A stretch of DNA of 64,000 bases from positions 27,404,001 through 27,468,000 of the forward strand of contig CDPCPM010000033.1 of NCBI GenBank assembly GCA_976551045.1, written 5' to 3'. Position numbers and translations under genes: made by a program. Positions 1 to 64,000 of the stretch are shown here, piece after piece. Position 1 is the first letter of the stretch, and each line of letters begins with the position of its first letter. Below the pieces are notes generated by a model, which had not been told where the DNA came from, ran no database searches, and saw only the letters and a program-made list of their open reading frames with translations. This DNA comes from Glaucostegus cemiculus (lineage: Eukaryota).

Positions 1-228
1 ATTGGAATTGAGACTGAGCCATTTTAATAAATGGGCCCTCCCAATTTAGAAACTCTAAGAAATGGACAGGCAGACTGCCACGGTTGTGTTCAATCCCTGT
101 CTGGCAAAGGCAGAGTTAGGAACCGGATTGGGATGGGGGCTAGTGGTAGTGGTGCTGGAGGGAGAAAAAATCTATTTGTAAAATCACATATATGTGTAAG
201 AAGTATAAATCATTACTTTTGAATTTAC

Positions 229-377
229 CTTCTCCCACTCTTCCTTTCCTTCCTCCTTAAATTCAACAAAATAGCCAGTGATTCTGGATCCACCATCTTT
301 TGTTGGTGGAGCCCATTCAAGATCGACTGTTGACTTAGTCCAGTCTGTTACCTTAGGAAATGGAGGACCAGGTGGTG
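229..377 (-). CDS. TTN: titin exon, FN3 N-half (third D-zone super-repeat)
   Basis: AG/GT bounded, 149 bp; PPGPPFPKVTDWTKSTVDLEWAPPTKDGGSRITGYFVEFKEEGKEEWEK (absent from ORF track). Confidence 0.93.
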
Positions 378-3300
378 CTGTTTCAAAAAAAAAGTACAGC
401 TATGTGCATCATAAAGCTTAGGTTTCAAAACCAAATTCACAAGAAATGTAGTCTTTAGAATTCTATATTTGTTGATGTGTTATTACATTTGCTGTACATA
501 AATAAAAAAGCACTGCTTGCATTGTAGCGATGTATCTGCAAAGGGCCGCTGACATTGCAAAAAGTTAGGATGCATAGAACTGTTTAAAGAGCTGCAAGAG
601 AAATTATGCATGTACAAAAATCTCAAAATTCCAACCATAAAAAATGCTTACCTATGGGATCTCTTGCAACCACTGGGTCAGAAGGCACACTTGGAGGTCC
701 AACACCTGCTGCATTGATAGCAAACACACGGAATTGATAAAATGAGCTTTCAATAAGGCCAGTTACATGATAGGATACTCCAAGTGGCATAATCCTAATT
801 GGATCACGGTTTATCCTGTTCCATCTCTTTGCTGAGGTCTCTTTACGCTCTAACCAGTAGCCAGTTACTGGAGAGCCGCCATCATATTGTGGTTCTTCCC
901 AGTTGACTACCATACTATCATGTTTCACACTACTTACAGTTGGCTTGTCACAAGGTCCAGGTACAGCTGTAAAAAGAAAAATTACCATTTTTAATAAACA
1001 AGGTATATTTTTACTGTCATTTTGAATTCTAAGTTTGAAAATTTAACATCCTAAGAAATCTTAGAGAAGTTGGCACAAAAAATTCAAATTATTTTTGTTA
1101 TTAAGCACAGAATTAAATACCTTATTTCTATTTTTTTTTAATGTCAACAGAAATACCATTAAGTATGAACTGAGAACTTCAGATAAATAATTTTATCAGT
1201 CCCAGAAATTAGATATTGGATGCACATATAATATCAAAATATAGAACGTGTGGAAGAAATTTATTTGAATACATACAAAACAGATTTCTTGCTGTCTCTG
1301 GTTCACTGTCAAGAGGTTTACCAATGCCATATTTATTCTGAGCCATAACACGGAATACATATTCGTGTCCTTCCAATAACCTGGGCACTTCACACATGCA
1401 TTCTTTAACATCACTGGTAACTTGAATCCAAGTCTTCCTACTTGCTTCTTTCTTTTGAACAACATAGTTGGTGATCTTAGAGCCACCATCATCCTTTGGA
1501 GGTAGCCATGAAAGGGTCATTTTCTCAGCACTAATTCCTTCAAACTTAATAGGACCCACTGGAGGACCAGGGTATCCTAATCAATAGAAAAAGAAAAACA
1601 TATTTTAAATTATATTTTATAGTATGCATAAACAAAACTAGACATTTCGTGAAAAAATAAAAGAAAAGTTACCAAGAACATTGAGTCGCATTTCCTTAGA
1701 ATCAGTGCCCAAGTTGTTTGTTGCAGTGAGTGTGTAAAGACCAGTGTCCTTTCGGAGAGACTGATGAATGAGTAGAGTGCAACCATCCTCAGTCACAATT
1801 TTGTTGACATGCTGATCATATTCTACTTTAGATTTTTCTTCTGGTTTATGGACAGGTGCTTTGTACCAAGTCAAAGTTGGGAATGGTGTGCCCTTCACTT
1901 TGGCAATAATGTTGATGTCTGTATGTTGTTCTGCCTCTAAGAATTCTTTAAGTTCAATTGCAGGTGCACCTAGACGTGAAAATATTCATTGCATTTAAGG
2001 AACATTTAAATTTAGAGTTTATGATATTTGCATTGGCCAGATATGAGGTAATTGTGCAAATACTTACATGTTTGGTCTTTCACAACTATAGGCCCAGCAG
2101 AGATACAAGGTTTACTAGTGCCAGCTTCATTAACAGCTTTTACACGGAATTCATATTCTCCACCTTCAACGAGATCTTCTACAGTAAATTTGGTTTCTTC
2201 CACATCGCGTCTATTGCACTGTTTCCAGGATTCCTTCCTTTGACCACTAGGATCCAAGGCAAGACTTTCAATAATGTAATGAGTTACTGGAGCCCCTCCA
2301 TCATTCTTTGGTGGCTTCCAGGTAAGTGAAACAGTGTTCTTAGTAACCAATGCAATTTTGAGTTTTGTTGGCGGCTCAGGAGGATCTGAAATGTAAAAGC
2401 GCATTCATCAAAAAATGGCAAATCAAAGTTGTACAGATATCTGAACTGGATTAGTAAATTATAAATAAGAAACTTACGAATTGGATCTCTAGCCCTAGTT
2501 CTCTGAATAGTTTCTACTGGTGGGCCAACACCAAATCGGTTTTCTGCCCGGACACGGAAGAAGTACTCCTGCCCTTCAATAAGATCAGGCACAATAAATG
2601 ATGTGCCGACACAGGAAGCATTAACTTTTACCCAAGCCTTTCCTTCTACGGTCTTTTTCTCCACAACATAGCATTTAATTCTGTCTCCACCATCATTGTC
2701 TGGAGGCTTCCATGCAAGTTTGCAGGTACTTCTTGTAATGTCACTCACTTTAAGATCTTTTGGTGATCCTGGCATATCTGTTAAATGTAAAAAATAATTT
2801 AAGAATCATATCAAACTACTGCAATTTGTTTTATTTCAAATAAGTTAAAGAAAAAAAAACTACATACCAAGAACATTTACTCTGACATGTGCTGTCTTTT
2901 GACCGGCTTTGTTCTTAGCAGTAATATTGTATCGACCAGAGTGGGTTCTATTGCATTCTGGAATAACCACAGCTGTCTTAGTTCCTGCACTTTCAATCTA
3001 TAGAAGCCAAAAGGAAGAATAATAAAGTAAATAAAATGCAAATTCTATTCCTGCATTTCCAAATTTAAAACACAAATTAAAAAATCATAAACTACATTAT
3101 TACCTGAGCATCAGCTGGCACATTATGCACTTCATCCTATAATGAATAAAATATCAATTGTTACACGTTTTGTTCAATTCCAGTTTGTTCAGAAGATTCC
3201 ACCTTAAGCTTGGCCTTCATACTTTTCTGATTATGTCATACTAGATGATGCTAAGTAATTTTTACCCATGGTTCATATGGCATTATTTCATATTGCCTTG

Positions 3301-6300
3301 AAGCTGATTTAAACCTAGCTTCAAACATGACACATCCCAACTAGATTTAAAAAGTAAGCCATGAATACCTAGGATGATAGACAAGGGAAATCATAGCTTG
3401 TGTAAAATGCTATGAATTACAGAACAATAACTAATCTCCTACAAGTGAAAAATCTTCATAAACTAAACTAATTAGGAATCGACACAAATAGTGGTGACTG
3501 GAGATGAATGAGGAGTTCATGTGTTAATTGAACAGAGTAGTCAAAACATTAACTATGATGCAATTCTCACTCCTCAGCTAAAATGGGGCAGTCTATTCTC
3601 ACGTTGGCTTTATCCCAAAAAGAAACAGAATTTGCCAACAACTAGGACAAAAGGTATTATTCCAAGAAAGGTTTTAAATATGGAAGGCCCAGAGATATTC
3701 AGAGATAATGACTATAGAGAAAGTATAGTCCATTACTTGGCTGTAGTTCTCTTTTGACAGACAACTCACTTGCTAGAAATTTCCAACCATATGCTTATGC
3801 ATATTGAGCTTCATGAGCTGCTCAAGAAAAAATATACATATTGTCTTTTCGGAACTTTGTACTCAGTTTTTCTAACCTGACTGAAGTTACAACTGCGGTG
3901 AAGTCAGATACAATCTGTATGTTTAAGCTACAGTTAAACAGACCATTAAATAGGCATGGCATAGAAGGATTATGGACTTCCTGTGGGCAAATGGAATTTG
4001 TGTAGATGGACAAAAAGTCTGGCATGGATGTGGTGGGCTGAAGGGGCCACAATTCTGCGCTGTACATTTCTATGAATCTATCTATAACAATTACATTTCT
4101 TTTTAAGATCTATAAGAGAAAAACACCATCACATTACTGAATGCTATGCACTCAAAAAATGAGTATTGAGGGGTTAAAAATGGATAGTGGGCAAATTAGC
4201 TGTGTCATTGATACCCAAGACTCTTATGATGCCATATTCATGTAAGGTTCTAAATGAGTTAATGCTCTAGCTACCTAGAACAGGGTGAAGCCTGCTTTAC
4301 TATGCAGACTGGGTTCTTGCACCATCCAGCTTTACCAAGTATTGAACACTCAACCAAGGAACTGCAGAGACAATTTAAAAAATCAGCCACTGAAAATTAT
4401 TGAAATTATATTTTTTGTGAAGTGCCTTGCAAAATTACTGATGATCACTGCAAGCCCAGATTTGCTCGTGTACCTTCATCTCCATTCCCTTTACCTTTCT
4501 CTTTGAATTAACATCATTGGAGCCATCTGGATTTCCTGAGCAGCAATGTGCCTTAAAATACTGATGTAACACTGCAGTACTTCATCTACTTAAGTGAGGC
4601 TGAATGTTGAATTTGGTTTGGGGTCTCAACCTAACAAAAATCACCCTAATGATCTGGTTATCAAGTCAAATTTTCTCCTTATGTTTAAACAGAAAAGAAG
4701 CATTTTTGTTAATATCTTAGGAGAAATGAGAGATATGTGTTTTACTCAAGGATACCATTTATTGTTAATTCTCTTTTAACTGCTCATTCATTCAGGCCTG
4801 AATCCTTATTTGGTAAGCTATAGATTTTAATATCCTTTTCAAAAAGTGGAAAATCACACAACCACACAACATATATTGCAATCATCCATGTTATGGTCAG
4901 TGGGTGTCATTATATGGATGTTGGGATACATGAAGTCTGACTGAGGAGATAGTTGGTGATGTTGAATCGTAGAGACATTTCGAGAGATTTGAGCCAGCCA
5001 ATCTAATTACTGGTCAGAAGATTGTTAATTTAAGACCAAGTCTTTTCTCACCAACCTAACATAAAGCACCCCTAAAGAAATCACAATGACAGACCTACCC
5101 AGGAAGGAGTTAGGGAGGTAATATCCCAGAGGACAATGATCTGCTCTGACAGTAAGTAGATTCTATTGAACTCTGCAAATTGTTGTCTGGGAACCAGTTG
5201 GGATGATCCAGTTTGTGGGAAGTGACAATTTAAGAGCTTTCTGTCTGTCAGAATACCAGTTTGGGACCTTGATTAATTAGTCTTGCAAATACCAGAACTG
5301 GAGATTCTGCATCACTGTTAAGTACATACTACAGAAAGTGACATTTATGAATACTATGAGTTTTAATTAGGGCTAGAATATAGGCTGATGCCTTGAACAT
5401 TTAATCTAAAACGTTCAAGTCATGTCAAAGTGGTATGTTAAAGTAAATATTTTTGACTTCTAACCGACTTATATCCATAAATGTTTGGATGAAATGACAC
5501 AGGGTGATCAGATTGAAATTTTTTTGTTCAGAAATGGGTTACTTGCAGCAGATTCCATATGGAGGGGAGACTTAATTTCTTGAACACACTTACATAACTA
5601 CGCAAGACCTTACCTTTAGTTTACCATTAATACCTTTAATTACTGATGTTAGAAATTTTATAATATTTGGTATTCTAGCATTAATCATCTCTGCTGGCAA
5701 ATGAACTTTCCTAACATAATATTGCATATATCCAAGGGATATTGAAATGGGATAACTATGAGTCTATCATGAAGACGTAAGTGATCGAACTAACATATAA
5801 TTCAGACATTTTTATACCTTGATAACTGTTTTAGCTGGTCCTTCAAACTCCCAATTGATCTTGGGAAAAGGACGGCCTGATACAATAGCTGGAATTCTCA
5901 CAGCTGTTCCTGCATGACAACTGAGGAAATCTTGTGCGCCAACATCCAATATAATATCTGGTTCCTCTGCAAATCACAAAAAAAAACATGTTGGCTGTGA
6001 TCTACAAAATGCAAATACTAATACTCTTAAATACTGAATCTTGAAGTGTTTACCTAGGATTTCCTTCACAATTATTTCTGAAGTGGATAAACTTGGTTCA
6101 GATTCCCCTGCAGCATTAACAGCTTTAATTCGGAACCTGTATTTCTTGAGTGCTTTTAAATTGGGTACCTCATATTCACATATAGGAATTAATTTATCTG
6201 GCTCTGATGCTCTTGTCCAATCAGATGAACCTTCTTCCTGCATCTCAACAATATAACCTTGGATTGGGCTATGACCATCCTTTTCTGGGCGTTTCCATGC

Positions 6301-9300
6301 AAGCTTTATGGTATTCTTGGTTTTATCAGTGACTTCAGGACAGGAGGGGGCACCTGGAGGATCTTGTGGGGGAGAAAAGAACATTTAATTCATATGTCAA
6401 TTTCTCACCATTTTATTGTAGTGTGAGTAAAAACTATGTGATAGTTTTAATCAGAGCAATTAAAAAAATTACATTACCATACACATTACCTTGATTGATA
6501 ATTAAAATATCAGTACTGTGTTTATGATTGTGTGTATTATCTTAGGTATTTTTTATGTTAAGAAAAGTTTTAATTAGCTATAATTTTTACTTAGGAATTA
6601 GAAATGCATAACTGATAAACATATATTTAATAAAACTTACATTTGGGATCAGATGCCAAAACTGGATCAGAAGGTTCACTTGGAGGTCCAATTCCAGCAG
6701 CATTTATAGCCATCACTCGGAACTGATACTCAACACCTTCTAATAAGCGAAGGACAGTGAAACCTAGGCCTTTCACAGCTGGCTTTGTCAGAGGAGCTCT
6801 ATTGACACGTGACCAGTACACACCATCTACTTCTCTCTTCTCTATATAATAACCCGTAATCGGAGCACCACCATTGTCCAGTGGAGGTTTCCAAGATACA
6901 AGCATAGAAGACCTTGTAACATCAGACACATCTGGTTTACTCGGTGGTCCTGGAAGGCCAAATGGATCTTTGATTGTCACTTTTTCAGACAGACAGCCAT
7001 CACTAATTCCATATTTGTTCTCTGCTCTAATTCTAAACTGATATTCTCCATCAGTTGTCAATTTCCATACCTAAAATGGAGAAAATTTTGGTTATATATA
7101 TAAAAAATTTGCTAGATTATTGGAAGAAGTAGTTAAAATATAAATATAATTCAGTAATATAAAAAAGAAACATTACGCCATATCGTCTTTCAATAATATA
7201 TTTTGTGATCTCTTCCCATTCGGATTTCTTTGTGCTTGCATCACGCTTGTCAACAATATAATTAGTTATTTCACTTCCACCATTGTCTTCAGGGGCATCC
7301 CAAGTCAGATAACAGGATTCAGCTTTAACATCAGAAACTTTAAGGTTCCTTGGTGGCGAAGGTTTGTCTATAGTTAAGAAAAGGTAAAAAAATCAATACT
7401 TCAACAATTTTGGGAATTTTTTATAGAAGTCTCAAAACGTTTTCTTGAAATTTTCTTGTGTTTTGTTTCCTTACCTAGAATATTCACATTCACAGACTGG
7501 GATGCTGATCCCAGGCGGTTTGAAACGGTAATAGTGTAAGTATCTGTATCTTTTCTAACGGTTGTAGGAATACTAAACTTAGTTAATGCGTTTGTTCTTG
7601 ACACTACTTCAGTATCTATCTTCTGTCGGTCAGTTGATTTTTCCACTACAATCTCTCCTTTGCTCCATTCGATTTTGGGAAAGGGGAGGCCTTCCACCTC
7701 TGCTGGAATTTCAACTGGTTCTCCGACTTTAACAGCTATTACATCTTTCTTAACTTTTAGTAGCAGTTTCACAGTAGGAGGCACTATTGGAAAATAGATG
7801 AATCAAAGAACAAAAATGTTAATCAATTAAATTTGGAAAAAAAAATTAACATGAAAATTTTGTTACAGATCAATAGCAAAGGAAATAGCAAATGCATTTA
7901 CCTTCATCATCTTGCACTATGACATTAAGAGTAATTGATGGTTCACTTTCTCCAATTTCATTAACAGCTCTTACACGGAAGTCATACATGTTTAAGTCTT
8001 CGAGATTATCCACCACTAAGGTTGTATCTGTACAGATCTGTTTGTTAGCTTTTTCAAATTCATGCTGATCATGTCGTTTCTTTTCCACAAAATACCCTAA
8101 GATGGGACGACCACCATCATTTCTTGGAGGTTTCCAGATGAGTGTGACAGTTGACTTTGTTCTCTCAGTGTACCTAAACTTCTCAGGCGAAGTTGGTGGG
8201 CCTACAATTAAAGAATATGTTTAATTCAAACATGTAACAGAATGTCCAGAAAATATTTAATAGTCTTGTTTTTCATTTTTCATACCCAGTGGATCAACTG
8301 CAGCTATTGGTCCAAGTTCTTCAGTGGGGCCGCACCCATACTTATTTTTAGCACAAATTCGGAACATATATTCCTGTCCTTCAAGAAGACCAACAATGTC
8401 ACATTTGGATTTTTCTGTTTCAATAGGTTGTCTCCAGGAATGCATTTTAGCATCCTTTCTCTCAATAACGTAACCGATTATATCACTACCACCATCATCT
8501 TCAGGTTCCGACCAGTTAAGTAATATCATCTTCCTTGTAACAACTACAGGTTTTAGATCCAGAATAGGGCCAGGAACATCTGGAAGAAAAGGTGGCACAA
8601 ATCATTTAGATTTAATTAAGATTCCAATATAAAACACCAACCTTTTTCTCAAACTTATAATTTTTTACTACGAGCCTTACCTACGATATCCACTCGAGTC
8701 CATGCAGATTTGCTGCCACTGTTATTTGTAGCAGTAACTATGTATCTGCCAAAATCACTTCTTTTTGAATCCTTTATAATTAATTCTGACTTTGTACCAA
8801 CTGTTTCAATAACAGCAAGCTTTTCATCAAATTTTCCTCCTTCTTCCTTGTTCCATTTAACTTCTGGAGTTGGTCGGCCTGTTATAATGGCAGGAAGTCT
8901 AACAGTTTCTCCAGCCTGAATTAGGATACCATTTCTTACACTTACATCAAATTCCACTGTTGGAGGTTCTGGAAAGCAAAATGTATTTTTTGTGAATAGT
9001 AATGAAAAATACTGAACAAGACTGAAAAGTATAGATCTAAGTATTTGCAAGATTCTTAATACCTTGAGGCTCCCTTACGGTTACAACTTCAGTCTGACCA
9101 GGAGCTCCTTCTCCAGCATTATTGACTGCCACCACACGAATTATATAATCTGCATCTTCTCTAACTCCAAAGACTGTGTATTTGAGACCTTTAATTAATT
9201 TTTCTGTGCACCGTGACCATTCCCTTGATCCTATAAGCTGCTTGTCAACATGATAACCAGTAATGTCCCCTCCACCATTGTAGATTGGAGGCTCCCACAC

Positions 9301-12300
9301 CACATCGATTGATGTTGCTGATGTATCATGGATACTTGGTATAGGTGGTCCAGGTGGCACTTAGACAGAAAAGAAAAAATAATTATAAAATGAGTAAGAG
9401 CCATATATAATTTTTTGTGATCTCCAAGTTTATCAACTATTGTTAAGCTAATACTTACATATTGGGTCCTGTGCTCTCTTGGGATCTGATGGCGGACTGA
9501 ATTTTCCAGGACCAGCTGCATTTTCTGCACAAACCCTGAACAGGTATGTTAAACCCTCCATAAGGCCTTCAACTGTTACTTTTAGGGCATTTAGTAAGTC
9601 TTTATTAACTCGAGTCCAGTGTGTGCTGTTAATTTCTCTTCTTTCAATCCAGTAGCCTAAAATAGGGCTACCGTTGTCTTTTGGTTCCTTCCATATAACG
9701 ATCATACTATTGCTAGTGGTATCCTCCACTTGAGGCTGATCAGGTGCTTCAGGGGGATCTGAAAAAGGAATGATGAGGATAAGTAAAGAGCAATACTGAT
9801 AACAATAAACATTATATGTCAAATAGCAATGGCAAAAATTAGAACATAGTTAATATTTCAGTTTGTGTATGATGGTTTTGAGAAACAAAAGTAAACACTT
9901 ACCAAATGGATTTTTAGCAACAAGTGGCTTTGAAACACACGGTGGTCCAGGACCAAATTTATTTTCTGCTGCCACACGGAAAATATATTCTTTTCCTTCA
10001 ATAAGTTTCGTCACATGAAATTTACAATGTCTAAGAGTTGTTGTTACAGTAATCCAGCCAATTCCAGGTTTGGAATTATCTTTCTTCTCCAAGATATAGT
10101 TAAGAATTTCACTGCCACCATTGTCCAAAGGAGGATCCCATTTACAGATGACAGAATCATTTCTAACTTCCTCAAATATGAAATTGACAGGTGGGCCAGG
10201 TGTGTCTGGAATGCCAAATACAAATTCCTTAATTGTGTTAAAGGAAACAACTCTAAATATTTACAATTTTTAGCAGCTCCTTCTAAAAATATTGTAACAT
10301 CAATGAAAGAATTTATATAACATCTCACCTAAGACGTTCACATCACAACTTGCACGAGCAACACCATGATCATTTTCTACTTTGATAGTATATTTTCCAT
10401 AGTCTTTTCTGATGGAATCCCGCACTATAATTTGAGACTCCCCTATTTTGCTGTTGTCAAGAGTTAACCGTTCGGGTAGACTGAGAGAGAAAGGCTCTTC
10501 CTCCTCCACAACTTCCTTCTTCTTAGCTGGTATTATTTTCTGCACTCTTTTTTTGATCTCTTCAGGTCTGATCACTTCATCATTTCGAGACCATGTTATA
10601 GTTGGATAAGGAGAACCAGAAATACGAGCTAGAAGGGCTATCTCTTCTCCTTTTCTGACACTTAATCCAGATGCAAGATTCCCGCTAAGGGACACCTTTG
10701 GTGGGTCTACATAGAAAAACAGAATAACTATTACTGAACAGGATTTCTTATTACCTACTTACTTAATCTTAATTGCTTCTTCACCTAAAAAAAATATAGA
10801 AATAAAGGCATCACATTTTCTTGAATTTAGTGAATACTTTGAGGGTTACAAAAAAAACTCACCAATGGGGTCCAAAGCCTTGACTCCTGGAGTTATTCTT
10901 GAAGGATCACTAACTCCAGCAATATTTTCAGCACGTGCACGGAACTGGTATTCATTTCCTTCTTCAAGATTCTTTACAGTATAAGACAGAACAGGAACCA
11001 AATACTCATTGCATCTCTCCCATTTGTCACTTCCTTTAGCTATCTTTTCTATGATATAGCCCATGATTTTACAACCACCATCAAAAAGAGGTGGTTTCCA
11101 TGTGAGCATTGCAGATTTTGATGTTGGATCTTGGACCTCAAGATCAACTGGTGGATCAGGGCGCTCTGAAGGAAAATTACAGATATAAGTTTAATAATAT
11201 TTAAAATGTTCTAAGAACTAAGAGCTAGGCAGACAATAGCATTATTTTCTGAACTACTTACGCTTTTGATCTTCTGCAATAACTGGGTTGCGAATCTCAG
11301 TGTATTCACCACCACCAATTTTATTAACGGCCTTTACTCGGAAGTAGTATTCACTATTTGGAATAAGGTCCTTTACTTGCCAGGTCAGTTTATTCTCACC
11401 AGACATTACTGGTGTGTAAGTTCTTCTACCAGCTTCTCGACGTTGTAGAACATAATGTAAAATTGGGCTGCCACCATCGTAGTCTGGAGGATCCCAACTT
11501 ATCTTGCAAGAACTCTTGGTAACATCGCTTGCTTTTATTTCCTTACACTGACCAGGTAATCCTTAATTAACACAAAGAAGATCATATGGTCAAAATCATT
11601 TGATTTTATTCAGAAAAAGTGCTTTCATACAAGAAAATAATATTTAAAAAATCCCCGTCACATTTCAATTTATTACCTATGACTTTGACATTAATGGTGC
11701 CTGTCGTTGAACCCAATTTATTCTCCAGTGTAATCGTGTAGACACCCGCGTCAGCATGAACACAGTTGATAATTTCAATGGATGCGCGAATGTAATCACT
11801 CTGCTTTGTCATTCTGTCATCCACTTTGAGCTCTTTTCCATTCTTAAACCAGGAAATTGTTGGCACTGGCACAGCTCTAAAGGGTACGAGGATATTCAAC
11901 TTCTCACCCTCCACAACAACTATATCTTGGGTCTGCACTTCAATACTTGGATTACCTATTAAAATAAATATTTTAAACAATATATAAAAAGGTAAAGTGT
12001 TTAATAGAATAATAACATAACTTCTGAATGAGTTAGGAAATATTTCAGAAGATTGTTCTTACAGTCAGAATCCTTAGCCACAACATTTTCTGAAATTTCT
12101 GACGGATCACTTGTTCCAATGGCATTAACAGCCTTAACTCTCAGGATATATTCTTTATCAGGAATAATGCCTTCTTCTGCTTTATATTTCAGATCTTTTA
12201 CTGGACGAGAATTAATTCGCATCCACTTCTCAGTTCCTGCTTCACAAATTTCAACATGATAGCCAATAATAGGGCTACCACCATTTTTCTCCGGCGCTTT

Positions 12301-15300
12301 CCATGCAATAGAAATTTGATCTCTATTTGCATCTGTTACATGTAACTCAAGAGGAGGAGATGGTGGACCTAGACACAAATAACATTAGAATACAACTAGT
12401 TTATTTCCAAAATTTCAAGAGAATTTCTGTTAATTACATGTTTACTTTCAATTTCTACTCACTAGTTGGATCTTCAATACATAGCATATCAGTAGGTTCA
12501 CTTGGATGCCCACAGCCAGCTTCATTTTCAGCACGGACTTGGAACTGTACTTCAGTGCCCTCAATCACATCAGTAACTCTATAATTGCATTCTGGTCCAG
12601 CAGTCTTGCCAGCTTTAACCCAGCGAGTTCCTAATTTCTCTTTCTTTTCAATGACATATCTATGGAATTATTGTATCATTTTAAGTAGTGAATATACATA
12701 AGAAGGAAAGAATCTCAATGAATGCAGAAGAAAATAGTCACTGTCTTAAAAAGAAAATGTACTAAATAAAAAAGGACTAAAATAACCTCTGTATTGGTCT
12801 TCCGCCATCGTTTTTGGGAGCCTCCCATTTCAGTTCAACATGTCTCTTGGTTACATCAACGACTGTAAGGGCATAAGGTGGCCCAGGTGTTGCTGGAGAG
12901 AAACCATTATACATAAGTAAGATAAAAAAAATCCAAAGAAACAATTAATTATTCACTAGGACTAGTAACATATCAAACAAGCTTACTGAAGGTATCTTTT
13001 GCAAGAACAGAGTCTTCCAGTTCACAGTATTCACTCTGACCAACCGCATTTTCTGCAGCAACTCGGAATACATATAGTGAACCTTCTGAAAGAGGAGAAA
13101 CTGTGGATTTGATGTCTTTTACTGTTGTGTCAACAGTTTGCCAGCCCTTTCGTCTTACATCTCTTTTCTCCACAATATAGTTTGTAATGGGAGAGCCACC
13201 ATCTTTTTCTGGTGGTGTCCATTTAAGATCAGCAGCATTCTTTGTGATATTAACAACTTCAAGCCAACGTGGAGGTGAAGGAGGATCTGTGGAGAAGAAA
13301 ATGTTGCTAATATTTAAAAATGCATGACTTTTGGTATTGACTGTAATGGAAATAGTGTAAAAGATGAGTACAACTTACTCAATCTCTCTTTGCACAACAC
13401 AGGATCACTGGGTTCACTAGGTTCACTTTCACCAGCCTTATTAACAGCACGTATACGGAATGAATATTCTTGTTTTTCCATAAGTCCTTTCAGGAAGTAT
13501 TCAGTCATGGGAACACCATCAGCTACTCTAACCCAGTCTTCTGTTCCACTTTTCAGCAATTCAACAATGTAAGATTCAATCTTTGCCCCTCCATCATGTT
13601 CTGGTTTATTCCAATTTAAGAAAACAGAAGTCTTCATGACATCTTTAACGTTAGGCTTTCCAGGAGGCCATGGTGGGTCTATAAATTAATTTGTATTAAA
13701 AATGGTCAAATCTTACATAAGAATATAGTCAATCTTGTAAAACTTTGCCACATGGATGTTGCCTTGCAAACAGCCAGAAAGGTTAGAAAAATTACAGTAT
13801 TGATTTTTTTAATATAGTTTCCGATCGCATACAAGAGTCCTCCAGTCATGCAGGGTCCAGCAATATTTCAGTCAAAAACATACAAAAGTAAGAAGTTTCA
13901 TTGGGTGAGCATAATTATACACATACCAATAGGATCTTTCACCAAGATTGGGTCTGTTTCTATGCTTGGTTTGCCAGGACCAGCTAAATTCTCTGCCAGT
14001 ACACGGAATTTGTACTTCTTCTTTGGAGTAAGTCCCTTTAATCTGTGTTTGAAAAAATATTAGGTACATGATTATTTGTTGTCAATGGATTTAGCTAACA
14101 TTTTTCATCTGAAATGACTGAAACAACCAACTTACTTTTGTACATGATGTCTAGTTAACAATTTGCAGCTATCAACAATCACATTCTACCACTGTCTAAA
14201 ATAGATTGATCTGTTATATTCTGCTTTTTTTTTCTCCCCTACCATACAGAACTAACTAATCAGAAGTCACAATTCATGCATTTAGCCATGAATCAGAAAA
14301 TTACATTTCATACAAACAGTTCTATATAGATGTGGGAAAGTTTTTTTATTTGCTCCCCATTTTAGTCATATAGTTTCCTATTCCCCCTATGCTTTCTCTC
14401 TGTATTAGTTCACAAAGCAATTTGATCCTCTCAGCCGAATTGTTGATTTAGACTGGGAATAGTTCGTACCCAAGCACTAATACCTTCAGTACCTAACTGG
14501 TAACAAACACCAATCTAAGAAGGACATGCTCATTCCTACACTATTTTTTTGTTAACTCTCAATCAACACTAGAACATTAACCCCAGCCCTATGTGCTCTA
14601 ATCTTGTTCACCATCCTCCTGTGTGGGATTTTACAAAAAACATTCTGAAAATCCAAACACATCACATCAATTGGTTCACTCTGGTTTACTTCACTAGATA
14701 CATTCTCAAAAAAAATTAAATAGATTGGTTAGATTTCCTTTCATAAATCCACAATGACTCTGCTCAGTTATATTATTATTTTAAGTATTGTGATACTACA
14801 GCTTTTGTTAGAAATTCCAGCATTTTCACAATTGCTGATATCAGACTAACAGGTCAGCAGTTTCCTGATTTGTCTCTCATTCCTTTCTTTAAATAGTGGG
14901 GTTACATTTGTTGCCTTGAATTCTGCAGGGCCCATTCCAGAATCTACAAGTTTTTGGAAGATGGTAATCAGAGCATCAATTTTCAGTTTCACTAATAGTT
15001 TGCATTTTTTAACATTTTAGTTTCTTTCAGTTCCTTATTGGACCCTTGGTTCTCCAGCATTTCTGGCATGTGTTTTGCATCTTCCTTAGAGGCAGAAACA
15101 ATGTTTTAGTTTGTTTCCTCTGCCATTTCTTTATTTCCCCCCCAAAATTCTCTCTTCTTCATCTGTAAGGGACCCAAATTCATCCTTACTGTATTTTTCC
15201 CCTTTTTACATACCTACAGAAACATCTACAGTCTATTTCCATGTTTCTTGCTAATTTACTATTTAATACAATTTAATATATTTTAATACTCTTTAATACA

Positions 15301-18300
15301 ATTTATACAATATAAAATACAATTTAATATTGTATTTCCCCTTTCTTTGTCAATATCTTGGTCATCCTTTGCTGAATTTCAAAACACTGCCAATCACCAG
15401 GCTTACTAGTTTTTCTAGCATTAAATCTAAGGAAAAGGCTTAGAAAATTGCTATCTTTAATTTCTCCCGTAACCCACAGTTGGTCCACTTTTCCTATTTT
15501 TTTTGCACCTTAATAGGAATGTGTATTTGTTGCAAATCATGTTAATTTTCAGTGATTTATATGCAAAGACATCCAGGTGCCTATGAACACCGACCTAAAA
15601 TTTCCCACTATTTAAAAATATTTTCCTTTTTTTTTAACTTTTTCTACCAAAATGGGTGACTTCACATCTTTACCATGTTCTTGATCGTTTACTTAGCTTA
15701 TCTATATACCCTTGCCATCCTCTCTGCATCCTCCTCAGAACTTGTACAACCACCCAGCCTCATATCATCAGCAAATCCCCTCATGTGATCCCCTCATCCA
15801 AATCATTGATTATAGGTTGTGGACAACTGTGACCCCAGCACCAATACCTGCAGCCTGATGCTAGTTACAGCCTACAACAGACAAAATGATCCATTTATTG
15901 CTACTCTTTTTCTGTTCCTTAACCAACCATCAATCCAGGCAAGTTCTGTGGAATTGCATTAAAGACATAGATAGAGTAGACAGTCAAAATATTTTTCCCA
16001 TGGGAGGGGTGTCAAAAACTAGACAGTAGAGGTTTAAAGTCAAGGGGAGGAGTTTTAAAAGGGATCTGAGGGGAAAGATTTTTCCACACACAGTGTGGCT
16101 ATAACCAGAACACACTGTAAGAGGAGGTGGTGGAGGCAGATGCAGTTACTACATTTGAGAGGCATTTAGATAGGTCCTTGAATAGGCAAGACAGAGAAGG
16201 ATATGGAATTAATGCAGGCAAATAGGATTAATGTAGGTGGGTGGGCAAACAGTCAGCATAGACATGGTGGGCCAAAGGGACTGTTTTGGAGCTATACGAC
16301 TCCATAACTCTATGACTCTATGACCTACCGAAACTCCAAATACTCGAGGTATGTATTCTGCTAGTTACAACCTGAAAAAAACTGAACATTTGTGGGAAAC
16401 ATGAATTTTCTTTCTTATGGATCTGCCCAATCCTATTACAGGGGTTGCCTAGGTTATGGAAAACCTGACTTAAGGAAATCCAACATTACACAATTATCCC
16501 ACAAAATTTTTTAAAGAATTTTTCAAGGCAGTAATAATAATACAATGTTTTGTGGTATTAATACAACAGCATATAGTATACAGTATGTTCCATTAATTTA
16601 ATTATGGGTGGTGTTCGGGTGAACATAGAAGATACTCAATGAAATGAAGTTATAGGAATTTATTGGGGTGGCACGATAGCGTAGCGGTTAGCGCGACGCT
16701 GTTGCAGCACCAGCGATCGGGGTTCGATTCCTGTCGCTGACTGTAAGGAGTTTGTACGTTCTCCTGTGTCTGTGTGGGTTTCCTCCGGGTGCTCCGGTTT
16801 CCTCCCACATTCTAAAGACGCATGGGTAGGTTAATTTGGGGGTTTAAAATGGGCGGCGTGGACTCGTTGGGTCGAAAGGGCCTGTTACCACGCTGTAAAT
16901 AAAATATAAAAAAATATATAATATATGTAGCGATTTGATTTAGGTGACCATAGAAACCAAATGTTTCTGATTTATGGAAATTTAGTTTATGGACAGTTCA
17001 CAGGAATGGAACAATTTACATAGCCTGGGGAGTTGGTGGAGGCATTATTTTCCAAGTGCTGCATTACCTTAGTAATAGATTCTGGTCTAAAAGCGTGACT
17101 TTAGATCCAGATTAAAACTTGACAGCAGAACAGACGAGTGCACTTTTGAAAACACTTTGATCCTGATACTCTACTGATGTATTCTTAGGTTAATCAACTA
17201 TTTTGAGCAATTGAAGCAACCTTGGGAGAGGGAAGCAGTCTGACCGCAATTTTAGTTGGGCTCCCATATGGGAACATAACAATGACTTTGCTATCAGGTC
17301 AGGCACTTTAGAGGCCCAGAAAGGTAAGTGAGGCTAATTTTAGATTTTCTTAAGGCCCAAAGGATCATAATAGGAATAGAGGTTTACTTTGTTTAGCCAA
17401 GAGGAAAGCTTAGTAAGACTAGTCCTCAGAAAATAATTATGGCTGCCATAAAAACACAGTTTCATCAAAGTTTTTGAAAACTGAGCTCATGCATCATAAA
17501 TACCTGAAACTTGTATCTTTGACAGGTATCTTGTTACACCTTTGCCATTTATCAGTGTTGGGATCATATCTTTCAACAAAATATCCAGTGATTGGGCTGC
17601 CACCATCTTCTTCTGGTTCATACCATGTCAGTGTCAATGAATCTTTAGCAATATCTGACCCTTTAAGATTTGTTGGAGGACCAGGTGGATCTAATGTACA
17701 ATCATATATTGATGGATTTTAAAAAATGTAATCGTGTATAACATATAAATAATGCAACAAATGTTTCAATTCTAATTTACATAATCATACTACATTTTTC
17801 CTTACCGAAAGCATACTTCGCTATAATTGAAGGATGCTGGGATGGCTCTCCAATACCATACATGTTTTCAGCAAAAACTCTGAATGTATATTCTTTCAAT
17901 GATTTAAGATTTGTTGCCTTGAATTTGGTTTCTTTGATTGTGGATGAAAGTTTGTTCCACATTTCACTGGTTCCAACCGCATATTCCACAATATAATTAG
18001 TAATGCGCGAACCACCATCATCTCTGGGTGGATTCCATGTCAGATTACAGGATTCGTTTGTAATATCAGTGATATCAAATGCAGCTGGTGGCCCAGGTTT
18101 GTCTGTAAAACAAAAATTGTCAATACTCGTTTAGATTTTTTCCATACCAAGATTATAGATAACGTTGCAAATAACATCTTAACAGTTGGATTACCTAGAA
18201 TATTCACTTCAACAACAGCAGTAGCACGACCACTAACATTTACTGCTTCAATAATATAGGTGCCACTGTCACTCCTTGTGGTATCTGAGATTGTCACAAT

Positions 18301-21300
18301 GGAATGTCCAGGTTTGGTGTCAATATTTATTCTGTTGTCAGGCTTCAGAAGGTGTTCCGCCTTTGTCCAAGTAACTCTAGGATCAGGTTTGCCAGAGACA
18401 ACAGCTGGGAGCTCAATCTTTGTGCCAGCCTTCACGGTAATGCCGGCAAGCAACTTAACATCAAGATGAATCTCTGGAGCCTCTGTTGTAAACAAAGAAA
18501 ACATGAATAATTTGTTAAGAATTTTAAGAAAGAAAATTGTAGGTTAAATTCAGTATTGCCATCGCTAATTGTGGAGATTCACTTGAAAAAAATCATCAAC
18601 TGGATAATTCCGTGTAGGATTCATTGTCTTAATGAGCATCCAATCATTAATATGAATTAATTGGGAATTAGAAGCATCAATAAAGCTCTGTGCTAATTAC
18701 ACAGCCCACAAGTTTGTTGCATAGATCATCAATTTATCAGTAATAGTCAGACATAACATCATTAATTATAGTGAAACTTGAGCAATATGGTTAACTATTA
18801 TTTCTTTTGTAATAATTCTTTGAGGATAAATGAAATTGTAATTGTGACTTCATTTATTGCAATGTGAACATTTGTGAGATAAATCTATCTATATTTAGTA
18901 AATAATTAGGATGTATTATTAGGGAATGCCTTTATTAAAATGATGATTTGGAGAAGTACTTTTATATTAGTTAGTAACAATGTACCTTTTGGATCGACAG
19001 CTTGTATATCGTCTGTAGGTTTACTAGGTCTGCTGGCACCTTGTCTATTCAAAGCTTTAACCCGGTATGAGTACCATTCATTTTCTGTGAGGTTTGTCAC
19101 TTCCATCCTATTTAACATAATTATCGTATTAGTGTTATTTTGTACTAACCAAAACAAAGCAAACATTAGAAAATTAGACATATAGCATTACTTCAATTCG
19201 TGAACTGGTTCTCCACATGGATCCCACTTTTCAGTACCACGTTTACACTTCTCTACTAAATAGCCTTTAATTCTTGAACCTCCATCATATTTTGGTGGTT
19301 CCCAGGCAAGGAAGATTCCACTGGCAGTTGAATCCCTCCATCTGACACTTTCTGGTGGATCTGGAACAGCTGAAAAATAGATGGAAGTAAATTAAAAACT
19401 TCTGTTCAAAAGTTTCACAAGGACAATTATATAATGAAAATTAATTTTCATCATCAGATCTACATCAGTTTAAAACTGGGTACTATTGCAGCTGATATGT
19501 TCAAAAGCAGAATATATGCAATTTTCCAAATAACTTGCTGAAATTTGCAGAGATAAGAATGCTTGGGGAGCAAGTCACAGCATAGGAAATAAATAAACAG
19601 GACTACTTCTGTTGTGTCAGAATTCTGGTGGGCGGTGACATCAACTTGCTCCACCACTCTCATACCCCAAACCAATTTCCCAATTCAGAGTATAGTAGAG
19701 AAACCATGGCAGAATTTCCGTTGATATTAAAGGAGCAAAAATATTTCAAAGGTTAGAATTCTGGAATCTTGGTAGACCTTGGCAGGTAACAATACGGGAA
19801 TTTGCTGTGCAAATATATTGAATATTCAAAATTTGAAGAATATACTAATGAAACAGCAAGCATACATTACAGGAGTGATTTAAGAAACATTTTCAGCTTA
19901 GATTTTTCATTATCCTTTGATCTTATCTACAAAATGCTTGCTAAATCAGTCTTGAAAAGACTTTAGAATCTTATTTTGTTTCCTTGGATGCTCTTGACAT
20001 GCAAATTGTAGAACATTATGAAATATATTTAAAAGGTGGACCTATGCAATGATACATTTAACAAAAGTCAGAGTAGATCTATTTGACTGTGCTTAAAAAC
20101 TAACATTTTACAATTTAATATATATGATTGAAAAGCTAAATACTTACTTGCTGGAGCAGATACATTAACAGGTTCATCAATATATGCAGGTTCACTTGGG
20201 CCACATTTGTTACAGGCAGAAACTCTAAACAGGTAGTCTCGGCCTTGGAAGAGGTCAGTGATAGTAAATTCCAAGTCCTGCACTCTCTCAATAACCTGGA
20301 AATGACAGAACGCCACAATGATAAAACTGGAATCACTCACAAATAGAGTGTGGCTTCTCCTTTAAAACACAGACAAATCCCAGTACAGCAGAGGCCACTG
20401 GTGAATAATTGTCACAAAATCTCCATGCTAAATATCCACTGAGAAGCAAGAAAAGATTTTGGTTTGCTGCCTGATCCTATCAAACCTTTTAATTTGAGGG
20501 GGGAGCTCCATACTAGCTTTTCAGGCAACTTTCACTCACATAGAAAAGAAAGTGAGCTCGAAAAAATCCTTCCCATCTCTATGCTGATCTAGTCCCACAT
20601 ATGGCATTAGATGTGCCTGAAGAACCCCTGAAATACCAAGACAAGTTTAACAGACCTAACAGAGTTGTTGTATTTTTTTCTCAGTAGTGCTGTGAGTGTT
20701 CCCCAACTGTTTTGAAGAGGATTTGATATAAAAAAAAGCAGCATATGTTTTTATAAATAAAACTGAAGATTCTGCATAAGAAAATCTGACAAAATATTTA
20801 TGCCTACCATTCAGAATGGTAATGACATAAGATTGACTTCAGTATTTAGTTGCATCTAGCCAACTTAATAACAATATCTGATGAAAAGTTATGGACCTGA
20901 AATGTTAACTTTCTCTATCCACAGATGCTGCCTGACACATTAAATATCTCCAGCATTTTCTCTTTTGTTTCGATTTCTGGCATCTGAATTTTGTTGCTTT
21001 ACAAATGATGGAGCTAGATTGACATCAGAATATTTCTATTTCTATTTGTTTCCTTCAGTATTATAGTCTGCATGGATAATTTACAAAAAAAATCACTTGC
21101 TTAGGAACACAGTAATTTCTTTTGTTGCTAGTCTAAATGGGTAACTTCAATGATCACTGGTGACAACCTTGAGTCACCAGTTTGAAAATAACAGAAATAA
21201 ATTTAAGATCAATATGATTTATCACTTACTTTGACCCAAGTTTTGCGGTTAACTTCACGCTTTTCAATGAGATATCCAGTCAATGGACTTCCACCGTCAT

Positions 21301-24300
21301 TATCAGGCTGATCCCAAATCAAATGCACTGTATTTCTACTAATTTCTGATATTTTGAGGTCTTTTGGTGCACTTGGCCTTGCTGAGAAGTTAAAACAACA
21401 AAGGATTTTTAAAAAATTAATAATTTTCCATGCTACTGATTTCTTCCACCTCCCAGATATTCATTAAGGTCATGCAAAGTCATGGTGCCTTGTCTGATCA
21501 GGAGCTAAGTGTCAAGATGTTTATGACATCATGATCACAAACTGCTACATCTTCAATACTGCTCATCTTCATGCCAACCTTGCTCCTGGTGAAATTTTTT
21601 TGACAGTTCAACATTCCCTCTCACTCCATTATTTTGCTTTTGTCAATTTGTCAATCAGTACCCTGTATAAAGTCTGATTGTCAAATAGTCCACCAGTCAA
21701 TTCATCTATAGCCTTGTTGAGCTACATTGATTGCAAAACACATTGAATTATAAATAATGATTACTTTTTTAAAATTTCTCCATAGATTTGCACATGCAAC
21801 TATTATCAGGCTTACAACACACCTCTCATCATTCTGACTTCTTATTCTTGACTTCTGGATCTTCCTTTCCCTTTGATCCACCATTGCTACTAAATTCAGA
21901 TGGTTTGAGCCCTCTTTTGAATGTTTACTTTCAATTTCTTTGACATTCTGCTTTATTCTCTATCTTTAAAAACCTTTCCAAAACCCATTCCTTCAATTAA
22001 GTTTTTAGTTATTTCTAACTTTCATATTGAAAGCTCTGCACTTGCCTCTGTAATGTACTCACTTTGCTCTACTCTTTAGAGAGCGTCTTGGCAGTTTCCA
22101 CTATTATATATGTAGCATTAATATGTTATCTTGAAACAAAATAAAATGCTGTCTGTTGAATATATCCAGATTCTTACCAATTACATTCACGTCAATTTCG
22201 CCTGTGACAGTTGACACTGCATTTTCTAGTGTCAGTTTATAGAGTCCCTTATCTGGACGCTCACTGGGAGAAATAACCAATTGTGTGTATTTTGCAGTTG
22301 TTTCCATTTTCACTCGGTCATTGCTTTCGATAGGTTTTTCATCAACAGCCCATTTTGCCATAGGTATAGGGTAGCCACCAATAGGAACACGAATTTTGAG
22401 TGGTTCTGGAACAATAACCTCAAGACCATCTTTGAACTCTCTCAGATCAAGTGAAGGAGCCACTAGAAGAGAATGCATAATTAGTTTTTAAATTATATAC
22501 TAATTGTTGAAAAGAAAAAAAACCTCACTTTTACTGTCTTTAATATACTTTTGTTCACAAAGGTATATGCTTTACCGTGGGGGTCATCAGCCATTAGTGG
22601 GCCAAGAGCATCAGCTGGATCTGATAAGCCTGCTGCATTTTCAGCAGATACCCTGTAATAATACTTCTTTCCTTGTTCCAAACCAGATACCTGTAAGAAC
22701 AAAAACAAAAGCGCATAAGCATATTTTTAAAAAAAGGAGTCAGTAGCAAATATATCTCAAATATGGACTTAAAGTAATACCTATTCATCAGTGAGATTTT
22801 AAAATCTATACTTTACTGAAATTACTGCAGCATTTCCTGAATCCCATTCTTTCCCTAAAAGTTATCAATATTCAGAGATTTGTTTCTCCATAGTTTTCTT
22901 CATAGCTCCCTAAATTACATCCTAGACAAATTTCAAAATATTGTGATCTGCAGCCCATCTTTGCCAAAGTTCTTCAAAAATATCATCCCATTGAACTCCA
23001 GTTCCTAAGCAAAATGATTTCAAAACCTTAACTTCATTGACTATTGCTTCTCACTCCTCTTGCATCTGGGAAACTCTGGACTTTATCAGGTCTGGGGTAC
23101 ACATGATTCCAGTTCTCAACATTCAACATTGGTCATCAGCTCATAACTTGTTTGTGACTAGATGAGGGACTGCATGTGAATTGCTCCCTTAGTATTAACA
23201 TCAGGAGAGCAGCTGCTTCCAGATCTTTATAAATCAGCACTAATGGTTTTAACAAATAAACAAATTAAAGATAGCAACCTTGAATTTTGTTTCAGGAACA
23301 AGTCTTATGTTGCAGGGAATCCATTTATCTGTGCCTTCTTCACATAGCTCAATAATGTAGCCCAGAATTGGGCTTCCTCCATCCTTAAGAGGCGGTTCCC
23401 AATTCAGTTGCACGGACTCTTTTGTCTGGTTTGAAGCAGCTAATTCAATGGGTGGACTTGGCTTAACTAAAAAATGAGAAATCAAAATCAATTAGTGGAA
23501 GATCAAAATTAAAAATGCAAAGCACTAAACATTTTTTTAATCAGATACTAACATATTGGGTCCATAATTTTCACAGGATGAGAAGCTGCACTAGGCTTTC
23601 CTACACCAGCTTTGTTTTCTGCCCTAACACGGAATATATATTCTCTGTTTTCCACCACATCATTCATCTGAGCAGAGAGTTCATCTGCTTCAGTGGTCAT
23701 AGCTGGTTCCCATTTAACCGAGGTTCTGTCACGCAGCTCAACAACGTAGTTAGTGATTTCTGCTCCGCCATCGTATGCTGGTGGTTCCCATGTAATGGTG
23801 GCACCAAATTTGTTCACATCTTTGACTTGGACATTGAGTGGTGCATCAGGTACATCTGATAGAAAAGATAATACAAATATTATTTTATAATTTCAATACA
23901 TAGAAATCATTTGGGCAATATTTAAAGCTAGTAATTGAACTGTCTCTGATACTTACTAAACTTATTCTTAGCTTGAACAGGTTCATCAGTTTCCACAGGT
24001 TCACCTGTACCTACTCTGTTTCTTGCACTGACACGGAATAGATAATCCACTCCTTTTTGGAGACCAGTTACTGTAAATTCAGTATTGTCAGCTCTATCAG
24101 TAGCTAAGGTCCAAGTTTTGCGCTTCACATCGCGCCGTTCTACAACATATCCAAGAATTTTGCTACCTCCATCACTTTCAGGCTCATCCCAAGCAAGACT
24201 AACTTCACCATCAGAAGTTTCTAAAACTTTCAAGTTCTGTATTGGGCCAGGCACATCTGTAAATTGAGAGAAAAAGAAAATATTATTTCCAAAACAGCTT

Positions 24301-27300
24301 TTAGACCCAACTATCGAATAGAAGTATAACAAAGAATACTTACCAATAACATCCAAATTTATATATCCTTCACCCTTTCCATGTTTATTCTGAATCACAA
24401 TCTTGTACCTTCCCTTGTCAGTTCTCCTTGGGTCAAAAAGCCGATAAGAAGTGATTTCTGCAGTTGTGTCAATGTTTTGTTTGGGCAGACTGACATATTC
24501 AGATGTAGTAGAGTCCTCCTTGAACCACTGAGCTTCAGCACGTGGATAAGCATCATATGGAAGTGTCATGGTGAATGGCTTTCCAGCATCAGTTACAAGA
24601 TTCAAATCAGTCATCTTGATTCTTGGTATTGCTATAAAGCAAAAATTCATAAGTCAGGAAGATATAAATTCTACAGAACCAATTCACTGTAGCCAGCAAA
24701 AGAAAAGATAATAGTGTTCATTAATATTCCTAAGATTTGACAGAACTCACCTGCAAGTTCCAGTTTAGCTCTTGCATCTTTATCCTTGGCAATAAACCTA
24801 TATTCCCCCTGGTCACGTGGTCTTATGCTGCAAACCTGCAATCGGTGAACCTTTCCTTCACTCATCATTTGATGTTTATCACCCTGAACAATTATCATAT
24901 TATTTCTTAGCCACTTGACTTCAACCTTATCTTTGTTCAGTTCAGCTTCAAAAATAACATCTGATTCTGGAGCTTCAAAAATATCTTGTGGAGGTCTGAT
25001 GATTTCAACTGGGATTTCTGAAAGGAAAAAAGTAATAATTAAAACTGAATTTTCTCAGTTTTCTCAGTTGTTATAATAACTTGTTTTTCCCTCAATCATA
25101 CTTGCCTTCAACAAATAATCTAGCCCTTGAACGTCTATCTTCTACACCACAGGAGTATTCACATTCATCGTCTGGTCTACATTCCTTTACAATAAGTCGA
25201 TGCAAACTACCATCTTTTTCAAATTGATACCTAGAAAAAGTCACAAAAACACATATGATACCATCTATAATCTTATGAAACAGTAATAAGTAAACACTTT
25301 TTCAAACAAATGGATTAAAGCATACTTTGCATTTTCTCTGAGTTCTCTGCCATTCCGATACCATTTCACAGTTGCTTTCTCTTTAGACAATTGACATGAA
25401 AAGATTGCATCTTCAAACTCAATGACAGTTTGATCTTGAATATGTTCTGTGAAATCTGTTGGTGCCTCTGTGATAATAAGTTCAGCAACTGATTTGTCTT
25501 GTCCAGCAATTACAGTATATTCTCCCTCATCTTTGAATACACACCCTCTTATTATAAGAGAGTGCTTTTTCTTGTCAATTTTATACAGAATTCGTTTGTC
25601 AAATGTTATTTCCTCTCCATTTTTCATCCATTGTAGAGTGACATTTTCACGGTTCACTTTGCAGCTGAAGGTAACAGATTTCTTTTCCATTGTTTCACAA
25701 TCATCAAGAGGTTCAATGATTTTCAGTTCTTCCTCTGCATAAATTAAAAGTGGTTATGTAAAATACAAGCCATTCTATTTGCATTATGCCATAATGTTTT
25801 GTGTGCTATAGTTACTTACCTTGCACTTGTAATGATGCTGAACATTGTGCATGTTCTCCTCTGTGATTTGTTAGTGCTATTGTGTACATTCCTTGATCCT
25901 CCATTTGTGAATCCCTGATTCTAAGGGTAAAGACTAAATCTTTCTGGATCATGACATATTTGGGACTATCAAAAATAGTTTCATCACTTTTTAGCCATTT
26001 AGGTCTGGCACCTTCAGTGTTAACTTCACAATTGAACACAATCTCTTGTCCTTCTCGAGCTATCTGGTCCTTGATGGGAGTTATTATCCTAAGGTTTTCT
26101 GAAAAAAGAAACAAAGATTTACTGAAAACAAGTAAAATCATTTAGATCAAGGTTTAAATTCTTTTAGCACATTGAAATCAACTTGAAGCTAGCATTAGTA
26201 TTTGGGTTGGAATCTGCCAATATTTAAATGATGTAACCTGCCTCAAGTATTTATGTAGACTGCATCGAATTTAACATGTGGAGCCTAAAAAACACTTTCT
26301 ACTCCAAATAAAATAAAAGCACTCTACTAGCATTCCATGTTCCATTTGAAACAAAATTCCCAAATGCAACTGCCAGAAAATGGTAGAAAAGGAATTTTTA
26401 AAAAATTAAAAGTCATTAAGATCACTACCGATTGTTCAACAGGTATTAAATGTCATCAGGATCCTGTGGTGGAAACAATCACAATCAAAAATATTTATAT
26501 TAGCACACAAATTTATATAACTGTGACTGTGGGTGATGAAATTAATCAAAACAGTGTCCTGGCCTGAGAAAAATGGTGCAAGAGATTACATTTGCTGATT
26601 CCATCTGCATCTGTCCAAGTATCCACCGATGGAGGGAGTTAAAATATCTTCCCCTATATATTTGACTTTCGTGACATAACTAAGTGTTGCTATGAAAATG
26701 CAATTCTCTCATTACCTGAAAATTGCTAAAATATAGTTTACATGACTTACCAATAACTGTAAGTTCTGCTGTTGCTCTTGAGGTACCAATCATAACAGCG
26801 TAAGTTCCTTCATCTTTTGGGATGGAGTCTTTGACAATGAGCACTCGTTTTTTGCCATCAGATATAATTTCATATTTATCATTAGATGTAAGTTCTTCAT
26901 CTCCTTTATACCATTTCACTTCGTAAGTGTCTTTTGATAATGAGCAGACAAACTCTGCCTTGCTTCCTTGTAAAACCTCCAGATTTCGTGGTTTAGAAAC
27001 AAATTCTGCTGCCAGTTCTATAATAAGAAATAACAAGACATATGATAGAGGGTAATATTAAAAAGCAACGTATCAGAAAAGTAAACTCATATCAGAACAG
27101 TACATACCATTAACTCTCAGTTGACAAGAAGTCCGAGCACCATTTTGGAGCCTACAATTATATTCACCAGCGTCACCTGGATTAGTGTTCTGAATTACTA
27201 AAATTCGCTTTCTGCCTTCTATACGTTGTTCATATCTGCCAACTTCAGGTAACTCCACATCTCCCTTGTACCAAGTTACATCAGCATTTGGTTTGGAAAC

Positions 27301-30300
27301 TTCACAAACCAGTTTGATTGTCTCCGTTTCAGTAACTTCAGCATTTGCGAGGTTCTTTGTAAAGGTAGCTTCCTCTTCTGCAAAATATGGCAAGTGGAAA
27401 TGCATCAGTAAAATGTAAAGCTGGTTTCTAAAAGTTAAGAAAATGCACTCGATTTAATTGATTACCTAAAACTGTAAGCAATCCAGAAGTTTTAGCAGTC
27501 TTTGCATCGCATTCATATTCCGCTTCATCGTCAAAGCTGCTTTTGTGGACAATTAGCATCCTCTCCACACCTTTAGCAACAATGTCATACTTCTTGCCTT
27601 TTCTTACTTCAACACCATCCTTAAACCAACACACCTGAAATTTTAAGAAATCCATAGTGAGGTGTTCAGAATAATTTCATAAATAATTTCAGAATACAGC
27701 ACAACATGTTTATAAAATCCAAGGCACTATTCTCAAAATGCACAAAAATAGATTCCTTTTTAGAGTTGTAGTAAATCTATTATTGAGGAATTTTACTATA
27801 ATAATTTGGTGCCTAGCACCCTGGTAACACCCAAAAGACATATATTCAAAAAGATTAAAAATGCCTATGTCCTTAGCATTTCTTTAAAAAAGAAATTATC
27901 ATGTTAATAATTGGATGAGTACACATAACATCTACAGAGACAAATTTGACCAGGGGCTCAGAACTTAACAATATCACAGACAGAAATGTATGCAGTAGGT
28001 AGTGTTACTGTTACAAAACATATTCAACTATAATTATCAAAAGAATATGAATTTAAGCCACAAAATAGTGTTAGAATGGAAGTTTCAGAATCGAAGAGGT
28101 TGGCCAAGTCTGTGTTTCAAGCTTCAAGTTTTTAAACTATTAACAAGATAAGAGATCTTTACATAATGCCTCAGCACCAGGACAAAAAAATAGTACTCTT
28201 ATTCACAAGACATGGTAAGCATACAAACATATATGTTTCTTTTCTTGCCTTAAAGTAATGAAAGTGCATGACACAGTGAAAGCATAATAAACTCAGGATT
28301 ACCCAAATGAACGAGAATTGATCAGAAGAATTTGTTTGGATATTTTTGAGAAAGTCAGTACAGGCAGTCCCTGGGTTAGGTAAGGATTCCATTCCTGAGA
28401 ACTGTCTATATGCTGACTTTTCTGTAAGTCAGGAACATCCATTTTCTATAGCTACCCATTTCATTAAATAATCATCCTAACACTTCCAATATTTAAACCG
28501 ATGGAATATATACTGTAGTTAGTTATTAATGAATACCATTAAACATTTTATTATTAATACTACCAGTTTGAAAGAGAATTTGTTTAAAGTAGTATTCTAA
28601 GTCAGGTCATTTGCAACCCAGGGAGCCCCAATATAAAAGAAAATAAGGTTTTTGTGGGGCAGGAATTTACAAAAGGAGTTGGAGAGCAAAGTCATCAACT
28701 CTACGAGCCAACCGGTAGGGAAGCAAAAAACAGTTAGGTAATCCAAGGAATATCTATCACATGTGTCAGGCATACTGAAGTGTAGAGAAGGCAAAGTTTC
28801 TGAGATTACTAAAACAATATTAAAAGGAAGCTGTGAGATATCCAAGTAATGGTCAAAATTACTAAAGTAAAGTGAAGGAGCCAGTAAAGAACAGTTGGTG
28901 GAACTAAGGAACAATGACAGCTTCTGCTTAGTACTATTCAGTTTAAGACAAATCAAAGGACTAATAAGCCCAGCTAGCTGTCTATCTGATCTGGTGCAGT
29001 TAATGGTATTGCTGTTTCAGATCATATTCTCATTTTACATTTCATGTGTTATAGATGATTTAGGAATAAAGCATTCAGTGGAACTTTCTCACAATATTGT
29101 TTCCTGTCGAGTCTCTGGAAAGTGCCAGTAAACAAAATTGAATCACTTTTTTTTCCTTTAGCATTACCTGGTGATTGTGGAGTCATAGATTATTAGTTTC
29201 CTCAGCATCAGAGGCAACCCAATTTGCCAGGTTTGTTCTTAAGGATTCAGTCATTTCATTCAGTAATTACATCAGTGAACCACTCTACTATCATCACACT
29301 GATACATTAATTTGAGTACATTTCTGTAATTAACTCTGCCAATTGGTGTTATAACATCAATGATTCATTAGTCAATGGGTTGTAATCAGTAGATTTCCTT
29401 GCTTTATCTAACTTCCATTACTGACCAAACTCTTGTAGGACTCAGAAGTAATACAATTTCTTGAAAAACACTATAATGCTGGAGGAACTCAGCAGGCCAG
29501 GTAGCATCTGTGGAGAAAAGCAGGCGGTCAGTGTTTTGGGTCAGGACTCTTCTTCAAGACCCTTCTCCTGAAGAAGGGCCCTGACTCGAAGTGTTGACTG
29601 CCTGCTTTTCTCCACAGATGCTGCCTGGCCTGCTGAGTTCCTCCAGCATCATAGTGTTTTTCATCTAGATTCCAGCATCTGCAGTCCTTTATTTCTCTAA
29701 TACAATTTCTTGTTGAAGAATTTTCTCATACCAGAATTACATTACACTTTGAGCAGTCTAACCAACAAGTTGACCTCAAAAAATGTGAATTTTTTAATTC
29801 AAAGCTACAATGGTCTCATCCATTTATTCTAAGTATTTATTACATAAATAGAAGACCAAGCTAATCCCCACAAACCTAAAGGAAAGAAACTTAATACTTC
29901 TCCCCAATTTGGCCTACTACATTCTCAGATAATGCTGAGTAAATACTGAAGTTGATATTGAATCTTAGTAGATACGAAGTTGCCCAGAAAACTCTCCATT
30001 TGCAAAACAATCATTGCAAAACAAAATACAAGAAAATTAGGACAAAACTATCATTGTAACTGATTCATCAGGTCAGAGTTAGACTCAGGCAAACTGACCA
30101 ATGAACAGTAAAAAAAAATCCTCCTCTCTATCATCCGGACACTAGTGCAAATAAAATGGTACTATGGAAACGGAACAAATCTCAGACTTAGGAAAGGTCA
30201 GATCACTCTCTTGGAAAGTGTACAGGATAATTTATTCTCCATGAAAGCTTATTACCTTAAACTGTGGTAGGAATAAAAGTAACAACATACGAGTCTTATA

Positions 30301-33300
30301 CCTGTAAAGACGTGTGAATAGAAATTTATCTCTGGTTGATTGTACTGTATATGTTATGTGGCAGAGGCAGTATATTGCACTTTTGTCCAAAATTTTGTGC
30401 CAGGACAATGGATCTGAATTTCAGATGCGTAGTGCATTTAGTGCTTCTGACCGGGATGAGTTTCTATGCAACGTTATCTAGTCATTTGCTTAAATTTAAA
30501 TTAGTGTCATCACTTATTAACATTACGAAAAAATGTAAACAAACAAAATGATTTTTAAAAAAAAGGCAAACCTTTGCACTTTCACGGGAAACTTCACATA
30601 CAAATTTTGCTACTTCCTTTTCTTTCACTTCAAGATCAGTCAGAGGCTTTGTGAATTCAACATGAGGAGCTATGAAAGAGACAGAATCTTATTAGCAGAT
30701 AGACCGTAATTTATAATGACATCAGCGTAGATCTGAAGAATGTAGCAAAATAGGAACTAAGGAACAGGAGAATGCCATATTGATCCTACTATTTTCCCGA
30801 TATTTCATGTAGTTCTTATAATTCCTAGTTCTGACCATCCTACAACCATGTCTAAATAAAGGCACCACACTGAATTTGGGCCTGAATAATTTATCTGCTT
30901 ATGTGGGCCATGAAAGTCAAACCACTTTTATGCTTTAATATTTGGAATATACATCACTTATTTCTTCCTCCGGATTCTACTACTTAACATCTTATAGTTT
31001 TCCCTTTCCTGTAATACCTGAGGGACAATTTCTGACAATTAGGCAACTCTATTCCCCTTTGCTTGTTTTAAAATTATTATTACCTCTTTCCCTGAGTCTT
31101 TGCATCTACTTGTAACCTTCAACATACCTTTTCTACTCATTCCTGATTCCAGCACAATTCAAGCAGAATCTCCGTGATACAATTCTTTGCATTCCAAATG
31201 CAGTTACTGGTGTCCCATGAAAGAGGACTCTCTTTCCCATAATGCTCCTTCAGTCACATGTGCACTGCCCTAATCTGTTTATCATATGAAGTTATACAGC
31301 ATGGAAATAGGCCCTTCGGCCCAACTGGTCCATGCCGACCAAGATGCCCCATCCAAGCTAGTTCCATTTGCCAGCATTTGGTCCATAACCTTCTAAACCT
31401 TTCCGATCCATGTACCTCTCCAACTGTCTTTTAGGAGTTGTTAGTGTACCTGCATCAACCACTTCCTCTGTCAGCTTATTCCACATAGATACCACCCTTT
31501 GTGTAAAAAAGTTCCCCTCTCACTTTAAATCTGTGTCCTCTAGTTCTTGATTCCCCAACCTTGGGAAAAAGACTGAGTGCATTTGCCCTTCATGATTTTA
31601 TCCACCTCTCTATCCACAAAATCATCTCACTCATCTGTTTATGCCAATTTATATGTGACTCACATAACAATTATAATTAAACATCCAAGATGCTGTTCTA
31701 ATAATTTAGCTTTTAGAAATGTCCAAAAAGGACCTCTTCCTTGTATATTGGAGAGGCTTCAACTCACAGTCCAACTCAATGGTTTTGAACTAAGCTTGGA
31801 GACATGTACTGAAAATCAGTTCATAAAATGGAATAGCTATCTACAAATTCCCACATCCTGAAATTCAGAGACTCAATCTGTTCAGTCATTACTTTCTGAA
31901 CACTATTTATTTTTCAGGTCAGTAGGAACATTTTTTTCTTTCTTTACACACTAATTTTATTAAACACTAAAACACCAGGTACATTTTAAAATATTTACTC
32001 CTTCAAGCTTGCACGAACCACTATATATGAACAGGAGACAAGCAACAGCACTTTCTCTCCCCTCTGTATTAAATTCTCCTCTAACCAAATTCTCCATTCT
32101 AATCATGGTACACTATAGACTTACGTTCCACTGTGAGAAAACAAGAAGTCTTGAAGCCTTTTGCATCGCAAGTATATGTTTTAGAATCTTCAGGTTTGCA
32201 GTCATGGATAATAAGCTTTCGGATTCTTCCATCAGCAATGATCTCATGTTTCTTGGTTTTATGAATTTCCTTTCCATCCTTAAACCAAGTAACCTCGGCA
32301 TTCTCTCTAGACACCTCACACTCTAGTGTAGCTGTGGCTTCTTCTTCAACTGTTTGGTCCTCCAAAGGTTTTGTAAATTCAGCTGGAGGTTCTGTGAAAG
32401 ATTTAAGTGAAAATTAATTGCATATAATACATTACAAAATGTACTCTTGTGGAAAAACAATTGTTTATTATTTAGTTGGATTGTTGCATCACTTACCTTT
32501 AACAATGAGCCTGGCAGACGTTGTGAAGTCTTTAGCAGTGAGTTTAACCTCACCAGCCTCATTTAATTGAACATCTCTTAGGGTGAAAGTGTGCCTTCTT
32601 CCTTCAGCACGAGTAACAATCTAATCCAAAATAAAAGTTTTAAACTGTTAGCAAAGTAACAATACAGTTACTTGCCATGTTAAAAGTACCAAAATTAACT
32701 CAAGGTAAACTCTATTTAACTCTATTTAATGCATTTAACTCTAGGTAAAACAAATTATCTAGTTCAAACTACCACCACATTTTGATCCTGATAATCTTTC
32801 ATAGCTTTCAAAATGTGGGATTTATCAAACAATGTCATTAATAATTTTAACTGCTACAAGATATTGAGAAATTATGTTAAATTTTTATACATTTTATTTT
32901 CTAAATTTCTTAAATATTTGAGCTATCTGTAGTCTTCTGTATAGTATATGCTAATATTTTTCTAGATAACAAATGAATAATTGAAACCTGATTCAGTTAA
33001 TTGTAGATTTTTTTTGTTATTCCACTTTACAATCTCAGTTTTTAGTACTCCAAAATTAATAATTCCATTCTTATATGTATTCCAAATGATAACAAAATAT
33101 CTATTGCTCAACCATGTACATAGAACTGAATGTATTGTTCATTGTTACAAGGTGTCAGTGCACCATAGTGAAAACCTACTGCCAGTTCAAAATGTACATG
33201 TTAATCTTAAATGTTGTTGTTCTAAAGCATCACTAATATTAAGGTTAGAACAACAAATAATGATGTTCTTGTCCTAGTAATGTACATACTTAATTTCATT

Positions 33301-36300
33301 CGTTAACAGACTATTTAAACACTTGCATTTCACTGTTTCAGAAATTAATCTCTTGACCATCCTTTATTTTGCCAATGCCACATTAGTGACATATTTTATT
33401 GTTTCACTGATAGTCAAATTTCAGATCAGTTCAAATGTAGTTCGTTAGGGCATGTAAACCTGAGCAGAATTCGTAGATTGAACTGCTATATATTAAATCA
33501 TTTATATAAAAATGGCAAACTAAATTAAGTGCATTTAGGGCATTCAATTTTACAATGATGGGTCTGTTGATGTTTCTGCAAATTATGGATACCTTCATTC
33601 AGATAAATGCAAATAGAGTTAAATCATGATGTAAATTTTTCTTATCCATTGTATAACATACCTCCTTTCATTGTTTTCAGTGAATGTAAAATCATCTTAA
33701 AAAACTAGGGATCGGGGGTAAAATAAATGTTCCATTTTGAAAAGAAGAACTGCAAATTCATTTTAACCCCAGAAAAAAAAATGTGCATATCTATGTACTG
33801 TTTCAAAGATAAGCATCTATTCTATTTGATGGAAGGACCTTGTTTTACAAAAGAAAGTAGTAACTGTTTCTTCTTGAAAAAGTGAAAACATCTTGACATT
33901 AAGAAAATACATTTTTGCAAAATTACTTAAGCATATTAATGTATAAGCTTCTGTTGATAACAGAAGAAATAAGTACTTTTCATTGAAGTTTTTTGATTAT
34001 TCCTTTTCACGTCAAGCAATTTTTAGAAGTATTTTAGAAGACATTGAGGCCTTATGTGCGAGACAAGAATGAGAGAACATTATTGAAACATACAAAATTC
34101 TCTTCGGGCTTGACAGGGTAGATGAAAGGATGATGTTTTTCTTGGCTGGGATATTTGGAAGCAATATTCACAACCTCAAAATAAGGTGTCAGTCATTCAG
34201 GACAAAAATGTGAAGAAATCTCTTCACCTCGATGGTAATTAATCTTTGGATTTCTCAAACCAAGAGGGCTGTGGAGGCTTAGTCACTGAGTATATGATAT
34301 TACTGAACATAGGAAGCCTGAGGGAATGAATGAACTTCTACTGCTTCCATCTTCTAATTCTTTATGTTCTTAGTTCATATTTTTACTGATTTTTAATCCG
34401 GTAGAATACAATGAGTCAAAAGGTCAGCATTATATTTTAAAAACTGCACATCAGCACTTAAGTGATTAAAAATAGCCACAAAAGAATCTGGCTTATTACA
34501 TTGAACCCCAGTCAATTGTCTGATGTAGAATTACCATCCACCATAGTCCCTCAGTTCAGTGGATTTGTGGAGCCAGATCTCTTGAAAATGTAGACAAAAT
34601 ACCTCTCTAATACTTTTAAGATTCCCATGATTATAGAAAAATAAAGTAACAGCACAAAATACATATCAACATACTCTTTCACTGGGCTCAAGTAACTTGT
34701 TCTTCAAGAACCATTGGACTTCAATTCCTTCATAGGACAGTTCACAATCGAAAGAAGCCGAATGTCCAGCAGTTACTGTCACATCCTTAAGGGGCCGGAG
34801 TAAGCTGATCACTCGAGCTTTAGATGAAGCAGACATTATATATCTCTTAGTTTCAGAAGAACTGTTCCTTTAATTTAAAGTTCTCAGGAGAACTCTCTGC
34901 ACTTAAATTTAAAAGCTATAATGCACATTCTATTTCTTCAAAAGCAATATGCCCAGCAGTAAATCTGAGACATTTGAGGCATCATTTTAACTGCTGATCA
35001 TAGTTATTCTCATTCCTACTTGAGGCATTACACCTAAAATTCAGTGGCTTTGACAGCTGCCTGCTTCTGTCCATCAGCTTTACTGGCATTTTCAAAAATT
35101 GCAGGTATGGTATAGAGTTGACATCAATATGCATCCTTCTACTCCCAAAGGTAAAAAAACAAACAAAACATTGATGAAGGGTCTTGACTCAAAAACTGAC
35201 TGTCCATTTTCCTCCATAGATGCTGCCTTACCCACTGAGTTCCTCCAATGCCTTGTGTGTTACTACAAACAAAGCATTGGTTGGTTTTAGGTGGGAAGCT
35301 TACAGCTGTTCAGTAAATTCTTGCCACTTTGTATATTCATTAGACAAAGCCAAATAAAATGTTGGGAAATCTTAATGGCTTATCAAGTGCAGTTTTTCTT
35401 GACTAGTCACAGTATTGGTAACGTAACATTAATTGCATATCTACCTTTGACCCTCAAATGAGCATTGGTTTTGGCGTTAGCAGCCTGGAAATCAACTTCA
35501 CCAGCTTGATCCATTTGCACATTGTACAATATAAGAAAATGTTTTGTGCCTTCCTTTTTGATCTCACAGTCCTGAATTGTAATTAAACAAAAATAAAAGT
35601 TTTAAGTATGGAATAGAGAAAATAGGTAAAATTTAACTGATTTGCTGATGTTAAAACTCACTGCAGAGGGACGCAAGTTCTCTCCTTTCAGCTTCCAATT
35701 GCCATGTACATCATCTTCAGAAATTTCTGTCTCAAAACGAGCAGTTTCTGTTTCTGTGACTTCAACACTGTACAGTGGACGCAATATCTTAATGTGACGT
35801 TCTGAAACAAAATAATAAAAAATGCTATTCTTCAAGAAACATGCCTTAATTTTTTTAAAATACACTTACTTAATTTACTAAAAATGCAAGTTCTGAGTCA
35901 TCTCAGTAAACAACTCTAAACGACATAAAATAAACAGGCTTTACAGCTAATAAGATGGCATGCATTTATTTTTACCTTCAGTGTTTAGTTTGGCTGATGT
36001 GTTGTCAGAGCCACAGTCACAAGAATATTGCCCCTGGTCGCTCTTCATAGCTCGTTTAATGATCAATATTCGCTTCTTCCCATCTGCTTTAATCTGAATA
36101 TTCTTTGAAAGAATCAGTTCTTTTCCATCCTTGAACCATTTAACTGGAGCAGCAGATTTACTGACTTCACACTGGAAGACAACTTCATCTTTTTCTACAG
36201 CTGTGTAATCTTGTAGTTTACTGATAAAATATGGTTCACCCTCTAAGAAAATCAAAAGGTGAGTCAAGTTAGAAATACTTAAGATTAAATGCAGCAATTC

Positions 36301-39300
36301 AGTTCAAAGCTTGATTAGCAAATTAATTTATGTGTTTACATATATTTACCAAGTACTGTAAGTTTAGCCTCCGAACTTTTGTCCATTGCTTCAATTTTGA
36401 TGAGGGAAGTATCATCGATGGTCACATCCTTGAATGTAATGGTATGGATCTTATTCTCATCTTTCATAGTCACTGATCGACTTGGATGCAGACGGATATC
36501 ATTTTTGTACCATACAACTGGAATGTTGTCGTGTGAAAGCTCAGTTACAAATTCTGCAGTTTCACGTTCTTTTACAGTCTGGTCTTCAAGAGGTTTCGTG
36601 AATTCAAGTCGTATGCCTGTGAAAAATGAATTTATGAACTTCATGCTGCATTAATAAGAAAACAGTCTTAACTGCTGATGAACTTATCCACTGCAATTTT
36701 TACTTGCCTTGGATTACTAGTTTGCCACTTGTCCTCTTATCCTCTGCTTCAAAAATGTATTTTGCTTCATCATCAAATGCAGCTTCTTTAACTGCCAACA
36801 TATGTTTTGTCCCTTCTGCCAACATTTCAAATTTATTACTAGGTTTAATTTCATCACTTCCTTTTAACCAGCGGAAAGTCTTGGCCTCTCTGGATACTTC
36901 ACATTCAAACTTTGCTTCATCTTTCTCATACACTTTCACATCATTAAGTGGTACAATGAAAGTGAGTGGAATTTCTGGAGGGGAATGCAGGAAATAAGAA
37001 ATTTAGATTGTTTATGTTAATTATAAAAATCGTTCATGTCTCTGTTACGAATGTACAAGCCTAAACCGTAATTACAAAAACCGCAGAATAAAAAATATTT
37101 GCAGCTCTTTCAAGAGAATTCAAATTACCTTTGACTTTCAGAGTTGCTGCAGATTTAGCATTTGCAGCCTGGAAAGACACTTCTCCAGAATCACTTAGCT
37201 TGCAATTGTAAAGGGTCAGAATGTGTTTTTTGCCATCCTCAATAATCTCACAGTGCTGTAAATTATAAGATAATCAAAGATAAATTTGGATGACATTTAT
37301 TTATATTAAAAACTGTACAATCTTCTTTACCCAAATATATTTAGTTTTCTTTGTTCTACGGACCATTCATTAAGATCATGATTTTGTCATGAAAGTGGTT
37401 AATTAACTAACATAATTCTGAGGTAAAATTATTTACTCCAGAATAATTCCAAAACCAAGAAAGCAAAATTTAATTTCAAACTAAATTAAGAAAACAACGT
37501 ACAGGTGACATGAGCAAAGTTTCGCCTTTCAGCTTCCACTGGAGATGAACATCAGTTTCTGAAATCTCCACTTCAAAACGGGCAGTTTCACCTTCAAAGA
37601 TTTCTATGCCATGTAATGGGCGCACCACCTTGATGATGCGAGCTGTAATCACATTAGTATTAAAAATTGAAGTTTAAATTGCATATTTAGAAACTATAAC
37701 TGATGAAATATGCATACATACTTATTCATAAAGAATATACCTTCAATATTGACAGAGGCTTTGGTCTTGTCAGTTCCACAGTCACATTCATATACACCCT
37801 TGTCTTTATCATCAGCTCTTTTGATTGTCAAAATACAGCGTTTCCCAATAACTTTCATTGAAACTTTTTTTGATGCTTTGATTTCATTGCCATCTTTTAG
37901 CCATTTAACTGGTACTTCTTTGCTGAGTTCACATTCAAGACTGATGTCGTCTCTCTCTACAGCAGTATAATCTTGTAGTTTCACAGTGAAATAAGGATCA
38001 GCCTCTGTGGATGAAAGAAAAACAGCTAATGTTCTGCTTGAAGAAAGGTTGCTTCTCCGACAGAACATACATTTTCAAAACTTCTCATTAAACATCAATA
38101 ATAACGTGGTTCTCTTTTTTAATACTTTATCAGTACCATTATGATATGAACTGCACACAACACGTGGTGCCATAATTCAAAACAATTGCATTACTCAATC
38201 CTCACCTAGGACATTCAGATTACATTTTGTGGAGAGCTGGGCAACTTCTGCCCGTATCTGACATGTATCATCAAGAGTTGCTTCTTTAATTTCTAATGTG
38301 TGCTTCTTCCCATCGCTGGAGACCAAAACAGTTCTGCTTGGAAGAATTTTGTTTTCATTTTTGTACCAAGTCACTGGGAGATTTTCATGTGAGAGCTCAA
38401 TTTCGAAATGAGCTGTGTTACCTTCTTTGACTGTCTGATCTTTAAGTGGCGTAATGAACTTCAATCGCATACCTTGAAATATAAAGTCATACATGAGCTG
38501 TTAATACTACAGCAATTTAAGATCATGTAATTAATTATTCATTTCAAATCTAAATATTAAAAGGTGAAATAAATTGCTATTATTTGCCAATCAAATAAAA
38601 TGCGATGCTTAAAATATGAAATAGAAACAAAAAATGTTGAAAACACTCATCAAGTAAGCCAGGGAAACCGAGCTAATAGTTTAGGTCAAATACCCTGCAT
38701 CAGAATTGGGAAGAAGAAAATATAAATTAGTTTTGTGTCGTAGAAAGTGCGTGGCAGGATCAAGATAGGATGCAGTTCGAGTTGTTCTGAGAGACCAGAG
38801 CTCTGTGAAATAGATCAGGTGTTATCTGAAGTTGCAGAATTCAATTTTGAGTCCGGAAGGCTCCAACATGCCTACATGGAAGAAGAGGTAATGTTCCTCA
38901 TTCATCTATCAACTGTATAACTTCACCAACAGCCTATCCCCACAGTAACTGTGGTGTCACCCTAATACAGATATTCCTTTCAACCTATCCATCCATCTGC
39001 CACTGACTCTGCAACTTAAAACTAACTTGTTTTCCTTTCTTTTCCACTTCTGATGCAGGGTTTTTGATCTTAAACATTAATTCAGTTTCTCTTTCCACAG
39101 ATGTTGCTGGACCTGCTAAATGTTTCCACCTTTTTTTGCTACCATTACTTGACAGCCTTGGCTCATTGCCCTTTCCACTGAGCACCACTCCAGTGATTTC
39201 ACACATAATTTAAGCAGACACTTGAGTGCAAAATTGAGGTACTACAGCTTTTCAGGAAAGATACTTAAACTGAGGTTCTATATGCCTCCTTAAATTAATT

Positions 39301-42300
39301 TGAAAGAAGGGTTTATATGAAATAGAGCAAGGGGTTTTTTCCTTAGTCTCATGGCCCAACATTTATCATCATTAATGCAATATATTTGGTCATTAGTTGA
39401 TAGCAGTTTGTGGGAAAATTGTGTGTGTTTCTTTTCTGCATTACTTCTATGGCTGTACTTCAATAATTATTTCATTGCAGTCTGAGACATTCAGAGCTAG
39501 TGGAAGCAACTAAGAAACCAAATAACTGTATGTTTTATAGATTGTTTTCTGGATTTATGGTAAGTAGCACCAAAAGCATATTTGGTCATTTAATATACAT
39601 GACATATTCAGAATGATGAGATCTGCATCTTTACTTTCTTCATATTTTCAAAAAACTTCCAAACAAGGATGGTTGCATAAAGCAATTAACTATTTCATAT
39701 TTATTGGAATAGGACTTCACAAACATTCTGTTACACAGGCTCAATGTAAACAAAAGTGAAAATATTTTTAATTAAGTGCTGTAAGCACATTCAACCAATT
39801 TGTAGTATAAATATAAATTAGAAAAAAACCTACCAGTCACAGTCAGTTTTGCAGTTGATTTCTTGCCTTCAATTTCAGCAGTATAATCTCCTTCATCATC
39901 AAAGGTTGATTTATTTATAACAAGAATATGCTTCTTTCCATCGGTGACTAAATCATACTTTTCACCACTCTTAAGTATGTCAGTGCCTTTCATCCACAAA
40001 ATTTTGGGAACCTCTTTGTTAAGTAGACACTCAAACCGTGCCTGACGTTTCTCTGGAACAGTCACGTCTTTCAATGGTGTCGCAAAGTCAATTTCTAATT
40101 CTGTAAACATATAACATGTTAGTGAAAGCTGAATTAAGAAAAACTGGACAGTCCACATTTTGTGAAAATTCCTTTGTTAATGCAAAGAAAACTTCTCTGC
40201 ATTCATCAGGTATTGTCAATTACCTTTAACTCTCAAATAAGCAATGGATGTGGCATTGCGTGCCTTGAAGACAACTTCACCAGCTTGATCCAATTTGACA
40301 TCATGAAGGACCAGGAAACGCTTATTACCTTCTGATTTTATTTCACAAGTCTGCAAAATAAAGATCACAATTTATTGTTTCCTTAAAAGAACAATGCCCT
40401 CGAAATCCACACTTTTCATAATAAAGTTTTAAAATCTGGAGAAAAGCTTACATGTGATGGGCGCAGAATCTCTCCCTTGAGCTTCCACTCAACTGGAACA
40501 TCTTGAGAGATCTCCGTTTCAAAGGTGGCTGTTTCTTTCTCATATACTTCCACACTTTGTAGTTCAGTAAGTATGTCTATCTCTCGTTCTATAAATACGT
40601 TAAATACATTTTTCCATTAGAGTATGCAGCTAATATCAGACCTGAAAAATCTAACGCATTTTCATGAGTTCCTGACTTACAGAATCATCATCGAGCTGTA
40701 GAAGGGGAAATCAGAACAGATAACTAAATGCAGGAGACTTATCATACGGAGGTGAAGTCTGAATATCTGTGGTAACCACAGCTGAGTTAATGTTCAAAGC
40801 AAAGACAGTTTTAATATTTCAGAACATGTCAGATTGTTGGCTGGTAAAGTGAAAACTAATCAAGCACATTGATTAAGGACTATAGTTCATGTGGAGAATA
40901 AACATTAGCACAGACTTTATAGGTTGAAAGGCCTGTTTCCAGGTTGTAATTTCTGGATTTCTACCAAGCACCTATCAAAAATGACACAAGGTCCACTCTG
41001 AATAGGGACTTAAAGATCATAAAGGATTATTAATTGAATTAGGCATTCAAGTCAAAATCCAAGGAAACAATAGTCATTTTGATTACTATCCCACAAATCA
41101 GATCTTGAATTCTACAAAAATATTTAAGTTACCCCACCCTAATTTGTCAGAGAATGATTCTAGACTCTGGGCTAACTTTCAAAGAAAGTAGCTGGGGTGA
41201 TGAAGACCACCTGGCCCTTACATATTCAGCAGCTGTACTGTACACTGGTCTGGACCAGATGCTGTCATAACTGCTTTGCCAGTGTCCAACGCAACAATGT
41301 AAAGCAGGACATCACTGGAACACTTAAGTCTACTCTAATACCATAGCTGCCTGATGGGCAACATTACTCTTCCATTCATACGCATGACACTGAATGCCTC
41401 TGATAATTAGTGAAATGAGAAAAATGAACACTTGCCCTCATACAAGTTCCTCACCAATGCCACTTACTTTAAGTGGCATGACCCCTTTTAGATCCACATA
41501 TTCTAGGAAAGCAATTACAGCCCTGATGAAGTTTGGAAAGTTGTACGGAACTCATCAGAAATCACAAATATACATCTTGTGATCTCCTTTATAGGTTATG
41601 GCCATTTCTAAATTTTATTAGGACTGATCATTGCAATATTTGACCTACATACAAATAAAAATATAAAGAAAATATAGAAATCAGTTGTCTGGCCCTTAGA
41701 GCTAGCTCTGCCATTTAGTAAGATCATTGCTTAAACTGTACTTTTCTGCCCAATCGTCATAATTCTTAACTCTCCTGTGGACCATGTCAACCAGAAGCAG
41801 ACAATGGTACACTAAGCTATCCAACATACAATCCATAAATATAAAAAAAAATTACGCTCTGCTCCCTCAGGTGCTGTATTCTAGCTTCAATGTCAGAGTA
41901 TAAAACTATAGTTGTTGCTCTTGTCCACATAAGGGGAATATTAGGACAAATGACCAATTATTAGGTCAAAGGTGGTTTAACGGAGTGTATTAAGGAACAA
42001 TACAAAGTTTTAAGGAAACAATTCCAGAGCTGAAACTACAGGCAGTTGTAGAATACAGAGCATAAAGAAGATCAGAATTGCAAAAGGATAGACATTTCAG
42101 AGAGCTAAAGGATGAAGTGGATTATTATAGAGATAAGGTGGGGAATGACCATGGAAGCATTTGAGAGTAAGGATCAGAACAGAGATCTTGCCAGTGCAGG
42201 AGTCTGTGCAAGCCTCCATACAGTGTTTGATAATTGAATGAATTTGGTGCAAGTTAGATTAAAGGCAAAAGAGTTTAGAAGAGCTCAATTTTAAGAAAGG

Positions 42301-45300
42301 TGTAAGAAAGGATATGACCCAGAAGAGTACAGGAATAGTAAAGTCTAAAAACATGAATGAGGATTTCAGCAGCAGATGGATGAGACAGGGGTAGAGCTGG
42401 CTGATGACAAATGACCAATCAGCCAGCTCCACCCCTGTTCCATCCATCTGCTGTTGAATTCCTCATTCATGCTTTTAGACTTTACTATTCCTGTACTATT
42501 CAAGATTAGGAGGAAAGTTTGTTAATTTTGTTGATTATTGAGGCACTATCTTAAGAACAGAAATTTAAGAACAAAGCAAAGTACTGAGGCAATTTCATTT
42601 CTGGGGTTGTTTAAAAAGGAATGCCCACCAAAGTGGTAGGTGGAAGCCATCGTACTTTTGAAAAAAAAGTGGATACATTTTGAAGGAAGGAAAGAATTGT
42701 TCTTAACTAAATGGGACTTATGCCTCACCTCCTTATGTAAACATGTTTACTTCTAAGTGGGAATATATTGAAATATTCTGTTAAACTTTCTATTTTATGT
42801 TGTTAGACAGCACAGAAATCATTACATTAAATCAGTGACTTGCCTTTGTTGTTGGCCACAAATAATTTGATGTATATATACATATTACTTACATATATAT
42901 GCATATAAAATTATATACATAATATATTTTGTAAATAGATAACATAGGTCATAGATAATTAGATAAATAATAAATAATTAGATAAAGATTTTTGAATCAA
43001 GCCTCAAAAAGCCTCTTGTGGCCAGAGCCTGTGTGTACCTTCTTTTAGCCCATATAGTGAAAACAACTTGAACTGTTGTTAGAATATATGTAGGCACTAG
43101 ATTATATTTGGCAAGTTTGCCTCCAACCCTGCTGCCCTTGCATTGTCTTCATCCTGAACGACAGATGGTTCTGAACATCTAGTGACTGGCACACAGACCA
43201 GTTAAGCAACAGTTCAATCTTGTTGTATTGAGTTTCACCCCTCCTCTTGACTTTGTGAGACCTCCCCTCCCCCCAATTAACATGCTGCGGCTCACTATTC
43301 ATCTAAAATGTAACTGCATCAGACACATAACTACAATGTCTACAAGAGCAATCCAGAAGCAAAACATCCTACAGCTGGGTATCCTCATTTCCTGACTCCA
43401 AACATGAATTAGGAGTGCATTGAAACACACTCCACTTGTCTGGATGAGTTCTAATGACAATTCCAACACTCAAGATCAACCCCATGCAGAAGGAAACAAT
43501 TCACTTGGCTGGCACTTCATCCACCATCACCTACACAATGTACTATCTACAAAGTACACTGCAATAACTCACCCATGCTGCTTGGGCAGCACTTTCCAAT
43601 TCTTCAACTTATTTATTTATTTGTTTGTTTGTTTGTTTATATTTTCAGCATGGTAACAGGCCCTTTCGGCCCAATGAGTCCACACTGCCTTTTTTAAACC
43701 CACAAATTAACCTACCCGTACGTCTTTTAGAATGTGGGAGGAAACCGGAGCACCCAGAGGAAACCCATGCAGACACGGGAGAACGTACAAACTCCTTACA
43801 GTCAGCGACGGGAATCGAACCCCGATCGCTGGCACTGTAACAACACTGCGCTAACCGCTACGCTATCATGCCGCCCTAGATATCACCTAGATGACCACGG
43901 AAAACAGATACACTGTTATGTCATCACCTCAGCAAGTTCACTTAAAGTCACACCTTAACTCAGCTTCGGAAAATACCTTCATCATCACTGGGTTTAAAAT
44001 GTGAAATTCCCTACCCCCACAACTCTGTATGAGAAGTTTCATGATAAGAACTGCAATGGTTTAGGGTGGCAGTTCATCACCACCTTCTCAAAGGCAGTTA
44101 GAGATGGCCGATTAATGCTTGCTTTACCAGCCATGGCCACATCCATTAGCATCTAGGAAAGAAATGCAATTTACAATGTTGACCAAAAACTGTGGCAAAA
44201 TGAATTAAAATTTGTGAACCTACAATTATTATTAATATAAGCATAACCAGTACTGGAAGAACAAGTGGGATACACATTTCTGCAAGTAACAGAAGACTTA
44301 CCATCAACTATCAGATTGGCTGTAGAGGCCTGTCCTTCCACTTCCACTGTGTATTCACCAATATCTTCTGGAGATGCATTCTTCACAGTGAGAGTAAGAA
44401 TTTTGCCCACTTTCTTAATTTCAGTTTTTGCAGTGGGTTCCATTGGAATCTCTTCTTCACCTTTGAACCATTTGATATTTGGTGTGTCTTTAGCAATTTC
44501 ACATTCAAAGACAGCAGTTTCTTTTTGTTTGACCCGTTGGTCCCGAACAGGTTTAACAAACCATTTCCTGACAATCTCTGGAAGATAAAAAGATACAAAC
44601 TAAAATCAGTCCTCAAATGCTTATTTCTTGTTGCTTCAGTTGTATCAAAACACCCATCTGGTTGGGTTTTCCAGCATTTCTGCTCTTGTTTCATCCATCT
44701 TTACATATTTACTAACCTTGTACATTAACTTTTCCTTCACATCTTATATTTGCAGTCTCAACAGAAAACACTCCAGCATCTTCAAAATCAGCACTTGTGA
44801 TAGTAACGGAACGTTGCAACCCAATGACACTAATTGCATATCTGGTATGTGTTTCATCAATTGGTTCACCATCTTTCTTCCAAATCACAGGCTTGTCTTT
44901 TGTCAACTCACAGGTCAGATATAGGGGCTGTCCTTTGAAGACAGTGATTTCCTCATCCAATGTTTTAAAGAAGGCCACTGGTAATTCTAAAATAGTTCAG
45001 GAAAATAGTAATTAACCAAACAAAATATGCAAAATCTTTAAAAGCCTTTTGTAATGTCTAGTATTTTAAGTCTAGTGATTCATTTTATATTGGCTGTTAA
45101 AATTAAACTAATGGAGAAAGTATGTAACTGACTAGATTAGTTTAATAACCATCCTAATTTCACAGGATTCCTAATTTGCACCTATTATAACATAATGAAC
45201 AGTCTTGTTTTTGTTTTGCTTCAGACAGGAACGCGAAGTACCTTTGACGGTTAGTTTTGCTGTAGACGTCTTTTCTTGCTTGCCGAGGCGGCCTACACAG

Positions 45301-48300
45301 GTATATTCACCCATATCTGAAAGCTGAACATCAATGATATTCAACTTTCTATCCTTGCCATCGGAGGTGAATTTGTATTTTGGACCTTCTCTTATAGTAC
45401 TCCCATCCTTCATCCAAGATGTTAATGCCGTAGATGGGGAAATCAAGCATTCGAATACAGCAGAAGAACCTACTGACTCCGCTTCTTCCAATACAACATC
45501 TTGCAACTCTTTGACAAATTTCAGCTGGACTGCTTTAAGCTGGAACCCTGCAAATGGTGGTTCCTCTGAAGGTGGCCTCCCTCCACCTGGTTTAAGTGGC
45601 TTCTTGTCTCCGTCTCCAGGTGATGGTGTCTTTCTTGCTAAAATTCAGAGTTGAACATAAATAGATTGTATTTTATTGGTTTTATTGCATGCTTCTGAAG
45701 AGGATTTTATGTGAACCAAATATTTAGATGCCATGTGTCATTTTCAGTTGATAATATTCGACGATACATATGTAGAGCAATGAAATTGACGACCCAAGAA
45801 GAAACCAAACTCTGAAAATTTGGTTTTGGTCCTTCCCTAAGATAAATTGATGCATGGAAGCCCACCATTCAAAGTCCATGCATTCCTTCATGCGATAATG
45901 ATTGCAGACGGCAAGATTTGCACCACATTCAGCCATTATAATTTCAGCTTGAATAGATTTGCAATCTTAGTCTTCAGATATAACCAAGTAATTTTGAGCA
46001 AAACAATTCTGTACAGCCCAAAACATTGCATTTTGCACAGAAACAGAGGAAGACACATGCATTAAAGTATCAAATCTAATATTGTGATCACAATCTAATT
46101 ATGTACATGGAACATAGTAGGAATTTCTTCTGCTCACTTTTAGAGCATGCCTTCCCTAGCAACATTAATTGCAGAAAATATACAGCAGCAGTGTACAAAT
46201 AGATCACTCATGCTCAAGTAAGTTAGGTTAATTGAACTCCACATGTTGCTTTATGAAGCTGCAGGCATGTAAAGGACAGCAGTACATGCAAAATTAAACA
46301 ACAGATTGTTATCCAGTATGTGCAGCCATTTTGTAACTGGAAGGCCACACAAATTGATTTGACATTACATTTTAAAATAACTGAAGTGTAGTAGAGCATT
46401 TAATTTTGTTTGCTCTGATGAGCATGGTATTTAAATAGGATGCTTTAGAAAGCAATATAATTTATTCATGTAAACAGATGTAGTACACTGAAAAAGTATT
46501 GCATACTGTATGGGTGCATTTTATGTTCCTTGGTGCTTGAGGAACAAGTATATATGTTAACAATCAAGCATGGATTCTTACTGCAATTATGTGCATGATA
46601 GCCCTTCTCACCTCTTAATAAACCTCTACCTTTGCCGGCTTCATCAGCTGGTGCCTTAGCATCTGCAGTGAGATAGTAACATAATCATCAGCACATCATT
46701 ACTATCCTGTTAATCAATAAATGTTATAAAGTTTCTGTAACAACCAGTGGGAAAAAATGATGAGGCCATAAAATGTAATTTAAATGAAAAAATATATTTA
46801 TGTATCATACATAATATACATTATACATATTATGTATGAAAGTATGTGCAACACAAAAATAATGAAAAATGGTACTTTAATTGCTTTGATATACTAAACA
46901 AAAGGTTTATTCATGCGACCAAAGGAAAATTAACATGAAAAAAGATGATTTAGGTTAGAATGAGTAAAATATATAACCATACAATTTGAATGGTTTATAG
47001 AAGTCCTTGCCTTATGAAATATAATGAAAAATGATTTTAATTCATTCATAGTTCTGTTAATAGCAACATTAAAGCAATTTAAGACAATTTTTCTTTGGAA
47101 GTCATTGGACTACATGGACCAAACACAAGCAACAAACATGAATTTTAGACTTCACACTGTTGACGACTACAATACTTCATGCACACAAATACAACTTGCA
47201 TTGCCAGGTGAGACAAATACATTTAACAAAGATGAACACATACAACATCAAGGAACATTGATCCATTTTCCAAAGCACATGATATGAACAATCAGTTTGG
47301 CAGATGTGCAGCAGTCCTCTCACCTCGTCGTTTGAAAGGCTTTGAAGGAGTTTCAACTGCACCTTCATACAGTTCGTCATCATCTTCACACTCCCAATCA
47401 ACCGATGAGCCACCTTCCTCTTCAGTTAGTTCCGATTCCCAATCTTCTTTGTCCCGTAATTCTTCTATTGATATTTCTTCTGATTCTACTTCATAGTCTT
47501 CTGAAGATGAAACTATTTCAGAAGGAACTTTCTTCATGTGCACCATTTCCTGCTCTTTTTCTGCTACACTCTCTTTGTCAGCTTTAAGGTGTGCAACGTC
47601 CTTTTGATCTTCCATAACAGGAATTTTTTCCTTCTCAGCTTTATGATGTACTGTATCAGTCAAATCTCTGGGAGTCAGTACTTTCTTTATTGGTATTTTC
47701 TGTAGCTTTTCTTCCACAGCAATACCTTTTGAAGAGACCTTCTTCAACTCTATATGACCTTTTTCTGTTTCTGACACTGGGCCTTTTCCTTTTCCAGTTT
47801 TAAGGTGTGGAACATCAGGTAAATCTCTTGGGGTCAGTACTTTCTTCACAGGTATTTTCTGTAGCTTTTCTTCTACCACTATATCTTTTGATGGGACTTT
47901 CTTCAACTCCAAATGATCCTTTTGTTCCTCCTGTTCCTGTAAAACTGTGGATTTCTTTTTGTCAATTTTTGTACCTGCAATTACTTTTTCTTCTTCAGAA
48001 ACTGCCATAAGTTTTTCAGACAGTTTGTCAATCTTTTGTGGTTCTTTTTCACCTAATGCTTTTCCTTTTAAAGGAATCTTTTTCGGGAGGACCATTTCTT
48101 GTTCTTCTTTTGGAACAGGAACTTTCCCTTTACTAATTTTTAAAGGAATTTCATCCTTTTTTTCTTTAGAGGGAACCATTTTTTTTTCAGGTAATACCTT
48201 AGGAACATCAATCTCCCCTGTAGTGAATTCAGGAATTCTTTTTGATGGAGTTGTTTCTGAAACAATCTCCCTGGGTACTGCCTCAATTGGAAAAACTTCT

Positions 48301-51300
48301 ATACCTTTGGATTTTTCTTCTTCAGAAGATGGTTCACTTCTTGGTTTGTGAATAATTTTGGGAAGGTCAATTTTTGTGAGATAAGGATGTTCTGTTTTCT
48401 CCCCAACAGGCTGAGGAAGTGTACTACTTTTTCTCAATATCACATGCTTTTCTTCTTCTTCCTGTTCTACAGGTAATTTATCAGACTTTGTCAATGGTAA
48501 GATGTTCTCCTCCGCCACACCAGGAACTTTAGCCTGCTTTATTGATTTTATTTCCCTATCACCTATCTTCATAGGAACTGCTTTTGATTTGGTTACAGAC
48601 ACAGGCTTCCCCTTACTTTTGTCAGCTTTAGGAACATCATCAACCTTTTCCAGTGTTATTTGCTTCTCTATAACTTTTTCATCAATGTGTATTTCAGTAA
48701 GTTTCTTTGACGCACTGTGTTTTTCTTTTAAAGCTTCTTTTTTAGGAATTATCTCAAACTTTTTGAATTGCACTTTATCTGCTTCTTCCTCTTGTTTGGG
48801 GATGTAATCGAGTTTCTTTAGTGCAACTGGCTCTTTATCCACTTCCTTGTGTGGTACCCTACTATCTATTTTTGGTAATATTTTGCATGTTTCATCCTTT
48901 TCAAGGGAGATTTTCTCAGTATCTACTTTAGGAATCTCATCAACCAACTGTAAAACTATATCTCTTTTTGTTTCTATCTCTTTTAACATTATACCTGGTT
49001 TCTTTGGCAATGTATAATATTCATCAGTTTCAATTTCTTTAGGGCTTTCAGTAGATTTCCTGAGTTTTAACCCTATTTCTTTGTCATCTTCTTTATGGTA
49101 TCTCGTTTCTTCATCTTTCACTTTCTCAGGAACCTTACTACGTTTCTTCAATATTGAAATTTCTCTATCTTCTATTTCTTTTGGGATTTGGACTGTAGGT
49201 TTTAGTTTCAAAGATGACTTGGATTGTTCTGCAGCTATAAAGGTTTCATATTCAATTTAGTGACAAATCAACAAAGACTTTTGCAATTCCCCTAAAAGAA
49301 CAGTCTAACATCAAAACAAAACAAGTTATAGTCTCCAAACCACATTGGTGTTCACCAAATAAAAGCACACAGTGAAACTTTTCCATAGTCAACATAATTT
49401 CAAAATAAACACATTAACAGAAAGAATCACAAGACAAGTTACATAACTTGTAACTATTTAAGTAGACTGAAGAGACAAATTGATACAACTAGAACACAAC
49501 ACTTAGGATCCAGTGGAGATCTATAAATTTAAATTTAGCACACAAATCTGAACAGAGAATGTACATTAATATATTATAGAGTTAAATATTTTAAAATTTA
49601 AGCACAATAGGATTTGAGAAATTGTACCTTTAACAGGTTTCTTGACAGGCCCTGGTGTAGTGATGGGAAGTGTAGTAATAGGCACTTCTTCAGCTTCTGG
49701 CTCTTTGGAAATAACACCAAAAGTTGTATTACCATTAAAATTGAATCTTAAAATACAATACTATATGGAGATGTGTTAACAATAATATTTAAAACATTTT
49801 TACACTTAATCCAATTGGCTCAGTTACTAGAGTTTTGACAGAATTATTTTGCACTTCCCCTCCATCATTCCATGATTAGGAAATTAAACATATTGTATGG
49901 TAGGTCAATTAAAAAAGAAAATATCCTTGATCAATTGGAGTACTTATTTATTTTCTGCCCTGGAGAAAGAATAACTTTCATTGAGGCCAGACAGCACAAA
50001 TAAAAAAAAAATTGGAAAAGTAAATCAAATCAAAGTCAATAGCTTATTAAACATCTCCAATAACTAACAACCCTAAATTTTCAAAGTAGTAATCAAATAG
50101 ATTAGGGATTGAATTTCAATTTCAAAGCTATTATATAACATTTCCATTTATTATAAAATTTAATTACTAATTAGACTGATGGTAAAATGAAAATGAGGTA
50201 CAGTTGAGTTAATGAATAAAATAAAATGAAAAGCAAGCATCGTTAACTCAGCAATGAAATGACAAAATGTGATGAAATGTAGGAAGCTGCATGGATTTTG
50301 CACCAGTGACACAAGATGATGAGTGACACTCATTTGTGTACCTTCCTCCGATTCCAAATCTTGTTTCACTGGAGCAGTGACTAGATCACCTTTAGGTTCA
50401 ATCTTCTCAGCAACTGTAGTAACTTCAAAAAATATTTTTGTTCAAATGTTTAGTTTTTGCACAAATGATCTAAATCACTGGCAATATTAACTAGAAGTAA
50501 CTGGACATGTCTAATACTCAGTTATTAACAATGTTATAAAAGTATTTTTGTTGCTTTTGGAACATTGTTAATAAAGGTCATTTGAATGGCCTTTTCTTAA
50601 TTTTCCTTTAAAGATTTAATAAGCAACATTTGAGTGTTAATTATTTATATATTTTAAATATCCATACACAGGTAAAGATAATGGTTAAAGTAATGGCAAA
50701 GATATAACATCAAAAATTGGGCACATGAAAAATCATCCAAAAGATTACATCAATGTTCAATCTGATCTTAGTTGGGCAAGAAATAAGAAGCTTTCTGTAC
50801 AGTCTTAATTCCTATACAATCTTATCTAATCTCCTACCTTGGCCTATGTAAGCCAATGTTTAAATTATACTCTGGTTGCTGGTAGTATAAACTTCTATTT
50901 AGATAGGATGGGCTTTGTGAAATATTCCAAAAATATTCCAAAAATTTGTAAACTTTTGTACTCCATAACAAATGTCAATAACATGATGCAAACCAAGACA
51001 AGAAAGAAGAGAACTAGTGTCACTAGAAAACACCTGAAATTTTTTGTTAACATTGGACATAAAAATATTATAACAAGCAGGGTCTTGTAAAGAACCTTCA
51101 TTTTCATTGATTGTGAGATGTAGCAGTTACTTTTAGACAGGATCTTCTAATAAATTAATTCTATACCTTTTTGTGTAGTAAGTTGCATCTTTATTGGAGG
51201 TGTAACTTCAACAAGTTTGTCATGTGCAATCTTCTTATCAGCATCAATAATTCTGCTGGGTAATATTTTCTTGTCAACTTCAACAACTTCTTCATGTAAA

Positions 51301-54300
51301 ATTTTCACAGTCGGCTCAACAACTTCATCATATAAAATTATCTCATCAGCTTCAAGAGCTTCATATAGAAGCTCCTCATCAGTTTCAACTATTTCTTCAG
51401 GTGAAGTTATCTTTTCCATCTGAACAGTTTCTTCAAGTAATAACAACTCATCAGGCTCTGCACTTTCTTCATGTAAAATGGATTCATCAACTTTGACAGT
51501 TTCTTCAGTTAAAATGTTCACATCAGTCTCAACAACCTCTGTGGTTAAAATAGTGTCATCAACCTGATCAGTTCCTTCGTATGGAATCCCCTCATCAGAC
51601 TCAATAATCTCTTCAGCATAAATTATTTTTTCAACTTCTGCAGTTTCTTCATGTAAATCCTTCTTGAAAGCTTCAGAGAGTTTGAAGAAAATGTTTCATA
51701 ATTTTAGTTCAAAGTTTTAATAAAAGTTAAGATGAAAAAAGTATGAAGCAAACAAACCTTACCACACAAAATGAAGCAATATTTTTACAAAAATTGTTAC
51801 AAATATCAAGACACAAAAATAGACAAAACAGTCACAAGATAAGATGAACAAGAAGACAATAAGAAAGCAAAAAACAGAGAAGATCATGATGTAAAAAGGT
51901 TACACAACATGTAAATGGAACACACTGGTTAATGCATGAAGTCCATGGCACATTGAAGTTATCAACAGTAATACATGTGGTAAGATAATGTAGACGAAGG
52001 AACTGTTACTTCAGTACCTTTTACTGTAATAACCTTGGTTTCTGCAAAGGTGATTGGAGCAACCTTTTCAGGCATGTGTTTTCTGGCAACTTCAGACACT
52101 TTAAAGACATTATTAGAACTGTTGTAAGCTACATTGAAGAACTTTCTTTTAACAGCAAAACACAACAGTAAAAAATATGCCTTCTGAAATTATATAGGAG
52201 TCACAAAGCCGAAAGAGGCATTTGGCCCAATACCGCTATTCTGATCCTTATACCATACACAAGTCTCTTCCTTCTCTAATTCATCTAATTCCATCTGCAT
52301 ATATATCAATTCCTTTCTCCCTTTACATAAATATCCATCTAAAATACAACATGATTTGTTTCAACCTCTCAATTCAGTAGCAAGTTATGTGTTATGTGAC
52401 TAAAGATTTTTCTCTTTTGAATATTTAGTGGATTCATTTGTGACTATCTCATATTTGTATCCTATAGGTTTCAATTCTCCTACTACTGTAAATATATTCT
52501 CTACGACAATCTTATCAAACCTTTAGAAATATCATAAATTTTAATTAGGATTACCCATCATTTTTCTCTTCTATAAAGTCCTTCCCAACAGTTGGAACCT
52601 CTCAGTTCTATTTTCATCCTCCTAAACATTTTTTGAAACTTTGGTACCTCCTTTTACAGTAGAATTATGCAATGTATTCCAAAGTTGCAGTCTACCAAAG
52701 TTTTTATATAAGTTTATCAACACCTATCAGAGTTTCAACTTAATTCCACTGAAATAAAAAAATTGTGTTTGTTTGCATTTTTGTGGCAATGTTCTGCATA
52801 CCTAAATAACTGAACCATGTACCACCAACAATAAGTAATTATTTCTCTCACAAGTAGCTACATATTTTGTGTGCTAACAGAGAGATTATCTTGGATAATT
52901 AACATAAACAGTTGGATTTGATCAAAAACTGAATTGACTGTAATATAGTGACTATTTCTTAGTAAAAAATGTACTTGGTAGATGTCCACACTGATTACAG
53001 TTTGATGCTGAGCTGAGTTTCAGGCACATATCTTCTCAATTATAAATCAGATTAACTCAAACCACAAAACACTGCCAGACTCCAGCCCAATGTTACACAA
53101 ACTCTTGTGTATATCTGTACCACCTTCAGACTCATCTATTCTAAGGCTGTCATTTTTGTCCTCCCATCTTACATCCTCTACCTTGGATAATTGTGCTGCA
53201 TGTTTTCTGCTCATACAAAGCCTTGTGTAACCAGCATTTCTTTCCCTGTTGATTTACATTAATTGGACATTCCAATGTTTTTAACTTAAAATCTAAGCTG
53301 TTGAATTTCTTCAAAGCTTCATCAGTTCTTTACTATAACATTGATACAAATTTTACTTATTCACACAATGAGCAACTTTCCATTACAAATAAAGCCATGG
53401 CTCATTGAATAGTCAGAGAAAATTCACCATATACAGTATATTCCTCAAAACGCCATAACCAATCTTTCTAATTCACTTCAGCTACATATTCTCCCAACTG
53501 AAGAATAACTTTTTCTTGCATGATTCCTTCAGTCGTCTACAGCCTACCCTTGGGAATTGACCCCATAAGTTCTCAAACTCCACCTCTTCAAATCACTTTT
53601 TCCAACCATCTTTGCTCATTACTTCCCTTTATGGGTCAGTGTCTATACTTAATCCAATATGAAATGTGGTTTAGGACATCTCCTATTTTAAATCTGTTTA
53701 TAAATGTATGTTACTGCTCAAACCTACACATTAAATTCATTCAATGTTTGCACATATATTTACAATGCATGAAGATATTTTTGAAACACAACACTATAAT
53801 AGCAATAGACAGGGTAAGACATAAAGTACATAACTATAACAGATAAAGTCAAACAAATAAACCAGCATAACACTGGTACTACTAAAAGAATTAGAAGAAT
53901 ATTAATCCAAAGCTATGAAGTTCCCAGGTAGATCATGAAGAGGATTTCTCTCTACAAGAGGTAAGTTGTTACCTTTACTTTAACTGTCTCTCAATCCAAG
54001 TTTTGGCAGAAATACGAGGTAAAAATTTTCCCAGGTTAATAGTTAATCTAATTCACACCAGCCTTTGTCGACAGAATAAGGTAGTTGTAACTTGATGTCC
54101 ATATAAAAATGTTGCAGATATGGTCATATCATCTTCAATCACTAAAGAATATCAGGCAGAAAGTCATTCTCCACTGATTGTGCTAAAGGGAGAATGTAGT
54201 AGAGGTTGCTCATTTAACTGCTTCTCCAAATTTGGTTCCACTGAAGTCAATGGATATGAATTTCATAATTGAAGTACAATGCACACCTGGATGAATTTCT

Positions 54301-57300
54301 ACCCGATTTCATTCTCAATCCATACTTCCCATAATCAGAAAATAGGTTACACCAAATAACAGGGACACAGAGCAAACAATTAGCACAACATATATAAAGC
54401 TGCTTTTTCAACCACCATTAAATCTTATGGTAAATAATATTATAATGGCATTTAAAAAGATTATATAGAGCCTTTTAAAGAAAATTTTATTCAGCATTAA
54501 TTACAGTGATAAATCAAAAAGTTAAATTATTAGTAAACAACAGAAAAATAACTATAAATAACTTTTAAAATGAGATGGTTTAGCATACTGCAATAATATT
54601 TGATAATGCATAATGTTTAAAGAATGCAATGTAGTATTATTGTTTGCCATTGTGAACCTATATAACTAAATATCACCACATTTCTGAAAAATGCCAGAAT
54701 ATTCCATAGGAATAGGAGAAGGCCATTTAGTTCCTTAAGTCTGTTCTGCCCAATCAATAATTTTGTGCTGTCTGATTTCAGATCTAACTTCATATTTTTG
54801 TTGTCCATAAACTCTGATGACAAAATCATAATTGGCTTTGCATCAATTACTATTTGCAGACTTTCATCATGCTCTATGTGTAGAAATGTTCCTGTGTTGA
54901 ATATTTTTGTCCTTCATGTTTCTTTTCATACAATCTTTTGTAGCTCTTACTATCATTTTCATCTTTTATTGTTGTTGTATTTTTCCCTGTCATTGGCATC
55001 TCTGCCCAATTTTGTAATTTTTATGCTTTTTCTTTTATATTTATATTATTCTATGTCCTTCAGAAATCAATTCCTGGCATTTCATTGGCCCTTGTCACTT
55101 TGTGATATTAACTGGATCAGTATCACATTAAATTATTATATGAATATTAATTACTCAGCTTCTGTTATTTTAGCCATTATCGCCTAAAACTACGTATTCA
55201 GCAATATGGTCCTGTTCTGCAACTTACATCTAATCATTTTGCTGGCTATGATATCCTTTCAAATTTGATGGAAACTTATACAACTCATCACTTCATTACA
55301 CTAATCGAACACTGATTGGATTTTATTTCAGGCTTGAGCAGAAAACATTTCCGCCTGTTGTTAGCAGCCTGTAAAATAAAATGTCTCTCAAAGGCAAATA
55401 GAATTCTTTCTTTTGGAGGATCAGACTTCCTCCACTCCACCCAAGTGCCTCTAAATTAAAAACAGACCTGCCATTTTGTTATTGTTTCACTTTTATGAAC
55501 GTTAATATAATGGGGTTGTCAGGCAATTGCAGGGATGCATTTTTCAACTTTTAGTTTTTAGAATACATTTAAAATTTACATTGTTGAGGAGAATAGCTCT
55601 GCCTATGTTTAAGCACAAAACTGTCTCTTGGTGAGATTCATAGCCAATCAGTATAAACTAGATTGAAAAGCAAATATCTCTATATGCTGGAAATCAGAAA
55701 TAAAAACAAAAACACAAGTAATACTCAGCAAGTCAGGAGCATTTATTGAGAGAGAAACAAAGTTAATGTTTCAGGTGAATGATCTTTCATCAGAACAAGG
55801 AAAAACCATAAATTGAACCAGCTTTAAATTGCAGAAAATAAGGTCACTTTAATTTTTCATTCCACTCTGACCTCTCTAACTGCCTACGCTGTTCCAATGA
55901 AGCCTAATGTATGTTCAATGAACAGCATCTGATCCTCCCAAATAGATATATTAAAGCTATCAAGACTCAACAATAAATTCAACCATTTCAAATATATGGC
56001 TTGTAAATATATGGTTGAAAGATCGTTAACCTGTATTGCTAACTCAAGCTTCCTCTCTCCACGGATGCTGTCAGATCAGCTGGATATTTCCAGTATTTTC
56101 ATTTATTTCACAGCAGTGTTCTGTATTTCACAGTTCCAGCAGTGCTCTTTTTCCCCCTAGTCTCCTCTATCCTTTTTCATCTCCTTCTATTTACACCAGG
56201 GAGATCATTTGCAATTAACAAACTTTCTTCACATTGTTTCAGCCAGCAGCACTACATATTCTCTCCTGGTCTCCACCCTTTCATAAACATGCCCTTTGTT
56301 CTCTCCACCTTCTCTCTTTCTCTGAAACTTAAACCATGTTCAATTTCCATCTTTTCCTAATTCAGATGACGAGACAACATAAACCATTACCTCAGTTTCT
56401 TTCTCTACAGTTGCTGTCTGACCTTCTGAGTATTTCCACCATTTTCTGTATTGATCTGAGATTTGCAGATATAAGATCTTTCAATCTTAGATAAATATTT
56501 TATGCCTAGTATGTTGTCATCATAATATATGCTTTTTTCAATGTGAAAAGAGATTTTGATACTCAGATGTTGAGTTACTCTTAGTCCTGATGAAAGGTCA
56601 TTGACCTGAAGAAAATATCTCTTGCTTTTCACAGATGCTGTCTGACCTGGTGTGTGTTTTCAGCAATTTCTGTTTTCCACCTGACATTTGCATATCTGCA
56701 ATATCTTATTTATGTATATTTCATGATAATCATTTTCTTAATGATTATAGATTAATTAGTTAATAGATTAATATGATTAGCTTGATTATAGATCAATTCC
56801 ATTCTTGATAAGTATTTGTTTCTCAGGCCTTTATTTTCAAATACATTTCTTGTGTCCTCTGAGATGAAATTAAGGTAATCAAAAAATATATTCTCAAAGC
56901 AGCTATTATATAGTTTGTGACAAGGGATAAAGGCTTTAAGTATTTTAAGACAACATAAATAATAACAATTGTACATTACTGACATGTAAACAAAAGAATT
57001 CAAACCAGCCAAGCACTGGTGGAGTTCAGAGGGGAAAAAAAAGTGTTTACATTAGCACATTTATGTGCTGTTTCTGTACCTTTTCTATCCTTTTCTGGAA
57101 TGGGTCGGACTGTTTTTGAAACAGTGATAGGTGCAGGTTCAGCCTTCTTGACAACTTCAGGTATTTCAAATATTATTTTTCAGACAAATTATTACATTGA
57201 GTGTTCAGTAAGACAAACATAAGTAGTCAAACAAAGCACAGACAACGGAATAAACAAACAGACAGAAAAAGAAATTGTTTAGCATGACCTGAAAAGTTAA

Positions 57301-60300
57301 CTTCTAGATTTGAGGAAACATTATATTTATCTATATTCAGAGATGTTTTTAAAATTTGAAAAAAGATTGCTTTATAATTTAATAAAATTCAGAAAATCCA
57401 ACAAGCAAATCTGAAGGGTTGAATAATTAGATATTTTCCCTTCATTTCTGGAACCTTATTTCAAATGGAAAACGGACTCAATGAATGGAAAATTGATATT
57501 CCTCTCAGATCGAACATCAAACAAGGTTGGAACAGTTTTAATCCACTTCTTCGTAATCATTGTACCTGAGTGCAAGGCTCCCATTTATTACCTCTAAGTT
57601 GTTAATCTCATCCAGAATTTAAAATATATTTATAGTGATATTAATTTTGAAACTTTAAGGTTATTGGTAAGTAAACATTTAGCAATGCTGGAAGCTGATT
57701 ATAAATGCAACAAATAGTGTATAATTGGTGCTGAATAACCCAACACTAGTCTTGTGTGGTTGCCGTGGCTCAGTTTTGCCCCACTTTGTCAGTATGTTGT
57801 TTTACCTTCTTCAGGTGCAGGTTTCTCAACTTTTCTTGGAACAGACACCGGCTTAGCTTCTTCAGCAACTGGCTTCTTAGGAATCTCAGGAACTTCAAAA
57901 AACATATTTTATATTTAAATTTATCTTACCAAAAAGATATGCAATATTTAACAAAATAAAAATTCACACTGGATACTGCATAACACACCACTGAGATTGA
58001 TTTTTATATCCACTCAAATAAGAAACTGAATTTAATTGTAAAAATGAGCACATCACATGTTTTTCACTAGAATTATATTCCTCATTCCTCCCAAATTAAC
58101 CTGTTGCAAAGTTGTCTGGTGGGTCACAGCAATAATCTGATCATGCTATTAACACTATAGTCATTATGTCCAATTTTAATATATTCAAAAGTCATGCAGT
58201 AATTTTTTAATCTATCACTACATCCCTTAATAAGGTTTTATTTCATCAGATGATTGATAAAGAGATAAATAAAACATTTATTTTGTGAATTAACATCTCT
58301 TTACAAATGAAAATGCAGCCATTCTGTTTTACAGGACTGTTGCAGGTTCATCTAGTAAATGATGAAACTGGAATTTACATTTTTTGCACAGAATTTTAAT
58401 AATGGGAATACTATTAAATAATAGTACAGTTATTTATTTCATTTATTTGTTATCAACTTCACATCATAGAAATGAATCACAACCAGACATTCTGCACAGT
58501 TTTGCAAATTACCTTTGACTCACCACAATGTGATCATTTGATCATTATGACAATTATTCTATAAAATCATTTTGTTATGAAGTGATAAATGTGTACTTTT
58601 GTATGTTGTTATTTTGAGCTTAAATTGATTCACTACACTTTATGAAGGAAGACAATGTTTTACCGGGCTAAAATAACTTACAAAGTTATGAGTTGAGGTC
58701 ATAATTTTTTTTTTATTAACAAAAATTGGGGTTATTTGTCAAAATCAGTTGTTTAGTGCTCAAAACCTGGCATGGTACCTAAAGTTAAAGTTATTTTTGG
58801 AAAAAAAAGAATAAATGGCCTCTTTCATTTGATGTAATAAACTCCTCACATATAAGCACTGAACAAGAATCAGCTTCAGAAAACATTTGGTTGAATTATC
58901 AATCCTCAAAATAGTACTATTTGTGTTTTATACTGATATTGAATTACATGTCCTGTCAACTATTGCAAAGAAAGTATTGAAGACTTGGTCATTGGCAACT
59001 AATTCTAAGTAAATTTCATTTGTTCTCCATTGTTAGCAAAACTTATAATCAGCCAACAGAAAAATCCAAACATTTATTTCCCTACGGAATCTCCAGCCCG
59101 TCTAAAGACATGTTAGATCCTCAACCGTGCAACGATTTCACAGCAAAAATAATCCATGAGTATATCAAACATAAAAAGGAATTGATTAAAATTCAAAATT
59201 AAACTATCGCAAGGTAATTATTTCACACAAATATTTCAAGCATTTAAAACTACAGAAAGATACAGACCTTTTTCTGGAGTGACCTCTTTCTTTGGTTTCA
59301 ATGGTTCAGGAGCTGGCTTCTTAGGAACTTCTGGTACTTCAAGAAATATAATTTTAAGATTAAATATAATTATTATAACCAATAGTAGCAATATAACAAA
59401 TTAAAATGGCACAAACATATGTGACGGAGAAATTCAGCACCTAACATTTACTCTTCTGCAGTAAACATAGTGGATGAAAACTTGGCTAACCACAGGTAAG
59501 CAAAACATGGTACATGAGTACTTTGCAAATAACAGGTTACACACTTCTAAAAACAGAAGAAGATGGGAATACTTAGTGGGTCAGGCAGCATCTGTGAATA
59601 GAGAAAGAGTGGACCTTTCAGGTTAATGAACTTTCATCAAAACTAATGAAATGAAATTTCACCAATTCTGATGCAAGTTCATCAACCTGAAATATCAACA
59701 CTTTTTCTCTCTACAAATGCTGCCAGACCTACTGAAGTTTTGCAGTATTTTCTGGTTTAATTTCAGATTTCAAGTATCAGCAGTTTTTTTTTCTTTTCAA
59801 TTACTGCTATTATTTTGTTTAATGGCTGCAACTTTTGGTTTGGTAAGGGCCCTAACAGCAGTATGGCAAGAACACTTTAGAGGCAACTTGTGAATGGAGA
59901 AGTGCATTAGGGTTGCAAGAAGTAGTAAAAGATCATTTTCAAAAGAATATCAAGGTTGTGATAAGTTGAGCAATCATGGAATGTGTGCACTAAGGTTTTC
60001 AGGCAATATAAAACACGGAAAGGACGAGATTTTGAGGTATGTCATGGGTAAAGAACCCTCATCAACCATAGATATCCTTTTCCTTGTTTTGGTCAAGTAT
60101 AAGGTTGGCACAAAAAGAAGGCAAAAAGGACTGCTGCAAAAAGAAGGAATTTTGACTACTGCCAGAATAACAGGCATTCACCTATCCATACTAGCTCAAC
60201 AATGAGAAAATGAAATGATTTCAGTTCAAGTAAAATGTGAAGGTTCGCAGGAAATGCGTATTAAGCCATGTTTAAGCAGTCAACAGCCCCTTCAACATAC

Positions 60301-63300
60301 TGAGCCTTTAATATGTGCTTATCTTTCCATCCATCTTGCCGGCATGTATGAAGCATGAGAGCAAGCTGCATTTATCTGCACAGAGGAGCCCAGGGAATTG
60401 TGAGATGTTTCTTGAATCTCCCACGGTAGACTGGAAAAAGCCATGTTCATAACAGTGTAGCGTCAAGGTCACTTTGACAACAAAAGTAAGGCTGCCCTTG
60501 CTTTATTTTGTGGGTGGATTTTGACTCAAAACCTGGCTTGGTACCTGGAGTTAAAGTTTCATTTTTAGTAGAGGAAATTAGAAGAAATAGCCTTTTTTCA
60601 TGTCAAGTTATAAAGTCTTAATACAAGCACTCGGTTGCTTAAAGAACAAAAAAAATCATCTTTTCAAACTTCTTTTTAAATTCTGAATCCTCCAAACAAT
60701 ATTATTTCTGCTTTATGCTAACATCAAACCAGGTTTTATGTCTACTATTGGAGTAAAACTCATAAGGTCATAAATATAGGTACCTTGTCATTGCAAACAA
60801 TGTTTAAACTAAGTGATTTTCATATGTTTTCAACTGCCAGCATATCTCAAAATCCTGACAGTTATTTCCCCACCAAATCTCTGGCCCATATAAAGATTTG
60901 TTAGACCTTTGATTATGTAATAGAGTTTATAACAACAATAATAACACAAAAATATATCACAATAGATAAAGGCATGGAATAGAACTAAGAATTAAAAAGT
61001 AGGCAAGTACTTATTTCACACTTCTTTTCATTTAAATCAACAAAAAGATATTCTACCTTTTTCTGGAGTGACCTCTTTCTTTGGTTTCAATGGTTCAGGA
61101 GCTGGCTTCTTAGGAACTTCAGGCACTTCAAGAAATATTATAATTTAATGATTAAAGACAACTGTCATAATCAAAAGTACCAAGATAACAAGTTAAAATA
61201 GCACAAATATATCTGACAGAGAAATGCGATACTTAATAATTTCTCCTCTCCTGTAAATGTGCTGGAGGAGAAATTGATTTACCAGTGGGAACAGGTTTGC
61301 AGAAACTGTTACATTATTAATCTGTGTTCATTTGTTACTTTGCAGGCAACAGATTAAATTGATCTTAACCCTGAAAAAATGAGAAATACCTAGCAGGTCA
61401 GGCAGCATCTGTGAAGAGAGAAAGAGTTAAGCTTCCAGGTCGATGATCTTTCATCAAGGCCAATGAACTGAATTTTCACCAGTTCTAATGCTAGTTCATC
61501 AAGCTGAAATATTAACATTGTTTCTCTTCCTGCCAATGTGGCCACACCTGCAGACAACTTGCATCACTTTCTGATTTAATTTTAGTTTTCAAGCATCTGC
61601 AATTTCTTTCCTTCGATGAATTTTCACTGTTATGTTGTCCATTGGCTGCAGGTTTTTGTGGCAAGAGCGTCGTAGCTAATGTAAGTGGAAGGGAAAGGAG
61701 TGAAGTACCTACAGAGACAGCAGGCCTTCAAAGCATGAGGAGATAATTGAAACAAGTAACAGTGGTAAAAGTGTTGCTACAAGAATATGAAAGCAACATG
61801 TGAAAAAAGAATAATGATCTGGAAAGAGCTTTTTAGGTGAGTTCAACTTCACTGAGGATATTTAGTCATATACTCCACAAGTCATAGTCACTGCTCATTT
61901 CATTTATATACTTAATGACAATGTACATTCACTTCAGTTTAACTCTTTGATTCATTTGCTTCACACTCTCACACAGCACCACTGCAAACTTCAAACACAC
62001 AACTCACTACTTTGAATATGTTGGTACCTATTCAATTATGACAGCTGCAATGCTGAAACATATGCCAATATTCTCACTACAGACATTTAGTATTTGCTGA
62101 GTTCCTCGAGCACTTTTTGCGTACTGACTTTGTTCTTCAAAACATCAGTAGGATGGCTGAAAGGCCACCTCAGGAATATAGGAGTGGTGCCATGCTGCAC
62201 ACACCGGCTGCCTTGTCTCAGAAGAACAGCATTCAACCTTCCACCTCTACCACTCTGCTAGATCCCTTGCATTTACTTATCTACCTGACTGTCCAGAATG
62301 TTGCTGCCCACCAGGAGATGATGCAGTCTGGCTCTGAGCATTCCAGGCCCAGAGCTGCTTGCATCTGTTCTCTCAGAAAATCTGTAATCTCCTCAATTGG
62401 AAGTTGGCTGTCTCTCAATACAGCCAGAGGAGACAAAGGTACATGATCAATAAGGACCTAGACAATGAACAAAGATGTTTTTATTATTTTTATAAAAACA
62501 TATCTTAGAATATGTACATCCAGCTGGGTTTCATTTTTTGTTGGCAGACTGGAGACTATCTATTGGACAGAAATAGAGGAAAGCCAAGGAACATGGACTC
62601 TGACAAATGGGGAGCTGCAACTGACATTACTTATATCACTGTTCCATTATATCTTCATTTTCCTTTTGTGTTACTTCACTTCTTGTTCCACTCCTATCTA
62701 TTCCGTTTCTTCATATTTCTGCTCATTTGATTCCCATCCAGTAGGTAGCAGACAAGGACAGTTCCATCATGATGACTATGTCATTGGAGGATGAAACATA
62801 CCACAATGGATCTTGATACCTACTCAAATGAGTACTGCAAATCTATCTAGAGCAGTTTAGGCAGCCGAAGTTTTGTTTGGTGTTCTGTTTCATGTCCTTT
62901 TTGGGAGCAAGATTCTAATTCAACTCCTTTTTTTACACTGATGCAATGGATGTGAATAGGGGTCTCAAGCTATGTCATGAATAAACAACCCTCATCATCC
63001 ACAGACACCCCTATCCTTATTTTGGTCAAGCATGGGGGTGGTAAAACAAGGGGCAGAAAGGACTGCTGCAAAATGAAGGAATTTTGACAACTACCAGGAA
63101 CACAGGCATTCACCCAATCATGAGGACACACCTGCCTGACAATGAAGGAGTGAATTGATTTCAGTTCATGTAACTGCCCAAGGTTCACATGAAATGTACA
63201 TAAAGTTATGTACAAGCAAGTCAACAGCCCCTTCAACATACTGAGCCTTAAGTCTGTGCACATCCTTTCTGTCCATCCTGCTTGCCAATGTGGAGCAAGA

Positions 63301-64000
63301 GGTAAAACAATCAAACTGTATTTTTGTGAATGGAGAAGCCCAGTGACCTCCCTACCAGGGAACTGTGAGATATATCTCCCACAATAAAAAGCCATATTCT
63401 TAACAGTGTAATGCCAAGGTCAACTTGACAAATAAAGCAAGGCTGTCCTTACTTTATTTTGTGGCTGGATTTTGACTCAAAACCTGGCCTGGTACCTGGA
63501 GTTAAAGCTTCATTTTTAAAAAGGAAAACATGAAGAAATTGCCTCTTTTTATATTAAGTTATAACCTCTTAACACAAGCACTAAAAGAACAAAAATCAAT
63601 CATTCAAACCATTTTGTTTGAATTATGAATCCTCCAAACAGTATTATTTATGCCTTTGCTAATATCAAACCCTGTTTTATGTCTACTTTTGAAGTAAAAC
63701 TAGTAAAGTCATAAATATAAACACCTGGTAATTGTCAACAATGATTAAACTAAGTGATCTTCTTAAGTTCTCCATTGTCAGTAAATCTTTAATCAGTCAA
63801 TGAAATAATGCTGACATTTATTTCTCTACCACATCTCCAGCCCATCTAAAGACCTGTTATACCCCAAGTTTATAACAACAGCAATAACACATAAATATAT
63901 CAAAATAGACCAGGACATAGAATAGAATTAATTAAAAAGTAGACAGGTACTTATTTCACACTTTTTTTTCATGTAAATCAACAAAAAGATATTCTACCTT
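229..64000 (-). CDS. TTN: Titin, partial multi-exon gene (distal PEVK, distal I-band Ig, I/A junction, start of A-band D-zone); continues beyond both window ends
   Basis: About 79 exons with compatible phases encode Ig-I and FN3 domains and PEVK repeats. Peptides such as LKFVKELQDVVLEEAESVGSSAVFECLISPST and PPGPPFPKVTDWTKS match vertebrate titin. Confidence 0.99.
652..966 (-). CDS. TTN: titin exon, FN3
   Basis: 315 bp, phase 1-1; VPGPCDKPTVSSV...VVARDPI. Confidence 0.95.
1277..1576 (-). CDS. TTN: titin exon, FN3
   Basis: 300 bp; YPGPPVGPIKFEG...PETARNLF. Confidence 0.95.
1673..1969 (-). CDS. TTN: titin exon, Ig-I
   Basis: 297 bp; APAIELKEFLEAEQHTD...KEMRLNVL. Confidence 0.95.
2068..2385 (-). 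CDS. TTN: titin exon, FN3
   Basis: 318 bp; DPPEPPTKLKIALV...IVVKDQT. Confidence 0.95.
2478..2777 (-). CDS. TTN: titin exon, FN3
   Basis: 300 bp; MPGSPKDLKVSDI...RARDPI. Confidence 0.95.
2868..2997 (-). CDS. TTN: titin exon, Ig-I C-part
   Basis: 130 bp; IESAGTKTAVVIPECNRTHSGRYNITAKNKAGQKTAHVRVNVL. Confidence 0.93.
3104..3136 (-). CDS. TTN: titin 33-bp microexon within an Ig domain
   Basis: TAG/GTAAT bounded, phase 0-0; DEVHNVPADAQ. Confidence 0.88.
3845..4085 (+). mobile_element. CR1/HER1-type LINE 3' end fragment
   Basis: ggcatggatgtggtgggctgaagggg...ctgcgctgtac...ctatgaatctat tail, similar to the copy at 15955-16325. Confidence 0.6.
5818..5966 (-). CDS. TTN: titin exon, Ig-I N-part
   Basis: 149 bp; EPDIILDVGAQDFLSCHAGTAVRIPAIVSGRPFPKINWEFEGPAKTVIK. 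Confidence 0.93.
6054..6362 (-). CDS. TTN: titin exon, FN3
   Basis: 309 bp; DPPGAPSCPEVTDK...IIVKEIL. Confidence 0.95.
6641..7070 (-). CDS. TTN: titin exon, FN3 C-part plus full FN3
   Basis: 430 bp; VWKLTTDGEYQFR...VLASDPK. Confidence 0.95.
7177..7367 (-). CDS. TTN: titin exon, FN3 N-part
   Basis: 191 bp; KPSPPRNLKVSDVKAESCYLTWDAPEDNGGSEITNY...ERRYG. Confidence 0.93.
7475..7783 (-). CDS. TTN: titin exon, Ig-I
   Basis: 309 bp; PPTVKLLLKV...SVNVNIL. Confidence 0.95.
7902..8201 (-). CDS. TTN: titin exon, FN3
   Basis: 300 bp; PPTSPEKFRYTERTKS...IVQDDE. Confidence 0.95.
8286..8579 (-). CDS. TTN: titin exon, FN3
   Basis: 294 bp; DVPGPILDLKPVVV...AAVDPL. Confidence 0.95.
8681..8968 (-). CDS. 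TTN: titin exon, Ig-I
   Basis: 288 bp; EPPTVEFDVSVRNG...WTRVDIV. Confidence 0.95.
9063..9359 (-). CDS. TTN: titin exon, FN3
   Basis: 297 bp; PPGPPIPSIHDTSA...TVREPQ. Confidence 0.95.
9459..9758 (-). CDS. TTN: titin exon, FN3
   Basis: 300 bp; DPPEAPDQPQVED...RAQDPI. Confidence 0.95.
9903..10205 (-). CDS. TTN: titin exon, FN3
   Basis: 303 bp; TPGPPVNFIFEEVRND...VAKNPF. Confidence 0.95.
10329..10706 (-). CDS. TTN: titin exon, Ig-I with charged loop insert
   Basis: 378 bp; PPKVSLSGNLASGL...RPEEIKKR...ASCDVNVL. Confidence 0.95.
10863..11165 (-). CDS. TTN: titin exon, FN3
   Basis: 303 bp; RPDPPVDLEVQDPT...KALDPI. Confidence 0.95.
11262..11561 (-). CDS. TTN: titin exon, FN3
   Basis: 300 bp; LPGQCKEIKASDVTKSSCKISWDPPDYDGGSP...VIAEDQK (absent from ORF track). 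Confidence 0.94.
11677..11955 (-). CDS. TTN: titin exon, Ig-I (first Ig of the D-zone super-repeats)
   Basis: 279 bp; NPSIEVQTQDIVVVEG...INVKVI. Confidence 0.95.
12063..12368 (-). CDS. TTN: titin exon, FN3 (I/A junction)
   Basis: 306 bp; PPSPPLELHVTDA...VAKDSD. Confidence 0.95.
12463..12659 (-). CDS. TTN: titin exon, FN3 C-part
   Basis: 197 bp; YVIEKKEKLGTRWVKAG...CIEDPT. Confidence 0.93.
12787..12892 (-). CDS. TTN: titin exon, FN3 N-part
   Basis: 106 bp (+197 = 303); TPGPPYALTVVDVTKRHVELKWEAPKNDGGRPIQR. Confidence 0.92.
12987..13286 (-). CDS. TTN: titin exon, FN3
   Basis: 300 bp; PPSPPRWLEVVNITKN...LAKDTF. Confidence 0.95.
13379..13678 (-). CDS. TTN: titin exon, FN3
   Basis: 300 bp; PPWPPGKPNVKDV...LCKERL. 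Confidence 0.95.
13927..14042 (-). CDS. TTN: titin exon, FN3 C-part
   Basis: 116 bp; LKGLTPKKKYKFRVLAENLAGPGKPSIETDPILVKDPI. Confidence 0.92.
14560..15940 (-). mobile_element. Degenerate CR1-clade LINE ORF2 (RT) fragments
   Basis: Reverse strand gives EPIDVMCLDFQNVF (compare VDVVYLDFQKAFD) at about 14640-14678, an RPVSL-like motif at about 14850 and FADD at about 15765; many stops. Confidence 0.65.
15955..16325 (+). mobile_element. CR1/HER1-type LINE 3' end
   Basis: gatagagtagacagtc...aaactagacag...tttaaag...gggccaaagggactgtt...(ctctatga)n tail. Confidence 0.7.
16439..17032. mobile_element. MITE-like (Tc1/mariner-Tigger-type) DNA element, interrupted by a SINE
   Basis: Ends match the reverse complement of the ends of 28361-28629 (cctgactta; ttccattcctg.gaactgtc). 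Confidence 0.5.
16665..16915 (+). mobile_element. tRNA-derived V-SINE (HE1-like)
   Basis: A/B-box head (tagcgtagcgg; ggttcgattcc), V-core gggtttcctccgggtgctccggtttcctcccac, LINE-like 3' gggcctgtt, A-rich tail. Confidence 0.85.
17504..17690 (-). CDS. TTN: titin exon, FN3 N-part
   Basis: 187 bp (+116 = 303); [32 protein letters not shown]... Confidence 0.93.
17806..18102 (-). CDS. TTN: titin exon, FN3
   Basis: 297 bp; KPGPPAAFDITDITNES...IAKYAF. Confidence 0.95.
18195..18482 (-). CDS. TTN: titin exon, Ig-I
   Basis: 288 bp; APEIHLDVKLLAGITVKAG...VEVNIL. Confidence 0.95.
18986..19107 (-). CDS. TTN: titin exon, FN3 C-part
   Basis: 122 bp; MEVTNLTENEWYSYRVKALN...QAVDPK. Confidence 0.93.
19192..19369 (-). 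CDS. TTN: titin exon, FN3 N-part
   Basis: 178 bp (+122 = 300); VPDPPESVRWRDSTASGIFLAWEPPKYDGGS... Confidence 0.93.
20148..20295 (-). CDS. TTN: titin exon, FN3 C-part
   Basis: 148 bp; VIERVQDLEFTITDL...NVSAPA. Confidence 0.93.
20875..21000 (+). mobile_element. Penelope-derived pLTR-like fragment with hammerhead-like core
   Basis: CTGATGA-AAAGTTATGGACCT-GAAA-TGTTAAC...ccacagatgctgcctgac. Confidence 0.65.
21230..21381 (-). CDS. TTN: titin exon, FN3 N-part
   Basis: 152 bp (+148 = 300); RPSAPKDLKISEISRNTVHLIWDQPDNDGGSP...KTWVK. Confidence 0.93.
22178..22462 (-). CDS. TTN: titin exon, Ig-I
   Basis: 285 bp; APSLDLREFKDGLEVIVPEP...IDVNVI. Confidence 0.95.
22576..22690 (-). CDS. TTN: titin exon, FN3 C-part
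   Basis: 115 bp; VSGLEQGKKYYYRVSAENAAG...ADDPH. Confidence 0.93.
23279..23466 (-). CDS. TTN: titin exon, FN3 N-part
   Basis: 188 bp (+115 = 303); KPSPPIELAASNQ...PETKFK. Confidence 0.93.
23553..23855 (-). CDS. TTN: titin exon, FN3
   Basis: 303 bp; VPDAPLNVQVKDVNKFG...IMDPI. Confidence 0.95.
23957..24256 (-). CDS. TTN: titin exon, first FN3 of the I/A junction
   Basis: 300 bp; VPGPIQNLKVLETSDG...QAKNKF. Confidence 0.95.
24344..24631 (-). CDS. TTN: titin exon, Ig (about I105)
   Basis: 288 bp; IPRIKMTDLNLVTDAGKP...INLDVI. Confidence 0.95.
24751..25017 (-). CDS. TTN: titin exon, Ig (about I104)
   Basis: 267 bp; EIPVEIIRPPQDIFEAPE...AKLELA. Confidence 0.95.
25106..25230 (-). CDS. TTN: titin exon, Ig C-part (about I103); GC donor
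   Basis: 125 bp; YQFEKDGSLHRLIVKECRPDDECEYSCGVEDRRSRARLFVE; phase requires a GCAAGT donor. Confidence 0.9.
25326..25734 (-). CDS. TTN: titin exon, Ig (about I102) plus N-part of I103
   Basis: 409 bp; EELKIIEPLDDCETMEKK...ELRENAK. Confidence 0.95.
25820..26098 (-). CDS. TTN: titin exon, Ig (about I101)
   Basis: 279 bp; NLRIITPIKDQ...ASLQVQ. Confidence 0.95.
26751..27017 (-). CDS. TTN: titin exon, Ig (about I100)
   Basis: 267 bp; LAAEFVSKPRNLEVL...AELTVI. Confidence 0.95.
27108..27377 (-). CDS. TTN: titin exon, Ig (about I99)
   Basis: 270 bp; EEATFTKNLANAEV...CQLRVN. Confidence 0.95.
27466..27634 (-). CDS. TTN: titin exon, Ig C-part (about I98)
   Basis: 169 bp; VCWFKDGVEVRKGKKYD...GLLTVL. 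Confidence 0.94.
28361..28629. mobile_element. MITE-like DNA element (same family as 16439-17032, opposite orientation)
   Basis: ta|caggcagtccctgggtt ... aacccagggagcccc imperfect terminal inverted repeats. Confidence 0.5.
29464..29697. mobile_element. Palindromic Penelope-derived element with 15-bp TSD
   Basis: Inverted arms of about 95 bp; TAATACAATTTCTTG at 29449-29463 and 29698-29712. Confidence 0.85.
30572..30669 (-). CDS. TTN: titin exon, Ig N-part (about I98)
   Basis: 98 bp (+169 = 267); PHVEFTKPLTDLEVKEKEVAKFVCEVSRESAK. Confidence 0.92.
31283..31610 (-). mobile_element. CR1/HER1-type LINE 3' end
   Basis: tacagcatggaaataggcccttcggcccaac...accacttcctct...gtgtaaaaaagtt...cctctagtt, the reverse of the 15955 type. 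Confidence 0.7.
32125..32391 (-). CDS. TTN: titin exon, Ig (about I97)
   Basis: 267 bp; PPAEFTKPLEDQTVEE...CFLTVE. Confidence 0.95.
32497..32620 (-). CDS. TTN: titin exon, Ig C-part (about I96)
   Basis: 124 bp; IVTRAEGRRHTFTLRDVQLNEAGEVKLTAKDFTTSARLIVK. Confidence 0.93.
34045..34370 (+). mobile_element. CR1-type LINE 3' fragment
   Basis: ttgaaacatacaaaattct...gggcttgacagggtagatg...gaagaaat.tcttcac...aatctttgga...agagggctgtggaggct. Confidence 0.65.
34675..34817 (-). CDS. TTN: titin exon, Ig N-part (about I96); candidate first coding exon of a Cronos-like isoform
   Basis: 143 bp (+124 = 267); ARVISLLRPLKDVTVTAGHSASFDCELSYEGIEVQWFLKNKLLEPSER. Confidence 0.93.
34818..35444 (-). promoter_or_regulatory. 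Candidate Cronos-type internal promoter and alternative first-exon extension
   Basis: In-frame ATG at 34836-34834 (A at -3) gives MSASSK before the exon. CAGCTG E-boxes lie at 35054 and 35303, and a YTAW4TAR match at 34903-34912. The position matches my recollection of the Cronos intron. Confidence 0.6.
35174..35264 (+). mobile_element. Short Penelope-derived pLTR fragment with TSD, inside the candidate Cronos intron
   Basis: (ttg)atgaagggtcttgactc...catagatgctgcctt; flanked by acaaacaaa(a/g)cattg at 35159-35173 and 35265-35279. Confidence 0.65.
35445..35571 (-). CDS. TTN: titin exon, Ig C-part (about I95)
   Basis: 127 bp; DCEIKKEGTKHFLILYNVQMDQAGEVDFQAANAKTNAHLRVK. Confidence 0.93.
35662..35801 (-). 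CDS. TTN: titin exon, Ig N-part (about I95)
   Basis: 140 bp; RHIKILRPLYSVEVTETE...NLRPSA. Confidence 0.94.
35976..36242 (-). CDS. TTN: titin exon, Ig (about I94)
   Basis: 267 bp; GEPYFISKLQDYTAVEK...AKLNTE. Confidence 0.95.
36350..36616 (-). CDS. TTN: titin exon, Ig (about I93)
   Basis: 267 bp; IRLEFTKPLEDQ...AKLTVL. Confidence 0.95.
36708..36974 (-). CDS. TTN: titin exon, Ig (about I92); GC donor
   Basis: 267 bp only with the GCAAGT donor; IPLTFIVPLNDVKVYEK...GKLVIQ. Confidence 0.92.
37129..37255 (-). CDS. TTN: titin exon, Ig C-part (I91/I27 homolog)
   Basis: 127 bp; HCEIIEDGKKHILTLYNCKLSDSGEVSFQAANAKSAATLKVK. Confidence 0.94.
37503..37642 (-). CDS. TTN: titin exon, Ig N-part (I91/I27 homolog)
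   Basis: 140 bp; RIIKVVRPLHGIEIFEGETARFEVEISETDVHLQWKLKGETLLMSP. Confidence 0.94.
37741..38004 (-). CDS. TTN: titin exon, Ig (about I90)
   Basis: 264 bp; ADPYFTVKLQDYTAVER...ASVNIE. Confidence 0.95.
38206..38472 (-). CDS. TTN: titin exon, Ig (about I89)
   Basis: 267 bp; MRLKFITPLKDQTVKEG...CNLNVL. Confidence 0.95.
38630..39135. mobile_element. Penelope-like element remnant: inverted pLTR arms around a GIY-YIG C-terminal relic
   Basis: 38899-38822 (-) reads EEHYLFFHVGMLEPSGLKIEFCNFR*, like the PLE endonuclease end EEQHLIFRLGTLQPxGLNIEF. Confidence 0.7.
39834..40100 (-). CDS. TTN: titin exon, Ig (about I88)
   Basis: 267 bp; LEIDFATPLKDVTVPEKRQ...AKLTVT. Confidence 0.95.
40224..40350 (-). 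CDS. TTN: titin exon, Ig C-part (about I87)
   Basis: 127 bp; TCEIKSEGNKRFLVLHDVKLDQAGEVVFKARNATSIAYLRVK. Confidence 0.93.
40452..40588 (-). CDS. TTN: titin exon, Ig N-part (about I87)
   Basis: 137 bp; REIDILTELQSVEVYEKETATFETEISQDVPVEWKLKGEILRPSH. Confidence 0.93.
42322..42501. repeat. Inverted repeat / hairpin with 84-bp arms and 12-nt loop
   Basis: Arms 42322-42405 and 42418-42501 differ at 7 of 84 positions. Confidence 0.9.
43610..43876 (-). mobile_element. tRNA-derived V-SINE (HE1-like)
   Basis: Reverse complement of the 16665 element; (AAAC)n(AAAT)n tail. Confidence 0.85.
44302..44577 (-). CDS. TTN: titin exon, Ig (about I86)
   Basis: 276 bp; IVRKWFVKPVRDQRVKQK...ANLIVD. Confidence 0.95.
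44717..44986 (-). CDS. TTN: titin exon, Ig (about I85)
   Basis: 270 bp; LPVAFFKTLDEEITVFKGQPLYL...KVNVQ. Confidence 0.95.
45242..45637 (-). CDS. TTN: titin exon, end of PEVK plus Ig (about I84)
   Basis: 396 bp; RKTPSPGDGDKKPLKPGGGRPPSEEPPFAGFQLKAVQLKFVKELQD...AKLTVK. Confidence 0.95.
46612..46662 (-). CDS. TTN: titin small PEVK exon (51 bp; an alternative donor would give 33 bp, 46630-46662)
   Basis: CAG acceptor and AG|GTGAGA donor, phase 1-1; DAKAPADEAGKGRGLLR resembles human EAKAPKEEAAK. Confidence 0.8.
47324..49234 (-). CDS. TTN: titin giant K/E/P/V-rich exon, 1911 bp (637 codons)
   Basis: Stop-free ORF in track; TATAG acceptor and AG|GTGAGA donor; phase 1-1. Confidence 0.88.
49628..49702 (-). 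CDS. TTN: titin PEVK exon, 75 bp
   Basis: EPEAEEVPITTLPITTPGPVKKPVK; AAG acceptor, AAAG|GTAC donor. Confidence 0.85.
50342..50422 (-). CDS. TTN: titin PEVK exon, 81 bp
   Basis: VTTVAEKIEPKGDLVTAPVKQDLESEE; TTTGAAG acceptor, GTAC donor. Confidence 0.82.
51167..51670 (-). CDS. TTN: titin E-rich exon, 504 bp, built of 12-aa repeats
   Basis: Open frame, phase 1-1; CTGAAG acceptor, AAAG|GTAT donor. Confidence 0.82.
52018..52098 (-). CDS. TTN: titin PEVK exon, 81 bp
   Basis: VSEVARKHMPEKVAPITFAETKVITVK; TTTAAAG acceptor, GTAC donor. Confidence 0.83.
52190..52760 (-). mobile_element. Degenerate CR1-type LINE 3' fragment
   Basis: gaggcatttggccca...ttatcaaacc...atttttctc...gtattcca layout as in other CR1 3' ends; heavily decayed. 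Confidence 0.45.
55685..56705. mobile_element. Cluster of Penelope-derived pLTR units (one inverted, three direct) with endonuclease relic
   Basis: Units at about 55685-55795 (-), 56015-56110, 56361-56470 and 56586-56700 (+); NEQHLI relic at about 55917. Confidence 0.7.
57080..57163 (-). CDS. TTN: titin PEVK exon with mutated acceptor (84 bp; 75 bp if the cryptic acceptor at 57154 is used), possibly a pseudoexon
   Basis: VPEVVKKAEPAPITVSKTVRPIPEKDRK; donor intact, but the expected TTTGAAG reads TTTGAAA. Confidence 0.65.
57806..57892 (-). CDS. TTN: titin PEVK (PPAK-type) exon, 87 bp
   Basis: VPEIPKKPVAEEAKPVSVPRKVEKPAPEE. Confidence 0.9.
59268..59336 (-). CDS. TTN: titin PEVK exon, 69 bp (tandem copy)
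   Basis: VPEVPKKPAPEPLKPKKEVTPEK. Confidence 0.9.
59550..59790. mobile_element. Palindromic Penelope-derived element within a duplicated unit
   Basis: ggtcaggcagcatctgtg...tttcatcaa / ctgatgca...acctgaaa...atgctgccagacct. Confidence 0.75.
61057..61125 (-). CDS. TTN: titin PEVK exon, 69 bp (tandem copy)
   Basis: Same peptide as 59268-59336; 67/69 nt identical. Confidence 0.9.
61370..61610. mobile_element. Palindromic Penelope-derived element within a duplicated unit (paralog of 59550)
   Basis: Same position relative to the exon and same structure as the 59550 copy. Confidence 0.75.
63998..64000 (-). CDS. TTN: 3' end of the next tandem PEVK exon copy, truncated by the window edge
   Basis: Flank aaatcaacaaaaagatattctacctt is identical to the one preceding the 61057 exon. 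Confidence 0.7.

Follow-up and report, generated by a model that had tools for sequence, protein, structure and literature searches.

The 64,000-nt stretch of Glaucostegus cemiculus DNA analysed here (the window) carries 14 intronic hammerhead-bearing units in a titin-like gene (Table 1), recovered at E<1e-8 with a profile made from seven of the copies reported in a first-pass annotation of the same sequence; the same profile found no unit in the reversed window, where the top match had E 0.53. All positions given in that annotation held (20878+, 29568+, 35171+, 39050+, 55793-, 56587+, 59640-, 59668+ and 61457-), and the profile added 29557-, 38703-, 56012+ (its 5' part worn), 56363+ and 61495+. 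These 14 units are not 14 events but about seven insertions: 29557 and 29568 form a single inverted insertion with a 15-bp TSD, and the pairs at 59.6k and 61.5k are one insertion multiplied with a PEVK exon repeat, of which three further copies lie outside the window. No unit overlapped the mapped exon-like stretches, the PEVK exons at 46-59 kb being mapped only in part.

As had been claimed from the letters alone, no window copy is free of defects in core or stems. All 11 core letters were kept only in 20878+ and 55793-, and in both one stem II pair is broken and the CG of helix III decayed. The GIY-YIG relics noted beside two clusters also proved real. The Rfam comparison proposed at the same time matched no hammerhead family up to E=1, and the Rfam scan of the window returned only miRNA-like hairpins, on inverted repeats.

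Table 1. Hammerhead units, coding relics and duplications in the window (PLE, Penelope-like element; HHR, hammerhead; C3, core cytosine used as reference)
Feature	Position	Strand	Remarks
5'-truncated PLE 3' end, B-type minimal HHR, C3 at 20878	20877..21004	+	core letters intact; stems II and I damaged
Left 15-bp TSD of inverted insertion	29449..29463	+	right copy 29698-29712
Inverted arm, young A1-type minimal HHR unit, C3 at 29557	29455..29560	-	without tail
A1-type unit, C3 at 29568	29566..29697	+	~34-nt PLE tail
A-type unit	35171..35274	+	core decayed
CUGAUGC-type unit, C3 at 38703	38600..38745	-	GIY-YIG relic 123 nt upstream of unit
GIY-YIG C-terminal coding relic	38823..38900	-	E 9e-12
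Head-to-head partner: 3' UTR piece and unit, C3 at 39050	38897..39148	+	
B-type unit, C3 at 55793	55671..55800	-	core letters intact, stems damaged; likely inverted partner of 55842-56459
GIY-YIG C-terminal coding relic, twin-hammerhead subfamily	55842..55994	+	E 2e-21
HHR1 of twin subfamily and its tail	56012..56120	+	GU at core positions 12-13
Subfamily-specific 3' UTR spacer, HHR1 to HHR2	56120..56357	+	E 1.5e-41, this copy included in profile
HHR2 of twin subfamily, C3 at 56363	56357..56469	+	decayed
Separate B-type unit, C3 at 56587	56579..56709	+	stem II perfect, 3' core broken
Head-to-head inverted pair (59640-, 59668+) within duplicated PEVK exon-intron unit	59543..59803	.	
Duplicate of the 59543..59803 inverted pair (61457-, 61495+)	61370..61611	.	

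The family majority is a complete minimal hammerhead

The minimal hammerhead layout read from single copies in the first-pass annotation was recovered in the family majority as a complete type-I motif, in the order stem I (4-5 bp), CUGANGA, stem II, GAAA and an AACGUU palindrome. The CUGANGA and GAAA core with an NUH site is present in type-I order in the subfamily majorities; the single window copies are damaged. Among 294 units, pair 2.1-1.1 was UA in 130 and CG in 81, and pair 10.1-11.1 was AU in 116, GC in 65 and GU in 63, with G10.1-C11.1 in the A subfamilies and A-U or G-U in the B subfamilies. Overall, 80% of cells were paired, compared with at most 41% when partners were slid, a covariation that amounts to two subfamily-level changes counted many times, in a structure drawn from the same sequences. 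At 15.2-16.2 of the palindromic helix III, CG (66 units) was accompanied by the CpG-decay forms CA (97), TG (67) and TA (25).

The minimal hammerheads of published PLEs, in the accessible parts of their descriptions, share with these units the CUGANGAH core, an extra base before stem II, a short stem I, a palindromic 15.2-16.2 without helix III, and an occurrence mostly as dispersed single motifs of truncated PLEs, with opposite-strand pairs. In the same parts none of the aligned rows is from a shark or ray, stem II has 7-8 bp, against 4-5 bp here, and the pair that is A10.1-U11.1 in our B subfamilies is G-C, although D. willistoni (Fig. S3) also has A-U. The cores CUGAUGC and GUAA, which here vary at the level of subfamilies, likewise depart from those described there.

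B units also hold UUAAC, a pyrimidine tract and CAG, resembling a splice acceptor. A conserved PLE intron acceptor at CAG/AUG is questionable, CGG standing at that place in the young A1 subfamily; no GT..AG joint was found among the joints listed.

Units lie behind Neptune-like coding sequences

The proposed link to PLEs was borne out, the units forming the 3' end of Neptune-like Penelope elements, downstream of GIY-YIG. A same-strand unit lay within 700 nt downstream at 36 of 40 GIY-YIG loci, in 35 of these at 234-321 nt. The GIY-YIG domain matched PF01541 at E 5.5e-4, under the curated cutoff, and a first look at the genome gave 59,491 candidates. At one locus (L096), a 476-aa frame combines RT motifs, a CxxxxCxxC linker and, at the C terminus, GIY-YIG, its Pfam RVT_1 match being weak (E 0.018). 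The linker upstream of GIY-YIG reads CPHHRCNTC and fits the CX2-5CxxC definition for Neptune-type PLEs (PMC8557442); it is from this motif that we call the elements Neptune-like. None of the retrieved copies was an intact full-length element with two pLTRs.

Thirty tail-baited copies, which represent the young A1 subfamily, were used to map the ends. Their 5' ends spread continuously from -1429 to +59 relative to C3, nine of the 30 reached the GIY-YIG or RT coding region, and 13 had an inverted partner. At the 3' side, where young copies end in a 30-40-nt PLE tail, two classes ~33 nt apart were seen (seven copies at 0-7 nt and 23 at 26-43 nt). Because the 5' ends are spread in this way and reach the coding region, we read the units as truncated copies of coding elements. 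The ends and layout of young copies agree with the PLE structure described in PMC8557442 and PMC11167929. With the Neptune-clade EN+ PLEs (PMC8557442) they share RT, the CX2-5CxxC linker, a C-terminal GIY-YIG with CCHH-like residues, an HHR close to the 3' end, truncated 5' ends, inverted copies and a 30-40-nt tail; unlike them, one subfamily here carries a pair of HHR units in the 3' UTR. Insertion of cleavage products was rejected for young copies, since the cleavage site was the 5' end in only one of the 30.

Arbitrary stretches totalling 400 kb held 75 units (control, 0), corresponding to ~5x10^5 units genome-wide as an order of magnitude. No regular head-to-tail tandem array was found in the sampled 400 kb and 464 kb.

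A subfamily with two hammerheads in cis

In the twin subfamily, two hammerheads lie ~370 nt apart and the first has GUAA for GAAA. Its window copy (55842-56459) matched a subfamily profile built without this copy at E 4e-110. Among 38 baited loci, 24 had a second unit 250-600 nt downstream, figures in which the bait and one duplicate locus are counted. In HHR1, U occupied position 13 at 23 of the 30 DNA-baited loci and A at two, and HHR2 had A there at 20 of 24; an arbitrarily sampled copy (L315) likewise has GUAA. Since copies are ~22% diverged, the subfamily is long extinct. By column majority, the split enzyme and substrate strands can pair as helices I-III of 6, 4 and 5 bp. This split fold is not thermodynamically favoured, being predicted at +9.4 kcal/mol above the ensemble with stem I at P ~0. 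Adaptation of the spacer to the split fold found no support, 25 of 40 spacer shuffles being equal or better; nor did a lasting substrate role of HHR1 in related subfamilies, where the proximal unit survives just as a decayed relic whose A at 16.2 disrupts helix III.

Orientation of titin copies, and RNA reads

Titin copies comprised 18 in sense and 25 in antisense orientation (p = 0.36), with core mismatches of 42/176 and 49/253, respectively (p = 0.28), in a test that is small, has little power and includes non-independent duplicated copies. Tail mismatches moved in step (77/361 in sense, 93/490 in antisense). Outside titin, damage looked heavier in the core (34/154 mismatches) than in the tail (39/317), an excess that may come from a CpG at G12, from gaps scored as mismatches and from the CUGAUGC subfamily variant.

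In three RNA-read sets of one study, labelled with the same species, titin exon coverage was near nil, and the reads on window repeats derive from other copies, 98-99% of them running on unlike the window. A young copy (L104) had RNA reads on both strands, with a depth rising toward the 3' end as it does in DNA contigs; there were no start or end pile-ups of reads on it, in fragmented libraries that would hide ends. A few go-back joints occurred among the RNA-read joints listed, from a library unsuited to circRNA.

Discussion

The units are very probably the 3' ends (pseudo-LTRs) of Neptune-like PLEs, each with a type-I minimal hammerhead. Their insertions were likely 5'-truncated and often inverted, their decay since then was likely neutral, and the window copies in titin introns are probably functionless. 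From the PLE literature, RT would begin near the 3' tail and stop early or switch strand, with the GIY-YIG nick fixing the target; in a master RNA, cutting by the motif would follow GUH and be slow, would need a dimer formed by way of the AACGUU palindrome and might also require the PLE protein. Duplication of the PEVK exon-intron unit by the host would then have multiplied one inverted pair. PLE ends with minimal hammerheads are already documented, and what is seen here is their great abundance; our literature search turned up nothing published on PLE hammerheads of sharks or rays, nor on twin units in a 3' UTR, although Lunse et al. 2017 (PLE-HHR variants) may cover such cases.

The first-pass annotation had favoured a non-autonomous, retrozyme-like derivative, and a retrozyme or SINE-like element that PLEs move in trans would fit the many B-type window copies that begin within ~10 nt of CUGA, as well as the description of retrozymes as PLE pLTR derivatives, reported for one chondrichthyan genome, in the accessible part of a preprint (bioRxiv 10.64898/2026.07.22.740005). 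It is nevertheless a very unlikely source, given that the young A1 subfamily lacks a fixed 5' end, its continuous 5' ends running into the ORF and starting at the cleavage site only once, that B-type units too sit behind GIY-YIG relics, and that head-to-tail arrays are absent from the sampled DNA. Highly improbable, too, is that selection against a cleaved or cryptically spliced titin pre-mRNA purged or damaged sense copies, an idea part of which the same annotation had offered for the defects. Sense copies are slightly fewer and their cores slightly more damaged (24% vs 19%), and the acceptor-like stretch of B units would suit cryptic splicing, but neither difference is significant, the tail shows an equal small shift, single minimal hammerheads gave no in vitro cleavage (PMC4209133), and intact core and stems were likewise found in none of 50 random units. 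Because sense and antisense copies are alike in number and core damage, the decay of titin copies looks neutral.

For the twin subfamily, the two units could be drawn as one discontinuous, type-III-like hammerhead, in which the HHR2 enzyme strand would reach over a ~340-nt loop to cut the GUU site of HHR1, which follows the stop codon by ~65 nt, so that a single pLTR would need no dimer partner. Beyond the recurrent second unit, U13 in HHR1 with A13 in HHR2 and the GUAA of L315, this is favoured by U13 adding a sixth base pair to the 5-bp HHR2-HHR1 helix III at a predicted cost ~2 kcal/mol lower, by a predicted 9-bp hairpin sequestering HHR1's own 5' strand (P ~0.6), and by the 10-100-fold change in cut activity caused by A13 in the accessible part of PMC4075628. 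We still consider it unlikely, in view of the unfavourable fold, the equally good spacer shuffles, the decayed relic in related subfamilies and the divergence of the copies. Moreover, with 14 differences between the HHR1 and HHR2 majorities over 111 alignment columns (six of them at the ragged 3' end), chance alone is expected to place one in the core. It is doubtful, as a model, that an extinct Neptune-like subfamily, having doubled its hammerhead within the 3' UTR, divided the work and used HHR1 (GUAA, with a hairpin-locked 5' strand) as substrate and HHR2, 370 nt downstream, as enzyme without a dimer.

Subfamilies that vary in core or stem letters (A10.1-U11.1, CUGAUGC, GUAA), together with a twin unit in cis, offer a natural experiment on whether PLE hammerheads cut, and why; a one-molecule split hammerhead, if true, would directly test their purpose. 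Asymmetric cleavage by the twin arrangement, if it occurs, would make this arrangement a transposon equivalent of the discontinuous mammalian hammerheads of CLEC2 3' UTRs (Martick 2008, via PMC2950038), which, in the accessible part of that account, can be drawn alike with a large loop between strands; unlike those, the hammerheads here have short, AU-rich helices and an unfavoured fold, and their carrier is not a host gene but an extinct transposon. With non-LTR retrozymes, as covered in the accessible parts of PMC7761336 and the above preprint, our units share a type-I HHR related to PLE pLTRs but differ in being dispersed truncated ends attached to coding sequence; the 370-nt spacing of HHR1 and HHR2 is near the unit size of such retrozymes.

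Hammerhead-like units in a titin-like gene

The window (G000:C33:27404001-27468000, in an assembly of 2.85 Gb) carries Ig, FN3 and PEVK exons on its minus strand. Since the best PDB matches of one Ig exon were myosin-binding protein C and titin chains, and titin-like exons span about -70 kb to +250 kb (window coordinates), the host gene is, judged by sequence, titin-like. An E/K/P-rich open frame of 654 codons at 47295-49256(-) probably represents a large exon of titin. Exon-intron units of PEVK type, each about 1.2-3 kb long, are tandemly duplicated at 58900-64000 and on to about 78500 (67-78% identity); their exons are nearly identical and the introns around them more diverged, which suggests exon homogenisation or selection.

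Using a profile search, we found 14 units of the hammerhead-like repeat in the window at E<1e-8 (best E in the reversed window, 0.53), none overlapping the mapped exon-like stretches; on re-check, the unit coordinates of the first-pass annotation were correct, and the GIY-YIG relics it had placed next to two clusters were both recovered by profile. An Rfam search of the window gave zero hammerhead matches. The 14 units trace to about seven insertions. Flanking sequence and the following PEVK exon are common to the pairs at 59.6k and 61.5k and to three further copies, located at 64.4k, 75.3k and 78.4k (pairwise identity 65-82% over 650-720 aligned columns); these pairs were therefore multiplied by host duplication. 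Two other repeats were observed: an inverted repeat at 42322-42501 (84-bp arms, 92% complementary, 12-nt loop), with weak miRNA-like Rfam matches and unrelated to the unit at the thresholds used, and a 260-nt repeat at 16666-16926 and 43615-43876, in opposite orientation and 81-91% alike.

Insertions carrying hammerhead-like units (window coordinates)
Feature	Strand	Reading	Details
Unit 20878		single insertion	
Inverted pair 29557/29568			15-bp TSD at 29449 and 29698; one arm carries a tail of about 34 nt
Unit 35171		single insertion	
Head-to-head pair 38703/39050		one insertion	
Unit 55793 opposite long piece 55842-56459		likely one event	
Twin piece 55842-56459	+		GIY-YIG end, HHR1 (first hammerhead) about 39 nt past stop, tail, spacer, HHR2 (second) about 350-370 nt on
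Unit 56587		single insertion	
59.6k and 61.5k pairs		one insertion multiplied	

Probable truncated remnants of coding Penelope-like elements

The family had been proposed to be a non-autonomous, retrozyme-like derivative of Penelope-like elements (PLEs). P0001, a GIY-YIG protein piece upstream of a young unit (PF01541, E 5.5e-4, under cutoff), gave 59,491 first-look candidates in the whole assembly, and a same-strand unit lay <=700 nt from the GIY locus in 36/40 cases, 35 of them at 234-321 nt. One locus, L096, holds a 476-aa frame with RT motifs (Pfam RVT_1, E 0.018), a CxxxxCxxC linker and GIY-YIG. This linker type marks Neptune/Nematis, not Poseidon (PMC8557442), and suggests that the coding elements are of Neptune/Nematis type.

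A 36-nt word from the tail of young A1 copies has 1,245 exact occurrences, and element ends were analysed in the first 30 of these copies. Their 5' ends were continuous from -1429 to +59 relative to the core reference position C3, reaching into the ORF in 9/30 and falling at the cleavage site in 1/30; 13/30 had an inverted partner, and the 3' ends formed two classes about 33 nt apart. An extension of ~33 nt is the PLE tail described in PMC11167929, which also presents the PLE hammerhead as protein-assisted and dispensable for insertion in vitro. Because of the GIY-YIG linkage, continuous 5' ends, inverted partners and PLE tail, we consider the units to be truncated ends of coding PLEs, with the ends taken from A1, and not a retrozyme as defined in bioRxiv 10.64898/2026.07.22.740005. 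For B-type units, the evidence of a coding link is the GIY-YIG relics upstream.

Hammerhead anatomy

We aligned 294 distinct units from baited loci and clustered them on the tail alone. Every cluster agreed with the min-HHR consensus published by Cervera and de la Pena (PMC4209133): the 5' strand of stem I, CUGANGA, a single extra base, stem II, GAAA (replaced by GUAA in one cluster), CG, UH and the 3' strand of stem I. With stem I/III and the ORF link both present, the minimal-hammerhead layout with a PLE link stands as first annotated. Across subfamilies, pair 2.1-1.1 was UA in 130 units and CG in 81, and pair 10.1-11.1 was AU in 116, GC in 65 and GU in 63. Among 48 copies (42 chosen by tail similarity, six from the window), 80% of cells were paired, a level reached by 0/500 shuffles, slid partners giving <=41%; structural backing from these paired changes is moderate, since they go back to a pair of inherited events, and the tested sequences had also served to derive the structure.

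A CUGAUGC-A core recurs at 38703(-), 39050(+) and 59668(+) and in 9/50 random units, and is apparently a subfamily trait, not a per-copy defect. B-type units, e.g. 61430-61410(-), contain UUAAC, a pyrimidine tract and CAG|AUG, resembling a 3' splice site with its branch point, with a second acceptor-like tract within the tail; young A1 units have no such feature at the first site.

Decay and strand distribution

In 40 arbitrarily chosen 10-kb pieces of large contigs, 75 units were counted (control, 0), extrapolating to roughly 5x10^5 genome-wide. This density, about 1 per 5 kb, compares with zero units at E<0.01 in about 90 kb of titin (-70 kb to +20 kb) where FN3/Ig exons lie densely packed. 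In 50 arbitrary units whose match covered the core start, the core was kept in 4/50 and core plus stems in 0/50; a relaxed intactness test was passed by 13/294 units of the bait-enriched set. Selection against cleavage of the titin pre-mRNA, raised previously, finds no echo in titin introns (15-255 kb), where, in a low-power comparison that counts duplicated pairs, neither unit numbers (18 sense, 25 antisense, p 0.36) nor core mismatches (42/176 sense, 49/253 antisense, p 0.28, four core-less units left out) differed; tail mismatches were 77/361 and 93/490. Outside titin, damage was apparently heavier in the core (34/154 mismatches) than in the tail (39/317). RNA reads, in which titin exons had almost no coverage, showed the family on both strands, without pile-up of ends. 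The window units are real and belong to a known kind, and they are very probably inert here.

A twin-hammerhead subfamily

The twin piece is a single continuous match (E 4e-110, with a profile excluding this copy). A second unit was present at 24/38 baited loci (one duplicated, one the bait), and independent twin copies occurred in unbiased DNA in the neighbouring region at -184 kb and at two sampled loci, L300 and L315. HHR1 position 13 was U in 23/30 DNA-baited loci, as in the bait itself, and A in 2/30; in HHR2 it was A in 20/24 rows, which comprised the window copy and 23 loci, with L242 excluded. Substitution of A13 reduces activity 10-100-fold (PMC4075628).

One could picture a split ribozyme in which HHR2 would cut the site of HHR1: helices of 6, 4 and 5 bp can be drawn for such a fold, to which the U13 of HHR1 would contribute one pair, worth about 2 kcal/mol, and a predicted 9-bp hairpin would lock the 5' strand of HHR1. 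However, the split fold has a predicted cost of 9.4 kcal/mol, 25/40 spacer shuffles do equally well or better, and related subfamilies have nothing left but a worn relic, in which helix III is broken. Moreover, HHR1 and HHR2 differ in only 14/111 columns, so that one core change is unremarkable. We regard the split ribozyme as improbable; the twin layout more likely goes back to self-insertion, nested in a master copy's 3' UTR, with later decay.

Discontinuous hammerheads are known in CLEC2 3' UTRs (PMC2950038), and Terminons carry several HHRs (PMC7761336, PMC6431247). In other B subfamilies, the GIY-YIG stop is directly followed by a proximal unit in worn form (GUGAUAUURRCUC, then the tail; loci L179-L193 and L296, +217.9 kb and +216.9 kb), which suggests stepwise HHR1 loss.

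Follow-up and report, generated by a model that had tools for sequence, protein, structure and literature searches.

A candidate Cronos start codon in the titin gene of a cartilaginous fish

Introduction

Is the internal start that gives rise to the short titin isoform Cronos confined to bony vertebrates, or did the ancestor of all jawed vertebrates already have it? In zebrafish, mouse and human, 5′ RACE locates the transcription start within a single titin intron, according to the excerpted text of Zou 2015 (PMC4720518), from which we take all statements ascribed to that paper. The zebrafish start site lies 110 nt upstream of exon e116 and the initiator methionine 7 amino acids upstream of it; in mouse and human, the start sites lie 257 and 256 nt upstream of exons e223 and e240, respectively, with the methionine 12 amino acids upstream (PMC4720518). 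Zebrafish Cronos supports early sarcomere assembly (PMC4720518), and the isoform has been put forward as the reason that cardiomyopathy is worse when titin is truncated downstream of the Cronos intron (PMC4720518 and excerpts of PMC5068190). Its presence in zebrafish, mouse and human dates Cronos to the bony-vertebrate ancestor. Within the literature searched, which lay outside most subscription journals, we found no publication that connects Cronos with cartilaginous fish or with lamprey, and the word is absent from the main text, as far as it was available, of the 2025 paper on elephant-shark connectin (PMC12241362).

An earlier note on a 64,000-nt stretch of Glaucostegus cemiculus DNA, hereafter the window, had proposed a Cronos-like promoter and an in-frame start codon in one titin intron. 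Here, we place this intron relative to the known Cronos exons, compare its start codon with that of other vertebrates, and weigh the evidence for production of the isoform in this lineage.

Results

The window covers part of the titin gene, on the minus strand, an orientation that the earlier note had not given. It includes exons of the PEVK region, 22 Ig domains from the distal I-band and the beginning of the A-band. The exon at 37642-37503 matches the solved I27/I91 structure; taking it as I91 and counting on, exon 34817-34675 opens I96 (Table 1). This I96 exon has a single full-length match in the whole genome (2.85 Gb), and the frame that runs from it stays open as far as the window extends, across about 52 predicted exons of compatible phase. 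Its GHSA signature is common to the window and Callorhinchus milii only (2 of 131 proteins), whereas 122 of the 131 carry GETA. A search among proteins representative at 50% returned no further ORF of the GHSA, or chondrichthyan, type. The acetylcholinesterase of the same genome also points to a cartilaginous fish, scoring 951-987 bits against the Torpedo group of PDB chains and about 680 against the mammalian group. A search with the I105 region gave no named cartilaginous fish and did not help to place the genome. We also searched the PDB with the MSASSK-I96 peptide; the matches were paralogous Ig domains only and were discarded.

Several other features of the locus deserve mention. The PEVK region ends with an open frame of 654 codons (47295-49256, minus strand), probably one unusually large PEVK exon; 49% of its residues are P, E, V or K, part of it is repeated internally, and its tail is acidic. 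A second, acidic (E/D-rich) frame of 182 codons (51150-51695, minus strand) is probably a PEVK exon of the poly-E type. A GC-AG intron follows the I92 exon, with the donor AAG/GCAAGT at 36707-36702 (minus strand), and another GC donor is predicted after exon 25230-25106.

Table 1. Features of the putative Cronos intron and its flanking exons in the window.
Feature	Position	Strand	Remarks
Intron, 627 nt, GT..AG; expected by orthology to contain an internal promoter and 5′ UTR	34818..35444	-	From its boundaries and Zou 2015 (PMC4720518, excerpt)
Candidate Cronos initiator ATG, A at -3, T at +4	34834..34836	-	19 nt before the I96 exon
Putative dual-use stretch of 19 nt: 3′ splice site of full-length titin, MSASSK codons and first base of Ala	34818..34836	-	
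uORF, 14 codons, out of frame; nearest upstream ATG (-111)	34884..34928	-	Ends before the candidate Cronos ATG
143-bp exon, N-half of I96	34675..34817	-	Orthologue of zebrafish ttna e116, mouse e223, human e240
Upstream exon, C-half of I95 (zebrafish e115)	35445..35571	-	3′ end AAAG, as in the intron
CAGCTG E-box, candidate	35054..35059	.	242 nt upstream of the I96 exon
CAGCTG E-box, candidate	35303..35308	.	491 nt upstream of the I96 exon
MEF2-like A/T 10-mer, TTAAATTTAA	34903..34912	.	Chance level
Dispersed repeat fragment	35173..35267	.	Inserted between the two E-boxes; at least 49 further genome matches

The earlier note had placed the start of Cronos in the intron before this same 143-bp exon, and had named a different location as a possible refutation. 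We therefore compared the window with published primers and guide RNAs, taken from excerpts of Zou 2015 (PMC4720518) and of Kim 2024 (after Zaunbrecher 2019, whose work on human Cronos we know through excerpts of PMC7912658 and PMC11827849). The guide against e116 has its best match at 34749 (16 of 20 positions; the runner-up reaches 13) and that against e114 at 35785 (17/20). Matches of the e115 guide at 35571 (15/20) and of primer dr_e115_f at 35475 (19/27) are tied three and two ways, respectively, and the expected site of the e113 guide is only its second best (14/20). Translated, the primers of Zou 2015 yield QLRVKAR across the e115/e116 junction, PRVIGL in mouse e223 and EGIPVE in e116, all of which match the I96 exon or its junction, and the human Cronos reverse primer (PMC11827849, excerpt) reads CELSYE, with its best match at 34747 within the I96 exon. 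By DNA match or translated peptide, the published primers are assigned to the window exons 35801, 35571 and 34817. When the zebrafish and human Cronos primers themselves were matched as DNA without gaps, the intron was not found, and only their translations are informative: that of the zebrafish primer is MSSPES, that of the human primer AKLFLP. With the translated primers falling in the I96 exon and the exon before it, the location given in the earlier note holds and the test against a different intron returns the same one. By sequence comparison, the window intron is the Cronos intron.

The boundaries of the intron are corroborated by a 44-kb spliced titin contig of a relative (run X8), which skips exactly these 627 nt (joint 34817/35445). 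Of 19 ATGs in the intron, only that at 34836 leads in an open frame into the I96 exon. As the earlier note had read it, this ATG has an A at -3 and encodes MSASSK followed by ARVISLLRPLK. The note had also called the acceptor atypical for its AAG and poor in pyrimidines. Among the 66 titin introns of the window that served as controls (one spurious exon removed, one acceptor corrected by eye and the first acceptor omitted), AAAG occurs once and an A at acceptor position -3 in 5, with C or T in the other 61, which bears out the first point. The second fails, since the tract has pyrimidines at 11 of 17 positions, where the median is 12, and by its score the acceptor is only the 10th lowest of 66.

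An ATG of this kind is not rare in itself. An open in-frame ATG lies within 7 codons of the acceptor in 11 of the 65 other titin introns, and in 4 of the 65 it also has a purine at -3. Judged on the window alone, the start codon would be a weak finding, and because such ATGs are frequent in control introns, the case rests on conservation. Concerning the uORF that precedes the candidate start, a transcript beginning 3′ of 34928 would have a 5′ UTR free of upstream ATGs.

With the window peptide, we collected 376 proteins, 141 of which carry the I96 exon, their ORFs being called mostly on unspliced contigs. In the 125 proteins of the orthologue type, which enter the exon as ARV, the nearest methionine lies 7 residues upstream in 101 and 12 residues upstream in 20; one protein each has it at 11, 6 and 5, and one spliced C. 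milii model has none. The second residue is Ser in 119 of 124 extensions. The 7-residue class reads MSSP[EQ]SK and the 12-residue class, for example, MSNAKLFLSSRK; both fit the published distances and the translated Cronos primers. Two proteins with a tetrapod-like exon, P0305 and P0307, have extensions of 5-6 residues ending in Gln (MSSYQ and MSSPYQ) and form a third length class. Most 'teleost' and 'mammal' labels of the entries are our inference from primer likeness.

In 123 of the 124 extensions encoded by the intron, the last residue is K, Q or E (K in 115), which implies an A at acceptor position -3, seen as DNA in the window, a teleost-like locus (L005, below) and the zebrafish primer only. 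Because the intron is in phase 1, the A of the AG completes the codon that precedes Ala. Ser, Pro, Phe and Leu account for 71% of residues across the distinct extensions, since a pyrimidine-rich splice tract yields such codons.

The protein set is biased, in that gene callers begin at Met and most entries are closely related, so that the 37 distinct peptides are not independent. Five ARV-type ORFs called from further upstream nevertheless retain a proximal methionine at 6-7 residues, one of which, P0004, is a peptide of the 12-residue class with a second Met. In ttn.1-like paralogues, by comparison, the position of the methionine is scattered from 5 to 24 (14 proteins), as is to be expected where its placement is relaxed, and two further proteins begin inside the exon. 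Set against the two sharp modes of the ARV-type sequences, this scatter speaks against a pure bias of gene callers.

Does the methionine extend to other cartilaginous fish? Its lack of conservation there had been put forward as a possible refutation. The C. milii protein UniRef100_A0A4W3IPV7, a 98-aa automatic model, starts with MFSPTSKARV, a matching Met that removes this objection at the level of the protein model and indicates an ATG in a second chondrichthyan lineage. Like the window sequence, the model covers I96, and it is identical to two window exons at 36 of 47 and 35 of 41 residues. It is a prediction named 'Immunoglobulin domain-containing protein' and not recognised as Cronos. The chondrichthyan evidence for the ATG consists of the window genome and this one model. 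The window extension is one codon shorter than those of C. milii and the teleosts.

A scan of metagenomes yielded 2 loci from 64 candidates, both teleost-like. In the first, L005, an ATG at -22 is followed by an AAAG acceptor; its last 23 nt align with the last 20 of the window intron across a one-codon gap, and only 2 of 200 shuffles scored as well. On this combined comparison of peptides and intron ends, the ATG at 34836 is very probably the orthologue of the Cronos start.

The second locus, L006, belongs to a ttn.1-like teleost paralogue. Here (L006:38-110), an in-frame ATG lies 7 codons before the exon and reads MSSTSPP, then ARSI, next to an ordinary CCCAG acceptor. Among the ttn.1-like proteins, 11 of 14 have a Met within 11 residues, a possible second Cronos; in the literature searched, as far as excerpted, Cronos has been described for ttn.2 only.

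The promoter is harder to trace than the start codon. Upstream of the ATG, the earlier note had reported myogenic CAGCTG E-boxes and a MEF2-like site, and their coordinates are correct. Their significance was assessed with composition-preserving shuffles, eight motifs being tested. It is borderline for the E-boxes (P=0.023 for CAGCTG and 0.08 for CASCTG, 1000 shuffles) and disappears for the MEF2-like site (P=0.15, with 15 such sites in other introns). Two CAGCTG boxes compare with 0.13 expected from the other introns, an expectation unmatched in composition, as the intron has a G+C content of 0.36 against a mean of 0.28. GATA, CCAAT, TEAD, CArG and TATA motifs are not enriched in the intron. 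A repeat fragment, which we take to resemble the tail of an elasmobranch SINE or LINE, separates the two E-boxes, which lowers the chance that the distal box belonged to an ancient arrangement of the promoter. This repeat (35173-35267) is abundant both in the genome and in RNA runs, with thousands of reads.

The last 627 bases of L005 contain neither CAGCTG nor a strict MEF2 site, and the body of the window intron does not align with L005 (9 of 200 forward shuffles as good, at a non-matching position, and 109 of 200 in reverse). We also considered the human upstream primer, which aligns at -254, near the human start distance; it was rejected because 10 of 90 control tiles reached an equal score. 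Since the E-boxes, the MEF2-like site and the pyrimidine tract add little, the internal promoter is proposed by orthology. In the excerpts of PMC4720518, PMC7478974, PMC12854356, PMC13031707, PMC5068190, PMC11827849 and PMC7912658 available to us, no mapped Cronos promoter elements were found. L005 itself has a cluster of CCAAT, loose MEF2-like and GATA motifs (L005:1185-1260), some 270-335 nt before the Cronos exon of the teleost. It lies in a zone richer in G+C and is a candidate teleost promoter unmatched in the window.

From the 22 sequencing runs listed, four were examined (X8, X16, X17 and X18). In the raw RNA runs X17 and X18, of which about 18% and 24% were read, 2341 and 3136 reads were recovered, nearly all on the repeat. 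Titin exons reach a depth of at most 2.5 in X17, where 3 reads cross one upstream splice joint; neither run has pile-ups of read starts, and both are uninformative. The spliced contig of X8 represents the full-length titin splice only. Run X16 contains a 201-nt contig of depth 3 (34696-34891) that crosses the intron-exon border and ends 21 nt short of the I96 exon donor, with 6 differing letters of which 1 is shown; the run holds no other titin exon. This contig would fit a 5′ piece of Cronos. Because the run was picked through this very stretch and may be DNA, and because so few of the differing letters are shown, we use the contig neither for expression nor for conservation of the ATG.

Discussion

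Taken together, the findings make it likely that the window contains the cartilaginous-fish orthologue of the Cronos start and that this lineage produces the isoform. By orthology, transcripts would start about 50-260 nt upstream of the I96 exon, from a promoter within the 627-nt intron that acts in developing striated muscle. The tail of the intron would serve as 5′ UTR, joined to the I96 exon as a composite first exon, and scanning ribosomes would reach the ATG at 34836 and read MSASSK into ARV without splicing. The predicted product is titin from I96 onwards, comprising ten distal I-band Ig domains (I96-I105), the A-band and presumably the M-line. It would have neither the Z-disc anchor nor the PEVK spring. 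Proteins that begin with Met-Ser have the Met removed and are then N-acetylated.

Full-length titin would use the same 19 nt as its 3′ splice site. Since the upstream exon likewise ends in AAAG, spliced titin and Cronos would both enter I96 as Lys-Ala-Arg-Val. We infer that selection keeps this Lys at the expense of a weaker acceptor.

Compared with known systems, the window most closely resembles zebrafish ttna/ttn.2 Cronos (PMC4720518, excerpt). Both use the same intron and exon, both have an in-frame Met in the last codons of the intron and an MS..SK peptide, and both have an AAAG acceptor, that of zebrafish being read by eye from the probe primer. They differ in the length of the extension (7 residues in zebrafish, 6 in the window); the zebrafish start site is mapped, whereas start site, expression and protein are predicted for the window. 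Mouse and human TTN Cronos share the exon, the Lys before ARV and the Ser in second position with the window, and differ in their longer extension of 12 residues and in a start site that lies about 256 nt upstream.

Could the ATG be there and Cronos not? The ATG and AAAG may have been inherited as an ancestral relic, through slow evolution or as a splice signal, with the promoter silent or lost and no Cronos protein made. The intron body and its motifs, in which no promoter sequence is conserved with teleost L005, would agree with such a loss, as would the insertion of a repeat; slow evolution is stated for C. milii among chondrichthyans (PMC12241362, excerpt), and the runs examined, which had almost no titin, gave no RNA support for Cronos. 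A relic is nevertheless difficult to reconcile with the extension itself, which reads MSASSK here and MFSPTSK in C. milii, yet has kept both the frame and the ATG. Moreover, splicing requires neither the rare A at -3 nor a length change by a whole codon. We regard this explanation as rather unlikely.

Still less can be said for an ATG that arose by chance in the AT-rich end of an intron and has no relation to Cronos. The control introns demonstrate how readily such ATGs occur, including those with a purine at -3; a chance ATG would, however, have to sit in exactly the known Cronos intron, show the M-S..S-K pattern of the Cronos peptide family, and lie in an intron end that aligns with that of L005 as few shuffles do. 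This makes coincidence very improbable. A short isoform could, alternatively, start further upstream by intron retention or an alternative first exon, leaving the intron without a promoter of its own. No start site was seen within this intron in the runs examined, and the X16 contig does span the border between intron and exon. Against this stands the 5′ RACE of zebrafish, mouse and human, which puts the start inside the intron (PMC4720518, excerpt), and a retained intron would bring along 18 upstream ATGs. An upstream start has, in our estimation, hardly any probability. A Cronos orthologue with its start in this intron is the reading we prefer.

The conserved start suggests that Cronos is as old as the jawed vertebrates. 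If both chondrichthyan lineages possess it, the origin of Cronos would move from the bony-vertebrate to the jawed-vertebrate ancestor, and the isoform would appear as a core part of sarcomere assembly. This step back in time is modest and may come as little surprise to titin specialists. The window intron could also serve as an outgroup in finding the promoter elements of Cronos.

A bolder proposal, which we advance tentatively and consider doubtful as a whole, is that all jawed vertebrates make Cronos from a stretch of 19-37 nt that is acceptor and code at once, that a weak xAAG has been kept in it for about 450 My for the sake of Lys-Ala-Arg-Val, and that zebrafish may make a second Cronos from ttn.1. 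Were such a ttn.1-like Cronos to exist in zebrafish, it would affect how rescues of ttn.2 truncations are read.
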